DNA of 58,564 nucleotides, the filler included, from Stramenopiles sp. TOSAG23-6 (lineage: Eukaryota), in NCBI GenBank assembly GCA_900128565.1. It is 2 parts of 2 records of this genome, joined end to end, with 100 filler letters (N's around TTAATTAATTAA, not from the genome) between each part and the next. Parts side by side here need not be neighbours in the genome. Positions count along the whole stretch, not along the records: positions 1 to 29,239 come from LT635972.1; positions 29,340 to 58,564 come from LT635973.1. One strand, given 5' to 3'. Under the pieces are notes generated by a model. The model was not told the DNA's origin. It saw only the letters and a list, made by a program, of their open reading frames with translations, and did no database searches. The position numbers and the translations under genes were made by a program. Position 1 is the first letter of the stretch; every line of letters begins with the position of its first letter. Shown one piece after another: positions 1 through 58,564 of this stretch.

Positions 1-334
1 TTTTATGACAAAAGCCCACGACAAAAGTTTTGAAATAGTGTCAAGTTCATTATTATCTTGCTTAGCACCCAATGAGATAATTTGTCTAGTAGCCCCATTA
101 AAATCACCTCTGAAATCAGCAAATTCCAGAAAAATGGAGTCACACAAGATCATTTTAATGGGGCTACTAGAAAAATTATCTCATTGGTACCTAAGCATGG
201 TAATAATGAACTTGACACTATTTCAAAACTTTTGTCGTGGGCTTTTGTCATAAAATTAATTATTTTTGTCATTTTGAAGCATCTATTGTCTCAGAAATGA
301 CCGAAATCACGAAAAACGTACCCGACTACCTTAA
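1..334. mobile_element. Palindromic (foldback/MITE-like) element, left end cut by window start
   Basis: 1-55 is the exact reverse complement of 201-255; the match continues imperfectly over 56-104 vs 152-200; segment ends ...CCCGACTACC followed by TTAA (331-334). Confidence 0.6.
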
Positions 335-458
335 AGTTTTACAGTAGTAATCTAATCTATCTATTAATGTAAAAGTGGTACTAAATAATTCTACTCATCT
401 TGGTTAACCACATTTGCAAGTATTTTGTTGTTTGCTCCAGAGGCTTTATCAACTATAG

Positions 459-2054
459 ATGGTAGCAGGGTGGTATCAGGATTTACAAACCGTAAATATT
501 CAGACATATAAACTTGATAATGAGGTAACACCAACACCTCGAAGTTCTAGACCGCAATTAGTGCCTAAAACAGCTATTTCAGTTCCACCAAAAATACTTT
601 CCACGAAAAACGCTCAACAGCATTGTTCATATAAATACAAGCCTTCTTACAATAACTTTGATATTTCCACATGGCCTTCAAAAGCACAGGGTTCTGGAAA
701 AAATGGAGTTATAGAAAAAGAGAACAACGCATCTACAATAGCCAATTTGAATATGGAAAACCAGTTTTCAGATGCAGTACCAGAACCTCCAGTGTTCGCG
801 AAAAGTAAAGAAAGTATCTTAAAGTACAATTTGCCTCATAAAACAAATAGTTACCCTCCTCCACCGGAAGGGCATCCACCATCCTCCGCTTTGCGTTTAG
901 AAAAGTTGCAGCTGCATGAAAAAGTACTTTTGTTTAGACGTGGACAAACTCGAAATAATTCGAAAAGTAGAACAGAATTCAGAGGGCGGAAGGCAATGAT
1001 GCGACTCAGAAGAGACAGAGAAAATAATCGTTTAAAACATCTGGCAATACAAATGAAGAAAAAGGATAAAATACAGCGTATGCAGCTTGCTAAAAAACAA
1101 CCAAGAATGGGAGATTTAAAAAAACTCCGAGCAAACCAAATAATAACCTTTTGTCGCAAGAAATATTCTGTTAGAGAAAATGATATTTCTCAGCATTCTG
1201 CTGTAGATGGAGAGCGGAATGTATCTGATATGGATAAAAGGGAAAGGTATAAGCGAGATAATAACAGTGTTGCAAAATCCGATGAAAGCAAAAGTAATTG
1301 TGTGAGAAATAAGAAATCTTATGAAAGCAAAAGTAATTGTGTGAGAAATAAGAAAAAGGGAATGAATAGGAGTGATTGTACCGAAAAACCTGATAAATTT
1401 AAGGATGTAAAAATAAGAAAAACGGAAAAGAATAGGAATAATGCTATTCATCGTGTTGCCTTCTTGGAAAATGAATTGCGCCAGGCAAAAACAGATGCTA
1501 TCGATTTTGCTAAGCGTGCTGCAGAAGATGCTACAAAACTTCGCAAGACAATAGTACAACTTCAAACAGAGAATGTTCATTTACGCTGCCAATTAGAAGC
1601 ATGTATGTTTTGTTTTTTTTCAAATTCCATTTTTTGTTCGTACGAAATTTTGTACCTAACGATTTTTTTTGAAATATTTTTCCAAAATACATTATTATCA
1701 CAGAAAGGCAAGTACGAAAAGTGTAATAACCGTTCATTAGAACAAAACAAAAATACAAATATTTCTATTAATGGAAAAATAGTAAGTAAAATATCTGATC
1801 ACAAGACAAAAATATCAAAAGGAGAAAAAGTACAAAGTCAAGAATGTTGCACCACTGAAAGTAATGTAGATAGTAAATTTCAAACAGCTGTATCGATAGC
1901 CCGTGCAGAAGTAAAGCTGCAACTCGAAGAATTGAGTCAAAGTGTGAATTTTGAGAAGAAAAACTATTTTGAGAAGAGTATTTCTGAAAACATTCCAAAT
2001 TCTTTATCGTCTTTATCAATTCACCCGTCAAGAAATGCCCCAACTATTCATTAG
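459..2054 (+). CDS. Hypothetical coiled-coil/low-complexity protein; exons 459-1602, 1693-2054
   Basis: Long ORF that reads through a stop-free 90-nt family intron (F/I-rich junk peptide CMFCFFSNSIF...). Confidence 0.65.
   Translation: MVAGWYQDLQTVNIQTYKLDNEVTPTPRSSRPQLVPKTAISVPPKILSTKNAQQHCSYKYKPSYNNFDISTWPSKAQGSGKNGVIEKENNASTIANLNMENQFSDAVPEPPVFAKSKESILKYNLPHKTNSYPPPPEGHPPSSALRLEKLQLHEKVLLFRRGQTRNNSKSRTEFRGRKAMMRLRRDRENNRLKHLAIQMKKKDKIQRMQLAKKQPRMGDLKKLRANQIITFCRKKYSVRENDISQHSAVDGERNVSDMDKRERYKRDNNSVAKSDESKSNCVRNKKSYESKSNCVRNKKKGMNRSDCTEKPDKFKDVKIRKTEKNRNNAIHRVAFLENELRQAKTDAIDFAKRAAEDATKLRKTIVQLQTENVHLRCQLEACMFCFFSNSIFCSYEILYLTIFFEIFFQNTLLSQKGKYEKCNNRSLEQNKNTNISINGKIVSKISDHKTKISKGEKVQSQECCTTESNVDSKFQTAVSIARAEVKLQLEELSQSVNFEKKNYFEKSISENIPNSLSSLSIHPSRNAPTIH
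1603..1692 (+). other. Family intron, GT-AT, 90 nt
   Basis: GCAT|GTATGT...CGTACGAAATTTTGTACCTAAC...AAATATTTTTCCAAAATACAT|TA; removal gives LEA-LLSQ in frame. Confidence 0.8.
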
Positions 2055-2154
2055 AAAAAGTAGAAATTATCAAGAAATGCCCTGAAGTATTCATTAGAAA
2101 AGGTAGAAATTATCGAGAAATGCCCTGAAGTATTCATTAGAAAAGGTAGAAATT
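2030..2154. repeat. Tandem repeat, 3 x 42-43 bp, across stop codon
   Basis: AGAAATGCCC...TATTCATTAGAAAARGTAGAAATT at 2031, 2073, 2116. Confidence 0.9.
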
Positions 2155-2385
2155 GTACCAATATAATTAAAAATCGCAGTAAAATTGTTTATAAAATTTT
2201 TTTGATCATTCTTCAATACAAGAGAAAACTATTTAAGGAATTCGAAGTAGCTTCATATATAGTACAGTACATGTGCTGTATGTAATATATATATGTACAA
2301 AAACAGTGTCATAGGGTAGGATTTAGTTAGAATATTTATTATCAATTTTAACTTGTGATTGAAATTTTCTAAAAATATTTTTTGT

Positions 2386-3648
2386 TTAGTTAGGATTTTG
2401 ATTTTCAAGGCTAAGATCATTCATTCCACCAGGGGCGAGAAGACCCAAAATTCCATCGCCTGTTTCACCAGTAATAACCATGTTACTGTTTTTGGCAATT
2501 CCAGTAAGCACATCAAGTCTCAAATTCTGTACTTCAAACTCTCTAACATCGGCTAACTGGGTAGCTGCAGACTTTTCAATATTCGCATCCAGTTCGATTA
2601 TTTTTGCTTTTTTCTTAGCCACGTCAACACCTGCCTCTGCAAGAACAAATCGACTTTGATAATTTTGTTCGGCTGTCACTTTGCGAGCGTCACAAGTAGC
2701 TCGCGTACGTTCTACAACCTTTGTCGCATCACGTTTGCCATCTTGTGTAGCAACAGATACTTTCGATTGCGCCTCTACAATAGCTACTTCCGTTCGACTT
2801 GACTCATTTACTATACAAACATCACGATGATTCAATGCAGCTGTAAGTCTTTCCTCTCGATTAATAATTGCTCTTTCAGTCTCCGCAGTTAGATCCTGAA
2901 CAGATCGTTTATTTTCTTTCATAATTTGTTCAAGTCGTTGAGCAGCATCGTCATTGACTTTTCGCATTTCAGCAGTGTGTTTCTTCTCCTGTTGTTCCAT
3001 TTGTGTTTCAAATGATGTTCGTGACTGGAGAGTGGCTTCAAGACTTGCTGGGAGTTGTACATTAGTGATCTTTACATTTTTGATTTCAACACCATAAGGT
3101 TTCATAGTTCTATTCAACCCACCTTTCATCCCTAAAGCAAACTCTTCTCTCAAATCAAGAACTTTCATCACAGGAACCCGATTAACCAGTGCACGGATTG
3201 CTTCTTCAACTTCTGCGGACAACAATTCGTCAAAATTACATGCCCCGAGGTGATAAATAAACTTCTTTGCGTCCTCAATTTTTGGTCCAATTTGGAAAGT
3301 TAAACCAAGGTCAACTTCGACCATAACGTTATCAATTGTTGGACAATTCGCTACAGGATGATTGTATGATATTCCCTTACGTGTAACAATGTGTGAAACA
3401 CGATAATACCCAGGCCAGCAACAAATAAAACCAGTCGGCGCCTCACCCTGATCTTTAAACCATTTTTGGTGCAAGACCCAATAGCCAGAAGGTATTGTGA
3501 TACACGTGTTACAACACCAACCGGAAGTTGGTACAAGAACAATAGGCTGCTCGTTGTTGTTCTCAGCTCTGGCAAATACAGCAGCTGCTTCACCCACTGA
3601 TGATATATGCTTCTGAACAACACGTGATTTAACCTTTCTACGGGACAT
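2386..3648 (-). CDS. SPFH/Band-7 (stomatin-like) domain protein with coiled-coil tail
   Basis: CPTIDNVMVEVDLGLTFQI...EEAIRALV...PYGVEIKNVKITNVQLP is typical of SPFH; first ATG at 3648. Confidence 0.85.
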   Translation of the reverse strand: MSRRKVKSRVVQKHISSVGEAAAVFARAENNNEQPIVLVPTSGWCCNTCITIPSGYWVLHQKWFKDQGEAPTGFICCWPGYYRVSHIVTRKGISYNHPVANCPTIDNVMVEVDLGLTFQIGPKIEDAKKFIYHLGACNFDELLSAEVEEAIRALVNRVPVMKVLDLREEFALGMKGGLNRTMKPYGVEIKNVKITNVQLPASLEATLQSRTSFETQMEQQEKKHTAEMRKVNDDAAQRLEQIMKENKRSVQDLTAETERAIINREERLTAALNHRDVCIVNESSRTEVAIVEAQSKVSVATQDGKRDATKVVERTRATCDARKVTAEQNYQSRFVLAEAGVDVAKKKAKIIELDANIEKSAATQLADVREFEVQNLRLDVLTGIAKNSNMVITGETGDGILGLLAPGGMNDLSLENQNPN

Positions 3649-3944
3649 TGTTTCGCAAAACAAAATTAAAGAAAAAGCGCGCAAGAAAGTAAATACAGTA
3701 ACAATAAGTTCACAACATTTTGGCCAAAAAAAAAGTTTTGGACAGTCTTTATAACACGTGGCAATCTAAATCATCTCACCGATTATTCATTTTTCTAACA
3801 CGAAATCTATTAAATAAGGTCAATAATCGAAGTTAAAAAACGAGTTTATTATATATTTTTTCCTGAAAAAAATGACGTTGTATCACAATATCATTGAATG
3901 TAAGAATTCATCAATGGTAAATATTTTCATCATTATTCTTCTTT

Positions 3945-5807
3945 TTACTCTTTTTTTTTTGCAAACTTATTTATGTTATTTGTTTCTATGAAATGCATAA
4001 ACTCATCTGGTTTCATTTTCCCTGTTTCAGGAAAGTAAAATATACATTTCAATAGTCTGATTTCTTCAGCGTTTAGTTGTATTGAACGTTTCTTTAATGA
4101 ACGTTTTATACCCTTCTCGAACACTGCCCAGTCAAGATGTCTTGATCCATCTATTCCCATCCAATGGAACTGCTTGGTAATACTAATGCCTCCTCGAGAA
4201 TACGCATGGTCACGGAGCTTCTTGTGCAAATTACTAAGAGTAGTATGGGAAGTACCCAAGTCTTTCAAACGTCTGGATAAAACCTTATCAAAATGACGTA
4301 TAAACACAGCTCCTAGCCTCTGTGGTTCAAACATAACAAAATGCTCAAACTCACTTCGATCAATTTGACCATCCTTATTTCCATCAAGTATTTCTTTTAC
4401 ACACAAAATCTCTGTTTTAGAAAGGTCAACTAATGTACGAAGTGTGTGAGAAAATTCTTCCCAGTCTAAGACACCGGAGTTGCTGATATCATCACCGGTN
4501 CAATGAAATTTTGAACTTACATCAAAACCATTTGCACTCAACGACTTTGAGCGTAACTTTAATTGTATCTTTAGAATAGCTTGTTGTGATAACTGACAAC
4601 TTGTCATTCGTTGTTGTAGCCCTAGTCTGTATTTTCTGGCCTCAATTGATGCTTTCGAATAAACGGATTGGATTAACTCGATAGCTTCTAGACCCTGGGC
4701 TGGTTCAACATTTGCACTTTTTAAGTATTTTGCTTTCCTTAATTCGGTATTTTTGCGGGTTAATTCAATTAGTTCTTTGCGAGACCACGACTTACCCTTG
4801 TAAAAAGCAACGCCTGCTGGATTGTGTGACCTATTCAGTTGATCTTCTATTGCAAACTGTATTTCTTCTGCTTCTACTACATTATCCACACAAGCTTTGT
4901 CCTCCTTGGCTTCGGCCAAGTGTCGCAAATATTTCATATGCTTACTTAATTCGCTGCACCTCAGAATAGCTTTTGATAATTTTGAAAAGTAGTTTTCATT
5001 ATTATGATGAGGTGATTCGTAAAACATCCTCAGTGCATGTTTCTTTTTTTCTGCAAACTCGTCCCAGGAGATAGATCCATCAGACGCTATTTTGAAGATA
5101 TTATACAAACGACGATTCAAACGAGGTGAAGGTTTTTTTTGTTCATGGAGTAGGGTTTTGAGTAATTCAAGAAATGTATCGAAATCTGGATAACCTTTGT
5201 GTTTCTTTGCAAGAATACGTAATATGCTTACTTGGCTCTTTGCCTCCCTCGAAATAATTTCTTGATATTTTAAGGAGTCTTTAGCTCTTTCTATTTTATA
5301 TTCTAAAGAATCAGTGTCTGTCCTGGATATTTTATGCAATTGCTCTGGACTGCAGTTCATAAAGTTATTAAGTGTGTCAATGTCAATGAAGCCATCACTA
5401 TGTGTGTCCATTAGGGTACCTAAAACCTGAAGATCTATATTTGTCAACTCGAGTTCAAGTTGTGAGGCATTGAAAAACTTCTCCCAAGTTAAAACACCAA
5501 CCGATTCACCGTTGTTTCCTTTGAAAATTTTTGTAATACCTTCTTTTCCTTCCCAGATGGGTGCTTTCAATTTTGCCTGTAACGCCGAAAGTTGAGAATA
5601 AGGAATACAATACAGCTCTTTATGGATACTTATATTTGATGATTTTTGGTCGTTTTTTGATCTTTTAGAATGTACGCGTGATGCTGGCACCAGCGACCTG
5701 CCAGCGCGTGCAATACCATGAGCAACAACTCCCGGAGCATGTTCAATGTCATGAATAGCAGTACTGCAAGCGTGCTCAATACGATGAATCAATCCAACTT
5801 TATGCAT
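3945..5807 (-). CDS. Multi-EF-hand calcium-binding protein
   Basis: EF-hand loops DTHSDGFIDIDT, DISNSGVLDWEEF, DGNKDGQIDRSEF in a 620-aa ORF. Confidence 0.8.
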   Translation of the reverse strand: MHKVGLIHRIEHACSTAIHDIEHAPGVVAHGIARAGRSLVPASRVHSKRSKNDQKSSNISIHKELYCIPYSQLSALQAKLKAPIWEGKEGITKIFKGNNGESVGVLTWEKFFNASQLELELTNIDLQVLGTLMDTHSDGFIDIDTLNNFMNCSPEQLHKISRTDTDSLEYKIERAKDSLKYQEIISREAKSQVSILRILAKKHKGYPDFDTFLELLKTLLHEQKKPSPRLNRRLYNIFKIASDGSISWDEFAEKKKHALRMFYESPHHNNENYFSKLSKAILRCSELSKHMKYLRHLAEAKEDKACVDNVVEAEEIQFAIEDQLNRSHNPAGVAFYKGKSWSRKELIELTRKNTELRKAKYLKSANVEPAQGLEAIELIQSVYSKASIEARKYRLGLQQRMTSCQLSQQAILKIQLKLRSKSLSANGFDVSSKFHXTGDDISNSGVLDWEEFSHTLRTLVDLSKTEILCVKEILDGNKDGQIDRSEFEHFVMFEPQRLGAVFIRHFDKVLSRRLKDLGTSHTTLSNLHKKLRDHAYSRGGISITKQFHWMGIDGSRHLDWAVFEKGIKRSLKKRSIQLNAEEIRLLKCIFYFPETGKMKPDEFMHFIETNNINKFAKKKE

Positions 5808-6127
5808 TTTATAGAGAGATTGAAAATTTAGTTTATAGCATTTTTATAAAATGAAAAGCTTCGTCTCGCATAATTTTGACATATTTAATCATTAGGGTAT
5901 ACCAAAGCAACTAAAGAACGTTACGAAACGGCACTAGTAGCTACCATATATCCGATATATATATATACGGTACGTACGTACTAGTCAATTTTTGTGCAAT
6001 TTTTGTGTGACGTCATTTTGAATTTTGATGTGATCGATCGAATATATTATAAAAGATTCTCCTTATTCAGATACTCAAGTTGTTAATGTTTTTCTAGAGT
6101 AAAGTAGCGCTAGCATATCATTAAGCT

Positions 6128-7750
6128 ATGGTAAACACCGAAAATTGGGTCCCGGACGTTGAGCGTTCACATTGTGTTCAATGTGGCATTTTATTTACAT
6201 TATTACGTCGTAAACACCATTGTCGTAAATGTGGTGATATTTTTTGTGCTACGTGTGCATCACGTAGTAAAGTAATTCTATCCGTGTCTAAGTTTGCAGT
6301 TAGGATATGTGATCTTTGCTTTGTAGAGCCTAATAGATTACTGAATAGGGGTACAGAAGATTATAATGATAACACTACTTTGGTGTCGTTTGCACCATCA
6401 AAATTGTCATCAGAGTCATCAAAATTGTCATCAGAGCCATCAAAATTAATTAATTCATCACAAAATTTGGATGAAAATGGAAACCGATATCAAAAGTTAC
6501 TCAAAAAAATCATCCCAAATTTACTAATGAGGTTACAGAGTGACAAAGATTGGTCTTTAGTAGGAGAGACAAATGGAATGAAAACATATCAACCTAAATT
6601 TACTCCTGATGAAAATTTTGCCTGTGCAAAGGGGACTTGTATTTTCGAATGCCCACCACAATTAATATGGGCATCTATTACTGATTTTTCAAAAAATAGA
6701 AATAATTTTGACAAGTCTTTTGATGGGTCAAAACTTATCGAGCAGATAGACGAAGCTACACATGTACGACATATTCTTTCAAAGCCAATTTGGCCTGCGT
6801 ATGGAAGAGATGTTTGTCTCTTGATTAATTCAAGAANGCTTGATAATGATGATACACGTATGCAACCTCTGTTAAGTCTAGGTGTTAGTATTGAGCATAA
6901 TGATTGTCCTCTATCCGAGGACACGAAAGTTCCAGTTTGTGGTGATAGTGGAGCTTCCAACTACGTCCGTTGTGTTTGTGGTCCTGGTGCATGGCTTCTA
7001 ACACCTATTAGATCAAATAACGATACAAAAATTCACACTAAAGCGTCACTAATCATTAATGTAAATCCCGGCGGAAGCCTTCCCACTAGAATAGTCAGAG
7101 CTGCCATTACAAGTCAATTATCAGTGATGCTGAACTTAAAAGAATTACTAAGTAAAGGCAAATTTATGCAGCAATTTCAATCTACAACGTGGCCCCCAAT
7201 GCCATTATATAATCTTGAGAATAAAAAAAAACTTGAAGGAGGTACCACACGGCAAATTCGAAAATCTTTAGGTAAGAAATTTTACGAGAAATGTGATGTG
7301 GATTCATCTTCAAGTTTGCTGGGTGATACCCCCCTCCCACAAAACGAAATTGATTCTTATAATAAACAAGTAGTAGTAACAACTTGTGCGGAAAATGAAA
7401 AAATAATATGTGATGACGCTTGCCAACTGGACACTACTGCAAACATTCAAAATAGCAGAGAAACTATAGCAAAACAATGGAATAATTTTTACTTTGATAA
7501 TTTTCTTGAAAACGTTTCATTAATTAATGTATTAGATACTGTTAGTAATGCCAAACCATATTATGCTGCGTGTTTTGTGATCATACTACCATTATTGTAT
7601 TATGCTTTTGCAGTATATCAAATTATAAGCATTCAAATAGCTTTTTTATGTATATCTTTTGGGTTATTTTGGAAACATTCAGTGGCTATACCGTGTGGTA
7701 CTACGCATTGTCAAATGTCAGGTAAATTAACAAACATTAAAAACAAATAA
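6128..7750 (+). CDS. FYVE + START lipid-binding protein with C-terminal hydrophobic segment
   Basis: WVPD, RRKHHCRKCG, VRICDLC (FYVE); KPIWPAYGRDVC and NPGGSLP (START). Confidence 0.9.
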   Translation: MVNTENWVPDVERSHCVQCGILFTLLRRKHHCRKCGDIFCATCASRSKVILSVSKFAVRICDLCFVEPNRLLNRGTEDYNDNTTLVSFAPSKLSSESSKLSSEPSKLINSSQNLDENGNRYQKLLKKIIPNLLMRLQSDKDWSLVGETNGMKTYQPKFTPDENFACAKGTCIFECPPQLIWASITDFSKNRNNFDKSFDGSKLIEQIDEATHVRHILSKPIWPAYGRDVCLLINSRXLDNDDTRMQPLLSLGVSIEHNDCPLSEDTKVPVCGDSGASNYVRCVCGPGAWLLTPIRSNNDTKIHTKASLIINVNPGGSLPTRIVRAAITSQLSVMLNLKELLSKGKFMQQFQSTTWPPMPLYNLENKKKLEGGTTRQIRKSLGKKFYEKCDVDSSSSLLGDTPLPQNEIDSYNKQVVVTTCAENEKIICDDACQLDTTANIQNSRETIAKQWNNFYFDNFLENVSLINVLDTVSNAKPYYAACFVIILPLLYYAFAVYQIISIQIAFLCISFGLFWKHSVAIPCGTTHCQMSGKLTNIKNK

Positions 7751-7943
7751 ATATCAACTACAGAATTTCGTGTTTTTCGGTTGAGAAAATATAGCAAAAA
7801 CACGAAATCATCAACGAAATCTAAATCGCGATCATATTCGGAGATAAACTTGACCCCTCATCAAAGTCGTCAAGGAGACATTTGCATGATACCATAGAGT
7901 AGACTAAGTAGAGTATCATTGAGTAGTAACATCTAACATAAAA

Positions 7944-8600
7944 ATGGGTTCAGGTGCATCAACCAACCAAAGTAAAAGAACAATGAAAAACTTGGAGAAT
8001 GCGAGAAAATCTAGACGTGTAACCCGGGTGGAAGTAAACATTGAGAATTTAAAGCTAGGAAACGGTTGTTCGGACTCACAAATCGTCGGCACTAAAGTTA
8101 CGGGTAATGCTGCTTCTACAAAACGTCCTGTACTATGCAATGGCATGGTAACAGAGTATCCAATTCGTAGAACTTCGACCGAACGAAAGCGTAGATCTAA
8201 AAATCGAAGGGATTCCATGAGAGTACTGAAAGATGCACACAAACGAGAGTTGGTGGAACAGAAAGTCACATCGAAGTCGGACTTACTCGAAGAAGAAACT
8301 GATGGATATACTAACGATAAAGCTCATACAATTGCAACAACTAGCTTTCCATCACTTGAAGGTGGTGCAAGTCATCCGAAAATAGGGGAGAAAGAACGAG
8401 GTGGATTAAGTTGCTTTCTTGATTGGGCAACAGATGTTGGTAAAGATGCAGGTATATTATGTCGGCATAGTGTGAAGCGTTTATCTAATAGTAGCTCATC
8501 AGGATTAGCTCAAGTTAGAAGACTGTCTACCTCTAGTTTTGAAAAGGTTCGAAGGATGTCTAGTCGGAGAAGCAATCAAAAAATGCATAACTCAACTTGA
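7944..8600 (+). CDS. Hypothetical protein, possible N-myristoylation (MGSGAS)
   Basis: 218-aa ATG-initiated ORF with MGxxxS start. Confidence 0.6.
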   Translation: MGSGASTNQSKRTMKNLENARKSRRVTRVEVNIENLKLGNGCSDSQIVGTKVTGNAASTKRPVLCNGMVTEYPIRRTSTERKRRSKNRRDSMRVLKDAHKRELVEQKVTSKSDLLEEETDGYTNDKAHTIATTSFPSLEGGASHPKIGEKERGGLSCFLDWATDVGKDAGILCRHSVKRLSNSSSSGLAQVRRLSTSSFEKVRRMSSRRSNQKMHNST

Positions 8601-8680
8601 ATATATTTATTGAATATAAAGTTTCAATTTTCGTAGGATAAAGTTTCATTATTATCAAAGCACAACCGTCAATTTCTATA

Positions 8681-9475
8681 CTAACGGGAAAGAATTTCTA
8701 ATAATACTGATGTGCGTATTGTCCCAGAGCTTTTTTTAACAACGCTGAACAACCGCCCAGAAGGTATGTCTCTCATTGCGGTTGCTATATGTAGTAAATA
8801 TTCAGTTAACTCCTCATGACTCTTCTCTAAAAAAATATCAAGACTATCACGATTGAAGTGCTCTAATATTCCTCGATTGAAGTATGTTGGATGTTGCGCT
8901 TTTAACTGTAAATATCCTTTTTTGCAGCAGTAAAGTAGAGCGCTGCGTTCGGTAGCAAATACATGGGGAACAAGCTGATTCTCAAAAGCTGTTCCATTGT
9001 CTTTCCACGAAAGGCAGTTTACATGAAATAACGTGTCACACGGGCTAGATTTACTAATGGGCTTACCTACCGTTAAAACCATGCGACTAGCGATTAACGG
9101 GTCAACTCCTTCAAGCATAGGACAATTAAGGTCACTCTTTGGAAGTAAAACACTAGATTTCCGTTTTTTTCTCTCTGGTAGTATTGGAAATGGCAAAGAA
9201 CATTTTTCATCTGCTTTTATCGTTAATGTGTTTTCTATAATGTTCAATTCACGCAAAGGTGGTGAACATGAAGAAGTTGATGATATCGAACGCTCAATAT
9301 TTTCTTCCTTCGAAGAACTAGAAGATTTGCTTCCTCCATCCGCAAACTCACCATTATTTGTCGAAATGCTTGCGTGACTCCTCTTTTTACAAACCCGCCT
9401 AGTTGAAGGAATCATTTTGGCGTCCATGGTACAAAATGAGTTTTCTAAATCCATTTCGTCTTTATCTATTTTCAT
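8681..9475 (-). CDS. Hypothetical protein
   Basis: 264-aa ATG-initiated ORF, no recognised domain. Confidence 0.6.
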   Translation of the reverse strand: MKIDKDEMDLENSFCTMDAKMIPSTRRVCKKRSHASISTNNGEFADGGSKSSSSSKEENIERSISSTSSCSPPLRELNIIENTLTIKADEKCSLPFPILPERKKRKSSVLLPKSDLNCPMLEGVDPLIASRMVLTVGKPISKSSPCDTLFHVNCLSWKDNGTAFENQLVPHVFATERSALLYCCKKGYLQLKAQHPTYFNRGILEHFNRDSLDIFLEKSHEELTEYLLHIATAMRDIPSGRLFSVVKKSSGTIRTSVLLEILSR

Positions 9476-9940
9476 TTGATTATGATGATTCTGGTATGAA
9501 AAACTACTGTATTGGTCTTACTATTTTAGCGTATACAATAGTACCTTACAGTATAGTAGACCGTTAGGGTCCTCGCTAACGACTGTCGAGGAACTCAAAA
9601 AAAAATTGCTATTTTAATAAAATTTTTAATGAGATTTCGTGCATAAGATGTCAAAATTTATTAGGTATGAAATTTTGTATACCGAATTATCGGTTACATA
9701 ATATAACAGGCTCATTTCCGGTGGTTTTCTTCTCGCCCGAGGTTCTTCCATGGATGCATTCGATACACACACAGAAAACGTTCAGAATTCTCTCCATCTT
9801 TTTGCTATAAACTTTTGACACAATATAGCAAAATTGATACAGTACTGATAGCTTTTTTCTAGTTAAAGAAGAAAACGGGTTCTGGTTCATCTACAAGAGG
9901 AGAACGCGCTGACAGTGGCGCGGACTCGGAGTCTGGTGAC

Positions 9941-12388
9941 ATGGGAAATCGTGGTAGTCGACGCAGTCGAAATTCCTCTGTATCGACTGCTCGGGATAGT
10001 AATATCCCAGCGAGACTTTCAGGTGTAAATGCCTTCCAAGCAGCGCAAGCTAGAGCACATGCTCAGCATCAGGCTGCCGAATGGAGACAGCGTCATGATG
10101 CTGCGTGTAGTCATAACCAGCCACGACGCCAAGTGGTCGAGACCTCTCCCCAGGTTGTGCATTGTGTACGCTGCCGTCGTGCTCTTATGCCACCGGCAAA
10201 TCATCCACGTTTCCGTTGTCCTTGTGGGCAAATAATGGCAAATCCTTTCATGGTCAATTCGCAACGGGTTAGGTGTCCACGTTGTGCAGGAATTCTAGCT
10301 CCCGTGCCGGGTCTTACACGATTTCGTTGTCCTTGTGGTGCCCTTCTTACTCTTCCATCGGGTGACTTATGGAAGTGTAATATGTGCCAGCATATGAATC
10401 CAGCGCATAGAGCAGGTTGTGAAATGTGTGGCGAAGGTCGATATAGTTCTAGTGATAGTGAAAAAACGAAGGAAGAAGATGAAAAGTATGTTCGTGAGCG
10501 TTCAAGACTTGTGTCTCAAGGCCAACAAGTCTGGATCCGCCGAATGGATAGTACGTTTTCATAATGAATTTCAAATTTTTTTTTTCGTACGAAATTTTGT
10601 ACCTAACAAATTTCGAATTTAATTTTTTTACAAATTTCGAATTTAATTTTTTTTAACAATACATGTGACAATGTGATACGTTGGGCTCGCACGTATGACC
10701 CTGAAAAGTTTGATGAACAAATTGGTAACTTAACTATTCCTACAAATGCTAAGATCAAGGAAGATTTGAAACGGGCAAAAAAGAAGAGTAAAAAGAAAAA
10801 GAACAAAGCAGATAGAATTTGGCAAACGACATTTGTTCGAAGAATGCTGATTATATTAGGAGGAGAAAAGGTTATTGCAGGTTGTTTTGAGCGTGAAGAC
10901 TTTTTAGAAGGTCTTCAGGCATGTGTAGAAGCAATAGGAGATATGTCTGTGAAGGATTTACGGCAAAAACTTACCCAACATTGTGTTGATCATACCAAGT
11001 GTATTGAAAAATCAGAACTCGTGAAAGCTTTACTTGTGAGTGTAACACTAAGAGCATATAAACGAAACGATGGTTGGGTACGTACATTTGTCAGTAAGAC
11101 TACTGAAGGAAAGAAAGTTGCCTCTGATATTAATTGTACTATGGATTGGATACCAGCTAATCAAGCTGAAATCCGATTAAACATTCCTGGTTTGAATATC
11201 AATTTTCAAGAACTAAGGGCAGCAACTTCTTTACCATTCCGACGTAAACTGCAATGGTTCAGACAGCAAGTTGGGCGAATGGGTGTAAGTTGGGCTGCTG
11301 GACATGTCAAAGTTAGGGTGCGAAGAACGCATCTTCTTCAAGATTCATATGACGCTTTCCGAAAGTTGAAACCTATTGATTTTCGTAAAATATTTCAATT
11401 TGAGTTTATTGGTGAACCCGCTCTAGATGCTGGTGGTGTTGCGCGTGAGTGGTTTGCGTTATTAGGACAGTCGATATTCAATGTAGATTTTGGATTATTC
11501 AAATATGGTGATGTTGATAACTTGTGTTACCAGATCAATCCCAATTCTGGTATTGCGAATGATTTACATCTTCAATATTTCCGATTTGCAGGTCGTCTTA
11601 TTGGAAAGTCATTATTCGACCAACAAATTATTCCTGCACATCTTTCTTTACCATTATATAAACATATGTTGGCGTGGCCGATAACTTTAGGAGATTTAGA
11701 ATATGTTGATCAAGAAGTTCGTAGTTCTCTGACTCAGATTTTGAAGTCAGATGATGTTGCAGATTTAATGTTAGACTTTTGCACTACTGTCGAGTCATTT
11801 GGTGAAATTAATGAAATTGAGCTGAAATCTGGCGGAGGTGATTTAGATGTGACAAATGCAAATCGATATGAATATGTAGAATTAATGTTAAAGCACATTA
11901 TGTTGTCACAGACAAAAGACCAATTGTCTCATCTTCTTATAGGATTCTATGAAGTAATTCCTGAAGCTCTAGTAATGATATTTGATTATCAGGAGTTAGA
12001 GCTTTTAATTTGTGGTTTACCTCATATAGATACTGAAGATTGGCAAAATTCTAGTGTATACCGTGGAGTGTTTAATGCCGATCACAAAGTTATTAAATGG
12101 TTTTGGGAAGTAGTCGAGGAAATGAATGAGGAAAAAAGAGCAAGGTTACTTCAATTTGCCACTGGGACTTCCCGGGTCCCAGTACAAGGTTTTAAAAGTT
12201 TACAATCTAATCAGGGGAAAGGTGCTCCATTTTGCTTGAAATCTGTAGCTCGTAAAGGACCAGCTTTTCCTGTGGCACATACGTGTTTCAATAGGATAGA
12301 TTTACCTGAATATAAATCCTTAGAAGAACTGAAGAAATATCTTATGATTGCAATTCAAATGGAAGCTACAGGCTTTGGTCTTGAATGA
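9941..12388 (+). CDS. HECT E3 ubiquitin ligase with N-terminal Cys zinc ribbons and RanBP2-type finger; exons 9941-10550, 10665-12388
   Basis: FIGEPALDAGGVAREWF, LLQFATGTSRVP, PVAHTCFNRIDLP; WKCNMC...CEMCG; spliced CDS 2334 nt in frame. Confidence 0.92.
10551..10664 (+). other. Family intron, GT-AT, 114 nt, with internal ~24-nt duplication
   Basis: GATA|GTACGTTTTCATAATGAATTTC...GTACCTAAC...AACAATACAT|GT; joins two ORFs as MD-S-DNVIRW. Confidence 0.85.
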
Positions 12389-12453
12389 TAACACCAATTA
12401 TAATTATATAAAAGATATTAATATAACAATTTCAAAATTTATTTGATTCAAAT

Positions 12454-14736
12454 TCAATAACGCTGTAGCTTCTGTCGCTTACGACGAATACGTTTCGTCG
12501 ATGGCTTTGTACCTCCATTATTATTCAAAGTGTTTTCGACTTTTATTTTTTCTTCGCCTTCTAAATTGTTTTCTGCGGAATCATTACTATCAGAACACTT
12601 CCTCTTCTTTTCCACAGCAGAATTATTTGTTATATCATTCGTATCATTGGAATCATTATTATTTTGTGTTNCTTCATTATTTACAGTAGTGTCATTTGTA
12701 TTATCCTTTTCTTGTGATTTTTGAGTATTTGAATCCAATATATCTCCCTCCTGGCTACGTTCACCATCAGCATCATCATTAACATCCCATAGTGGCGACA
12801 TAACTGGCACTTTCTCCTTATCTTCCCTAGGCATTGTTTTTTTTGGTACTGGGGAAGAAGCTAATGATTCAAAACAATCACGATGGTATATTTGTCCTCT
12901 CGCATTGCCATATGAAGGCGGAGGACGAACAGTGTTTTTCCAAATCCATTGACTATTTCCTGTGTGCTTCCCAGGCGACTGATCACCGGGATTATCTGAA
13001 CTATTTCCACCTCCAGGAGATTCACTAGTAGAGATGTTTTGTTTCACCTCCCACCAATGTCTCTCAAATTGTTCACCACACACAGGACAAGTCTTAAAGT
13101 TCTCATCCAATGGACATCCATTTGAACCTGGAACCCGATTATATAATTTATCCAATTCGCGCTCGACTTCGTTTGAAGAAGACGATTTTTGACCAGAATG
13201 TTTTTCTTCAGCGGCTGCAGCTTCGGCTGCTTGAACATCAAAGAATGATGCAGCGACCGTTTCACTCTTTTCTTCAACCGATGCCAATGCAATACCACCT
13301 GCCCAAGAGTTTTCACCAACAAACCACATCCTTGCAGAACAAGACTGTCCATTCGTCTTCCGACGATTTGCTCGAAAGTACCAATCTAGATGACGAGCAT
13401 GTTCTTCTTCTGTTTTAAAACGAAGTCCATCAATTCGACAAATGATCTTGTCTTTAGGATGTAGACGGTCGAGAAGAAGGTCTGTCACTGATTTTTTATT
13501 TCCATTATTTTCTATTTCAATAGCCGTAGTTTGCGTAGGGTTATTTTTTTGTTCTGTAGAATTGATTAACATAGGATTTTGTATATTTTGCACATTTGCC
13601 ACCAGTGTAGAATTACTACCCATAACTGACATATTTCTATTCATTTCTGTTTGCTGTGAAGGAACTACTACATTCTGACCTGGCATCTGTAATACCGGTG
13701 CTACTTCTGGCATTCTAACCGAAGATGAATTTATATTTACCATAGGAGTTGTATACGAAAGATTTGAATTTTGTTGTTGTTTTCCGTATTGACTATGTTG
13801 TAACAACTGATTATACAAACCAGGGTTTGAGTATTGTAACTGCGCAAGAGGCATTCTTTGTGCAATAGGCACCCTCATTGACTCATACATTTGCTGTAAC
13901 ATTATTGCTAAATGTTGTTCACCAGGTCCCCTTGGAGACATCTGTGAAGATGTCGTCATTTGAAGTTGTGGAGCAGTAATGTGATGATTTTGTGTGGTGT
14001 ATCCGATATGAGATGAATGGGAAGGATACATTTGCACGGCTGTTGGATTCTGTATAGTTGCTGGGTATATGGTCATTGGGGCTGTATTCACCATGGTGTG
14101 CTGAAACTGATGTTGCTGATATTGATTTTGTTGTTGATGATGCTGTTGCTGAAATTGTTGGGTTTGATGTTGATGTTGCTGCTGCTGAAATTGTTGTTGA
14201 TGCGCCTGATGCTGATATTGCTGTTGTGTTGGGTATTGTCGTAATGGTGGGACAAACGCTGCTGGGTTGTGTAAAGTATTTGAAATACTCTGTGGAGGAA
14301 CATATGGTGCTGAGGCATGCAATGTATTTGACATGGGTGCATCTAAAGATAATTGACCTAGTTTTGTTGTAGTTGCAGCTGGAAATATATGCATTTCTGT
14401 CCATGTTTTGAGAACACGAAGCATAGAGCCTCGAGACTTTCCGTCAACTGCAAGAAAAGCATCCGTGAACAGATTCACAATCACAGCGTGAAAAGCTGAG
14501 CGGTATGCTCCTCGAACATTTTTTAAAATGGAATCAATTGTATATATAATAGGTAACTTAAAATTCGGTTGCACTGAAGATATCTTTGAATGAATGACAC
14601 CAACAATTGCAGGAGCACTATGTTTGAAGTCATCAGCGAGCATGGACAAAAGATTGATAACGTCCTTTGCGGGATGACTGCCAAGTGCATCCATTTCTGC
14701 AGAGTACTCAGCTAAAAACGATTGCCGAGCATGCAT
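12454..14736 (-). CDS. PCF11: PCF11-like cleavage/polyadenylation factor (CID domain, Gln-rich linker, two zinc fingers)
   Basis: KLPIIYTIDSILKNV (CID); CRIDGLRF...HLDWYF...RMWF; CPVCGEQFE...W...YHRDC. Confidence 0.85.
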   Translation of the reverse strand: MHARQSFLAEYSAEMDALGSHPAKDVINLLSMLADDFKHSAPAIVGVIHSKISSVQPNFKLPIIYTIDSILKNVRGAYRSAFHAVIVNLFTDAFLAVDGKSRGSMLRVLKTWTEMHIFPAATTTKLGQLSLDAPMSNTLHASAPYVPPQSISNTLHNPAAFVPPLRQYPTQQQYQHQAHQQQFQQQQHQHQTQQFQQQHHQQQNQYQQHQFQHTMVNTAPMTIYPATIQNPTAVQMYPSHSSHIGYTTQNHHITAPQLQMTTSSQMSPRGPGEQHLAIMLQQMYESMRVPIAQRMPLAQLQYSNPGLYNQLLQHSQYGKQQQNSNLSYTTPMVNINSSSVRMPEVAPVLQMPGQNVVVPSQQTEMNRNMSVMGSNSTLVANVQNIQNPMLINSTEQKNNPTQTTAIEIENNGNKKSVTDLLLDRLHPKDKIICRIDGLRFKTEEEHARHLDWYFRANRRKTNGQSCSARMWFVGENSWAGGIALASVEEKSETVAASFFDVQAAEAAAAEEKHSGQKSSSSNEVERELDKLYNRVPGSNGCPLDENFKTCPVCGEQFERHWWEVKQNISTSESPGGGNSSDNPGDQSPGKHTGNSQWIWKNTVRPPPSYGNARGQIYHRDCFESLASSPVPKKTMPREDKEKVPVMSPLWDVNDDADGERSQEGDILDSNTQKSQEKDNTNDTTVNNEXTQNNNDSNDTNDITNNSAVEKKRKCSDSNDSAENNLEGEEKIKVENTLNNNGGTKPSTKRIRRKRQKLQRY

Positions 14737-15043
14737 TTTGCTGTTGTTTATCGTGTAGCTCTAAATACTATTTTGACAAATCTACGCAAATACTCGGGCA
14801 ATTTCAAAAGAACACTCTAATATTATGGTAATTACACGAATATACACACACCGTAGCTCATGATCTGAAGTCTCTGAAGAAGACAAGTTTAGTTTTTTTG
14901 AGTTTTTTTGACACGTGTTGCATGCAACTTTTTGTACACCCGGTACCCGTATAAATTAAATTATTCAGTGACGTTTGCGCAGGAGCGAATATTGCATTGC
15001 GATTTGCCTACAGCGTTTCTAAGTCTGTGCATTACAAAGACAA

Positions 15044-15806
15044 ATGATGGTTGTTCACTTTGACTTCTCCACTAAAATCGGTAACAGTAATACCTGTGTC
15101 AATCTCACTTGTGGGCAGACGACCGAAATTTCATTTGCGTTTCCTGCGGATGCTGTCCAGGCAGACGATAATTCGGGGCCTTGGATAGGCTTGTTTGACG
15201 TCGACGCAGCTGGGACACCAACCACATTAGTGACAAAAGACACCTGGTACCGTGCTACAGTCAAGCGAAGTAGCGGATTTTCTTGGGACGCTAAATATAC
15301 AATTTCGGCACCTGGTCACTACGCTATGGTTTTGGTACCAAGAGGTGGATCAGCTAAATCCCCACTTAGTGTCGTTTGTGTGAACGGTGTCGAAATCAGG
15401 GAGCCGAACACCCGCCCACCCCCCCGAACATCTTCAGATAACGAAAAAATTAAAGCCGCACTTCAGGTTTTGACCAAAGAAAGAATTGGAGATTATTCTG
15501 ACCTAATTAACTTTGGATTTAAAAGCACCGCTGCAAAAGTGGAAGGTGATTTAGTGACTATTTGGGTTGAAGAATGTTATGTATGTTTTATATTTTTTTA
15601 AATCGAATTTTTTTTCGTACGCAATTTTGTACCTAACAATTTTTTTTAGATTTTTCTTGAAATATTTTTCCAAAATAAGAGTCGTAGAAAATGGAAATTG
15701 CACAGCAATCCCAAATGACGACGAGGGAGACTACAATAAGACGCCACCAGATGAATCATTTCAATGGCTGGATAATGCAGGTCGCCTCTGTGAACCTGAA
15801 TTTTAA
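15044..15806 (+). CDS. Hypothetical protein, two exons (3' exon frame uncertain)
   Basis: ORF 15044-15580 runs into a family intron; continues as VVENGNC...EPEF* if the acceptor is 15680, or SRRKWKLHSNPK* if the AG at 15679 is used. Confidence 0.55.
15581..15680 (+). other. Family intron, GT donor, acceptor ambiguous (GA at 15680 or AG at 15679)
   Basis: TAT|GTATGTTTT...CGTACGCAATTTTGTACCTAAC...AAATATTTTTCCAAAATAAGA|GTC. Confidence 0.75.
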
Positions 15807-16232
15807 GGTAGCCTTGAACCTGAATTTTAAAGTCGCTTACGTCTTTAGAAAGGTTTATGACAAATCTCATTTTGTAATTTTGGTTTTTACTCCTATATGA
15901 ATCCATACCCTCAAATAGATTATTAGTGATACATAATTTGTATTATAATTGCTTAAATTTATTTTCAAATAAATTACCAAAAATAATCAAATTAGACATT
16001 TTCAAGTTATTCTTTAGTAGCTAATTTTTTAAGTAAAACTTGTTAACCCTAACCCTAACTTGAAAAATTTGAACGCGTCAAAAGTGAAAAAAGTTCCATC
16101 ATCAACATCATCAATTGATCAAGTCCCCAATTCGAGCAACTTCGAGCAACTTCGAGAAGTTGGAACTATATGGATCAGCGACTTTACTTAACGATGATAT
16201 CAACTAAATAACCTCATTTACAGTATTCTACG

Positions 16233-17573
16233 ATGGCTAATATTTCTTTGGATCCATGTCGCTCATGGGAGCAGGGTGTAAAACCATTATCTATGTGTGT
16301 TGCAGCGGATAGTGCTTTCGATCCACGTCGCTCACGGGAGCGTGTGAAAACATTATCTATACGTTTTGCTGCGGTGGATAGTGCTTTCGCACATCTTTAT
16401 AGTGGATTGGTAGAGCGACAAAAAACATATGAAAATAGTGAGGTTCAACAACATGAAAGATCAAAAATGCCAACAAATGGTCGAAAACGAGCGCAACTTA
16501 ACGACAAATACAGTACTTTAGTGGGTATTGCAAATGTTTCTGGCATGAACAGTCGTAATAAATATTGCATACCACCACATGTTGCTGTATGGGAATTGTC
16601 TGTTTCTGGTAGGAATATTATGGATAAGAATGTTTTGGTATCACATTTACCTCCGTCTAGGAGTGGCATGCGCACTATAAGTGAACTTGGTTCTACTGTA
16701 TTTATTCTACCTTACCGAGTAATTCCATTCTGTGGAGTAAAGGCGTCATCTTCTCTTTCTAGAATTCATGGTACTGTAAGAAAGAAAACAAAGTCGTCGA
16801 AAAGGTTAAAACATTCCTTTACAGCTCAAGTTGTAGTTGATCGGTTGTGGTCAATGCCATCAATAAATAATGGACTTCACCACATGTCTCGATCTATACC
16901 TATGACTAAAAGAGTTCCATTATATCTTAAACGAAGTTGGAGTAGAAAAACTTTCAAGAGAAAAAACCCCGACCCTACCCTTCATTGTGGCACCCACGAA
17001 ACACAAAATGAAGCTACTTTGGTTCCCAAATCCAATCCGTGTAATAATAACATGAATAATAATAATAACATGAATAATAATGATAACATGAATAATAATA
17101 ATAATAATAATAATAACAAAACTAGCAAACACCCAATTGGAAGTTCGTCTTCATGGCTTCGAAGCCGCATTAAAAGACCAAAACTTTCCCACATTTCTAC
17201 AGCTAATGATAAAAACGAGATTAATTTGATCAGTGTCGCCACAAAAATTTCAGCCAAAAGAAATAATACCGCGAATAGGTCGGAAAATACGAATATTGTC
17301 ACAGAGTTGACAAAGATAAATACTTTATCAGAAATAGCACAGATTCAAAACTCAAATAACGTTTTTTCCATGAAAGCTTTATCAGTGCCAATACCACCGC
17401 AGAGAAACTTTGATGCATTATGTAGTGCCAGTGGTGATGGTAAGTACGATAGTATGTGGGGCACTAATGCTCGGGACAGTGGAGGCGAATTTTCGAGGGG
17501 ACGTGAAAATAGAAACGTAAATAATGATTCAAATACAGCAGTTAACGATGTTCTAAATTCAGTATTTTCGTAA
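16233..17573 (+). CDS. Hypothetical protein with poly-Asn tract
   Basis: 446-aa ORF; AAT microsatellite about 17043-17117. Confidence 0.6.
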   Translation: MANISLDPCRSWEQGVKPLSMCVAADSAFDPRRSRERVKTLSIRFAAVDSAFAHLYSGLVERQKTYENSEVQQHERSKMPTNGRKRAQLNDKYSTLVGIANVSGMNSRNKYCIPPHVAVWELSVSGRNIMDKNVLVSHLPPSRSGMRTISELGSTVFILPYRVIPFCGVKASSSLSRIHGTVRKKTKSSKRLKHSFTAQVVVDRLWSMPSINNGLHHMSRSIPMTKRVPLYLKRSWSRKTFKRKNPDPTLHCGTHETQNEATLVPKSNPCNNNMNNNNNMNNNDNMNNNNNNNNNKTSKHPIGSSSSWLRSRIKRPKLSHISTANDKNEINLISVATKISAKRNNTANRSENTNIVTELTKINTLSEIAQIQNSNNVFSMKALSVPIPPQRNFDALCSASGDGKYDSMWGTNARDSGGEFSRGRENRNVNNDSNTAVNDVLNSVFS

Positions 17574-17693
17574 AATTTATATAGTTATAAAGTTAAAGAA
17601 ACATCGCAAGCATTTCCGCATTATTGTCGTATTATGTTTTTGCTACTTTACGCATTGTTATCATGTTATTAATTTTTGCTACTAATTCATTGT

Positions 17694-19610
17694 TTACTTG
17701 CTTTCTACATTCTTAAATAATTTTGCTCTTGAGGCAACGATGTCTGAAATGTATGCTTTCATTTCTGTGCCTTCTGCGATTTTATTTTTGTTACCAAATT
17801 CATCTACACGTCTATACAANGTCCCAAGTTTAGCATTTTTGTCGTTTGTCCCAAGTGTAGCTTTTCTTTCAGTCATTGATTCTCTTGAGGCAACGATATC
17901 TGAGATGTATGCTTTCATTTCGGTATCTTCTGCGATTTTATTTTTGTTACCAAATTCATCTACACGTCTATACAACGTCCCAAGTTTAGCAACTTTTTTG
18001 GTTGTTATTTTTTTTTTTTCCTGTGGATGTCGTTTCGAATGAGGAGTTGCTACATGCATTATACTTTGGGCGGTTTTTGTTTCTGGAAACCTCGTTCTAT
18101 TAGGAGTAGTAGAATTTGTTTCTGGAAACCTCGTTCTATTAATATTAAAAGTAGTTGTTGCAATCGATTCATTATCACAATTATTCGACCGTGATTGAAA
18201 ATTGTGTTTTTTATCACATGTTTTGATATCCCGTGATAATAATCGTGAATGCAGGGCGGCACTTATAGGAACGTTTGTTGCGGCTAGTGCTTCATCACAC
18301 TGACGCAATAAATTTGTCCAGATAGCATGAGAGGGATACTTTTCAAATTTTTTGTTTTCAAATTTTTTGTTTTCAGGAGATTTTGTCTTAGGAGATCTCT
18401 TTCGTGGGGAAGACGAAGGCGAAATCGAAGAATCTATATACGACAGTAAGTTATTCTGTTCCTGTGAATGAAGCCTCCGTCTATTGTCCGATCTTCTTCG
18501 ATATTCTTCAGACACATTGTCCAAAGATTTTAAACTAAAGCTGTATCTCGTTGGTGATCTCATTGGCGATGAAATAGGACTATTGTAACTTGTTGCTGAT
18601 ATGTTTGTGGGTGATAACTTTGGAATATTTCTACTTTTTGCGAAAAATTGTTCACTTCTCGGACTGAGCGACTTTGTATAAGCTCCAATTGTTGTTTCGG
18701 ATGTCCCTGGCGATGCCAAAATATCCTCCACTCTCTTTGTGTCCGTTACATTTGCCAAAGTATCTACAAATTCTGTTTGATAGGTTGATTGTTCAGAATT
18801 ATTTTTTGATTTTGTTGTTGTGAATTCTTCTTGGAAAGTTGTGAGTAACTCCGTTGAAGAAGAATCAAAAGAAGTTTGATTTTGTACTGTAGTATCATCC
18901 AGTTGTTGTTCTTGTTGTTGCTTCATCATTGAAGATCTTAAAAGTGGATTTGAAGTTTCCACGTCACTTTGTAGTTTATATTGCATTGAAAGCTTCGGCA
19001 AAGCTTGAATCGTTGTTTTATTTTTGTACCTTTGTTTATTGCGCAAGTTCACTAATTCATCTCGCTTTTTCATATAGTCTTTCATCAATTTTGAAAGTGT
19101 TTCTTGTGAAAATATTCCGTGGGCACTTTGCCAAGCTTCAAAGGCTTTCGTAGAATCTTCCTTGGCCATTTTTATTCTTTTATCTAGATCATAACAATCA
19201 CTTTCTTTATTGTTTCCCGCTTTATAATCACTAGCAGTGAAAACTTTCATTGTTTCTGGTTCCCTTGTCTCAGTTTTTGTAGAATGATCAGCATCAGTAA
19301 GAAATAATGGACCAAGAAAGAAAACTATAATATCACATAACTTTACAAAATCAAATTGTCCAGTCTTTTCAACATCTTCTTCTTGAACTACCTTTAGGAC
19401 AGATGCCTTCATTTTCTCACTACTTTGGATTACACCACATTCTTGCAACACTGGGTATATATCAGCTGTGGTGATGTATTTTTTTCCATTTACCTGAAAT
19501 TTTGTGAAAGTTTCTTTCAACAAAGAATGGCGCTGCCCAGAAGACAATTGCGCCCATTTACGGGTTACACCTGTATGATGTATTGAAAGCTGTTCTGAAA
19601 TAGAGTCCAT
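17694..19610 (-). CDS. Hypothetical protein, EF-hand-like N-terminus, Ser/Pro-rich, duplicated C-terminal motif
   Basis: 638-aa ORF; DVEKTGQFDFVKL; KLGTLYRRVDEFGNKNKIAE.TEMKAYISDIVASR occurs twice. Confidence 0.65.
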   Translation of the reverse strand: MDSISEQLSIHHTGVTRKWAQLSSGQRHSLLKETFTKFQVNGKKYITTADIYPVLQECGVIQSSEKMKASVLKVVQEEDVEKTGQFDFVKLCDIIVFFLGPLFLTDADHSTKTETREPETMKVFTASDYKAGNNKESDCYDLDKRIKMAKEDSTKAFEAWQSAHGIFSQETLSKLMKDYMKKRDELVNLRNKQRYKNKTTIQALPKLSMQYKLQSDVETSNPLLRSSMMKQQQEQQLDDTTVQNQTSFDSSSTELLTTFQEEFTTTKSKNNSEQSTYQTEFVDTLANVTDTKRVEDILASPGTSETTIGAYTKSLSPRSEQFFAKSRNIPKLSPTNISATSYNSPISSPMRSPTRYSFSLKSLDNVSEEYRRRSDNRRRLHSQEQNNLLSYIDSSISPSSSPRKRSPKTKSPENKKFENKKFEKYPSHAIWTNLLRQCDEALAATNVPISAALHSRLLSRDIKTCDKKHNFQSRSNNCDNESIATTTFNINRTRFPETNSTTPNRTRFPETKTAQSIMHVATPHSKRHPQEKKKITTKKVAKLGTLYRRVDEFGNKNKIAEDTEMKAYISDIVASRESMTERKATLGTNDKNAKLGXLYRRVDEFGNKNKIAEGTEMKAYISDIVASRAKLFKNVESK

Positions 19611-19924
19611 TGATAAGGGTTTATCTAAATAAACTAATCCTTAACAATTTTCAAATAGATCGTAGTATTATTGTAGTGTAAGTAGTAGTAGTTGGCGAGC
19701 GCTTGGCGAGCCGTTTTAACGTCGTTTCAGCCGTTAAAAAGGTGTGAGCCGGGTAACCACAAGTTGTCAAGTCCTCAAGTGAGTGATATCAATAGCTGTC
19801 TTTACTCTTACACTCTCTCACGAGCATTGCAAGCGCAAAGCTAGGTACTATAAAATAATCGAATTGACTCAATAATAGTGGTTTATAAAACTTAGTATTT
19901 AATCACATTGAAATTTCATAGATT

Positions 19925-20983
19925 ATGAAGGTTGTCAATCGATTTCCTTCTCAGCATGATGACTTCATCCATGATGTTGCGTATGACTTTTATGGAAAAC
20001 GTTTAGCAACTTGTTCTTCTGACCGCACCATTAAAATATGGGAGCAAGTTTGTCAACAAGATGGAAAGAGTAGTGATAATAGAGAAAAAAATACAGATAA
20101 TGGTGGCTGGGTGCTTCAGGCTTCTTGGAAGGCACATACATCATCTGTGTGGCAACTTGCATGGGCTAACCCAGTATTTGGACAGGTGCTCGCTTCATGC
20201 TCATATGATCGCACTGTCACTATATGGGAAGAGCAGGAAGGAATATGTCGTAGTAATGGACAAAGCCAAGTATCGTGGAAACAGAAAGCCCAACTTGTCG
20301 ATAGTAAAGAGTCGGTGAATACAATTGAATTTGCGCCGCGTCATTTAGGATTGAAACTTGCCACTGGTTCTAGTGACGGTTACGTTCGAGTGTATGAAGC
20401 TGGAGATGTTCTAAATCTCTCACACTGGCAACTCCAGGACAAGTTCAGAGTAGAAGATGTCACTGGTGAATGTAATGATAACAATATAGCGTCGAATTCA
20501 AGTAGTGGTGCGAGTAATCATACTTCAAGTACGAGTGGTGGTGTAACATGCCTCTCCTGGTGTCAGCGTAGGTTTGACTCGCCCATGTTAGCCATAGGTA
20601 CCGCCGGAATTTCACCCCCTTGTATTTGGGTTCATAATGCTGAAATAAAAAGATGGCAGCCCGCATTACAATTGACTGGGCATAGTGCAGGAGTAAATGA
20701 TATATCTTGGGCTCCAAGCATGGGCCGCAGCTTTTATTTTATTGCTACTGCATCGAAAGACGAATCAGTTAGAATTTGGAAAGTTGCAAAAGGTAAAATT
20801 GAGGATGAATGGAAGCTTGCTGAAGATGAAAGCTTTGGTCAAGTGTGGCGTGTCGAATGGAATGTTACTGGTACAATGCTTGCTTCATCGGGGGATGATG
20901 GAAGAGTTCGTTTATGGAAACAAAGTCCGAAAGGAGATTGGCGTTGTTGTGACAAAATCACGGCGGGAGAACAACAAGTATAA
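19925..20983 (+). CDS. SEH1: Nucleoporin SEH1 (WD40)
   Basis: HDDFIHDVAYDFYGKRLATCSSD, FGQVLASCSYDRT, FAPRHLGLKLA, VWRVEWNVTGTMLASSGDDG. Confidence 0.95.
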   Translation: MKVVNRFPSQHDDFIHDVAYDFYGKRLATCSSDRTIKIWEQVCQQDGKSSDNREKNTDNGGWVLQASWKAHTSSVWQLAWANPVFGQVLASCSYDRTVTIWEEQEGICRSNGQSQVSWKQKAQLVDSKESVNTIEFAPRHLGLKLATGSSDGYVRVYEAGDVLNLSHWQLQDKFRVEDVTGECNDNNIASNSSSGASNHTSSTSGGVTCLSWCQRRFDSPMLAIGTAGISPPCIWVHNAEIKRWQPALQLTGHSAGVNDISWAPSMGRSFYFIATASKDESVRIWKVAKGKIEDEWKLAEDESFGQVWRVEWNVTGTMLASSGDDGRVRLWKQSPKGDWRCCDKITAGEQQV

Positions 20984-21318
20984 AATAGCTGGGGAAATGT
21001 ATCCGGTGTCTTGTTGATGATACAATGAAGTTCGTATCATTATGTCTTTCTACTGACATGGAGTTAGGCATTGTTCAAAGATACTATTTTATTAGTATAG
21101 AATTACCTTTTTTGATAAATTTGAAATTGTACAAAGTACCTTTTTTAAAATTTGAAAAATGAAAATTCTGAAAGAAAAGAATATTTTGATGTACAAAAAG
21201 CATGTCCTATTTATTTTCAGTGTAACACATTGGTAGAACTCAGCCCAATATGGTTATTATTATGCAAATTTTGATAATAAATTTTCATTTCTATTAATCC
21301 AAAATTTGAATTCAAATT

Positions 21319-22371
21319 TTATTGGTCATCTGCATCTCTCTTGCGGCTAGCAAGATAAATATCAATATTACTTCTCAATCGTTCCGAAGCATATTCCAGT
21401 TGATCTGAGCCATTACTCGTTACGGCTGCCAATACAACGTCGTAGTTGTCCTGTAGACGTGCTGAAGCAAATTCAAGCGCAGCGTTAAAAAGGATCGATT
21501 TGCCATCATAATCACTGACTGCAGCAAGAACAATGTTGAAATTGTCCCTCAATCGTTCCGAAGCATATTCGAGTGCTGAGCCATCACGCCTTACGACTGC
21601 CAATACAAAGTCGTAGTTGTCCTGTAGAGCTCGTGAAGCATAACAAAGTGCGTTAGGCCGCTCAACAACGATAGATCTCATTAGATTATCATCTTGAAGT
21701 AATGCAGGATGAGCAAATCGAAGGGATGACGGACGATTACACCCAGCCAATATGACAATCTCACGATCTGCGCGTAATTCAGGTGAAGCGTCCTGCAAGT
21801 AATCCCCATCAAAGCCAACAAGACTTCTCACAACTCTTCGATTAGCAAGATATTCACGGGGAATAAGATTAGCAAGATATTGACGGGGAAGAGGCATGAT
21901 GTGACCACGGCCAAAGTTTTGAAAAAAAACAACTTCCCTTGCAGGATAATAAAAACATTCCTCTGGTATTCCATTTACAAACGGATTGACGAAGTGCATA
22001 ATCCCTCGTCGAAGATCCACTGAATCAATTCGCGTTTGTTGAAGACCTCGTAAAAGTTGAAGGCGCTGATTTACCATTCTTGCGTGGATTGGCGTAACAC
22101 AATTCAGTACCTCCTGTGCTCGTACAGCCAAATCATTTGGCGCAAGGCTGTAACGAGCAGCATCATTTGGATTATTTGGATAGAGCATAACATAGAGTAA
22201 ATGAGACCTCACGTTTGCGTCCAACGGATAAGCCACACCAGCGACACGATCAAGAGTATTGTTGTCGACAGCATACTGCAAAGCTGCTCGGTAGTTTCGC
22301 ATTGCTTCAACTTGCATAAGACTGCAAAGAAGTGCCATAATTGTGAGGAGTGTATATTGATTGAACTTCAT
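21319..22371 (-). CDS. Signal-peptide protein with DUF4116-like helical repeats
   Basis: Hydrophobic N-terminus; ~25-aa repeats ALEYASERLRDNFNIVLAAV. Confidence 0.75.
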   Translation of the reverse strand: MKFNQYTLLTIMALLCSLMQVEAMRNYRAALQYAVDNNTLDRVAGVAYPLDANVRSHLLYVMLYPNNPNDAARYSLAPNDLAVRAQEVLNCVTPIHARMVNQRLQLLRGLQQTRIDSVDLRRGIMHFVNPFVNGIPEECFYYPAREVVFFQNFGRGHIMPLPRQYLANLIPREYLANRRVVRSLVGFDGDYLQDASPELRADREIVILAGCNRPSSLRFAHPALLQDDNLMRSIVVERPNALCYASRALQDNYDFVLAVVRRDGSALEYASERLRDNFNIVLAAVSDYDGKSILFNAALEFASARLQDNYDVVLAAVTSNGSDQLEYASERLRSNIDIYLASRKRDADDQ

Positions 22372-22797
22372 CGTTTTAGAATAAATTTGAATGCAAATAG
22401 AATTATTTTACTTGTTAGGAAAACCAATAAACCGGTAAATTCTGTGTCAAGCTCCTTGGTCAGCTGATCATCGGTTTGAATTTGACATTTTTCTTGTTTT
22501 TTCGTGTTTTTGCCTTTAAAGTATAAGGGCTCATTAATTGTATATTGTGGATTAATTGTATATTGTGGCTTGTGTTCACAAATAATACTTGAAAAAACAA
22601 ATAAAACCTTCATATTATCATATTTTATTTCTAAGTAATACATACTTTTAGTTCTTCATGCCACTCTCCATTATTCAATACACAGTTTTCTTTATCAGAT
22701 GTATGTATTTTTTACAATCAACAGAACGATGAATAATTAAAAAATAAATCCTATTGAAATGCATCAGTTTATAACAGTGAATACCTACTGGTTTTAA

Positions 22798-23463
22798 CTA
22801 AAATCTTGTTTTATACATGTTATAAATTTTCTGCTGTTTCTGTGACTGTTCAAGACAAGCGTTGGCAGCGTCGACTTCATTTCGAAAGTAACCTATTGAA
22901 AAAGAAACTTTTCCTAGAGCCATACCTGTAGCATGCCATTTTCGCCCACCTTTCCGTTTTGTTTTTTGAACCTTGTAACCCGTGATCACATTGTAAAATA
23001 AATAGGTGCCATCGCTAATATGTACTGTTTCCCACTCTTCAACTAAGTTACGTTCAGTAGTTGTCGAATCAGATACCCTTGATATACCATTAACTTCAAC
23101 CCATACATAATTATGAAGGACTCGTGTCATTGGTCGGATTTCCACTCGGTATATACTAGCAGGAGGCAGGTTTCGCATCGTATATTTACGGCGTTTGCCT
23201 GCTACTTTTGTACTTGAAACTTCAAGCCACTCTTCTTTGTCAGGTTTCAACGGATTTTCGTGAGGCACCGTAACACGACGAAGAAACCAGAGTGTGAAAC
23301 CGCCTAACTTGATTTCTTCGGGAATATCTATATCCCAAGTTACGCAAATACTCCCCTCACCGCCGGTCACGTTGACCCAAGTAGTTCCGATGTTTGCAAA
23401 ACGTTCTACAACTTCGTCATAGTCAAGCAATGCCTCAGTTTGAGGGGCACGAAGAGACACCAT
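22798..23463 (-). CDS. FN3-like + WW-like + AP2-like domain protein
   Basis: YTMRNLPPASIYRVEIRP (FN3); EEWETVHISDGTYLFYNVITG (WW-like); WHATGMALGKVSFSIGYFRNEVDAANA (AP2-like). Confidence 0.6.
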   Translation of the reverse strand: MVSLRAPQTEALLDYDEVVERFANIGTTWVNVTGGEGSICVTWDIDIPEEIKLGGFTLWFLRRVTVPHENPLKPDKEEWLEVSSTKVAGKRRKYTMRNLPPASIYRVEIRPMTRVLHNYVWVEVNGISRVSDSTTTERNLVEEWETVHISDGTYLFYNVITGYKVQKTKRKGGRKWHATGMALGKVSFSIGYFRNEVDAANACLEQSQKQQKIYNMYKTRF

Positions 23464-23717
23464 TACGTTAGAATGTCTCTCTTGACTTTCCACAGACTGT
23501 ATCTAACCTCACTCACGATTTATTGTGTGTATTTGATCTTCGTATTGGCCTATATGTTGTACAGCATCGTGATTGCTAGTATGTCATGTATGAGGTATAT
23601 ACTAGTATATAGCAGAAGTTTGTGTAAGTTTATGCAAGACCTACAGGACGTATACCGTATAGCGACCGGTACCGGTTACCGGCGGTTAATTTAAAACGTT
23701 AAAAAATGTGATGAATT

Positions 23718-25286
23718 TTATTGATTAAAATGCATTAAAATAGCGCGTTCAGTATTCCAGCCATTTTCTTCAAGTAGTTTATTTGCTTGGACATGATCAC
23801 ATCCCGCAATTGAGGAAACTTGTTGAATTTTTTGATTCATTTCAACTTTTTGTTGTTCTTCCCAGTCATTCCTTTTGACTGGGGAAGTTGCAATAGCTGC
23901 ATTCAAAAGGTCTTTCCCACTGTTACTAACTTGTAAAATCTTAGTTTTGTGAATCACACTGTCGAAATCAGCATTTGGATTTATGTCGGGAATGTCAAAG
24001 TCAGAATCATTTTCAATCACTTTTTTCTTTTCCTTTTTTCCTTTTTTTGCTTTCTTTTCCTTTTTTATTTTTTTTACTTTTGGCTTTGGTGACGGTTTAG
24101 TAAAGTCTAGTGGTTCTTTATCATAAATGATATCAAATGCAGTAATTTTAGCGACCACATGAGGTGGTGGAAGTTGTGGTTTTTCGGTAAGCATCATGAA
24201 TATACTTCGATTTTCATCATCCCAGTATTTTGCAAAATTCATACAAGACTCGTGTAAACCATCGAGAGCAGTCATAAACTCTCTGTTTGTAGCATCATCA
24301 CTTCCTATAACGTTTTTCGCGTTTTTCAAAGCTACTTGTGTATGTTTTGCTGCATCTATCATAGCAACAGCTGCTTCACCATGACGACCTTGAAGTTTTA
24401 CATCAACCGCGAGGCATCTCATCGCTAATGCTTTACTCAAACTTAAACCTGTGACTGTACGAATTAATAGTGAAGGTACAACACACAACATTTTTTCTTT
24501 CGGGATTTCCTTCATCGCTTCAACAATCTTTTCATTTACACTTTCAGATCCATATGCTAATCGTGTGAGAGTTTTTGGCTTCATATTTTTCATAAGTGCT
24601 ACGCACAAGGTTGCAGTCTGAGCCTGGGCAAGACCCAAAGCTACTAAAGCTTGAAGTGTACCTCGCTGACACTCAAGAGGTAGTAAGGGGTGCGAATTTT
24701 GCCATTTTAATAATATTTGGGTGTAACAAAACTGTGCTACACCTGCTGCCAAACGCGAATTTTTCCCAGCTTCTTGGAGAGATTGGACGGTATAATTTTC
24801 ACCAGCAACTGCGTTGGCTGCTCTACCAAAATATGCTAAACTTAAATGTGTTACCATATGAGCATACTCAAAAGTGAAAGTATTACCAGTATAAAATTTG
24901 CCTACTTTAATTGAACCTTTGGTACCAAACACCTCTAATACTGGGCTCCAATCAAACTTTATTGATTTTCTATTTTTCATTTGAATTTTCTTTGGTGCAT
25001 TTGAATAACTTATCATGACCCTTCTTAAACATTTTAGGTAAATCTCAATTTCTTTAATAACATTTGCATAATCTCGATCGGGGTCGCGCAATGCACATAC
25101 ACATCGTTGTCGGGCTTGTGAAGTAGCTTGGCATAATTTCAAAATTGGTTCGCGTAGCTTTTTCTCGCCACCAAATATAGCCGAAAAGTCAATGTTATCG
25201 TTAAACTGAGCTCGCGAAGCAGTGAAAGGTTGAAAGATTAGAGGGATAATGACCTCTGGGAGGTTAGCATCTTCAGCAGTAGTCAT
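23718..25286 (-). CDS. BRO1-domain protein with C-terminal UBA-like domain
   Basis: KFDWS...FTFEYAHM, LAAGVAQF, LAQAQ, HGEA, DENRSIFM; ANKLLEENGWNTERAILMHF. Confidence 0.75.
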   Translation of the reverse strand: MTTAEDANLPEVIIPLIFQPFTASRAQFNDNIDFSAIFGGEKKLREPILKLCQATSQARQRCVCALRDPDRDYANVIKEIEIYLKCLRRVMISYSNAPKKIQMKNRKSIKFDWSPVLEVFGTKGSIKVGKFYTGNTFTFEYAHMVTHLSLAYFGRAANAVAGENYTVQSLQEAGKNSRLAAGVAQFCYTQILLKWQNSHPLLPLECQRGTLQALVALGLAQAQTATLCVALMKNMKPKTLTRLAYGSESVNEKIVEAMKEIPKEKMLCVVPSLLIRTVTGLSLSKALAMRCLAVDVKLQGRHGEAAVAMIDAAKHTQVALKNAKNVIGSDDATNREFMTALDGLHESCMNFAKYWDDENRSIFMMLTEKPQLPPPHVVAKITAFDIIYDKEPLDFTKPSPKPKVKKIKKEKKAKKGKKEKKKVIENDSDFDIPDINPNADFDSVIHKTKILQVSNSGKDLLNAAIATSPVKRNDWEEQQKVEMNQKIQQVSSIAGCDHVQANKLLEENGWNTERAILMHFNQ

Positions 25287-25686
25287 CACCAATATATTTC
25301 TATTGTATGCGATGAACTAATGTTTTCCTCTATGTCGATTCTAAATGGAGAAGAATCGTCTTTTTAAAATAATTTGTAGGTTTTTTGTGTTGTTTAAAAT
25401 AGAGGAGGAGGAGCGAAGTGAGAGAGTGCGAGACACGAAAAGTCGAATAAAAATTACGAAAAAAGTGTAGAGATGAACATACAATAATCTATAAAAAAAA
25501 ACAAATGATGTGGTGTTCAACGTCGAACGACAATCTTTTAATTAATTTTTATATTTGTTTTTGGCATAATTTACAAAAAATATTTTAAGATGCACATCGA
25601 CATCGACATCAACTCAATTTAAATTTGCATATGAATTAATATTTTTACCTTCAAAAAAATTGTGTTGGGTTAGGGTTAGGGTATTT

Positions 25687-26130
25687 TCAAGAGTTTCCTA
25701 CAACATATTTGCACTTTGTAAGCACTAAAGCAGAATCCCAAACATTTTCTAGCAAAATACTTCCACTTCTACTACCTGTAGATGTCGTCTTTTTCTCCTT
25801 TACAGTAAGAGATTTTTGAAGTTTTAAACCAATAACTGGTCTAGATAGAGAAACGACTTTTCCCTCACATTTTAGCCTTCTGTTCCCAGGTAAGTCGATA
25901 AGAATGTAGGGTGATTCTGTGTGAAGATCGCATAGTGATCCAAAGCATCCTGCAGAAAAAGGAGTCACAGAACCAGGTAAAACAATGAGTAATTTACTTT
26001 TCTTTCGTTGAAGATTTCTTGTGACGTCAAAGCCATCACATGACAATAACGACTGTTTTGGACTCAAAGTATGTGCAGCAGCCGCCCCAGATTTTGGCCT
26101 ATCACCAAACAGTGTTTTTTCAATATCCAT
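25687..26130 (-). CDS. RHL1: RHL1-like topoisomerase VI accessory protein
   Basis: CDGFDV...KKSKLLIVLPGSVTP..AGCFGSLCDLHTESPYILIDLP.NRRLKCEGKVV resembles the plant ROOT HAIRLESS 1 core (recognised from memory). Confidence 0.65.
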   Translation of the reverse strand: MDIEKTLFGDRPKSGAAAAHTLSPKQSLLSCDGFDVTRNLQRKKSKLLIVLPGSVTPFSAGCFGSLCDLHTESPYILIDLPGNRRLKCEGKVVSLSRPVIGLKLQKSLTVKEKKTTSTGSRSGSILLENVWDSALVLTKCKYVVGNS

Positions 26131-26473
26131 GACAATGACTAATGAAGTAAGTATCAGACAGAATAGGTGTTTTGCAGTAGTAATGAAAGATGTTATAATA
26201 ACTTAAAGTAACATTGCTTGTGGTATATTAAGTTGTTGTTTTCAGATTATATTCGGATTTTTCTCAAAAAGATACGACAAATCGAAAAATACGATGTGGT
26301 GTTTGTCGCGNANTTGNAAANTGNAAAAATATTTAATTTCGTGTTTTGNCANGNTTGCGNTTTTTTTTTCNAATCTCATCAATTTAGATTTGATTATNGA
26401 TCGATGATAAAATATNATTGGTGTTATTTTCGAACCTTTTAAAGTGGTAAATTGAGCAAAAGCAATAGTAATC

Positions 26474-27578
26474 ATGATGAACGATATTCCTTTTCTTCAA
26501 GTCCATCGTAAAGCTCTTCAAAATGTTCTCACTCATTTGCCTGGAAGTGTGGTAAACCACGAAGTACACCGAAAAAATATGCAAGCTACTCTTGCGACTT
26601 TGCCATGTTCGGAAATGTCAGAAAAAAATAGAGACAAACACAAGTTGAAAGCACAGATGTATCTTTCTAGCATCCAACAAATTAGTAGTCTCAATTTACA
26701 ACCGCGAGATACAAGCAGGATCCACCAAGTTCAAACACTGAATATTTTGCAGAAAGAGTTAGATAAAATGGCTCAGCTCGAGAAGGAAATAGAAAATATG
26801 AAACAGCAACTTGTGGAAAGTAAGTTATTGAATAAGGCTCTCTCCTCTTCAATCGATGAGCAAGCTAAGCGTGTTCAGTGGACGTTTTACCGAATTAAGA
26901 ATTGTATCCCTGATTCTATAGACTCGAATGTTGATGAAAACATAAAGAAAGCGCTTTATGCAAAACCACTTCAACACATGTACTTTTCATCTTCAATTTC
27001 AAATTTATTTATTATTCCAAATTTCGTACCTAACGATTTTTTTTGAATTTCAAATGTAACATATTATTTCGCAACACATGCGTCTTTCAAAAATAACTTG
27101 TTCTTTTCGACCGGCGAGAAGTAGAGGTAGATCAAAGAATGTTTACAATGGAAATAATAATACGTTGCGTTCGTATAATAGTGGTTCAAATTCATACAAT
27201 GGAAATAATAATAGAAATGGTTCAAATTCAGGTTCAAATTCATACAATGGAAATAATCATAGAAATGGTTCAAATTCATACAGCAACAATAATCGAAACT
27301 ACCAAAGTCACCATAAACAAAGATACCAAAATAGTAATAACTTTGATACCAACGAGTTCAATAACGAAAGTCATGATTTTGGACAAAATACTGGAAATAC
27401 TAATTGCACTGCTTCATTAGAGTCCCAGCAAGAGACCGTCAGGCAAAAACTTCGTTCAGCTGCGTTTTCTAGAAACAGTAGCTCATTGCAAATGGCAATA
27501 AATGAAGCACTTAGTTTAGGCATGCATTTTGAAGTTAATCAAGGTAGAAAACAGTTGGCAAGAATACAAGGGTTATGA
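26474..27578 (+). CDS. Hypothetical coiled-coil/Asn-rich protein; exons 26474-26979, 27080-27578
   Basis: Two ORFs joined in frame (1005 nt) by removing a family intron. Confidence 0.7.
26980..27079 (+). other. Family intron, GT-AT, 100 nt, with 9-bp direct repeat CAACACATG at both junctions
   Basis: CAACACAT|GTACTTTT...TTCGTACCTAAC...GCAACACAT|G; gives QH-M-RLSK. Confidence 0.8.
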
Positions 27579-27777
27579 AGTATATTTCGTGTATATATTT
27601 CCCAACGACACGATTCAAATGTAAAACGTTTTGAAACAAATTATCAAATGCTTGATTTTGACAGTTTTTTTTAGGTTTCAAGTAAACAATGGAATGTCTT
27701 CTCAACGCAATTTACAATGATAAAGCCTTCCATTTTTCAAAATAAATCAATTAATCATATTTAATTTGTAATTTGTT

Positions 27778-29185
27778 TTATCGAGTAAATATCTTCGCAA
27801 ATGTGTCCTTTAATCGTGCGAGAGACACGTCATTACCTTTATGTTCACATGTTTTAATAAGGTCAATAAATGCACCTTCATCTTTCAATTTAACGCAAAT
27901 ATCAGCAGCTTCAGACCAATAGCCACTCTCCGAGAATAATTCCAATCTAGATGTCACATCCTTCACACGATGTATATATTTTGCAGCTTCTCTTGTGTTT
28001 CCTTTCTTTAAGCATGCATCTGCAAAAGGACGAAATCCAATCGGAGGTCTTTTTTCATTAGAAAAACTTTGTAGCATTTTCCAATCTTCGCATTCTGCTA
28101 ATGCCTTCACTTTCAACTTCCAAAATCGTTTATCTGGTACTGCAAATGTGTTCTTAATAGTCACAGCTTTGGTGTGCTGTGATAAAACAATACAATTATA
28201 AATTGTCTCACACACAGACATATCAATAAAATATGATTCGCCTGTAATCTGTTCCAAATCTTGCTGTATAACTAATAATTTCATTTGTTCTTCTGTTGCT
28301 TTCCAAAGGAATCCAAGTCCTTTATCGCCTTCCTTGTGTCCCGTATAAAACATACCCGATGCAACTTTCATAGCTTTTAATCGATTTTTTATATCTGTCG
28401 ATGCATACGCGTCCTGTATCGTTAATAATCCAGCATCACAATACCGTTTATTATAATAGTATAATTGTTTTAATAACGACTTATCTTGTACTTTACAATA
28501 TTTTACAAGTAAGTCTATTGGTGCAGAAATTATTTTATGGACAGGATGTATTGCAGACGGCCCAGACACAAACCCTACCAAGTCCAAGGGGCCACTCGGT
28601 TTTGATACCAAATGATTCTGATAAGTCTCTAACACTTGAGATGTAGCGAGTGAAATAAGTTTAAAAAACTCTTTTGGATTTCTTCCTTCAGAAGCTACAT
28701 TCTTTTTTATATGCAAAAGTGTCAGATATATTAAATCTGAATCACCTGATTTTGTTGCCTTTTCAAGCGCCAGTTGTTCTTGGTGCATACTAAGAAGCAT
28801 TGGTACCTGGTTCGATGCCTTAGGTTCATATTCAAGTAACATCGTTGCCAATGATCTACGACCTGTACTCTCTGCTACTGCAGCCACTTGAGCAAAATTC
28901 ATTGTCGCCCCCATTGGATTTGTACTAGAAGAGCCCATGTCTTCAGATGATGATGAATTTATGGATACTTTAGACAGTTTTTCGCGAACAGCATTGCATA
29001 AATCAATATCACTCATCGTTGGAGAGCATCTAACTTTTGCTGAGGCCCAATGCACTAAAACACGATTTTTTTTTAAGTTTAAATAATCACACAATTTTAA
29101 AGCGAGAAAGTGTAGATTTCTATTAACAATTCTATTTACAACAACTTCTTCTGTCAGCACATCATATTGAAGCGAAGTGATTGGA
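27778..29185 (-). CDS. VPS16: VPS16 (HOPS/CORVET) C-terminal exon; 5' part beyond contig end
   Basis: PITSLQY..., RVLVHWA, LLEYEP...QVPMLL, ALEKATKSGDSDLIY, PDKRFWKLK, PPIGFRPF. Confidence 0.92.
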
Positions 29186-29239
29186 ATGTATTTTGGAAAA
29201 ATATTTCAAAAAAAAAAACTTAAATTTGTTAGGTACAAA
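29186..29239 (-). other. Family intron, 3' half only (ends AT)
   Basis: Minus strand TTGTACCTAAC...GAAATATTTTTCCAAAATACAT|TCCA, truncated by gap. Confidence 0.8.
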
Positions 29240-29339
29240 NNNNNNNNNNNNNNNNNNNNNNNNNNNNNNNNNNNNNNNNNNNNTTAATTAATTAANNNNN
29301 NNNNNNNNNNNNNNNNNNNNNNNNNNNNNNNNNNNNNNN
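29240..29339. other. Artificial contig-joining spacer
   Basis: 100 positions of N with central TTAATTAATTAA (29284-29295); unrelated genes on each side. Confidence 0.95.
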
Positions 29340-29424
29340 AATATTTCAAAAAAAAAAACTAAAATTTGTTAGGTACAAAATTTCGTACGAAAAAAATTCG
29401 AATTTGAAAAAAAATAAAACATAC
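29340..29424 (-). other. Family intron, 5' part only (GT donor)
   Basis: Minus strand TCTGAT|GTATGTTTT...CGTACGAAATTTTGTACCTAAC...GAAATATT then gap. Confidence 0.8.
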
Positions 29425-30339
29425 ATCAGACACTTGCTGCCAAACGGGGGAATACATCGTATGTTTGCCATATCTTACCTTTTCCATTATCTGATCATCA
29501 TCATCCCCATTAAATGGGGGATTGCCTGAAAGAAGCATATACGTAATAACCCCAATAGACCACAGGTCGCAAGCAGATGTATTGTGAAAAAATATATTTT
29601 TTTTTTCAAAAATATTCGTTAGGTATGAAATTTCCTATTAAAAAAATGTAGGTTGAAAATTAAATTTTGACAACGTACAGGTATAGTTTCTTTCCAAAAC
29701 TTCAGGGGCAATGTAATATGATGTACCAACTACTGAAATCATTTGAGTGCTTTTCATACAATCAACTTTCTTGGAAAAACCAAAATCAATCATCTTGAGT
29801 GGACTTCCAGGTTCATTGTTTGCATAGATAAAGTTCTCTAGTTTGAGATCTCTATGAACCATATTTTTATTATGTATATAGTTTAGAGACATTAGCATTT
29901 GTAGCACAGTGCTTGCAGCAACAGCTTCTGTCATGCTACCACCACCATCTAGTAAACGATCAAAGAGTTCGCCACCAGTGCACAGTTCCATAACCAAATA
30001 CATATTTTGACCCTTTTCTTCGAAGGCTTCATACAGACGAGCCACGTTAGGATGGTCAGTTGAAGCTAACAATGTAATTTCGTCACGTATTTGTTGCAAG
30101 CCTGTCGCACTATTTGAACCGATACGCATAACCTTTAGAGCAAACTTTTGTCCATCAGACCGTCTTGTAACGATCTTTACAGTGCCAGACACACCCTCAC
30201 CAAGAAAGTCTTTGTTATCAATCCCAGCATACTTTTTACGAATCTCAGTGCAGTCGCAAATATGATACTTTACAAGATTTTCGCGCATTGTTTTAGACGA
30301 ATGGTGTCCAATAGCAGACACTGATGCACAAATTCCCAT
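29425..30339 (-). CDS. CDPK/CAMK-family Ser/Thr kinase, 3'-partial; exons 30339-29679, 29576-29425
   Basis: MGICAS start, LVMELCTGGELFD, HRDLKLEN, DFG, GTSYYIAPEVL; second exon SACDLWSIGVITYMLLSGNPPF. Confidence 0.92.
29577..29678 (-). other. Family intron, GT-AT, 102 nt
   Basis: ACCT|GTACGT...CATACCTAAC...TTCACAATACAT|CT; restores NYT-S-ACDLWSIG. Confidence 0.9.
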
Positions 30340-30630
30340 TTGATTTAGCGGAGGAGTAAAGATAGATGTTAAATTTAGTTTGAGGACCCAAAGGTGAGAG
30401 GGGGGGAACGGCAGTTTGATTTCGAGAGTTTTCAAAAAGAATGTAAACATCAATATAATTCTGTAACCGAAAATCTCCCCTCACGGAGATTTTTTTTGGC
30501 AAATTGAATGACGGATTTTGAATAATATGATGACGTCATTTTGTGTCAGCTGGTAGCTGGTCAACCGCAACAACTCCCGACATCGAGAGATGACATTGTG
30601 TCGCGGTCTTCTCTCTCCAGTCAAACTTAA

Positions 30631-33016
<2,386 letters not shown>

Positions 33017-33125
33017 AATGTAATAAAAATAATTCAAAGTGTGTGACTACTATCTATTTATAAATTTCTTCATTCGACATAAATATTCTACATTTACCAA
33101 GAAAAATTAAAATCAAATAATTCGT

Positions 33126-34312
33126 TTATTGATATTTTTGCTTATTCTGTGTTTTCTTCTTCTTCGCCGTTTCATAAGGCCATTTAATATACATGAATAA
33201 ACTAAGAAGTGTCAGCGGTAGTGCAATAATAAGTTCAAACGTTAGAGGTATTGCGTACAAAGTACTCTGGACAACACATGTGATCATTATACCACAAATT
33301 ATGGAATATGATTTCGTATATTGTGAACAAATATTTCAAATATTTGAAAATGTTTTAGGTACGAAATTAGGTATTAAAAAAAAAAATTGAAATTCATTAT
33401 GAAAACGTATATGACACCACCTAAATGTTTAATGACTTGACCTATAATAACACCTCCTAATGCATTGGTAATAATTGGAATATATGAATACATTGTTAGT
33501 TGTGAAGTATCCAATATTGTTTCACCTCTCACAATTAAACCAAATACTAAAACACATATACCTATTCCACATAACTCACATGTATACAAGTAAGCATTTC
33601 GGTTACCTGTACCCTGCATCGCTTTTTGTGATAGTGCTGATGCAGTGCCTGACATGACTGCACTGGCCAGTGCTGGAAGAACTCCATAGTATAATGAATT
33701 AGGACGTAATCCATCCACATTATTTGCTTCCCCTTTCTCTTTTAAACATAGAAGAGTCCCTGAGATAAGTAGCATCACTAAAGCAAAACACTGGGTTAAA
33801 GATTGTCGCCTTCCAAGTACAAAATATAACATTATAGCCGTGAATAAAATTTTAGTCTGATTCAATAAATTGAAACTTAAAGAATCTAAGTTTTGATAAC
33901 CTATTTGAATTGTAACATTTTGTACAGCATAAATTGACCCAGCGCCACCAGAAATAATTATTGCATCCGACAACTTCCACTGGGAAAGAATGAAACGCCC
34001 TTTAGCAGGATCCTCCAAAAGCAACATACTTATACCAATGATAAATTTAAAAACTTCACAAAGTAAAACTAAAGTCGTCTTGTTTGCTTTGGCAGGAATA
34101 AAAAGACGAGTCAAAATAGGCTGCATACCAAACTGTATAGCAGCAAAAATAAGAAAAAAATAGCCGCGTGCCAAGTTTGGTCGACCATCGATTACACCTT
34201 GACCACTGACTTCTCGTACCACCTTTTTCCGCCCCAGCCTGCCACGCTGCTGTAACTTGACTGCCGCAACACCATCAAGCTCTTGCGACCCTGACACATC
34301 GACACGGCTCAT
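33126..34312 (-). CDS. Nucleotide-sugar transporter (SLC35A-like); exons 34312-33411, 33315-33126
   Basis: IYAVQN, LLNQTKILFTA, LGRRQSLTQ, NALGGVIIGQVIK; last exon supplies KSYSIICGIMIT and the final TM helix. Confidence 0.9.
33316..33410 (-). other. Family intron, AT-AC, 95 nt
   Basis: GTCAT|ATACGTTTTCATAATGAATTTC...CGTACCTAAAAC...TTCACAATATAC|G; gives GGV-M-KSY. Confidence 0.8.
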
Positions 34313-34533
34313 CCTCCCTTTTCGTATCGCTTAAACGCGAATATTAATATTTGAAGAAATTAATTACGTAGGGTTGGGGTCAAAAAAATCTAAAAAAATT
34401 GATGGCTCGGGCTGCTGTCAAAATTTAGAAACATCAACATCATCCGCATCATGTCCTTTTGTTTTAAATTTTTGTGAATGTGGTGTTTATGATTTGATCA
34501 ACTCGGTATATTAATTGAATAGTACCCCTGATA

Positions 34534-35814
34534 ATGTGGATACTATATGCACCGCTATATGCACTGATTTTGGCTACTGCAATTGGCTGTAAAAATGAAG
34601 ATCTTGTTGCATGTTCTCTTAATGGAGTCTGTGTTTACGGCGTGTGCAAGTGTGATCCTGGTTGGAAAGGTACTTCTTGTTCGACACTAGTCGAAGGAAA
34701 GACTACACCCATCTGGCCACCTAAAGGAACAGAAGGGGCTGATCCTGAGTGCCCTGCTGCTGGTTGGGGTGCAGGTATTCTTCCACCTATCCCTAATGTC
34801 ACTGATGATTTTCATTTATATGTCAATGTAAATTGTTTAAGTCCTGAAATGAAGTGCGCTCATTCAACGTATGCACAAGTCGTTCACGCACGTTCAGATT
34901 TTGCTAATGGTACGTATGTTTTTTCGGACATAGCGATTCCACCGAGCACACAGAATCCAGCGATAGTTTGGAATCCATTCTCGAAGCTTTTTCATATATT
35001 TTACTGGGAAATGTGTCTCGGTGGACGTCCTCACTGTCCACAAATTCGAAAATCAGAATGTACTGGAAGAGTTCACAAAGCCAATAATGGTTCATTCGCA
35101 CAGGTCGAAAGACGACGTTTGTTGTTTCCTGAAGCTCAAGTTGCAAACAAAAAACAATGTATTCAAGAAATCGGCCATGAAGATAAAACTTGCACCAAAC
35201 CTGGCAAGGATTATTGTGGACTTCCTGCAATAATGTCTTCTGAGTCACCATATGGCCCTTGGAATCGAACTTTTCCTGTCGTAAATTCTCATTCTCCAAC
35301 GATTGCCGTAGGTGTATTTAACCCAGCCCCATTAATCCTAAAGAATGGAACAGTTGTGATGTCATTTCGTGCCAATCCTCCAAACGGGAAACCTGCTGGT
35401 GAAGTACTCATGGTGACAACTGCAAACAGCTGGGAAGGACCCTACAATGTTATTGCAAGTAATATTACCAACCCTTTAAAAAGTGACCACAGACTGGAGG
35501 ACCCTGATTTTTTTAAGAACGAACGTGGCTTCCATATGCTAAGTCATCAATATAATGGAACATATTCTAGCGGAATCCACATGTTTTCTGCAGATGCTCA
35601 TACATGGCATGTAAGTGATGAACCTGCATATATAGATTATGTCAATTTCGTGAATGGTACTTCGAAGTGGGTCGGTACAAGAGAAAGGCCACGTTTGGTT
35701 ACGGATGAAAAAGGGAAGCCTGAATGGCTAATAACTGGTGTCGAAGTAGGCAAGAAATCCAATTCTTTTCCAAACTGCTATTCTGAGACAGTACTTACGA
35801 AGATCAAGGGTTGA
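34534..35814 (+). CDS. Secreted EGF-like + glycoside-hydrolase-like (GH43/five-bladed propeller) protein
   Basis: Signal peptide; CSLNGVC..CKCDPGWKG; NPAI, NPAP, LEDP, RERP motifs. Confidence 0.75.
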   Translation: MWILYAPLYALILATAIGCKNEDLVACSLNGVCVYGVCKCDPGWKGTSCSTLVEGKTTPIWPPKGTEGADPECPAAGWGAGILPPIPNVTDDFHLYVNVNCLSPEMKCAHSTYAQVVHARSDFANGTYVFSDIAIPPSTQNPAIVWNPFSKLFHIFYWEMCLGGRPHCPQIRKSECTGRVHKANNGSFAQVERRRLLFPEAQVANKKQCIQEIGHEDKTCTKPGKDYCGLPAIMSSESPYGPWNRTFPVVNSHSPTIAVGVFNPAPLILKNGTVVMSFRANPPNGKPAGEVLMVTTANSWEGPYNVIASNITNPLKSDHRLEDPDFFKNERGFHMLSHQYNGTYSSGIHMFSADAHTWHVSDEPAYIDYVNFVNGTSKWVGTRERPRLVTDEKGKPEWLITGVEVGKKSNSFPNCYSETVLTKIKG

Positions 35815-36274
35815 TGTACTTGAAATAGCATGATTAAAAAAGAGTTAATAATAATTATTTTGAATCTCAACAGATTAAATAGCTGGGAAGGACCCTACGA
35901 TATTATGTCCTGAGTTTTGTAATTTCGAAATAATAAATCATAATATTATTAGCTAGGCTACTGTTTTTATTATTTTTTATAATGAAAGTGTTTTTTTTTT
36001 TAAATTTTTGGAAAATTCTTGATAAGTACTATGTAGACGTAGACGCAGATTTTGGACAAAAAATTTCGAACAAACCTGTTTTTGTAGCCGCTAGTATTTT
36101 TTCAGAGCGTTTCATATTCTTTCATATGAACACACCTTCTCTAACACACACTTGACAAGTAGACACAGTGGTATAAAATAAAATATAGTTTCACTGAGTC
36201 AAAAGAAAAACAGATATTGAGTACGTAGTCTCCGTTATCCGTGCTAGAAACCATTCAAAATTTTATAGTAGAGT

Positions 36275-37285
36275 ATGGCATCGCTTGAAGATGTGTATCC
36301 AAAGCCTATTGATCAGTTGATAGATCCACTTATAGAAGAACTTTTAGCTGTAAAGAATTCCAAAATTGGTACTCTGGTCAAGGTTGATGGTGAAAAAATA
36401 GCTGCTGTAGTAATGCTCGCGCGAGATATTTTTATGTCCCAACCGATGTTGTTAACAATGGATGCTCCTATAAATGTATGTGGCGATACACATGGACAAT
36501 ATTATGACTTATTGCGCCTTTTTGAAATCGGTGGTTTCCCCCCTGATTCTAACTATCTATTCTTAGGCGACTATGTCGATCGTTCAAATCAGAGCATAGA
36601 AACGATGCTTTTACTTTTATGTTACAAATGTAAATACCCCGAAAAAGTATGGCTTCTTAGAGGTAATCACGAATGCGCATCAATAAACAGAATTTATGGT
36701 TTCTATGATGAGTGTAAGAGACGGTATAGTGTTAGACTTTGGAGAACTTTCGTTGACTGCTTCAATTGTATGCCTGTAGCAGCTCTACTAGCTGAACGCG
36801 TACTTTGCATGCACGGAGGTTTATCACCAGAATTATTAGAGCTAGAAAAAATTAATAGCATTAAACGACCGTGTGACATTCCTGATTTTGGTTTACTCTG
36901 CGATTTGTTATGGTCTGACCCTGATCCAGATATACAAGGTTGGGGGATGAACGACCGTGGCGTTTCCTATACGTTTGGTTCTGACGTCACAATAAAATTT
37001 TGTAACAAACACGATTTAGATCTTATATGTAGAGCACACCAAGTTATTGAGGATGGTTATGAATTTCAAGCAAATCGGCATTTAATTACACTTTTTTCAG
37101 CACCTAATTATTGTGGAGAGTTTGATAATGCAGGTGGAATGTAGGTTTTCATAATGAATTTCAAATGTATTTTTTTCATACGAAATTTTGTACCTAACAC
37201 TTTTTTGTGGTATATTTTTTCACATTACATGATGATTATGCGTGAAAATCTGATGTGTTCATTTGAAGTGCTGAAAGCAGTTTGA
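36275..37285 (+). CDS. PP1: Protein phosphatase 1 catalytic subunit; exons 36275-37140, 37231-37285
   Basis: [30 protein letters not shown] then [16 protein letters not shown] (cf. PP1 AMMSVDETLMCSFQILK). Confidence 0.96.
37141..37230 (+). other. Family intron, GT-AT, 90 nt
   Basis: GGAAT|GTAGGTTTTCATAATGAATTTC...GTACCTAAC...TTCACATTACAT|G; contains in-frame TAG; no AG after position +4. Confidence 0.93.
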
Positions 37286-37623
37286 AAGATTTTATTAAAA
37301 TCAATAAAGACTCAAACGTATTCATTCACACCTACTCTCTCTCAATTTTAACTTTTTGCTTAATTTTATTGGTCAAAAATGATTTGAAAATCATATACGA
37401 CAAAACATGCACAAAACATCATTCTTTCTTTGACTCGTTTTTTTTAGAACCCTAACCCTAGCTACTGGCAATTTAAGCGCGCTCAGGGAGTCATGCATCA
37501 TGAATTTTTTTATTCCTTGGTGTAGTGCGACACATATACTTCGCGTTCTTCTTCTCGATTTACACACCCATTAATAAGCTTGTCGTGCATGAATAGTTAT
37601 ATATAATTGTAGAATACGTAGTT

Positions 37624-38820
37624 ATGTCTTTGGCGAATGATCCAACCTTAAAGTTAGATGAACTTTTGCTTCCATTAGAAGTATTGAATTCTTCTCCGTC
37701 TTCAAAAGATGAGATAGCAGTAGAAACTGAAACTAAGCACCGCGCGTTTTGTTGCGAGCTTATTCAAGAGGCTGGTATTTTACTACGAATGCCACAGGTT
37801 GTAATGGCAACAGGTCAAACTTTAGCTCAACGCTTTTATTACCGACAAAGTCTTTTGAAATTTGATGCTCTTGAGGTTGCGATGGGTTCACTGTTTCTCG
37901 CTGCGAAAATTGAAGAAAAAGCACGTCGGTTTCTTCTACGACAACTTCTAAAAGTCTTCAACTGGATGTATTATCATAGAAAAAATCTACCACAACAACA
38001 GATGGAATTGGGAGGTATGCGGTACACAAAGTGGAAAAATGCTGTTTTGAAGACTGAGAGATATATCTTGAAAGACTTAGGTTTCTCACTCTATACTATA
38101 ATGGAACATCCTCACAAATTTATTTTGTACTATGTCAAGTGTCTTGATGGTAGCCACGAACTTGCCCAAAAGGCATGGAACTATTTAAATGATAGTCTTC
38201 GATTTGATTTTTGCGTGCGATATCGCGCACAAGTCATTGCATGTGCCGCAATATTTCTTGCTGCACGTTTTCTCCAGCAAAAACTTCCTCTTGACCCTCC
38301 TTGGTACAAGTTATTTGACGCCAGTGAAAGCGATATTATTGCTATAAGCAATAAATTATTAGCATCGTTTAGCTACGAAAATAAATCTTCTACTACTGAT
38401 TTATCAAAAAAAAATCTAAATTCTCAGAGATGGATCATTAGTCTTAAAACAAATACCAGTGTCTCATTAGCCAATGTCGGTGCTACTAAACGTCAGAATG
38501 AACGCAGATACGAACCAAATAAAGCTATTGTTTTAGACATGCCCAAACCATACAACCCAAATACAATGAGAACTACAAAACAAAGTGACACATCATCCAT
38601 GGTAGCAGCAAAAGCAGCTGCTGCAAGAATTGCTGCAAAGCAGATTAATTTAAATTTAAGTAAATATGTTAGTGACAGCAATTCTCGTGATGATTCTAAA
38701 TCTAATGATAGGGACACGGCAATTCGTTCCCAAAGTAGTAATAGTAATACCTCTCATAAACGATATAGTTCGACTTCCGGAAGGCATTCTCGGAAACGTG
38801 GAAAATATGAAGAACCCTAA
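37624..38820 (+). CDS. Cyclin L-like
   Basis: SPSSKD..., CELIQEAGILLRMPQVVMATGQ, LAAKIEE, EHPHKFI, AWNYLNDSLR; Arg/Ser-rich tail. Confidence 0.9.
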   Translation: MSLANDPTLKLDELLLPLEVLNSSPSSKDEIAVETETKHRAFCCELIQEAGILLRMPQVVMATGQTLAQRFYYRQSLLKFDALEVAMGSLFLAAKIEEKARRFLLRQLLKVFNWMYYHRKNLPQQQMELGGMRYTKWKNAVLKTERYILKDLGFSLYTIMEHPHKFILYYVKCLDGSHELAQKAWNYLNDSLRFDFCVRYRAQVIACAAIFLAARFLQQKLPLDPPWYKLFDASESDIIAISNKLLASFSYENKSSTTDLSKKNLNSQRWIISLKTNTSVSLANVGATKRQNERRYEPNKAIVLDMPKPYNPNTMRTTKQSDTSSMVAAKAAAARIAAKQINLNLSKYVSDSNSRDDSKSNDRDTAIRSQSSNSNTSHKRYSSTSGRHSRKRGKYEEP

Positions 38821-39332
38821 CCTAATCCTGAAATTAAAACAAAAAAAATTCAAAAAATGAATCTTTTAACGAAAGCTGAAAGGTAGAAGTAGATCAAGAT
38901 CGAGAGAGTAATGCAATTGTTATTCAACGGATTTCTATTATAAAGACCGAGTGTTAAGTAGTTTAGTGTTATAATATTACTGTTTAATAAATCTCTCTCT
39001 CTCTCTCTTGTCTTTCTCTCATTTCGTAATAATTAATACCTTTTTGTGGTTCAAACCCTAACCCTAGTACGTACTAAGGCTTGTACTATAGTCGACGGTC
39101 ACTCGTCGCGATTTTTCTTCCGCTCCCTCCTCACACATGATTACGTAATGTACCAATGATAAGGACATAAGGCGCACATAAGGCTAACATAGGACTAATA
39201 TACGGATACCGCGACACATCGCGTCATCATCTTATTATCTACACTCACCAAAAGACAGTTTCACTTTGCGATAGTTAGCAACTAAAACATTTCGTTGTAA
39301 AAGAAGGCAAAAAATCCACATATTGCTGTATA

Positions 39333-40628
39333 ATGTTAGAATCAAATCCAGAGAAATCAGATGAGGAGATTAATCAAAATGATGTAACCGAGAAAAAAAA
39401 GGAGAGTGTTTTACTGAAAGAACTTGTTCCGTTTGTTGATACATCTGGTATAAAGATAGCGAAATCGGGAGAGATAAATACTTCTAGCAGTTGGGAAGAG
39501 TTTGAAGTAATTAACGGTCTTACTTTGTATGATATATACCGTCAACCCCGTGCTGCACATTTCGCCTCAGATAAAAGTGACTCGGCTAGAACAAAGACAA
39601 TTCCTACTCAGACGTTAAATACAGACCTTGTGTGCCCCATTTGTCTTGGTATGCTTCATGAAACAATGATTGTGATGGAGTGTCTTCATCGTTTTTGTAG
39701 TGAGTGTATTCAAAAATGTCTCAGACTTGGTCGTAAAGAATGCCCAGCTTGCCGTACTCATGTCCCTTCGCGTCGGTCTCTACGCCGTGACTACAATTTT
39801 GATGAAATGATTGCAAAGATTTATCCAAATTTAGAGGAGTTTGAACGACAGGAGGAAACATTTATTGCAGAAATAAACCGTACGCATAACGTTAGAAATG
39901 CTTTCACAGAATCATGCCGGCAAGGGATGGAAGCACAGACCCAAGCTAGACGTGCTCATCGAAACTGTTATAATAAAGTTGATAAAAAATCTAGGAAAGA
40001 AAAAACTAAGGCAAGTTTAAAATCTACTAATCGAGGGACAAAACGTATCAAACGAACTGTCCGCAAGTACAAGAACAAATCAAAAAGATATATGGATAGT
40101 GATATTTTAGATTCAGATGAAGAGACTGAAGAATTTCCGGATGGTGCATATCATGGAAAAAGTACAACTGGATTGAGTCAACGAAGAGCTATACAAAATA
40201 GAAAGAGACGTAAAACGAAGAAAATAGTAAAGAATATGAATGTGGGTAAACAAAAGGAAGACACTTTTGCTGCTCGTGATGAAATACAAAAAAATCAGGT
40301 ATGGTTTCTGTTATTACCTCATCCTGTCAACCCAAATTTACCCAACCTTGAAGCTTCGTACCTACGGACTTCGTATGATATGAAAATTCATCATATAAAA
40401 AGGTATTTATCACTCAAGCTACGTGAACATATTGGTGTGTTTGATATACTGGTTACAAATAGTGCCGTCAGTAGTGTCCGTTTAGGTAATAGCGTCTCTA
40501 TCAACGACGTGTCTGAAAATTTCTGGTCTCATGATACTGATTTAGTATTACACTATAAGATGGAAAGTCCTTCCATTCGATCTGCTAGAAGATGGTATGA
40601 GCTTGAAGAGAATAAAATGATATGCTAG
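39333..40628 (+). CDS. RING1: RING1/RNF2-like PRC1 E3 ligase (RING + RAWUL)
   Basis: CPICLG...MECLHRFCSECIQKCLRLGRKECPACR..VPSRRSLRRD.NFD; C-terminal YLRTS...IHHIKRYL. Confidence 0.85.
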   Translation: MLESNPEKSDEEINQNDVTEKKKESVLLKELVPFVDTSGIKIAKSGEINTSSSWEEFEVINGLTLYDIYRQPRAAHFASDKSDSARTKTIPTQTLNTDLVCPICLGMLHETMIVMECLHRFCSECIQKCLRLGRKECPACRTHVPSRRSLRRDYNFDEMIAKIYPNLEEFERQEETFIAEINRTHNVRNAFTESCRQGMEAQTQARRAHRNCYNKVDKKSRKEKTKASLKSTNRGTKRIKRTVRKYKNKSKRYMDSDILDSDEETEEFPDGAYHGKSTTGLSQRRAIQNRKRRKTKKIVKNMNVGKQKEDTFAARDEIQKNQVWFLLLPHPVNPNLPNLEASYLRTSYDMKIHHIKRYLSLKLREHIGVFDILVTNSAVSSVRLGNSVSINDVSENFWSHDTDLVLHYKMESPSIRSARRWYELEENKMIC

Positions 40629-41042
40629 AAGATGGTACGAGCTCGAAGAGAATAAAATGTGATTTTTATTTATTAGTCCTCTTTTTATAATATTAATATA
40701 GACAGATTAGGGTTAGCGTTAGGGTTATTAATAATTTAACAAAATCCTAGGACTATCATTGATTGACCTAAAAGGCCACAGTTCTATTGCTCTCTAGATA
40801 CGTGCAGGACATAATCGGATCACATCGCTTGGTGTTACAACACGAGATTCATCAAGTGGAGCAGTCTGTATTTTATTCAAACCGTTCAACTTCTCAAAAC
40901 TAATATTTATATTTATATGAATCTTTTATATTTTTGTTTTGCATTTCAATTACAATATGAGTTTTTGCACGTGCACATTTCGTACCATAAAATTGTAGCT
41001 AAGTAATTATTCTATCCCAATGACTGTATTTAGTACAAACGC

Positions 41043-42415
41043 TCAGGAGAGAAAATCATCGCTACTAAATCCTAAATCTTTTAGAGATCTCTTTGCACTT
41101 CCCCTTTCAATTGCTTTTGGCATGTATTTTTGGGAAAATATGTCAAATTTGTTTTTTTTTGTTAGGTACAAACATTTTTTTACAAAAAAAAAATGAAAAT
41201 AAAACAAATAAAACATGGCATTTGAATTCTTCCATCCAATCATAAACACGAAAAAAAAAAAGTTGAAAATAAAACAAACATGGTATTTGAATTCTTCCAT
41301 CCAATCATAAACACTATTTGAAAAGTAGCAGGTACGGAATTACTTGCATCTACAGATTTGTTTTCCCTATGAGAATTCGTGTTAATCGTTGTGCAGTCAT
41401 TATCATCTGAATCATATGATGATGATCCATCACCAGTAGTAGTAACATTACTATTTATAGCTTCATTATTTATCTCTGTTGTACTCTCATCTTCGACTGA
41501 GTAAATCGTTTGATATATTGAAGCAGCAGCTAACATTGTTTCACGTTTATTAGACATCATTCGGCCTAGTGATGAATTTGAATCACCCATCGCTTGTAAA
41601 TGCTCCCATAGACTCACAGCATCTTCATAATTACAATGAACTAATTCGGTGTCAACAGTCGGTAATGCAAAACCAGCGTCCACTAATAGACTACCTACGT
41701 CTGATACTTGTGCCAGTGGAGAAGTTCTTGGACTGACTCCACCATCTCGCTCTTGCTCAGCAGCAACAAATGACATTCGAAGTTCGTTCAAAGTAGCACC
41801 ACCAACCATTGCCGCCAAAAATACTCCATTTGGTTTAAGAGCGTTATGTATCTGATGCAGAGCACCGGGAAGATCATTTATCCAATGCAAGCTCATCGAA
41901 CTAAGAATGAGGTCACACGAGTTTTCTTGGAGTGGAAGTGTCTCTTCATCACCGACAACAAATGCAGCACGATGATCACAATTGAATGTACGCTCATCAT
42001 CTTCTGAAAATGATTTACGTAGCCCTTCTCTTTCTTTTGCATCAATATTAGCTGTCTTTTGGGCTCTTTGAAGCATTGCCGAAGAAATATCAATATTTAT
42101 GAGTTTTCCAACTTGACCATGTTCACCTAGATATTTCAGACAGTGTCCGGCATTGCAACCTACATCAACAGCCATAGGGAAATCACGTGAAAGATCATCT
42201 AGTCGTTCAACAAGACTTAGAGCGACATAATCTTTCAAATAATCGAAGGCTTCTGCACGAGGACTACTTGCAGCTCGGTCACGTTGCATTCGTTTATGGT
42301 CACGATCAAAAACAGTCATTGATGGCATGGCTGAAAGTGACTTTGGGCTAAGAAGTCGAGTAGATATGTGCAATCTAAACATATCTAAATGTCGTAAACT
42401 AAATGGTACCGTCAT
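41043..42415 (-). CDS. NDUFAF5: NDUFAF5-like SAM-dependent complex I assembly factor; exons 42415-41280, 41121-41043
   Basis: VFDRDHKRMQRDRAA, DEETLP, SSMSLHWINDLPG, GGVSPRTSP, PATFQIVFMIGWK...PKAIERGSA. Confidence 0.92.
41122..41279 (-). other. Family intron, GT-AT, 158 nt, containing a duplicated exon/donor junction
   Basis: ACCAT|GTTTGT...second GTGTTTATGATTGGATGGAAGAATTCAAATGCCATGTTT...GTACCTAAC...CAAAAATACAT|G; gives WKNSNT-M-PKA. Confidence 0.8.
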
Positions 42416-42712
42416 TGTAATAATAAATGTAAGCTTGTACTTTTTGTAGTACCTGTTTGTCACTTATATAATATTGGAAAGGAATCTGTACCACGCGACT
42501 CATAAAAAAATAAAATTTTCAAATTTGACCAGGAGTGTTACCGGGAAACCATCGGTTAAATGCAGTCGATCCTGGGCACTGTGTGTATACAGAACTCGTA
42601 CTAGTAGTTGTACTTGTAAGCTACGTACTGTAGTATTTATTGCAATACTAGAAAGAAAGTACGTTCTTTTAAATACATCGCGACTCATTAGGGATTAACC
42701 CACTAGAAGCTG

Positions 42713-45700
42713 ATGGAAGGCTCTTCAAAGAAGCGTCGGCGTGACGTGAATTCCTCTGTCAAATCGCAACCAAAAGGGAAAAGCCCTTCCCCTAAAACTG
42801 CAGTTTCTGCTAACACGGTAAGCTTCATGCTTACTGAAGCAGGCTGGAGTGGCGAGATGCAAAGAAAAGCTCTCCGGCTTTTTCGTGATGCATGTAATGA
42901 AGAAGATGAGAGTAATTTTAGTGGAGAAACTAGTCAAACTATGGGAGTCGTGACATTTCGTAAAGTTATGCTCAGCTTAGGAGTTCGTATTGAACGTATT
43001 AATTATTATTTCAAAGCGTTTGATCGCAACGGCAGTGGGCGGTTGGACTACAGAGAGTTTCTTTTAGGAATGGCTGCATTAGAATCGGCAAGTTCCGATA
43101 CTGAGACCTCAAATAATGGCGAAAGAAAGTCATCGGTGAAGTCAAAGAATAATTTGCATTCACATGGCTCAAGCATCGGAGGCGCTGCGTGGAGTCAAGA
43201 AAGAGTTCGCTATATTTTCCATCTTTATGATGTAGGTGGTACTGGTTCTCTTAGTTTCGAAGATTTTAAACGCATGGTAAGACATCTACGGCGTTTGTCG
43301 GGTTCTGATGACTCTCCAGAGCCGGTAGAAAAAGAAGCCTTAAAAAGTTTTGATGGAGACCCGACACGAAAAATCACTGAAGAAGAATTTGTTCATGTAG
43401 TGTATGGTGCAGATCAACCCACGTTTAAAAGAGTGACAGGTCTTTTCTCTGCCCCTGTGAGTCTTCGTAGTTTATTCGATGGTAACTTCAATTGGCGTGT
43501 ATACAGTGCATTGGTAGAGCAAGACAACCCTAACCCTACGGAAGAAAATAGTATCCAAACATCAACTTCTGATAAAACTTCAAAGGGAAGAATTTCTGTA
43601 GAAACTAAAATATCAAAACCATCTTTACCAAAACTAAAAAAGGTTGCAAACCATATTTTATCACGTAAAAAACAATTTCAAATGTACACACCAAGAATAA
43701 TTGGTCATTCACAATTGACTCATGCCATGGTGAATGTACGTTTGATATGAATTTCTAATTTAATGTTTTTTTTTATACGAAATTTAGTACCTAACGATTG
43801 TTTTAACTAAAATTTTTTTTCACAATACATTCTCCTAGGCGCCGTCATTCGACAACTTCAGAAGAGTCTCTTCAAGATGCAGTTTCTGATGCTTTGGTTA
43901 GTACAAGCAGTAGAGATAGTAAAAGTCCCCCTCCTCCACCTCCAATAACCTCCAGTACAACAATATCGGTGTCAAATTCGTCAATTATTCGGCTAGATCC
44001 TTATTCTATCTTAGCATATGATAATGGTTTGGTCGTTTCATCTTTAGTGGCAAGTACTGCGATGGTCACAAACATGCATTTAGTTAGAGATATGTCACCT
44101 TTAGTAAAAGACTATGGACCTGACCAATTGTCATTAGGTGTAATAGCAGCTAATAGAATGAATAAATTTGTTTTTGAAGAATTACTACCCGTTGCAGGCG
44201 ATAAAGGAAAGGCAGTGTTTAAACGACTGAAACGATTTCATCATAGTCCAAGAAAACGGGCTCATAGATATAGTATATCTAGTGCATCCGAAACACAATG
44301 TGATGAATTCGAGTGGGAAATACAAAAACGTTTACCTTGCTCATTTGTTTGTGCTTTAGTTCGAGATGTTTTGAAATTAGTAAAGTCTCAACCGACAGTT
44401 ATCAATGCACAATCACCTGTAAAGATGTTTGGTGATATTCATGGTCAGTTACATGATTTACTCTTATTTTTCAAATTATACGGTTTACCTACTCGTACTG
44501 GTAATGGAGATATTGATCTCACTCAATATGTCTTTATTGGAGATTTTGTAGATCGTGGAAGTCATAGTGTAGAAACTATTTTATTATTATTTTCATTAAA
44601 AATCTTGCATCCCAATCGAATCTGGCTCATTCGAGGAAATCATGAAGATCGTGAAGTAAATGAAAATTATGGATTTATGGCTGAATGTCAACAGAAATAT
44701 CCAGAGCCAATGTCAAAAGATGCATTAGATGCTGCTATGGCTGCAGCGATACAACAAGAAAATGAAAGTAGTGAACGATACAGTCCTTCACATGGAATAG
44801 ATTTAGGATTTGACCCCGATACGGCTTGTGAAGGGGATGAAATATATAATTTAATCGAGGTTGTATTTGATCATTTACCACTTGCAGGTGTTGTAGATGA
44901 CAAGGTTCTCTGTCTTCATGGTGGTTTAGGATTAGGGGACTGGACATTAGATGATCTTAGAGCTGTGAAACGCCCTGTTCGTAGTCGGGAAATACGCTCA
45001 GACTCAATGCTTATAAATGTTCTGTGGAGTGATCCTTCAAGAGACGATGAAGTTGAAGGAATATTTAAAAATAGTCGTGGTGGTGATATCGTGACGTTTA
45101 GTCGTCGTGTTGTTGAGGAATTTTGTGAACGCGAAAACATTGAACTAATAGTACGAGCTCATGAACCTTTTCAACAAGGTTTTCACTTTTTTGCGGGAGG
45201 TCGTCTGGCTTCTGTTTTTACAGCGAGAGATTATTGTGGACATCACACAAATGACGGCGCATTTCTTGTATTGCGTCGTGATGGGTTAGTGACTCCACGT
45301 ATCCTCCGAAGTAGTACGCAGACTTTATCTCAAAATTTGTATCCTTTATTTTCAGGTACTGGAAAAGATAATCTACACACAGAAATGAATAATGAATTAC
45401 ATACAACCAGTAATGAAACAGATTGTGATGGAGTATTTCCACCACCATATTCAGAGGAAAACAGTACTAATAAACCCGAAATAAAACGGTGTGCATCAGA
45501 TCCATTAAATGATATTAATACACGTGATGCATTAGAAGCAGCTGGATGGAATGCATCACAATTAGCTCGTGTTCTTACTCTTTTTAAATCTGCTACTTAT
45601 ACTGATGATACGAATAGTGATCCGGACGATGACATACAAAAACATTATATGGATTTGGAACGCTTTACTGCTGTACTAACTCTTCTAGGTGTGCAATCTA

Positions 45701-46562
45701 AACTTGCACAAGTTTATTTTAACGCCATGGATACATCTGGTAATGGGTTTTTAGACTATAGGGAATTTCTCCTTGGCATGGCCGCATTGGACCCAGCTAA
45801 TAAATCAAAAATGCATACATCAGATGATAAATCAGAGGACACTGACGTCATGCATACATCAGATGATACATCAAAAATGCATACATCAGATGACAAATCG
45901 GAGGACACCGACGTCATGGAATCCAATATTGAAAATAGTGAAGAAAACGATGTACCTCAGGCTACCCAAAAGGCTTGGAGTAAAGCTAGAGCTAGGTTTG
46001 TGTTTAGAGTATATGACGTAAATCATGATAAGAAAATTGATTTTCGAGAATTTTGTGGTATGTTGATGCATGTATGTTTTTATGATTCATTTCANTTTTT
46101 TTTTTCAGAGTAAATTTTGTGTCTAACAAACAAATTCAATTTTTTTTTAAATATTTTCCTATAATATATATGGCGTCATTAAAGAAAGAAAATTCTTCAT
46201 TAGCAGATGTTCTCCCAAGAGCATCACGTATTTTTAAACAATTAGGTCTCTATAACACACATCCAGAAAATCCAGAAATCCAAAGTACCTGGTCACCAAT
46301 GAGCGAGAAACAATTTTTAAGTATTGTTAATAAAGTTGAAGTATATGAGGAAGAAAGTGTATCAACGATTACTACACGTGGTAGAAGTAGAAAGCGACAA
46401 AAAAGACGTAAACGGCGTCAAAGTCGAACTCTTCTTCAAACACTTTCCATTGATGAATTATTTCGTGCTCCGCAATCCCCATCGCAAAAGAAGTTGAGCT
46501 GGCCAGTATCAAGAGATGTATCACCTGTCCGGACAGCTTCAAATTACCAACTCTGGAAATAA
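42713..46562 (+). CDS. PPP-family Ser/Thr phosphatase flanked by EF-hand pairs; exons 42713-43735, 43831-46071, 46170-46562
   Basis: GDIHGQ, GDFVDRG, RGNHE, HGG, RAHE, FTARDY; DRNGSGRLDYREF and DTSGNGFLDYREF; spliced CDS 3657 nt. Confidence 0.88.
43736..43830 (+). other. Family intron, GT-AT, 95 nt
   Basis: AAT|GTACGTTT...GTACCTAAC...TTCACAATACAT|TCT; joins two ORFs in frame. Confidence 0.85.
46072..46169 (+). other. Family intron, GT-AT, 98 nt
   Basis: CAT|GTATGTTTT...TTTTGTGTCTAAC...AAATATTTTCCTATAATATAT|ATG. Confidence 0.8.
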
Positions 46563-46689
46563 AATACCAACAAATAATAAATTATAAATTATACCAACTT
46601 TTGTATTTAAATTTTATTATAACATAGGCTTTGGGAGATTTAAAGATATATATAAGTAGTTATAAAAAACACACAGAATAACTGAAATC

Positions 46690-46949
46690 TTATGAATATA
46701 TAATCATACACATTATCATACTAAACCCAAATTGTCATACTTTGATTTAATTGTCCAAAACGGAATTCCATATTTTTTATGAATATATAATCATACACAT
46801 TATCATACTAAACCCAAATTGTCATACTTTGATTTAATTGTCCAAAACGGAATTCCATATTTTTTATGAATATATAATCATACACATTATCATACTAAAC
46901 CCAAATTGTCATACTTTGATTTAATTGTCCAAAACGGAATTCCATATTT
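46690..46949. repeat. Tandem repeat, 3 x 87 bp, including ceramidase C-terminus and stop
   Basis: TATGAATATATAATC... at 46691, 46778, 46865. Confidence 0.95.
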
Positions 46950-48197
46950 CGTGTATATCACAACTTTGTCTTTAGGTTCAACTGAAATGTCACATATATT
47001 GTGGAAAAATATTTTTTTTTTTAAATTTATTTTGTTAGGTACGAAATTTTTATAAAAAAATAAATTTAGATAAAAATTGAAAAAAACTAAAACGTACTTC
47101 GCCCAGACGATATATAAAATGAAAATTGACATAAAAAATACGCTGACATAAATATCAAGACATATATTGTTGGAAAATATTTCAAAAATTTGATTGTTTT
47201 GTTAGGTACAAAATTTCCAAAAAAAAAAAAATTCAATATTTGAAATTGTAAAACATGCATGCCAAAGAGCATGTCCATGGATATCAAAGCCAAATAAGCT
47301 CTTCATTTGAGTACAAAGACATCTGTCAAGAATCCAAAAGATGACAGCGAAAATTGCGCAAATCAATGTATTTTTGGTAAATATGTCACATTTGATTTTA
47401 TTTGTTAGGTACAAAATTTTCTATTTAAAAAAAATGTAGGTATAAAACATGTAAAATGGTATCGTACGTGATTTTCTATATAAATTTCCACAGTTTTCTT
47501 CTTCTTTTTTTGATAAACTTTTGTATATCATGCTAGAGGCCAAGGTCACACCAGGTAATGTAATTACTGTAAATATGTGACAGAATATTGGATATTTAAT
47601 ACTAATGATAGGTTGTACACACATCACTGCTGCTATAAAAATATTACTGGTGACGAGACGATGAATACGAGCACTCATCCAGGATGTACATGGATTTCTA
47701 TGTTTCGGACCAAATAGAAATATCATTCCATATAAATTCAGCCAGATTATAGACAATTCGTCAATAATTTGACCTAAAAGTGATAATTGTGCGTGAAAAT
47801 ACATTGAGCCTAAAGCAATGAGTATCATGCACCCAGGTATAAAAGGTGAACTCTTGATAAAGGTTGTGAAACCAAGTTTAAAGACAATAAAAAATGTCAT
47901 CACTGCAGCAAGAAGCATAACTACATTAGTGACAACATTCCAAAATTCAGCTATTTGAGGATGCACATCATAGTTACTTTCACACCAATCAATTGAAGAA
48001 GAGTGTGGCTTAAGAGACCCAGAAATTAACTTTCGACCTTCAGGAGTAAAACAATAAATCAAAGAAGACAGTATTGCAAGTATGCAAACAGCATTGTCAA
48101 TTTTCGCTGTAGCATGCTTCTGAAGGGCAGGGTTTTTTATAGATTTAAATATGTCTAATACAGACGTAGTAGTTTCAAGCATTTTTGATGTACTCAA
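46890..48197 (-). CDS. Alkaline ceramidase (CREST family), 4 exons (48197-47468, 47365-47259, 47161-47098, 46993-46890)
   Basis: SSIDWCESNY, IAEFWN, GSMYFHAQL, QIIDEL, FWILDR, HALWHVL; spliced CDS 1005 nt. Confidence 0.92.
46994..47097 (-). other. Family intron, GT-AT, 104 nt
   Basis: CGAA|GTACGTTTT...TTCGTACCTAAC...TTCCACAATATAT|GT. Confidence 0.85.
47162..47258 (-). other. Family intron, GC-AT, 97 nt
   Basis: TGGCAT|GCATGTTTT...GTACCTAAC...CCAACAATATAT|GTC; restores HALWH-VLIF. Confidence 0.9.
47366..47467 (-). other. Family intron, GT-AT, 102 nt
   Basis: TCAC|GTACGA...TTTTGTACCTAAC...CAAAAATACAT|TG; gives RKS-L-ICAIF. Confidence 0.78.
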
Positions 48198-48486
48198 CTA
48201 ATTAATGGCCAATACCATGAGCAAATGCTTTACCTTTAAATAATATAATATCCATACACACTATAGTACGACGTCGTGTCTAAAAGCATGAATAAGAACA
48301 CAGAACACGCGCGAAAAAATCCAAAAAATAGTGGTCAAATTTATGCCACGTGTCACAAAAATAATGATGACACACGACTTTTTGCCTCAAGTAAGACAAA
48401 AAAACGAAGCGCGAACGATATTCTTCATTCCATAGATTGAACCTTTTGTTTGTGTATTTGTTTATTTTGAATTTATTTATTTTAGA

Positions 48487-48891
48487 ATGTCTTTCTTGCG
48501 GGCTTTTGCAAGGCCTGCGTTTTTTGGTGCCCGTTTCCGGAAAGCAGCACAGCAAACAGTACATCGGCGAAATATGGGAGGCTCTCATGGTCGACCGGGA
48601 GAGTTTGTAGACCCACTACCGCACGCAGTACAACCCTGGCACACATTCTGTGCTGAAGCTACGATGACGACAATGTGGTTCTGGATTCTTTATCGATTTT
48701 ACTGGGACTATAACTTGGTTCTGGGTGTGTATAACCCATTTATTGGTGAAACTGAAGAGATGACATCAGAAGAAGTGGAGGCGTGTATTGTAGAAAAAAG
48801 TAGTGATTCGAATGCTCGAAGATTTTCAGATAGTGTTTTCAGTACAAAGCCACGTCGAAGAGCTACTAGCGAAATGCATTCGAGCGAATAA
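48487..48891 (+). CDS. NDUFB2: Complex I subunit NDUFB2 (AGGG)-like
   Basis: Presequence then MGGSHG; PWHT...MWFWILYRFYWD...VLG. Confidence 0.75.
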   Translation: MSFLRAFARPAFFGARFRKAAQQTVHRRNMGGSHGRPGEFVDPLPHAVQPWHTFCAEATMTTMWFWILYRFYWDYNLVLGVYNPFIGETEEMTSEEVEACIVEKSSDSNARRFSDSVFSTKPRRRATSEMHSSE

Positions 48892-49065
48892 TGAGGAAAT
48901 ATTAGTAGTATTTCAACGTGTTTTCATTGTATTTAAAAATCTAGTTATAGTAAAANTNAANCNTTTTTTNGCNATTTTNANCACGAAATTTTAAGATTTG
49001 ATAGATAAAATAATAAAATCCCGATATGCCAAAAAATCAACCAAATGCAAAATAATTACTTTATT

Positions 49066-50314
49066 TTAATCTGAAACATGTTTACTCTCAAGACGGTATT
49101 GCTCTATACGCTCTGCTGCATCTCTATAGTTGCGAGCTACGTGTGCTTTAATGACCAAACCCTTTGTCAGTTTAACCCAGCGATTGATTATAGATGCTCT
49201 ATATTTCATTTGACTAACCTCAATGCGTTTCTGTTCACGGCACATCCAAGCATCTGTTACTGTTTCAACATCATCTTTTGCAACAATAATACCTCGAATG
49301 GAAGGGTATGCTCTTCCTGCTTTTACTTCAAAACCTACATATTTTGTGAAAAAATATTTCAAAATAAAAAAAATATTTTTATTAGGTACAAAATTTCGTA
49401 TGAAAAAATAAATAAATTAAAAATTGAAAATTGAAAACCTACGACAGCTTCAACATGTTCGATGCCTAATATTGCTGCAACTTGATTAACTCCTTTTAGA
49501 TCTACATGAGCAGATCCAAAAGGCAAATGACCACGTGACCAAAGCTCCCAATTCCCATGCTCATTACGAGGCAATCGACCATTTGATGCAATTGGTGGGG
49601 GTATATACATTTCCGTTTGCCAAATACCGTATGTATTTTGGAAAAATATTTTCAAAAAAAAAATCGTTAGGTACAAAATTTCGTATGAAAAATAAATTCG
49701 ATTTTTTTGTAAAAAAAAAATAAAACATACATAAATGCGCGATTTGAGCCAAACGTTGTATTATTTTGTTCTTTTCTACTTGTTGATTTTTTTTCCGCTT
49801 GAATTTGTAGTTCTAATTCCTGTTCATATAATTCATCTTCCCATTCTTCTCGAGACGTAAACGCATCAACCTGACCCTGCGCTTTCATTGTTGTCTGAGC
49901 TAGTCTTAGGTTATATTTGTTGAGTAACTGAGAATTCAAAGAAGCTCTATTTGATTTATTCTGGTTTGAATTAGGAGAAGAATCACTATTGTGTTGTACT
50001 TGAGGACGTGTATTCGTTACTTTAGGAGTTCCAGGAAAATCCACTGGATCCTTTTTATCATCATCATTAAACGTAATATCTGTTAGGGTTAGGGTAGACG
50101 TACGAAGTCTACCTTTTTTGGTCGTCTGCATTTGGAGATCTATGTTTTTCTCAGAAGCGTCACTGACATTCTTTTCTTGTATTGATTCGATTACTATACC
50201 AGTATCGATACTATCTGATCCATCATCCACATAATATAAACTATCCAAATCCGGCAAATCAAGTCCAGCTTCGTCAACTGAAGCGGAAGAACGAGCTCGG
50301 AAACGACTATCCAT
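49066..50314 (-). CDS. Rad4/XPC C-terminal (BHD3) fragment; 3 exons, possible frameshift
   Basis: YGIWQTE.Y.PP...GRLPRNEHGNWEL...LP.G..H...VA..LGI..VEAVVGFE...YP...GIIV and RWVKLTKGL; N-terminal XPC domains not seen. Confidence 0.75.
49339..49442 (-). other. Family intron, GT-AT, 104 nt, 9-bp direct repeat GTAGGTTTT
   Basis: GTC|GTAGGTTTTC...GTACCTAAT...TTCACAAAATAT|GTAGGTTTTG; gives EAV-VGFEV. Confidence 0.85.
49631..49730 (-). other. Family intron, GT-AT, 100 nt
   Basis: TTAT|GTATGTTTT...CATACGAAATTTTGTACCTAAC...TTCCAAAATACAT|AC; gives L-Y-GIWQT. Confidence 0.8.
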
Positions 50315-50616
50315 ACACAATTAATACTAGATTTACTATTGTAAAGGGATTAAAATTCCGTAGATATAAGTGGTAATCAATTGTAATTGTCAAATAATCT
50401 TCTCAGATACAAATAGAGAAAAATTATATTGATTATAGATGGAAAAAAATATATTAATCGGCGTTAGTAGGCTATAAACAGTAAGGATAGGCTGAGTATA
50501 ATATACCAGAGAGAGGTCTTTCTTTTCCTCTTTTCTTGTTTCTTTGACGATTTATTTGACACCCTAACCCTAAAAATGAAAAAAAAAAAAAAGAGTGAAA
50601 TTCTCGAAATTAATTT

Positions 50617-52495
50617 TTATTTTTCATTTCTACCTCTTGCACGCCCAGCATGTTTGTCCATGTAAGGTTGTACTAGAAGATATCTCCCAAGAGCTCTTTC
50701 AAGCCACACAGCATTATTACCACTATATAATGTGTCATCTTCTTCAGGTTCATTTGCAACTGTATATTTTGACTTGATTTCGTGTTTATTAATATTTGTT
50801 TGTTCAAGTTGATTGGCTTCAGAATTAATATAATTCTGTATATAACCAAAAGGATCACTAGAAAATCTACGTATTCGATTTCGTTGTTCTTGTGCCTTTA
50901 GCATTGCGCTTGCAGCTTCTTCCATTTCTTGCAACACAACTTCTGCATTGGACCAACGTTTTTCCTCTTCTTCTTTCAAAGATTTTGCTTTCATTTCCAG
51001 TAAATCGTTAAACATTTTAACACTTAGTCTCGACCATTCAAAAGATTTTCCATTTGTCATTGTAATTTTTTTATTCATAAGATTGCTCGATTCATGTGTG
51101 GACTCGTTGTGCTGCGTCATCTGGTTGTCACTATATTTATGCTGCTGTGCATTATCTTGAGTATGTGTTCCGAAGTGATCATCGTCACCAGTAGCCAAGT
51201 TATCAACTGTCTTGATAGTATTCATCAATGCCTTTTTGCATTTCTTTACAAAATTAACTATATCTTCTTCTTTAGCCTTGGCAATAGCATCGTTATTTGT
51301 CCATGCCTCGAAAATCATTGGAACTTCATCATCAGATTTTTCTCCAAATTCATTTTCAGTTGGTTTTTCCCTAGGTGTACCGGGTAACACAACTGGTACA
51401 TCGTATAATTTCATACGTTTCTGAGAATCTGAATTAGCTTTAACATTTACACGATATTTAATTGTCACAGGAGGAAGTGGACCAAGATGATTTTCAAGTT
51501 TTTGAACTAATTCATCAATCGCTATGCTTGATATATTTTCTCTGCCACCACCAAAAATTTCTTTTAAATTTTCATCCAAAATGATCATTTGATACTTTTT
51601 TTTATCTGTTAGCTTATTTACGGATATATACTCCAAAAGTAATCGTAATACACCAGCTCGAGTCTCATTTTGAACTTGAAGAATTCGTGACAACGTAGGG
51701 GAAAGTCGGACTCTCGTTGGATTGTTTTTTAGAAATAATGATATTTCTACGTTAACGTCTTGAGTTCATGTTAGAAAAAAAAATATGTTTTAGACTTTGA
51801 AAATTGTTAGGTACAAAAATTGGTACTAAAAAAAAACTGAANTGAAATGAAAACGTACCGGCTCGTTTCACTTCAAAACCATCAGTGTCTTCATGTACTG
51901 CATCTCTATTCCATTCGAGTAAGTTATTCATCCAATAGTTTTCATCTTGAGTTGACATAGACGTTTTTGATTTGTCTCTGCAATCTTGTGAGTTTTCTTT
52001 TTCATGGTTGTCGAACCTCGCATGTGAGAGCGTTGTGTTGGCGACATTCAAACGTTTCTGGTATAGCTTGCCCTCTGGATCTATACATACTACTACCTTT
52101 CGAAAAAACGAAGAAAATTTTGGTGGTCGTTGACCGTCGTCTTCGATAGCATCGTTCACTTCAGCTCCTAAAATTTCACCCTCAATACGAAGAGTCCACG
52201 AAGGAGGGTGACTACCATTGGGTAACTTGTGATCAAAGCGATATACGCGCGCATCCTTTACAACGCTTGCTTGTTCATCGGGGGTGTTTATCACACGGAT
52301 ACGCAATGTTTGTATATTCTGCTTGTTCTCACCTTGAATTACTTTAATAGCTGCTTCTTGTGAATCACGAATATGCGAATCTAATGTACGTTCTAATAAA
52401 AACAAAGAGCGTCCTAACTTTGATGCGCGCAACACACTACATTTTTCCATGACTTTACTACCTTGGTATTTCCTCTTATTGCGTCTGAGACTCAT
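50617..52495 (-). CDS. SWI/SNF subunit BAF60/SMARCD (SWIB domain); exons 52495-51859, 51767-50617
   Basis: SWTLRIEG, KFSSFFRK, LEWNR, DGFEVKRAG, RLSPTL...YI..NKL, FSSDPFGYI; spliced CDS 1788 nt. Confidence 0.9.
51768..51858 (-). other. Family intron, GT-AT, 91 nt
   Basis: GCCG|GTACGTTTTCA...TTTTGTACCTAAC...TTCTAACAT|GA; gives KRA-G-TQDV. Confidence 0.85.
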
Positions 52496-52806
52496 TATGA
52501 TAACAGTCTCTCAATTGATGAAAAATAATTATTTCTGTTTTTTTTTTACTCTCTCTTGAGATAGTCTGTCTCTGACAATATTGACCGCTCTCGCTCTCGA
52601 GAGAGAAGCGCGAGCTCTTGTACTTAGGGTTAGGGCTTCATTCGTACTACATACAAGAAGTATAATTAATAATAATAGATCGATAATAAGATCAAAATTA
52701 TTTCTCTTGACATTGTTTACATTCACGCTTTTACATTGGTAGCACATATACTAGTATTAAAATACGACTAATCTACATTACAATTGTAAATTAATTCTAA
52801 AATCAA

Positions 52807-53457
52807 ATGGAAGCACAAACAAAAGTACCTTCTTCGGCTTTGGAGGCATCCAAGTATTACTACGCTCATCATACTGGCAGTGCCAACAGGGAAGCACCAG
52901 CCCCCGAAGCTCCGCCACAACGGATAAACGATGCATGCGAAGTTGCAGAAGTGGATACTTCAATATCGCAGTCTAAATGGAATGCTAATTCATATCACTG
53001 GGAAGAACGCAATTACTCAAAGTGGTTTGGTGAAGAGCTACGCAAAGCGGTATTTGCACAAAAAGTCAACGTTAAAAAAGGCAGCGTGACATTTACAAGT
53101 CTAAAAGTTGCGGGCGAGGCATACTCAAATGTTCGTAAGGGTAAGAAAATTGTTGGTTATGACTTACAGTTTGAGGTGTACTGGTCGTGTATCCTACAAG
53201 ATCGGACCGGTGGCACAACCGAAGCAAGAGGGACGTTTCTAATTGAAGGTGTTTCTGAAGATAACACCCCAGAAGAATATACAGTATCCAAAGCCAAACT
53301 GGAAAAGGCTACTCCACCACGAGCTGGAATGACTACTATAGAACTAGACAGAATGATACGAACGAGAAAAATTGCATGCAAGTATATTGACAAAACTGCA
53401 AAATCTGTATTTTTGACTCATCTTGCGTCAACGATAAAAAGTTTATATGAAAAGTGA
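52807..53457 (+). CDS. Aha1 N-terminal domain (Hch1-like Hsp90 co-chaperone) protein
   Basis: WNANSYHWEERN, GEAYSNVRKGKKIVGYDL. Confidence 0.85.
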   Translation: MEAQTKVPSSALEASKYYYAHHTGSANREAPAPEAPPQRINDACEVAEVDTSISQSKWNANSYHWEERNYSKWFGEELRKAVFAQKVNVKKGSVTFTSLKVAGEAYSNVRKGKKIVGYDLQFEVYWSCILQDRTGGTTEARGTFLIEGVSEDNTPEEYTVSKAKLEKATPPRAGMTTIELDRMIRTRKIACKYIDKTAKSVFLTHLASTIKSLYEK

Positions 53458-53577
53458 TTATTTTGTTTACCGAGTTTTACTATTTTGTCCGACACTCTTT
53501 TGATGTAATACAATTACTAAAAAGATACCAACAAATAAATATAATGTTTTTTTTATATATAGCTACAGTGAAATTTT

Positions 53578-53868
53578 CTAAGTCACTGTTTTCTTCAAAT
53601 TAGCAATTAACTTTTCTTTCTCTTTAATAGCGTATTCCAGTTCCCGGCAGTGTACCGTTTTTGCTTGACTGAAATCTAACCCAGTTCCAATAACTCCACC
53701 AATCACAAATGGCCAATACGATTTCCTATGTATTGAGAAAGGCATACCTAATAAAATACCTGCAGTGCATAACTTCCATTCTGAAAAGAGACATTTTCCG
53801 TAATCTTGTTGTAACACACCAGCTTCTTCCTCAGCCTTCTGAAGAGCAGATTGTACATCCGTACCCAT
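53578..53868 (-). CDS. Small membrane protein, unknown function
   Basis: ~96 aa with two hydrophobic segments (AGILLGMPFS; PFVIGGVIGTGLD). Confidence 0.6.
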   Translation of the reverse strand: MGTDVQSALQKAEEEAGVLQQDYGKCLFSEWKLCTAGILLGMPFSIHRKSYWPFVIGGVIGTGLDFSQAKTVHCRELEYAIKEKEKLIANLKKTVT

Positions 53869-54218
53869 TTCAACTTTTCCCACAAAGTAATTCTACGATA
53901 CAGCGTAAATATCGAGAGCAGCAATATATGTCACACTTATAGAACCTGTATTTCGGTATTCTGCGATAGGCTATTTTAGCTACACCCTCTACTACCAGTT
54001 GTAGAATTATATCAGTCAGTAGACATCGTGGTTTCTGTTGTGACTGACGCGAATCTCAAGTTTTCAAAATCCGCACTGAAAAATATCAGATTTTGAGATT
54101 TTGAGATTCTAAAATCTGCGAGAGCGACAACTAACCTTCACTACTCTGCCATTGAAAAGTACTTGGAATCTTCTGCAATAATTGTACAATGTTTTAAAAT
54201 TAGTGTAATACAACCGCT

Positions 54219-55355
54219 ATGTATTCCTATTTTTCCCTTTTGAAGGATACACTTTATTCCTTGAATAACGAAAAACCAACACAGACTCAGGCTGATGATT
54301 TTCTGTTGCAATATGAAACAGAATACGGAGAAAGACATCCAAATTTTCAGTGTTGCTCATATCGCGAAGCTGTATCGAGAGCAAGGCGAGCGTCAAAATT
54401 TCTTCTAGTATATTTTCATTCTCCTCACCATAATGAAACTTCACGGTTCTGCAAATATGTTTTGGGTAGTTCTATGGTAGTTGAATATTTAAATTCAAGT
54501 GTTCTTATGTGGGCAGGAAACGTTGAATCTTCTGATGGCTATCGCACTGCTGTGAGTATGGATGTTACTTCATATCCATCATTAGTCTTGGTTGCATCAA
54601 CAAGTGCTACAGGTACTGGTATAGCTGAGCGCATTATGAATGGCCTGAGTGATTTAGTTAATGTTTCTTCACCGACAGAGCAAGAATTACCCACACTACT
54701 TTGTCGGCGTATTACTGGAGCAATTAACAACAGACAACGCATTCTTGATGTTGCTAGACGAGAAATGGAAGCACGTAACTTTGAACGTAATCTACGATCA
54801 GAACAGGACCTCGCCTTTCAAGCTTCTCTAGAGGCTGATCGTCTCAAAGCAAAAGAAGTGATCGAAAGTCGCAAACGTGCCGACTCTGAAGCCGAGGCTG
54901 AAGATTTAAGACAATCCATCGAGTTATCGAAGACGTTAGCCGCCGAAAGCGTTCTATTTGAGAAAAGGAAAAGGGTCGAAGAAGTTTTTTCGTCCCGTCT
55001 TATCAAAACGTCTTCGGTAGGAGGACTACGGCAAAGAAGAGTGGGTGACCCTAACCCTAATATAGAAGCAAAATGTAATAAGGATACGCAAGATATTGTC
55101 TTTAGACTACCATCCGGATTTCGATTGAACCAATCATTTAGAACGGACGATTCCTTTGGCTTATTGCGCGACTTTCTAGACGTCGCTTTTGTAGATCAAG
55201 GAATTACAATAAAGAATTATTCTATAAATACAAATTTCCCAAAAAAAACTTGGACATCACAGAGCACTCCGAATGAAAAGACCTTAGAAGAGGCTGGACT
55301 TATTAATAGATCAGGGGGAGGTGTTGCAGTGTTTGTGCATGACCTTGATGCATAG
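54219..55355 (+). CDS. UAS + UBX domain protein (FAF2/Ubx3-like)
   Basis: YGERHPNF...KFLLVYFHS..H...FC; LRSEQDLAFQASLEAD; FRLPSG...TNFPKK..TLEEAGL. Confidence 0.88.
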   Translation: MYSYFSLLKDTLYSLNNEKPTQTQADDFLLQYETEYGERHPNFQCCSYREAVSRARRASKFLLVYFHSPHHNETSRFCKYVLGSSMVVEYLNSSVLMWAGNVESSDGYRTAVSMDVTSYPSLVLVASTSATGTGIAERIMNGLSDLVNVSSPTEQELPTLLCRRITGAINNRQRILDVARREMEARNFERNLRSEQDLAFQASLEADRLKAKEVIESRKRADSEAEAEDLRQSIELSKTLAAESVLFEKRKRVEEVFSSRLIKTSSVGGLRQRRVGDPNPNIEAKCNKDTQDIVFRLPSGFRLNQSFRTDDSFGLLRDFLDVAFVDQGITIKNYSINTNFPKKTWTSQSTPNEKTLEEAGLINRSGGGVAVFVHDLDA

Positions 55356-55565
55356 TTTCATTGTTAGGATATAACGTTCATACACTTTGGTATCTATCAA
55401 ATACTTTTGAAATTTCATTGCTATTGACAATTGTGTGTATAATTATATGGTAACCAATACATATTTAAAAACAGTGTAGTATTTTGCATTATTATTTAAT
55501 AATAAAAATGACAGTAAATGTTTTACTTTAAATCTTCTATGTGTTACTATCAGTCTATATGTATC

Positions 55566-56917
55566 TTATTTACATCCTGGATCCACCCCAATAGCAACAG
55601 TTACAATACCAATAAAAGTTCCAACTAGAGAAGCAAGAGCTACATGTATTATGAAAAAATATTTTTTTTGTAAAATTTGTTAGGTACAAAATTGCGTACG
55701 AAAAAAAAACATAAATTCAAAATTGAAAAAAAAACATACATATTTTGTCGTATTTTGTAAGGTAGAAGTGACAGTTTCATCTTTCTCATCTTCTTTATTT
55801 TTTGAAGCTTGGTATGCTAATTGTGTATTGTTTAAACATGTACGAAGGAGTGTAGCATATTCTATTTCCAACATCTCATCAGTGCAACTACGATCTGTTA
55901 CGTATATTGTGAAAAAATATTTCTTTTTGTAAAATTTGTTAGGTACGAAATTCCGTAGAAAAAAAAAATAAATTCGAAATTGAAAAAAATTAAACATACA
56001 TTTTGAGAACTTAACAAAAGGTGGGAAATCCAATTATGAAAATCGTCTACTGTAGTCACTCTATCTCCAAATTCATCAACTCGCGAAAGAAAATCTTCAG
56101 CAACTTGCTTTTCATCTATTTTTTGTGTGATTAAGCCTAGCTCTTGGACAAATCGACGAACGTCAGAAGTGGCGACTGCAGCATTTTTTTCTTTGGCCCA
56201 AGAGAAACGAGAATAAAATAATTCGGACACCATTTTTTTGCACTCAGGAGGGAGGACAATAACACCAAAAATAGAACTGAGTTTTGTTGCCAGTACTTCG
56301 TCCGACCATTTACGAACTTTTATCATATCACAAATTGTAGAAGTGAACAATTCACAACTTATCGTGCTGGTTTTAAATAATTTCTCGCCTTCAAATAGAC
56401 TTTCTGTTACAGCATTAGCAATATCAACTGGAATGAGATCTTTTTCATGTTTTTTACTTTTGGACAAAACACGAGCATATACGCGATTGATAGCATTTAC
56501 CCTGTCAATTGTATAATTTTCATCCACTTCAATTGAAGACGTTTTACCATTAATATCAGTAGTTGTTGTTTCACTCTCAACTGTAGTATTTGTAGTCGTC
56601 ACAATAGCATCTTTATTCTCTGTTTCTCCTCTTTTTGAGTATGCAACTTCTTCTAAATCCGCGAAAAAGGGAAGTTTCCGCAAAAACCTTTCACCCCAAA
56701 TAGGATCTTTGCTCCGTTTATAAGTTACAAAACTGGCCCAAGTAAGAGGAATGAGAACAGCTCCACTTACAAGTCTAATGTTTTCCCATTTATGAGATTC
56801 TAGCGGTGGAGGAGGTGGTGGAGGTGTCCGTTTGGAAATGCTTCTTATACAGCTAGGAAACTTATATTGCGTCAGTTGGGCACGATTGTATACTTGACGA
56901 ATACCAAGGTGAAACAT
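55566..56917 (-). CDS. Hypothetical, probably mitochondrial membrane protein; exons 56917-56000, 55901-55740, 55643-55566
   Basis: Presequence-like start, TM segment, C-terminal TM in last exon; spliced CDS 1158 nt. Confidence 0.7.
55644..55739 (-). other. Family intron, GT-AT, 96 nt
   Basis: TAT|GTATGTTTT...CGTACGCAATTTTGTACCTAAC...TTCATAATACAT|GTA. Confidence 0.85.
55902..55999 (-). other. Family intron, GT-AC, 98 nt
   Basis: AAT|GTATGTTT...TTCGTACCTAAC...TTCACAATATAC|GTA. Confidence 0.82.
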
Positions 56918-57122
56918 ACTTTTCTCAATCCAGCAAGCTAAGCGGGTAAAAGTGTCTTGCCTTCAGGACTCTGGCCACAGTTTTAGTGTGCACGCGTGGC
57001 ACGTGTCAATGTCATAAATTGTCACTCTATGATCAGGTAGATTTCGCCAAAATAACATCACTTAATTGTCATTTGTAGCTCATTAGTTAATTAAAATAGT
57101 AACAAAAAAACAGAATCTAACA

Positions 57123-58249
57123 ATGATGCTCTTTTTATGCTTTCTTTTCTCTACTATATTAATAAATCCTTGTCAATGTTCTAGGCTAGATATTGCTTTT
57201 GACCTTGATAAATGTCTTTTTACAACCGAATATTTTGATAATGGTATTGAAGCTGCTGTGGCACTGACAGAGATGAAAGATATAGGATATGAAGTATTCG
57301 GTCCAACGAAGTTTACAGAACCGGAACGTAGTCAAATTGTTAGAACTATGGGAATCGGGGCATTTTATTCGATTACAATCTTTCGACCATATTTATTCAA
57401 ATTCTTACAGAATTTGAGTAGAGATAAAGACATTCACCTTCACATCTTTACCTCAACCTTTGACCAGGGTTTCCCTTTGCCTATAATAGAAAGAATCAAA
57501 GAAAAAACCGGTGTTTCATTTGAATTATTTTACGTCACTAGTTATACACAGAAGGATTTGAAAATTCTCGTACAGCAAATTCCTGGTGCAAGTTTGAAAC
57601 GATTTTTATTGGTAGACGACAATGTGCAATCCTTCAAAAATAGTCAATTATCAAATGGGATCCGTATCCCTGTATTTGAGCCAGGCCGAAACACACCAGA
57701 TCCATTTCAACATGATACAACATTAATAAAGGTATTAATGAAAATATTTAATCTCTCAAAGTTTAACGACGTTCGTTCAAAAAAAGGTACTCTACAATAT
57801 GTTATAAACCAGTATATGTATGTTTTCATCATTAGGGTTAGGGTTAGTATATTTGTTTTTGTACCAATTTTCTTACCTAACAAATTTGGAATTTTAAAAA
57901 TATTTTTTCACAATATATTTTGGCTTTTCAAACATTTCTCGAAAAACATGGGTCACAGTATACGAATAGACTACGTGAATTGAATGTACCACCTAAAAAA
58001 GCGATGAAGCATGTAGACTTCATCAAAGGTAAAGTGAGTCAAAGTTGGTTTGGCGTCAAATGTCAAAATATTCTCGACCAAAAAAATTACAACACGAAAA
58101 ACATGAAAATAAAGAGTGAAGAAGCAAAAAGCTCAAAAGAAATTTGCCAACTCCATCTTCAGAAATCGTTTTTTTTTGGGTCAAGTTTCTGTGTATGGTG
58201 TGAGAAGACTCAAAGTTGTGTGACAAATGATAGAGAGTGCCGTGTGTAG
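57123..58249 (+). CDS. FCP1/NIF-like HAD phosphatase with signal peptide; exons 57123-57817, 57919-58249
   Basis: IAFDLDKCL, RPYLFKFL, IFTS, KDL, LLVDDN, NGIRIPVF, DTTL; spliced CDS 1026 nt. Confidence 0.8.
57818..57918 (+). other. Family intron, GT-AT, 101 nt, containing TTAGGG repeats
   Basis: TATAT|GTATGTTTTCA...TTAGGGTTAGGGTTAG...TTACCTAAC...TTCACAATATAT|T; joins two ORFs in frame. Confidence 0.85.
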
Positions 58250-58256
58250 TGCTGTG

Positions 58257-58333
58257 CGTATCTTTGGATTCCGTACCATTTTTTTGTACTTATTTTTTTG
58301 GTATGAAAAAATCGTACGGAATCCAAAGATACG
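58257..58333. repeat. Inverted repeat/hairpin, 33-bp arms (outer 20 bp perfect)
   Basis: CGTATCTTTGGATTCCGTAC at 58257-58276 pairs with GTACGGAATCCAAAGATACG at 58314-58333. Confidence 0.9.
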
Positions 58334-58513
58334 TAGAACACTGGCCGTGTGCGTGATTGAGCATATTATCCAGTAAACATTAACTCAATAAAAGTGCACA
58401 CGAAAAATACTTCAAACAAAAAGTTGAATCAAATTTATTTTTTTCGCTATTTTTTTTAAAAAAGAATTACAAAACGATCAGTGTTTTAAAATAAATCATT
58501 ACAACGATTGAAA

Positions 58514-58564
58514 ATGTATTTTGGAAAAATATTTCAAAAAAAAATTCGTTAGGTACAAAATTTC
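58514..58564 (-). other. Family intron, 3' half only (ends AT), cut by window end
   Basis: Minus strand GAAATTTTGTACCTAACG...GAAATATTTTTCCAAAATACAT|. Confidence 0.75.

Follow-up and report, generated by a model that had tools for sequence, protein, structure and literature searches.

How might introns that end in AT, rather than in the AG that is among the most constant signals of eukaryotic genes, be removed from the genes that they interrupt? The question is raised by a family of inserts in DNA of Stramenopiles sp. TOSAG23-6 (assembly GCA_900128565.1), a gene-dense, AT-rich marine stramenopile. The whole stretch analysed, here called the window, is 58,564 nt long and is the sole sequence covered: positions 1-29,239 derive from LT635972.1 and 29,340-58,564 from LT635973.1, a contig linker (N/TTAATTAATTAA/N) at 29240-29339 separating the two records. 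To our knowledge, large-scale departures from terminal AG are found in few lineages (Fritillaria, Amoebophrya and euglenids), and in these the internal signals, like the two intron ends, are degenerate.

A nhmmer profile built from strong copies retrieves 26 copies in the window at E<1e-6, of which 23 are complete and three are cut, two at the contig linker and one at the window end. One divergent relative (31822-31962) lies below the reach of the profile and was spotted by hand, giving a total of 27. A preliminary description of this DNA had reported at least 27 related inserts in the window, as borne out here, and its consensus of a GTAYGTTTT 5' end, a T-rich tract and an internal box is recovered in our alignment; its length of mostly 89-114 nt holds broadly, complete copies measuring 87-114 nt with a single copy of 172 nt. 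With up to two mismatches allowed, the core TTTTGTACCTAAC is present 28 times where 3.0 would be expected, a number reached in 0 of 100 shuffles. Median pairwise identity is 0.69, with a maximum of 0.88, compared with 0.54 for shuffled sequences, and the 26 profile matches are spread over at least 15 different, unrelated genes. The members are as follows; border and position tallies below refer to the 23 complete profile matches, the divergent relative standing outside them.

1603-1692, plus strand: GT-AT intron, 90 nt, in a 531-codon ORF without Pfam match; in-frame read-through
10551-10664, plus strand: GT-AT intron, 114 nt, HECT ubiquitin-ligase gene
15581-15679, plus strand: GT-AG intron, 99 nt, or 107 nt if a TAG 8 nt downstream is used (by inspection)
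26980-27079, plus strand: GT-AT intron, 100 nt, donor GTACTT; frame checked partly by inspection
29186-29239, minus strand: 3' half of an intron, Vps16 gene, cut by the linker; ends ...ATACAT
29340-29424, minus strand: 5' part of an intron, CDPK-like gene, cut by the linker
29577-29678, minus strand: GT-AT intron, 102 nt, CDPK-like gene, within the kinase domain
31510-31620, plus strand: AT-AT intron (unique register), 111 nt, NDR kinase gene
31822-31962, plus strand: divergent GT-AG relative, 141 nt, NDR kinase gene; removal restores a 14-residue string
32416-32504, plus strand: GT-AT intron, 89 nt, NDR kinase gene; public model P0244 reads in, then stops
32551-32722, plus strand: GT-TT intron, 172 nt, NDR kinase gene; branch-like region internally duplicated
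32818-32914, plus strand: GC-AT intron, 97 nt, NDR kinase gene
33316-33410, minus strand: AT-AC intron (unique register), 95 nt, nucleotide-sugar transporter gene
37141-37230, plus strand: GT-AT intron, 90 nt, PP1 phosphatase gene
41122-41218, minus strand: copy of about 97 nt with an ambiguous 5' end, GCCATG, 21 nt past a methyltransferase stop codon (by inspection); apparent 3'UTR intron
43736-43830, plus strand: GT-AT intron, 95 nt, EF-hand/phosphatase gene
46072-46169, plus strand: GT-AT intron, 98 nt, the same EF-hand/phosphatase gene
46994-47097, minus strand: GT-AT intron, 104 nt, ceramidase gene
47162-47258, minus strand: GC-AT intron, 97 nt, ceramidase gene
47366-47452, minus strand: AC-AT intron, 87 nt, or GT-AT, 105 nt, with donor GTACGA 18 nt upstream; ceramidase gene
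49339-49442, minus strand: GT-AT intron, 104 nt; both ends carry the 9-nt direct repeat GTAGGTTTT, which permits a GT-AG reading
49633-49730, minus strand: GT-AC intron, 98 nt; to keep the frame it must end 2 nt short of the family-aligned AT
51768-51858, minus strand: GT-AT intron, 91 nt, SWIB/BAF60-like gene
55644-55739, minus strand: GT-AT intron, 96 nt, 88% identical to the neighbouring intron of the same gene
55902-55999, minus strand: GT-AC intron, 98 nt
57818-57918, plus strand: GT-AT intron, 101 nt, NIF/CTD-phosphatase-like gene; telomere-like GGGTTAGGGTTAG inside
58514-58564, minus strand: 3' part of a copy cut by the window end, host not identifiable; ends ...ATACAT

Every one of the 25 copies for which a host can be identified runs in the sense direction; the copy at the window end is not assignable. 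A two-sided sign test gives p = 3e-8 (run as 26/26, with the unassignable copy counted as sense). There are no intergenic copies, though long ORFs leave 22% of the window uncovered. Of the 23 complete copies, 22 keep an ORF open on both sides of the family-aligned ends, the downstream open stretch being short in some through the gene end or the next intron. The 23rd, at 41122-41218, appears to lie in a 3'UTR, beyond the methyltransferase ORF, not in coding sequence, and it is the one exception to the earlier statement that all hosted copies are inside coding sequence. Such sense-only placement argues for removal at the RNA level.

When the inserts are taken out, the encoded proteins are restored exactly. 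In the CDPK-like kinase, query residues 266 and 303 align with residues 201 and 204 of one solved chain and with 227 and 230 of a second, so that 36 query residues stand opposite two homologue residues, leaving 34 extra codons or 102 nt. In PP1, the orthologues P0122 (132/140 identical) and P0242 (257/294) run contiguously over the join (...NAGGM|MIMR...), and their 30-residue gap coincides exactly with the insert. The NDR kinase gene carries five introns with five border types (AT-AT, 111 nt; GT-AG, 141 nt; GT-AT, 89 nt; GT-TT, 172 nt; GC-AT, 97 nt), the removal of which yields a 584-codon ORF with a conserved 11-residue motif at its end, collinear with P0245 (361/551 identical) and P0246 (342/531). 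This collinearity in three genes upholds the earlier claim that removal fuses broken ORFs. Orthologue proteins are contiguous at six intron positions, a comparison of proteins only, with which spliced mRNA or correct gene models are also compatible. P0122 and P0242 prove the join rather than the process, and they may come from intron-less alleles or relatives.

The sole boundary register common to all 23 copies is GT...AT. Individual borders comprise 13 GT-AT, two GC-AT, two GT-AC and one each of AT-AT, AT-AC, GT-TT and GT-AG, together with one AC-AT (or GT-AT with the donor 18 nt upstream) and one xC-AT. GT-AT is thus dominant, as had been noted, at 13 of 23 and not the 16 of 24 first given. 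The 5' end has the form of a U2-type site, GT(R/Y)NGT, with G at +1 and T at +2 in 19 copies each, A at +3 in all 23, G at +5 in 22, T at +6 in 23 and T in 20-23 copies throughout positions +6 to +9. An internal CTAAC, agreeing with the U2-type branch consensus CTRAY, can be read from the copies and their alignment in 21 of 23 and has T-runs on both sides.

At the 3' end, where U2-type introns have AG, 22 copies have A at -2; at -1, 19 have T, three have C and one has G. The last dinucleotide is AT in 18, AC in three, TT in one and AG in one, AG rising to 2 of 24 with the divergent relative. The family had been described as lacking the AG acceptor, and 21 of 23 copies do end in AT, AC or TT, but two members, at 15581-15679 and 31822-31962, end in AG and 49339-49442 is also readable as GT-AG. 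AG therefore seems still to be usable in such introns, and the change looks like a relaxation of the last base alone, A being followed by T>C>G. The distance from the CTAAC box to the 3' end is 33-59 nt in 22 copies and 116 nt in the copy of 172 nt; the last ATATT lies 19 nt from that end in 17 of the 21 copies that carry this motif. In 5 of 23 copies the stretch downstream of CTAAC contains an internal AG, and further YAT triplets lie ahead of the used site, so that a simple scanning rule fails to account for its choice.

We consider it fairly likely that these are introner-like U2-type spliceosomal introns, one repeated family with a relaxed last base, which would be removed from pre-mRNA. 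GTAYGTTTT and the internal box would correspond to the strong 5' splice and branch sites of intron-poor eukaryotes, which they resemble. The 3' cut would fall after A-T, more rarely A-C or A-G, closing the conserved block AAATATTTTTTCACAATAYAT and mostly 19 nt beyond ATATT; the acceptor would seemingly be fixed by its position in this conserved 3' element and by the invariant A at -2, with the requirement for a final G relaxed to T>C>G. The likeliest machine would be the major (U2-type) spliceosome, with altered second-step recognition, altered U2AF-type recognition of the last base, or both. Neither snRNA nor splicing-factor genes were found in the window, where Rfam gives no matches. As the dominant class of U2-type introns, second-step pairing of G(+1) with U(-1) has no precedent known to us. 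More tentatively, in this uncultured lineage the final base of the intron could have been re-specified by the major spliceosome, U taking the place of G with C and G tolerated, while the 5' site and branch box stayed yeast-like; a single introner family lacking transposon hallmarks could also have recently filled a genome otherwise almost free of introns.

The material consulted documents GT-AT mainly as a rare U12-type subtype, and the minor spliceosome, or one derived from it, might be proposed as the machine in place of the major, with RT-AN termini tolerated and the 3' site set by distance from the branch site. In that material, non-canonical U12-type introns (GT-AT, AT-AT, AT-AA, AT-AG) share with the family their RT-AN termini and an apparently distance-set 3' site. 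The family termini can indeed be accommodated as AT-AC or GT-AG with tolerated RT-AN variants, the 5' end GTATGTTTT is one base off the Physarum U12-like GTATCTTTT, and the 3' cut falls at a fixed distance from the conserved block. We nevertheless think such removal unlikely. The U12 5' motif RTATCCTT is not what the copies carry, with their G at +5 (22/23) and T at +6 (23/23). The U12 branch motif, TCCTTAAC, usually lies about 10-20 nt from the 3' end, a spacing that the ACCTAAC box, as distant as stated above, does not show. A T-rich tract is also present, a further misfit, and GT-AT and similar U12-type introns are a tiny minority in known genomes.

Removal could also proceed without the usual splice-site chemistry, as proposed for the 'nonconventional' introns of euglenids, GTAYGT and CTAAC then being ancestral leftovers. 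The non-canonical borders have short direct repeats at the junctions: 13 of 23 upstream exons end in AT (p=1e-8 against a background of 0.089) and 15 of 23 downstream exons start with G (p=3e-6), flanks that resemble the TSD-like repeats described for euglenid and Amoebophrya introns. The hallmark hairpin that pairs the intron ends is absent, however: RNAalifold finds no consensus pairs, the mean MFE z is -0.28 with one of 23 copies below -2, and end-to-end complementarity of the copies is at shuffle level. Moreover, conservation is far higher at the 5' site and branch-like box than elsewhere in the intron, and we regard this explanation as very improbable. DNA-level excision resembling that of ciliate internal eliminated sequences, assembly artefacts or disabling insertions in dead genes are scarcely credible, since, fragmentary as the assembly is with its scattered Ns and contig linker, excision without link to the transcribed strand, or artefact, would not be expected to leave 25 of 25 assignable copies in sense, at least 15 conserved-domain genes are affected and all are restored exactly, and the ORFs end in standard stop codons and have stramenopiles as their named relatives, a group for which we know of no germline/soma genome split.

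Returning to the favoured reading of U2-type, introner-like introns, the family has probably spread recently through transcribed genes, without transposon hallmarks. The two copies flanking the linker (29186-29239 and 29340-29424) agree in 39 of the 40 overlapping bases that are visible, counted by eye, and sit in different genes, Vps16 and CDPK-like, in different frames. No TIR was found: comparison of the first 30 nt with the reverse-complemented last 30 nt gives a mean score of 7.26, and 7.13 for shuffles. With neither TIR nor conserved structure, any mobility would be without a known mechanism. Copies flanked by AT are nearer to the consensus (Mann-Whitney p=0.036), and the AT|G flanks could be a target-site duplication or an exon-side splice consensus. 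Conservation spans about two thirds of the intron length, with the 5' site and branch-like box far better conserved than the remainder, and whole-intron similarity could partly reflect functional constraint rather than recent common origin. Of the spread from a mobile ancestor proposed earlier, what survives is the similarity across unrelated genes, the near-identical pair at the contig ends and the uninterrupted orthologues; TIRs are lacking, and the AT flank is ambiguous.

Many near-alike short introns in unrelated genes, confined to transcribed regions, are also what characterizes the introners of Micromonas, Aureococcus, fungi and dinoflagellates, and uninterrupted orthologue proteins and contig breaks inside copies are likewise shared. 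Described introners have canonical splice sites, and many have TIRs and TSDs (PMC11282704), in contrast to the family, with its 21 of 23 ends in AT, AC or TT, no TIR and an ambiguous flank. Yeast-type introns (GTATGT ... TACTAAC ... YAG), few and short in gene-dense genomes, are close in the near-invariant GTAYGT and the CTAAC branch-like box that typify strong-signal introns of intron-poor eukaryotes, but the family ends in YAT or YAC rather than YAG and is conserved over most of its length.

Non-AG acceptors, including 3'AT and 3'AC, are described at genome scale for spliceosomal introns of Fritillaria borealis, where diverged U2AF1/U2AF2 paralogues underlie them and a possible link to introner transposons is considered; 95% of introns escape GT/AG, 5' ends too are non-GT and borders are highly diverse (PMC13326754). 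The family shares the non-AG acceptors but has a textbook-strong 5' site and branch box with GT-AT dominant, and its host is a stramenopile protist rather than a larvacean animal. In the marine protist Amoebophrya, over 60% of the introns validated by RNA-seq are reported to be non-canonical, with repeated families, short direct repeats over the junctions, hairpin-forming inverted repeats of 8-20 nt in the introners and no dominant dinucleotide pair (PMC7789003). Here, by contrast, there is one dominant pair, GT-AT, and no hairpin.

If confirmed in RNA, the family would mean that the host splicing machinery reads intron ends differently. With its other signals strong and the last base alone altered, it would isolate for study a single recognition step, that involving U2AF1-type factors, Prp8, Prp18, Slu7 and the G+1/G-1 contact, and would be a naturally occurring case in which another contact takes the place of G(+1)-G(-1) at the second catalytic step. 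An intron family present in high copy number but lacking TIRs also bears on the question of intron gain, which might here have occurred other than by TIR transposition, for example by reverse splicing at AT|G sites. Gene finders bound to GT-AG would mis-model such genes, and proteomes and functional surveys of an abundant group of ocean protists may be systematically damaged. The NDR kinase provides an example: its public model, P0244, is truncated inside a family intron, and, since it runs into family introns, these evidently went unrecognised.

Short repeated introns of one family run through the window. Their core, TTTTGTACCTAAC, occurs 28 times there with up to two mismatches against 3.0 expected, and a profile built on the strong copies retrieves 26 copies at E<1e-6, 23 of them complete and three cut by contig or window ends. 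The complete copies are 87-114 nt long, plus one of 172 nt, and align to a consensus of GTAYGTTTT, a variable T-rich stretch, (C)RTACGAAATTTTGTACCTAAC, a variable spacer and AAATATTTTTTCACAATAYAT. Median identity among copies is 69%, compared with 54% in shuffled sequences. When the window was scanned for donor-like sites just one extra intron was found, 31822-31962, which the profile had missed; it has the family's 5' end and a TTGTACCCAAC box, its 3' block can still be recognised, and it ends in AG. With the profile copies and this divergent member, the family reported in the preliminary description is confirmed. The closest complete pair (88%), 55644-55739 and 55902-55999, are adjacent introns of one gene, which points to local duplication or to gene conversion of one intron by the other. 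A 15-mer scan of metagenome and viral contigs returned 231 loci, all chance matches since none passes the family profile at E<=1e-3, and a two-part family pattern had no matches in genome contigs or in viral contigs.

For each copy we listed every register, that is, every choice of intron borders yielding an identical joined product. Many copies admit several, since AT is a frequent end of the upstream exon and G(T) a frequent start of the downstream one; the sole register common to all is GT...AT. The 23 complete copies comprise 13 GT-AT, two GC-AT and two GT-AC introns, one each of AT-AT, AT-AC, GT-TT and GT-AG, one AC-AT (or GT-AT, if the donor lies 18 nt further upstream) and one with an indistinct 5' end. 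Their last base is T in 19, C in three and G in one, the preceding base is A in 22 of the 23, and the base before that is C or T in 22 of the 23. Of the 21 copies bearing an ATATT motif, 17 are cut 19 nt from its last occurrence. Some borders can be read in two ways: 49339-49442 has a 9-nt direct repeat and a GT-AG reading is also possible, while the ceramidase junction, weakly matched in the PDB, is compatible with AC-AT (87 nt) or GT-AT (105 nt).

Three independent comparisons with homologues indicate that the borders are right. Firstly, the CDPK-like kinase was translated straight across the 102 nt of its insert, stop codons being written as X. The alignment to two solved CDPK/CaMK structures runs to query residue 266 and picks up again at 303; over this span the structures' own residue numbers go from 201 to just 204 in one and from 227 to 230 in the other, leaving 34 extra codons in the query. 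Secondly, in two close PP1 orthologues a gap of 30 residues coincides exactly with the 90-nt insert: P0122, from a 964-nt JGI contig (132 of 140 residues identical to the window PP1), and P0242, a EukProt gene model (257/294). These prove the PP1 join, and may come from intron-less genes of relatives rather than from spliced mRNA. An initial protein search with PP1, limited to the 'near' length range, gave no match above 73% identity, and against the PDB the alignment of the PP1 read-through ran into junk encoded by the insert. Thirdly, removal of five introns from the NDR kinase gene (AT-AT, 111 nt; GT-AG, 141 nt; GT-AT, 89 nt; GT-TT, 172 nt; GC-AT, 97 nt) gives a single ORF of 584 codons, with a 46-nt mini-exon and a conserved C-terminal motif of 11 residues, collinear with the full-length orthologues P0245 (361/551 identical) and P0246 (342/531). 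Since three of the five lengths are not multiples of three, the frame itself checks those three; the 111-nt insert falls within a variable loop, where PDB homologues do not fix its length.

For the other copies ORF continuity agrees with the borders, except at 41122-41218, which starts 21 nt past its host ORF's stop codon and is apparently an intron in the 3'UTR. The initial claim that copies with an identifiable host lie in coding sequence, in sense, is upheld as regards orientation but not for this copy.

The public gene model protein for the NDR kinase gene, P0244 (30652-33010), is right at the GT-AG intron; at the AT-AT intron its sequence is junk, and it terminates within the first GT-AT intron. 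It omits two real coding stretches as false introns and translates intron sequence. The annotation behind it thus did not recognise these introns, and gene finding bound to GT-AG harms gene models in this genome.

Indirect evidence points to removal of the inserts at the RNA level. Every one of the 25 copies whose host can be assigned lies in sense orientation (two-sided sign test, p = 3e-8, computed as 26/26 with the unassignable copy scored as sense), no copy is intergenic, the classical spliceosomal signals are present as the 5' end and the CTAAC box, and this lineage is not known for germline/soma genome processing. Three seawater-metagenome runs, all from a single study, contain 39-71%, and three metatranscriptome runs 6-11%, of sampled words of 30400-40399, shares that say nothing on the introns.

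A U2-type spliceosome that recognises the last base differently is the favoured machine, with a U12-derived system as the main rival. The termini observed (RT-AN) are the set tolerated by the minor spliceosome, but the family shows neither the U12 5' motif nor the U12 branch distance. AG appears to be still usable, given the two AG-ending members, at 15581 (...AAAATAAG) and 31822 (...AAAATAG), where related copies have ...AAAATACAT; the change looks like a relaxation at the last base. The preliminary description, which spoke of introns lacking the AG acceptor, therefore holds for the family, its sense placement, borders and joins and for the AT end of most copies, but AG has been kept. The 3' cut is best predicted by where it falls in the conserved 3' block. 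A rule of 'first YAT after the branch' was rejected, as a TAT sits in the conserved ATATT and copies ending ...AATATAT use the second TAT. An internal AG is present in 5 of the 23 copies.

Several observations are evidence for a recent spread of the family. Similarity extends over the whole intron across at least 15 unrelated genes. The copies flanking the linker at 29240-29339, although in different genes and different frames, match by eye at 39 of 40 visible bases, the normally variable spacer included, and the NDR and PP1 proteins of relatives are continuous across all six intron positions. At the linker both contigs end within family copies, which make up about 4% of the window, so the assembly breaks at this repeat, a hint that near-identical copies are numerous genome-wide. 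The mobile ancestor first proposed finds support in these likenesses but not in structure: neither terminal inverted repeats (score 7.26, versus 7.13 in shuffles) nor a conserved or unusually stable structure was detected in the copies. The ideas of inverted repeats and end hairpins, first formed by eye, were accordingly dropped, and the absences are evidence against a MITE-like origin. Exon flanks are clearly non-random, the upstream exon ending in AT in 13/23 copies (p=1e-8) and the downstream exon beginning with G in 15/23 (p=3e-6), and AT-flanked copies are nearer the consensus (p=0.036). A 2-bp target duplication would fit these flanks, and so, equally well, would a consensus on the exon side or introns inserted by reverse splicing at AT|G.

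Genome-scale non-AG acceptors are described in Fritillaria (PMC13326754), Amoebophrya (PMC7789003) and euglenids (PMC11282704), and GT-AT appears as a rare known intron subtype. In Fritillaria, altered last-base recognition is attributed to diverged U2AF paralogues (PMC13326754). Introners in several protists, one a stramenopile, have canonical sites (PMC11282704), unlike the present family, which mostly ends in AT. Literature searches turned up no account of GT-AT as a principal class of introns, nor any of atypical introns in this lineage, and the main texts of genome papers on uncultured marine stramenopiles are silent on unusual splice sites. The high interest of the family is subject to RNA evidence.

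The window is otherwise gene-dense eukaryotic DNA of 33-40% G+C, with ORFs of at least 120 codons covering 78% of it. Its gene content is ordinary for a eukaryote, including a HECT ligase, CDPK-like and NDR kinases, Vps16, a nucleotide-sugar transporter, PP1, a methyltransferase, an EF-hand phosphatase, a ceramidase, a SWIB protein and a NIF phosphatase. Rfam and tRNA scans of the window gave no matches. In protein searches stramenopiles are the closest named relatives for two window proteins; for the NDR kinase these closest named relatives are mostly oomycetes, its top match being a EukProt entry with a marine-stramenopile label. The NDR and PP1 orthologues P0245 (g5707.t1) and P0242 (g5709.t1) are two gene numbers apart in one EukProt genome, the window has two genes between its own pair, and local gene order seems to be kept.

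The artificial spacer at 29240-29339 consists of 44 N, TTAATTAATTAA and 44 N, so that the window comprises at least two concatenated contigs. Clusters of single Ns at 26311-26416 and 48956-48981 mark poor-quality consensus, and sequencing errors could account for small indels elsewhere, for instance at the unusual GT-AC terminus of 49633-49730.

A telomere-repeat-like box, CCCTAACCCTA, occurs 15 times in the window with up to one mismatch, against 0.27 expected:

Positions of the CCCTAACCCTA box
16047, 25665-25681, 34369, 37450, 39056, 40708-40724, 50562, 52625: mostly between genes
43528, 44927, 50084, 55049, 57833: inside genes or an intron

Many of the boxes lie in short intergenic spacers adjoining gene starts, a placement that points to a promoter element comparable to the 'telo-box' of plants rather than to telomeres.

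What the first reader, a model, noticed from the sequence alone, without database searches (positions are those of the whole stretch)
37141..37230. PP1 intron: clearest case that no AG acceptor can be used
The insert has an in-frame TAG so it must be removed. Its only AG is at +3/+4, and the next downstream AG (about 37268) would delete the conserved [13 protein letters not shown] segment. Removing exactly 90 nt reproduces the PP1 register [20 protein letters not shown]. An ATG repeat allows four equivalent boundaries (AT-AC, TG-CA, GT-AT, TA-TG); none ends in AG.
Basis: partly seen in the sequence, partly recalled or inferred. Interest (0 to 1): 0.85.

Follow-up and report, generated by a model that had tools for sequence, protein, structure and literature searches.

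The report
Intron family that ends without AG
The 90-base interruption in this protein phosphatase gene is one of about 27 near-identical short introns in the window that begin normally (GT) but mostly end in AT instead of the almost universal AG, which points to an unusual splicing rule in an uncultured marine protist.

Summary
The PP1 reading frame stops at TAG 37142-44. The only AG in the 90-nt insert is at +3/+4. Removing exactly 90 nt gives a C-terminus that aligns without gaps to 10 of 10 PP1 homologues, including the nearest relatives, which read straight through this point.

The insert is not a one-off. It belongs to a stereotyped intron family with 24 complete and 3 cut copies in 58.5 kb:
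- 5' GTAYGTTTT
- an internal TTTGTACCTAAC branch-like box
- a T-run
- a conserved 3' block ...TATTTTTYCAMAATAYAT| followed by G

Of the 24 complete copies, 19 end in AT and only one unambiguously in AG. Cutting at the family-homologous positions joins the flanking frames in 20 of 22 testable copies. It is confirmed to the residue in PP1, a HECT ligase and a Rad4 BHD_3 domain. All 26 assessable copies are sense to their gene, and lengths are evenly spread mod 3.

My best reading is an introner-like family removed from RNA by a spliceosome-type process, with the 3' cut set by the conserved block rather than by AG. No RNA junction was seen. Analogues exist (Fritillaria, Amoebophrya, euglenids). 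I found no report of this GT...AT type.

The parts
36275..37140 (+). PP1 catalytic-subunit exon 1 (ATG 36275; ends ...FDNAGG + AT of the junction codon)
   Evidence: 8000 PP1-type hits, best 73% identity; poly(A) RNA contigs of run X9 are identical over 36354-36571 and 36707-36857
37141..37230 (+). The 90-nt insert, a family intron in register GT..AT; in-frame TAG at 37142-44; its only AG is at 37143-44
37139..37141 (+). Upstream copy of the ATG direct repeat (the second copy is 37229-37231); this repeat makes the four registers equivalent
   Evidence: at family level, exon -2 is A in 17/24, exon -1 is T in 18/24 and intron +1 is G in 22/24, against intron -2 A 22/24, intron -1 T 20/24 and exon +1 G 17/24
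37141..37149 (+). 5' splice-site-like block GTAGGTTTT (family consensus GTAYGTTTT)
37187..37198 (+). Branch-site-like box TTTGTACCTAAC (CTAAC at 37194-98), 32 nt upstream of the intron end
   Evidence: CTAAC-type boxes as branch sites is established knowledge, and the branch itself was not tested
37213..37230 (+). Conserved 3' block TATTTTTTCACATTACAT (family consensus TATTTTTYCAMAATAYAT), ending in AT
   Evidence: G fills only 4 of 432 cells in the last 18 positions of 24 introns; -4 is A in 24/24, -2 is A in 22/24, -1 is T in 20/24
37231..37285 (+). PP1 exon 2 (G of the junction codon, then [17 protein letters not shown], stop TGA 37283-85)
1603..1692 (+). Family intron, GT..AT, 90 nt
   Evidence: joins ORFs of 1143 and 357 nt
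10551..10664 (+).
   Evidence: the junction aligns without gaps to relative P0138
15581..15680 (+). Family intron; the homologous cut gives GT..GA, and an alternative AG lies 1 nt upstream (15679)
   Evidence: ambiguous
26980..27079 (+). Family intron, GT..AT, 100 nt
   Evidence: joins ORFs of 522 and 495 nt
29577..29678 (-). Family intron in a CaMK-like kinase, GT..AT, 102 nt
   Evidence: Pkinase profile 4-173 before it, 178-230 after it
29340..29424 (-). 5' part of a family intron, running into an N gap
29186..29239 (-). 3' part of a family intron in the Vps16 gene, after an N gap
31510..31620 (+). Family intron 1 of the NDR-type kinase gene, AT..AT, 111 nt; an AAG 19 nt before its end is skipped
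31822..31962 (+). Family intron 2 of the NDR kinase gene, GT..AG (the one clear AG copy), 141 nt
32416..32504 (+). Family intron 3 of the NDR kinase gene, GT..AT, 89 nt
32551..32722 (+). Family intron 4 of the NDR kinase gene, GT..TT, 172 nt, with two branch-like boxes
32818..32914 (+). Family intron 5 of the NDR kinase gene, GC..AT, 97 nt
33316..33410 (-). Family intron in a nucleotide-sugar-transporter-like gene, AT..AC, with no repeat at its borders
41122..41219 (-). Family copy about 20 nt past the stop of a methyltransferase gene (3' UTR), GC..AT
   Evidence: the frame is not testable
43736..43830 (+). Family intron joining the EF-hand and phosphatase ORFs (1029 + 2280 nt), GT..AT
46072..46171 (+). 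Family copy at the end of the same gene; either a last intron or a UTR copy, GT..AT
   Evidence: undecided
47366..47467 (-). Family intron 1 of the ceramidase gene, GT..AT (5' site GTACGA)
   Evidence: Pfam spacing 164/175 fits this site
47162..47258 (-). Family intron 2 of the ceramidase gene, GC..AT
   Evidence: 329-aa open chain
46994..47097 (-). Family intron 3 of the ceramidase gene, GT..AT
49631..49730 (-). Family intron in the Rad4/XPC-like gene, GT..AT; the frames fit only with a frameshift at an A8 run upstream
49339..49442 (-). Family intron in the Rad4/XPC-like gene, GT..AT; a 9-nt direct repeat also allows a GT..AG register
   Evidence: BHD_3 profile positions 1-44 end at the last residue before it and 45-73 start at the first residue after it
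51768..51858 (-). Family intron in a SWIB-domain gene, GT..AT
   Evidence: joins ORFs of 651 and 1146 nt
55902..55999 (-). Family intron, GT..AC
55644..55739 (-). Family intron, GT..AT
57818..57918 (+). Family intron in a NIF-phosphatase gene, GT..AT; carries TTAGGGTTAGGG
58514..58564 (-). 3' part of a family intron, cut by the window end

Best explanation
Positions 37141-37230 are a genuine intron of a functional PP1 gene. It is one copy of a high-copy, introner-like intron family that makes up essentially all introns seen in this window.

Proposed working:
1. The pre-mRNA is recognised like a major-type intron at its 5' end (GTAYGT) and at a CTAAC branch box (inferred from sequence).
2. The second cut is not placed at an AG. 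It falls at a fixed position at the end of a conserved 3' block (...TATTTTTYCAMAATAYAT|G), 5 nt past CAMAA. The intron therefore ends in AT in most copies, whatever AGs lie nearby (shown by reading frames and homology).
3. The family probably spread as a small mobile element. Its ends form a short inverted repeat ((AT)GTAT.../...ATAC(AT)) and it often carries an AT(G) direct repeat. The AT at the 3' border would then be the counterpart of the AG that classical introners co-opt from their target-site duplication (inferred).

Which factor reads the 3' block is not known. A diverged U2AF, as found in Fritillaria, is the most economical guess.
For: - PP1 register. Removing exactly 90 nt gives a gapless alignment in 10 of 10 homologues. 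13-14 of 17 exon-2 residues match the nearest relatives, whose proteins run uninterrupted through this point and share the short ...KAV(T) end.
- Family. The box TTTGTACCTAAC (up to 2 mismatches) has 30 matches. 27 of them lie in 26 family copies, and one more copy was found by BLAST. That gives 24 complete and 3 cut copies.
- Frames. 22 of the 24 complete copies are testable, and 20 of those join the flanking frames when cut at the homologous positions, against 1/3 expected by chance. Five of them together open a 584-aa NDR-type kinase that runs to its C-terminal motif.
- Residue-exact junctions:
  - PP1.
  - HECT gene against P0138.
  - Rad4 BHD_3, profile positions 44|45 exactly at the exon ends.
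- Near-exact junctions: kinase and ceramidase.
- Ends. 19 of 24 end in AT, 2 in AC, and 1 each in TT, GA and AG. G fills 4 of 432 cells in the last 18 positions.
- AG is not what is read.
  - The first AG lying 10 nt or more past the branch word coincides with the boundary in 1 of 24 copies. It keeps the frame in 6 of the other 23, which is chance level.
  - Intron 31510-31620 skips an AAG 19 nt before its end.
- Strand-specific. All 26 copies whose host gene can be assigned are sense to it.
- Lengths mod 3 are 8/8/8.
- Major-type signals are present:
  - +1 G 22/24, +2 T 21/24, +3 A 23/24, +5 G 22/24.
  - The branch word CTAAC is intact in 20 of 23 aligned copies.
  - A T-run follows the branch box.
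- PP1 exon 1 is present, letter for letter, in a poly(A) metatranscriptome.
Against: - No RNA molecule joining 37140 to 37231, or any other family junction, was seen. The one read-laying run used short contigs, and its joint table was cut (15 rows shown, 176 not shown).
- Contigs of the two non-poly(A) 'RNA' runs pass unspliced through family copies (X8 record 24, 43766-43943; X6 record 14, 41160-41399). One also covers an intergenic stretch (X6 record 9, 30410-30715), so they may be DNA carry-over.
- In yeast and mammals a 3' AG changed to AU blocks the second step. This is recalled knowledge, not tested here. A spliceosome that prefers AU would need changed factors, and I could not look for them because no genome is held and the window has no snRNA gene.
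- Two of the 22 testable copies do not fit cleanly. 15581 has an alternative AG 1 nt away. 49730 needs an assumed frameshift.
- 49442 also allows a GT..AG register.
- In 55999 an upstream AG would be in frame.
- The end-to-end pairing idea has no statistical support.
Confidence: 0.7

Rival explanations
1. The family is removed from RNA by a route other than the standard two-step spliceosome. One option is the still unknown mechanism of euglenid nonconventional or intermediate introns, where paired intron ends bring the exons together. Another is a spliceosome that has recruited a new subunit, as proposed for Amoebophrya introners.
For: - The termini plus the last two exon bases form an inverted repeat ((AT)GTAT / ATAC(AT)). 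74% of cells can pair in a 6-bp helix, and 4 of 6 single-sequence folds pair the ends.
- Direct repeats of 0-9 nt overlap the borders.
- Both features are listed for euglenid and Amoebophrya non-canonical introns (PMC4770533 abstract; PMC7789003 passages).
Against: - The 5' GTAYGT, the CTAAC box and the T-run are conserved far better than the putative helix.
- RNAalifold predicts no consensus structure.
- Fold z-scores range from -1.3 to +0.6.
- The named helix is no better than shuffles: 170 of 500 shuffles reach the same paired share, and 30 of 500 reach the covariation score.
Confidence: 0.12
2. The mature PP1 mRNA uses canonical sites instead. One route is GT 37134 to AG 37268 (135 nt, in frame), giving a PP1 that lacks 15 residues. 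The other is no splicing at all, giving a protein that ends at ...NAGGM. Either way this copy would be a truncated or disabled gene hit by a recent element insertion.
For: - CAG|GTGGAA at 37134 and GAAG| at 37268 are usable-looking sites.
- The insert is 94.5% identical to another copy, so the insertion may be recent.
- No junction read was seen.
Against: - The segment that would be lost is in frame, stop-free and 13-14/17 identical to relatives that are only 73% identical overall. It also ends at the same place.
- The same kind of insert sits in at least 20 other reading frames, including Vps16, Rad4, an NDR kinase and a HECT ligase. These cannot all be dead.
- Exon 1 is transcribed.
Confidence: 0.05
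3. The family is U12-type (minor spliceosome). That system tolerates non-AG 3' ends and AT..AC borders.
For: - Non-AG ends occur, two copies start with AT, and one is AT..AC.
- GTATGTTTT and TACCTAAC each share some letters with the U12 consensus words (the consensus is recalled).
Against: - 0 of 24 copies have the ATCC core at +3..+6. Position +5 is G in 22/24 and +6 is T in 22/24.
- The branch box lies 32-58 nt from the 3' end in the 21 rows where it was assigned correctly. The U12 range is about 10-26 nt (recalled).
- A long T-run is present.
- AT..AC is a possible register in only 8 of 24 copies.
Confidence: 0.04
4. The inserts are removed from DNA (programmed elimination as in ciliates, or somatic excision of a transposon), not from RNA.
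For: - The elements are short, AT-rich and repeated, with inverted-repeat ends and a short direct repeat.
- Removal must be precise.
Against: - 26 of 26 copies are sense to the host gene. Excision at the DNA level has no reason to respect strand.
- Splice-donor and branch motifs are conserved.
- An environmental DNA contig carries the start of the PP1 insert (X2 record 4 reaches 37174).
- The nearest named relatives of the proteins are stramenopiles, not ciliates.
Confidence: 0.03
5. The insert is translated, with TAG read as an amino acid or read through, giving a PP1 with a 30-residue insertion.
For: The 90 nt are a multiple of three and hold only one in-frame stop.
Against: - Family lengths are 8/8/8 mod 3, so most copies would shift the frame.
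- The insertion would fall inside the conserved ...NAG(A/G)MM... core, which no homologue interrupts.
- Genes here end in ordinary stops: 39 ORFs of 150 aa or more under the standard code.
Confidence: 0.01

Closest known systems
Introner elements (Micromonas pusilla, Aureococcus, many aquatic protists)
   Same: - Many near-identical short introns sit in unrelated genes of a compact marine protist genome.
- The ends form short inverted repeats, with a 3-nt direct repeat at the borders.
- The 5' GT is supplied at the element edge, and the 3' border falls in the repeat. This matches the scheme in PMC11282704 (passages).
   Different: - Described introners use canonical borders. Surveys accept only AG or AC as 3' ends and discard other families unless RNA shows them (PMC12130899, section 13 passage).
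- Here 19 of 24 copies end in AT.
- The direct repeat is perfect in only 8 of 24 copies, and no transposase or empty site was seen.
Non-canonical introns of the tunicate Fritillaria borealis
   Same: - MITE-like introns dominate the genome and have non-AG 3' ends, including ..AT and ..AC.
- They are removed by a modified major spliceosome.
- Duplicated, diverged U2AF subunits bind the odd 3' ends (PMC13326754 abstract; PMC11282704 passages).
   Different: - Fritillaria borders are mostly AG..AC and AG..AT, so the 5' end is also non-canonical, and the borders are diverse.
- Here the 5' GTAYGT and the branch box are canonical, and a single 3' block is shared by nearly all copies.
- The host is a protist, not an animal.
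Amoebophrya introner elements and non-canonical introns
   Same: - The host is a marine protist.
- The introns are repeated, with inverted repeats at both ends and 3-5 nt direct repeats overlapping the borders.
- The ends are non-GT-AG (PMC7789003 passages).
   Different: - In Amoebophrya there is no dominant dinucleotide pair, the inverted repeats are 8-20 nt hairpins, and U1 was not found.
- Here one dominant GT..AT pair occurs, the inverted repeat is weak (about 6 nt), and there is no significant fold.
Euglenid intermediate/nonconventional introns
   Same: One border is canonical (5' GT or GC) and the other is not. Direct repeats occur at the junctions, and the ends can pair (PMC4770533 abstract).
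   Different: - Euglenid introns lack a polypyrimidine tract.
- They are defined by +4..+6 / -8..-6 pairing (CAG/CTG).
- Here a T-run and a CTAAC box are present, and no conserved pairing was detected.
Hemistasiid diplonemid non-canonical introns
   Same: Most introns lack GT-AG, and extensive end pairing is proposed (PMC12621601 abstract and section 5).
   Different: Their borders are G/C-rich and highly variable (CT-CG, TG-GC and others, each under 12%). The family here is AT-rich and uniform.
U2-type and U12-type AT-AC introns
   Same: The 3' ends are non-AG. One copy here (33316-33410) is a clean AT..AC, and PP1 can be written as AT..AC.
   Different: AT..AC is possible in only 8 of 24 copies. 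The U12 5' word is absent and the branch-to-end distance is too long.

Membership tests
Major (U2-type) spliceosomal intron | 5' border GT (GU) with a U1/U6-pairing hexamer | tested here: met
   +1 G 22/24, +2 T 21/24, +3 A 23/24, +5 G 22/24, +6 T 22/24; PP1 has GTAGGT
Major (U2-type) spliceosomal intron | Branch-site word (YTRAY / CTAAC) upstream of the 3' end, followed by a pyrimidine tract | tested here: met
   CTAAC is intact in 20 of 23 aligned copies (variants CCAAC, CTAAA, CTAAT), as part of the TTTGTACCTAAC box; T dominates at -18 and at -16..-11 (19-24 of 24 at -18 and -16..-12, 14/24 at -11; -17 is A in 20/24)
Major (U2-type) spliceosomal intron | 3' border AG | tested here: not met
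   1 of 24 ends in AG at the homologous cut (31822-31962), and one more has an AG 1 nt away; PP1 has no usable AG
Major (U2-type) spliceosomal intron | Removal as a lariat by U1/U2/U4/U5/U6 snRNPs | not testable with these tools
   No genome is held, the window has no snRNA gene, and no split or lariat reads are available
Minor (U12-type) intron | 5' word /RTATCCTT | tested here: not met
   0 of 24 copies have C at +5; the 24 letters at +5/+6 are G 22 and T 22; the consensus word is recalled
Minor (U12-type) intron | Branch word TCCTTAAC about 10-26 nt from the 3' end, with no pyrimidine tract | tested here: not met
   The box lies 32-58 nt from the end in the 21 correctly assigned rows, and a T-run is present
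Introner element (transposon-derived intron family) | Many copies of one sequence family serving as introns in unrelated genes | tested here: met
   27 copies in at least 16 genes in 58.5 kb; up to 94.5% identity over 55 nt
Introner element (transposon-derived intron family) | Terminal inverted repeats and a target-site duplication of fixed length | tested here: inconclusive
   The inverted repeat (AT)GTAT/ATAC(AT) is present in the consensus. The 3-nt flanks are identical in 8 of 24 copies (7 ATG, 1 TTG; read). No empty site or autonomous element was seen
Introner element (transposon-derived intron family) | Canonical splice borders, as required in published surveys | tested here: not met
   19 of 24 copies end in AT; the survey criteria are in PMC12130899
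Euglenid nonconventional intron | Stable pairing that brings the ends together (+4..+6 with -8..-6); no pyrimidine tract | tested here: not met
   No consensus structure; z-scores -1.3 to +0.6; a T-run is present
Ciliate-type internal eliminated sequence | Removal from DNA, irrespective of the coding strand | tested here: not met
   26 of 26 copies are sense to their gene; environmental DNA keeps the start of the insert. DNA of expressing nuclei as such was not testable
PP1 catalytic subunit (PPP family) | Metallophosphatase core plus the conserved ...[15 protein letters not shown]....L.CSF.. C-terminal strand | tested here: met
   PF00149/PF16891-type hits, up to 73% identity; gapless in 10 of 10 only after the 90-nt removal

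The most novel reading that the evidence does not exclude
In this uncultured marine protist, nearly the whole intron complement is a single mobile intron family whose 3' splice site is ...AU|G instead of AG. The protist is probably a heterotrophic stramenopile. Its splicing machinery would then have given up the AG rule for the second step, reading a conserved 3' block or a position instead, while keeping canonical 5' and branch signals. The AU border would be the co-opted half of an ATG target-site duplication.
Probability: 0.55. Interest if true: 0.85.

Novelty: new variant of a known kind. Interest (0 to 1): 0.8.

Why it matters
- **The AG rule.** The 3' AG is among the most conserved signals in eukaryotic gene expression. 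Genome-wide departures are known from very few lineages, and each has taught something about how flexible the spliceosome is. The clearest example is the diverged U2AF in Fritillaria.
- **A cleaner case.** The family here keeps a textbook 5' site and branch box and changes only the 3' end, to one uniform alternative. That isolates 3' splice-site choice from everything else.
- **How mobile elements impose splice signals.** The family shows how a mobile element could force a new splice signal on its host.
- **Practical consequences for annotation.**
  - Gene finders and introner surveys that allow only AG or AC 3' ends will miss these introns and truncate or mangle the genes.
  - A public model that is identical to the window's HECT protein over all 421 of its residues lacks the first exon and carries four spurious in-frame deletions.
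  - Proteomes of this abundant ocean lineage may therefore be systematically wrong.

Tried and rejected
**RNA evidence**
- Read laying (after one search failed on N runs) gave no contig bridging 37141-37230.
- The poly(A) run X9 covers PP1 exon 1 but has almost nothing on the family-rich bins. The tool warns that contig depth and uncovered parts are no evidence, so I use neither.
- The non-poly(A) runs X6 and X8 cover introns and intergenic DNA alike.

**Public collections**
- An exact scan of metagenome contigs with a 27-nt exon-2 word gave 0 hits.
- A scan with a 22-nt family word also gave 0 hits.
- No genome is held.
- Rfam gave 0 families and ARAGORN 0 tRNAs in the window.
- Earlier findings of this scan held nothing relevant.

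**Models tested and dropped**
- First AG after the branch as acceptor.
- AT..AC as the common register (possible in 8 of 24 copies).
- U12-type intron.
- Read-through of the TAG.
- End-pairing helix as the determinant.
- A TA-type target-site duplication, because the flanks outside TA would be inverted rather than direct.
- A first guess of ACATG as the 5' site of the first ceramidase intron. I replaced it with GTACGA 15 nt upstream, based on Pfam spacing.

**Other checks**
- I scanned for further introns outside the family using the 5' word G[TC]A[TCG]GTTT. It gave 16 extra matches, none followed by a T-run, branch box or 3' block.
- Lineage could not be settled from PP1 or Vps16. The HECT search gave stramenopile names among the labelled hits.

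**Literature**
- Searches found no description of a GT..AT intron family.
- The single-cell and MAST genome papers I opened do not discuss splice sites. I saw passages only.
Full report
**1.

- The window is gene-dense: 39 ORFs of 150 aa or more in 58.5 kb under the standard code. G+C is 29-40% per 2-kb window.
- A PP1-type phosphatase ORF starts at ATG 36275 and runs in frame to ...FDNAGGM, then TAG at 37142-44.
- The stretch 37141-37230 contains one AG, at 37143-44. The next AG is at 37267-68.
- ATG occurs at 37139-41 and again at 37229-31.
- After the deletion the frame continues with [18 protein letters not shown] and TGA at 37283-85.

**2. The 90 nt have to go, and no AG can do it**

- With the 90 nt removed (joined inside a script only), the protein aligns without a gap across the junction to 10 of 10 PP1 homologues.
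- The two nearest relatives in the protein collection are P0007 and P0136, 73% identical overall. They read straight through this point and end one residue later. 13/17 and 14/17 exon-2 residues are identical to them.
- GT 37141 to AG 37268 would remove 128 nt and shift the frame.
- The only in-frame canonical pair, GT 37134 to AG 37268 (135 nt), would delete 15 residues of this conserved strand (read).
- A segment that is only 73% conserved overall but 76-82% conserved here, in frame and with the stop in the same place, is being translated.

**3. The insert is one copy of a family**

- A short-word BLAST of 37100-37650 against the window found the insert's core again at several places:
  - 10555-10608 (94.5% over 55 nt);
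  - 32822-32876 (92.7% over 55 nt);
  - 33406-33355;
  - 29397-29367;
  - 49408-49382;
  - 49692-49666;
  - 15609-15645;
  - 55712-55678;
  - 1632-1681;
  - 43767-43795, and others.
- The box TTTGTACCTAAC with up to two mismatches has 30 matches. Three are unrelated. The other 27 lie in 26 elements. One more element (32416-32504) came from the BLAST.
- That makes 24 complete copies and 3 copies cut by N gaps or by the window end.
- The aligned consensus reads: (AT)|GTAYGTTTT ... ATTTC.A ... T-run ... CRTACGAAATTTTGTACCTAAC ... variable ... AAATATTTTTYCAMAATAYAT|G.
- Lengths are 89-172 nt, median 99.
- The depth spikes in the laid metagenome contigs sit on these copies, so the family is highly repeated in environmental DNA as well.

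**4. Where the copies are cut**

I placed the borders at the positions homologous to G+1 and to the last base of the 3' block, then asked whether the flanking reading frames join.

- Two of the 24 complete copies cannot be tested. 41122-41219 lies about 20 nt past a stop codon. 46072-46171 is at a gene end.
- Of the other 22, 20 join, where 1/3 is expected by chance.
- Five copies together open a 584-aa NDR-type kinase that runs to a C-terminal FxxYTFKR-type motif (the motif name is recalled).
- Three copies together open a 329-aa ceramidase.
- Three junctions are exact to the residue:
  - PP1.
  - The HECT ligase. Exon 1 ends ...RRMD, the junction codon is AGT, and exon 2 starts DNVIRWAR. Relative P0138 (76% identical) has the same string without a gap.
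  - The Rad4/XPC-like gene. Pfam BHD_3 positions 1-44 end on the last residue of one exon, and 45-73 begin on the first residue of the next.
- Two more junctions are near-exact:
  - The CaMK-like kinase fits to within one residue (Pkinase 4-173 before, 178-230 after).
  - The ceramidase spacing fits if the first intron starts at GTACGA 47467.
- Two copies are not clean:
  - 15581-15680 joins at the homologous cut (...AAGA|) but has an AG one base upstream that gives another short tail.
  - 49631-49730 gives a Rad4-like junction only if a frameshift is assumed at an A8 run about 60 nt upstream.

**5. What the ends look like**

- At the homologous cuts the borders are GT..AT in 15 copies, GC..AT in 3, AT..AT in 1, AT..AC in 1, GT..AC in 1, GT..TT in 1, GT..GA in 1 and GT..AG in 1 (with 47452 moved to 47467).
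- Position counts:
  - +1 G 22/24, +2 T 21/24, +3 A 23/24, +5 G 22/24, +6 to +9 T in 20-24 of 24.
  - -4 A 24/24, -2 A 22/24, -1 T 20/24.
  - Exon +1 G 17/24, exon -2 A 17/24, exon -1 T 18/24.
- G fills only 4 of the 432 cells in the last 18 intron positions.
- AG is not what is read.
  - The first AG 10 nt or more beyond the branch word coincides with the border in 1 of 24 copies. In the other 23 it keeps the frame in 6, which is chance level. Three rows there took a later look-alike word as the branch, so the count is approximate.
  - Intron 31510-31620 has an AAG 19 nt before its end, and using it would break the 584-aa kinase frame.
- The cut falls 5 nt after the CAMAA word in 21 of the 23 aligned copies, whatever the last two letters are. 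The 3' border therefore looks position- or block-defined.
- The AT..AC register fits only 8 of 24 copies. It is excluded in the residue-verified HECT intron, where the upstream exon ends in TA.

**6. What this excludes**

- Lengths are 8/8/8 mod 3, so the copies are not translated inserts.
- All 26 copies whose host gene can be assigned lie on the sense strand. This argues for an RNA-level, strand-specific process and against DNA elimination or unselected transposon litter.
- A scan for further 5'-site-like words found 16 more matches, none with the rest of the intron architecture. In this window the family is effectively the whole intron complement.

**7. End pairing**

- The consensus ends, together with the last two exon bases, form an inverted repeat: (AT)GTAT... 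and ...ATAC(AT).
- I tested whether this is a selected RNA helix.
  - RNAalifold predicts no consensus structure.
  - Six single folds have z-scores from -1.3 to +0.6, though four of them pair the ends.
  - A named 6-bp helix is 74% paired. 170 of 500 column shuffles do as well, and 30 of 500 reach its covariation score.
- I therefore treat the inverted repeat as a possible relic of mobility, not as a demonstrated splicing determinant.

**8. RNA evidence**

- One search for runs and one lay of reads were allowed.
- The stretch is held almost fully by one small DNA run that may be its source. It is held in part by three seawater metagenomes, and in small shares by three seawater metatranscriptomes.
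- In the poly(A) run X9, two contigs match PP1 exon 1 without a difference (36354-36571 and 36707-36857). This shows the gene is represented in an RNA library.
- No listed contig bridges the insert, and the joint table was truncated.
- The non-poly(A) runs contain contigs that pass through family copies and through intergenic DNA, so they say nothing either way.
- Splicing at these borders is therefore inferred, not observed.

**9. Whose genome**

- PP1 and Vps16 gave no clear lineage. The best relative is an unnamed proteome at 73% (PP1) and 54% (Vps16), and the next Vps16 hit is Mantamonas at 36%.
- The HECT search was more informative.
  - Labelled hits are mostly stramenopiles: Chrysophaeum, Pelagophyceae, Aureoumbra, Ascophyllum, Chrysoparadoxa, Ochromonas, Incisomonas.
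  - One public gene model (P0139) carries a marine-stramenopile-type label in its source name.
- P0139 is identical to the window's protein in all 421 of its residues. It starts after the real intron and has four in-frame internal deletions of 12-17 residues in the conserved HECT domain.
- I take this as a lineage hint (a heterotrophic marine stramenopile). I also take it as a sign that existing annotation did not recognise the family. I did not trace the record.

**10. How it most likely works**

- Shown:
  - the family exists;
  - it interrupts reading frames;
  - precise removal at the block-defined borders restores conserved proteins;
  - the borders are mostly GT..AT;
  - the copies are all sense to their gene.
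- Inferred:
  - the 5' site and CTAAC box are read by U1/U6 and U2, as in any major-type intron;
  - the second step is directed to the end of the conserved 3' block by a factor that does not need AG.
- The Fritillaria precedent, where diverged U2AF paralogues bind non-canonical 3' ends (PMC13326754, abstract), makes a changed U2AF the simplest guess.
- Origin:
  - Micromonas introners have a 3-nt target-site duplication next to terminal inverted repeats. The 5' GT comes from the element and the 3' AG from the duplication (PMC11282704, passages).
  - The family here has the same geometry with ATG in place of that triplet. ATG/ATG is perfect in 7 copies, and the only copy ending in TT has TTG/TTG (read).
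  - On this reading the AT border is the co-opted half of the duplication.
  - This is suggestive only, since 16 of 24 copies have unequal flanks.

**11. Comparison with what is known**

The closest systems, with the main difference in each case:
- Introner elements have the same architecture and ecology but canonical borders.
- Fritillaria non-canonical introns have non-AG 3' ends handled by a modified major spliceosome, but their 5' ends are also non-canonical and their borders are diverse.
- Amoebophrya introners have inverted and direct repeats but no dominant border pair (PMC7789003, passages).
- Euglenid intermediate introns have one canonical border but are structure-defined and lack a pyrimidine tract (PMC4770533, abstract).
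- Hemistasiid diplonemid introns have G/C-rich, variable borders (PMC12621601, abstract and section 5).

Membership of the major-type class fails on one defining feature, the AG. U12 membership fails on the 5' word and on branch distance.

On prior reports:
- Six literature searches found no report of a GT..AT intron family.
- The marine single-cell genome papers I opened do not mention splice sites in their main text.
- Published introner surveys accept only AG or AC as 3' sites (PMC12130899, passage), so they would not have picked this family up.

**12. Verdict**

- The finding is larger than stated. It is a genome feature, not a PP1 oddity.
- It is a new variant of a known kind, namely mobile non-canonical intron families.
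- What is unusual is that it keeps canonical 5' and branch signals while replacing AG with one uniform alternative.
- The missing piece is a transcript junction.

Noticed in passing
window 29240-29283 and 29296-29339: Two 44-N scaffold gaps lie inside family intron copies. They join the 3' part of a CaMK-like kinase gene to the middle of the Vps16 gene. The assembly seems to have broken or collapsed at the repeated intron, so the end of the kinase gene and part of Vps16 are missing here.
   Followed up: partly
window about 49790-49800 (minus strand, A8 run in the Rad4/XPC-like gene): The long ORF (215 aa, 49667-50314) and the frame needed for the conserved junction differ by one base. The switch would fall at an A8 homopolymer. 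It could be a sequencing indel or a real frameshift.
   Followed up: partly
window 16047, 25670(-), 37450, 39056, 43528, 50083(-), 50562, 52624(-), 55049, 57832(-): A telomere-like word CCCTAACCCTA(G/A) occurs 10 times (up to 1 mismatch), against 0.07 expected. At least five copies lie 130-390 nt upstream of a start codon in sense orientation, including one 174 nt before the cyclin gene next to PP1. This may be a telo-box-like promoter motif.
   Followed up: partly
window 10844-12388 versus protein P0139: A public gene model is identical to the window's HECT protein over all 421 of its residues. It begins after the real non-canonical intron and has four in-frame internal deletions (14, 17, 17 and 12 residues) in the conserved domain. 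This is probably mis-annotation caused by forcing canonical introns.
   Followed up: partly
window 49339-49442 (minus strand): The 9 nt GTAGGTTTT at the start of this intron are repeated directly after its end. Several registers are therefore equivalent, one of them GT..AG. This is the longest border repeat in the family.
   Followed up: no
window 32551-32722: This is the longest family copy (172 nt) and has two branch-like boxes (32597 and 32676) and two T-runs. It looks like a nested or tandem insertion of one copy into another. It is also the only copy ending in TT, with TTG on both flanks.
   Followed up: no
window 37283-37285 and proteins P0007, P0136: This PP1 and its nearest relatives lack the usual 20-40-residue C-terminal tail of PP1 and stop right after ...LKAV(T). 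This is a lineage trait unrelated to the intron.
   Followed up: no
window 30410-30715, 41160-41399, 43766-43943 (runs X6, X8): Contigs from libraries labelled metatranscriptomic cover a divergent intergenic region and unspliced family copies. This suggests DNA carry-over or abundant unprocessed RNA in those libraries.
   Followed up: no
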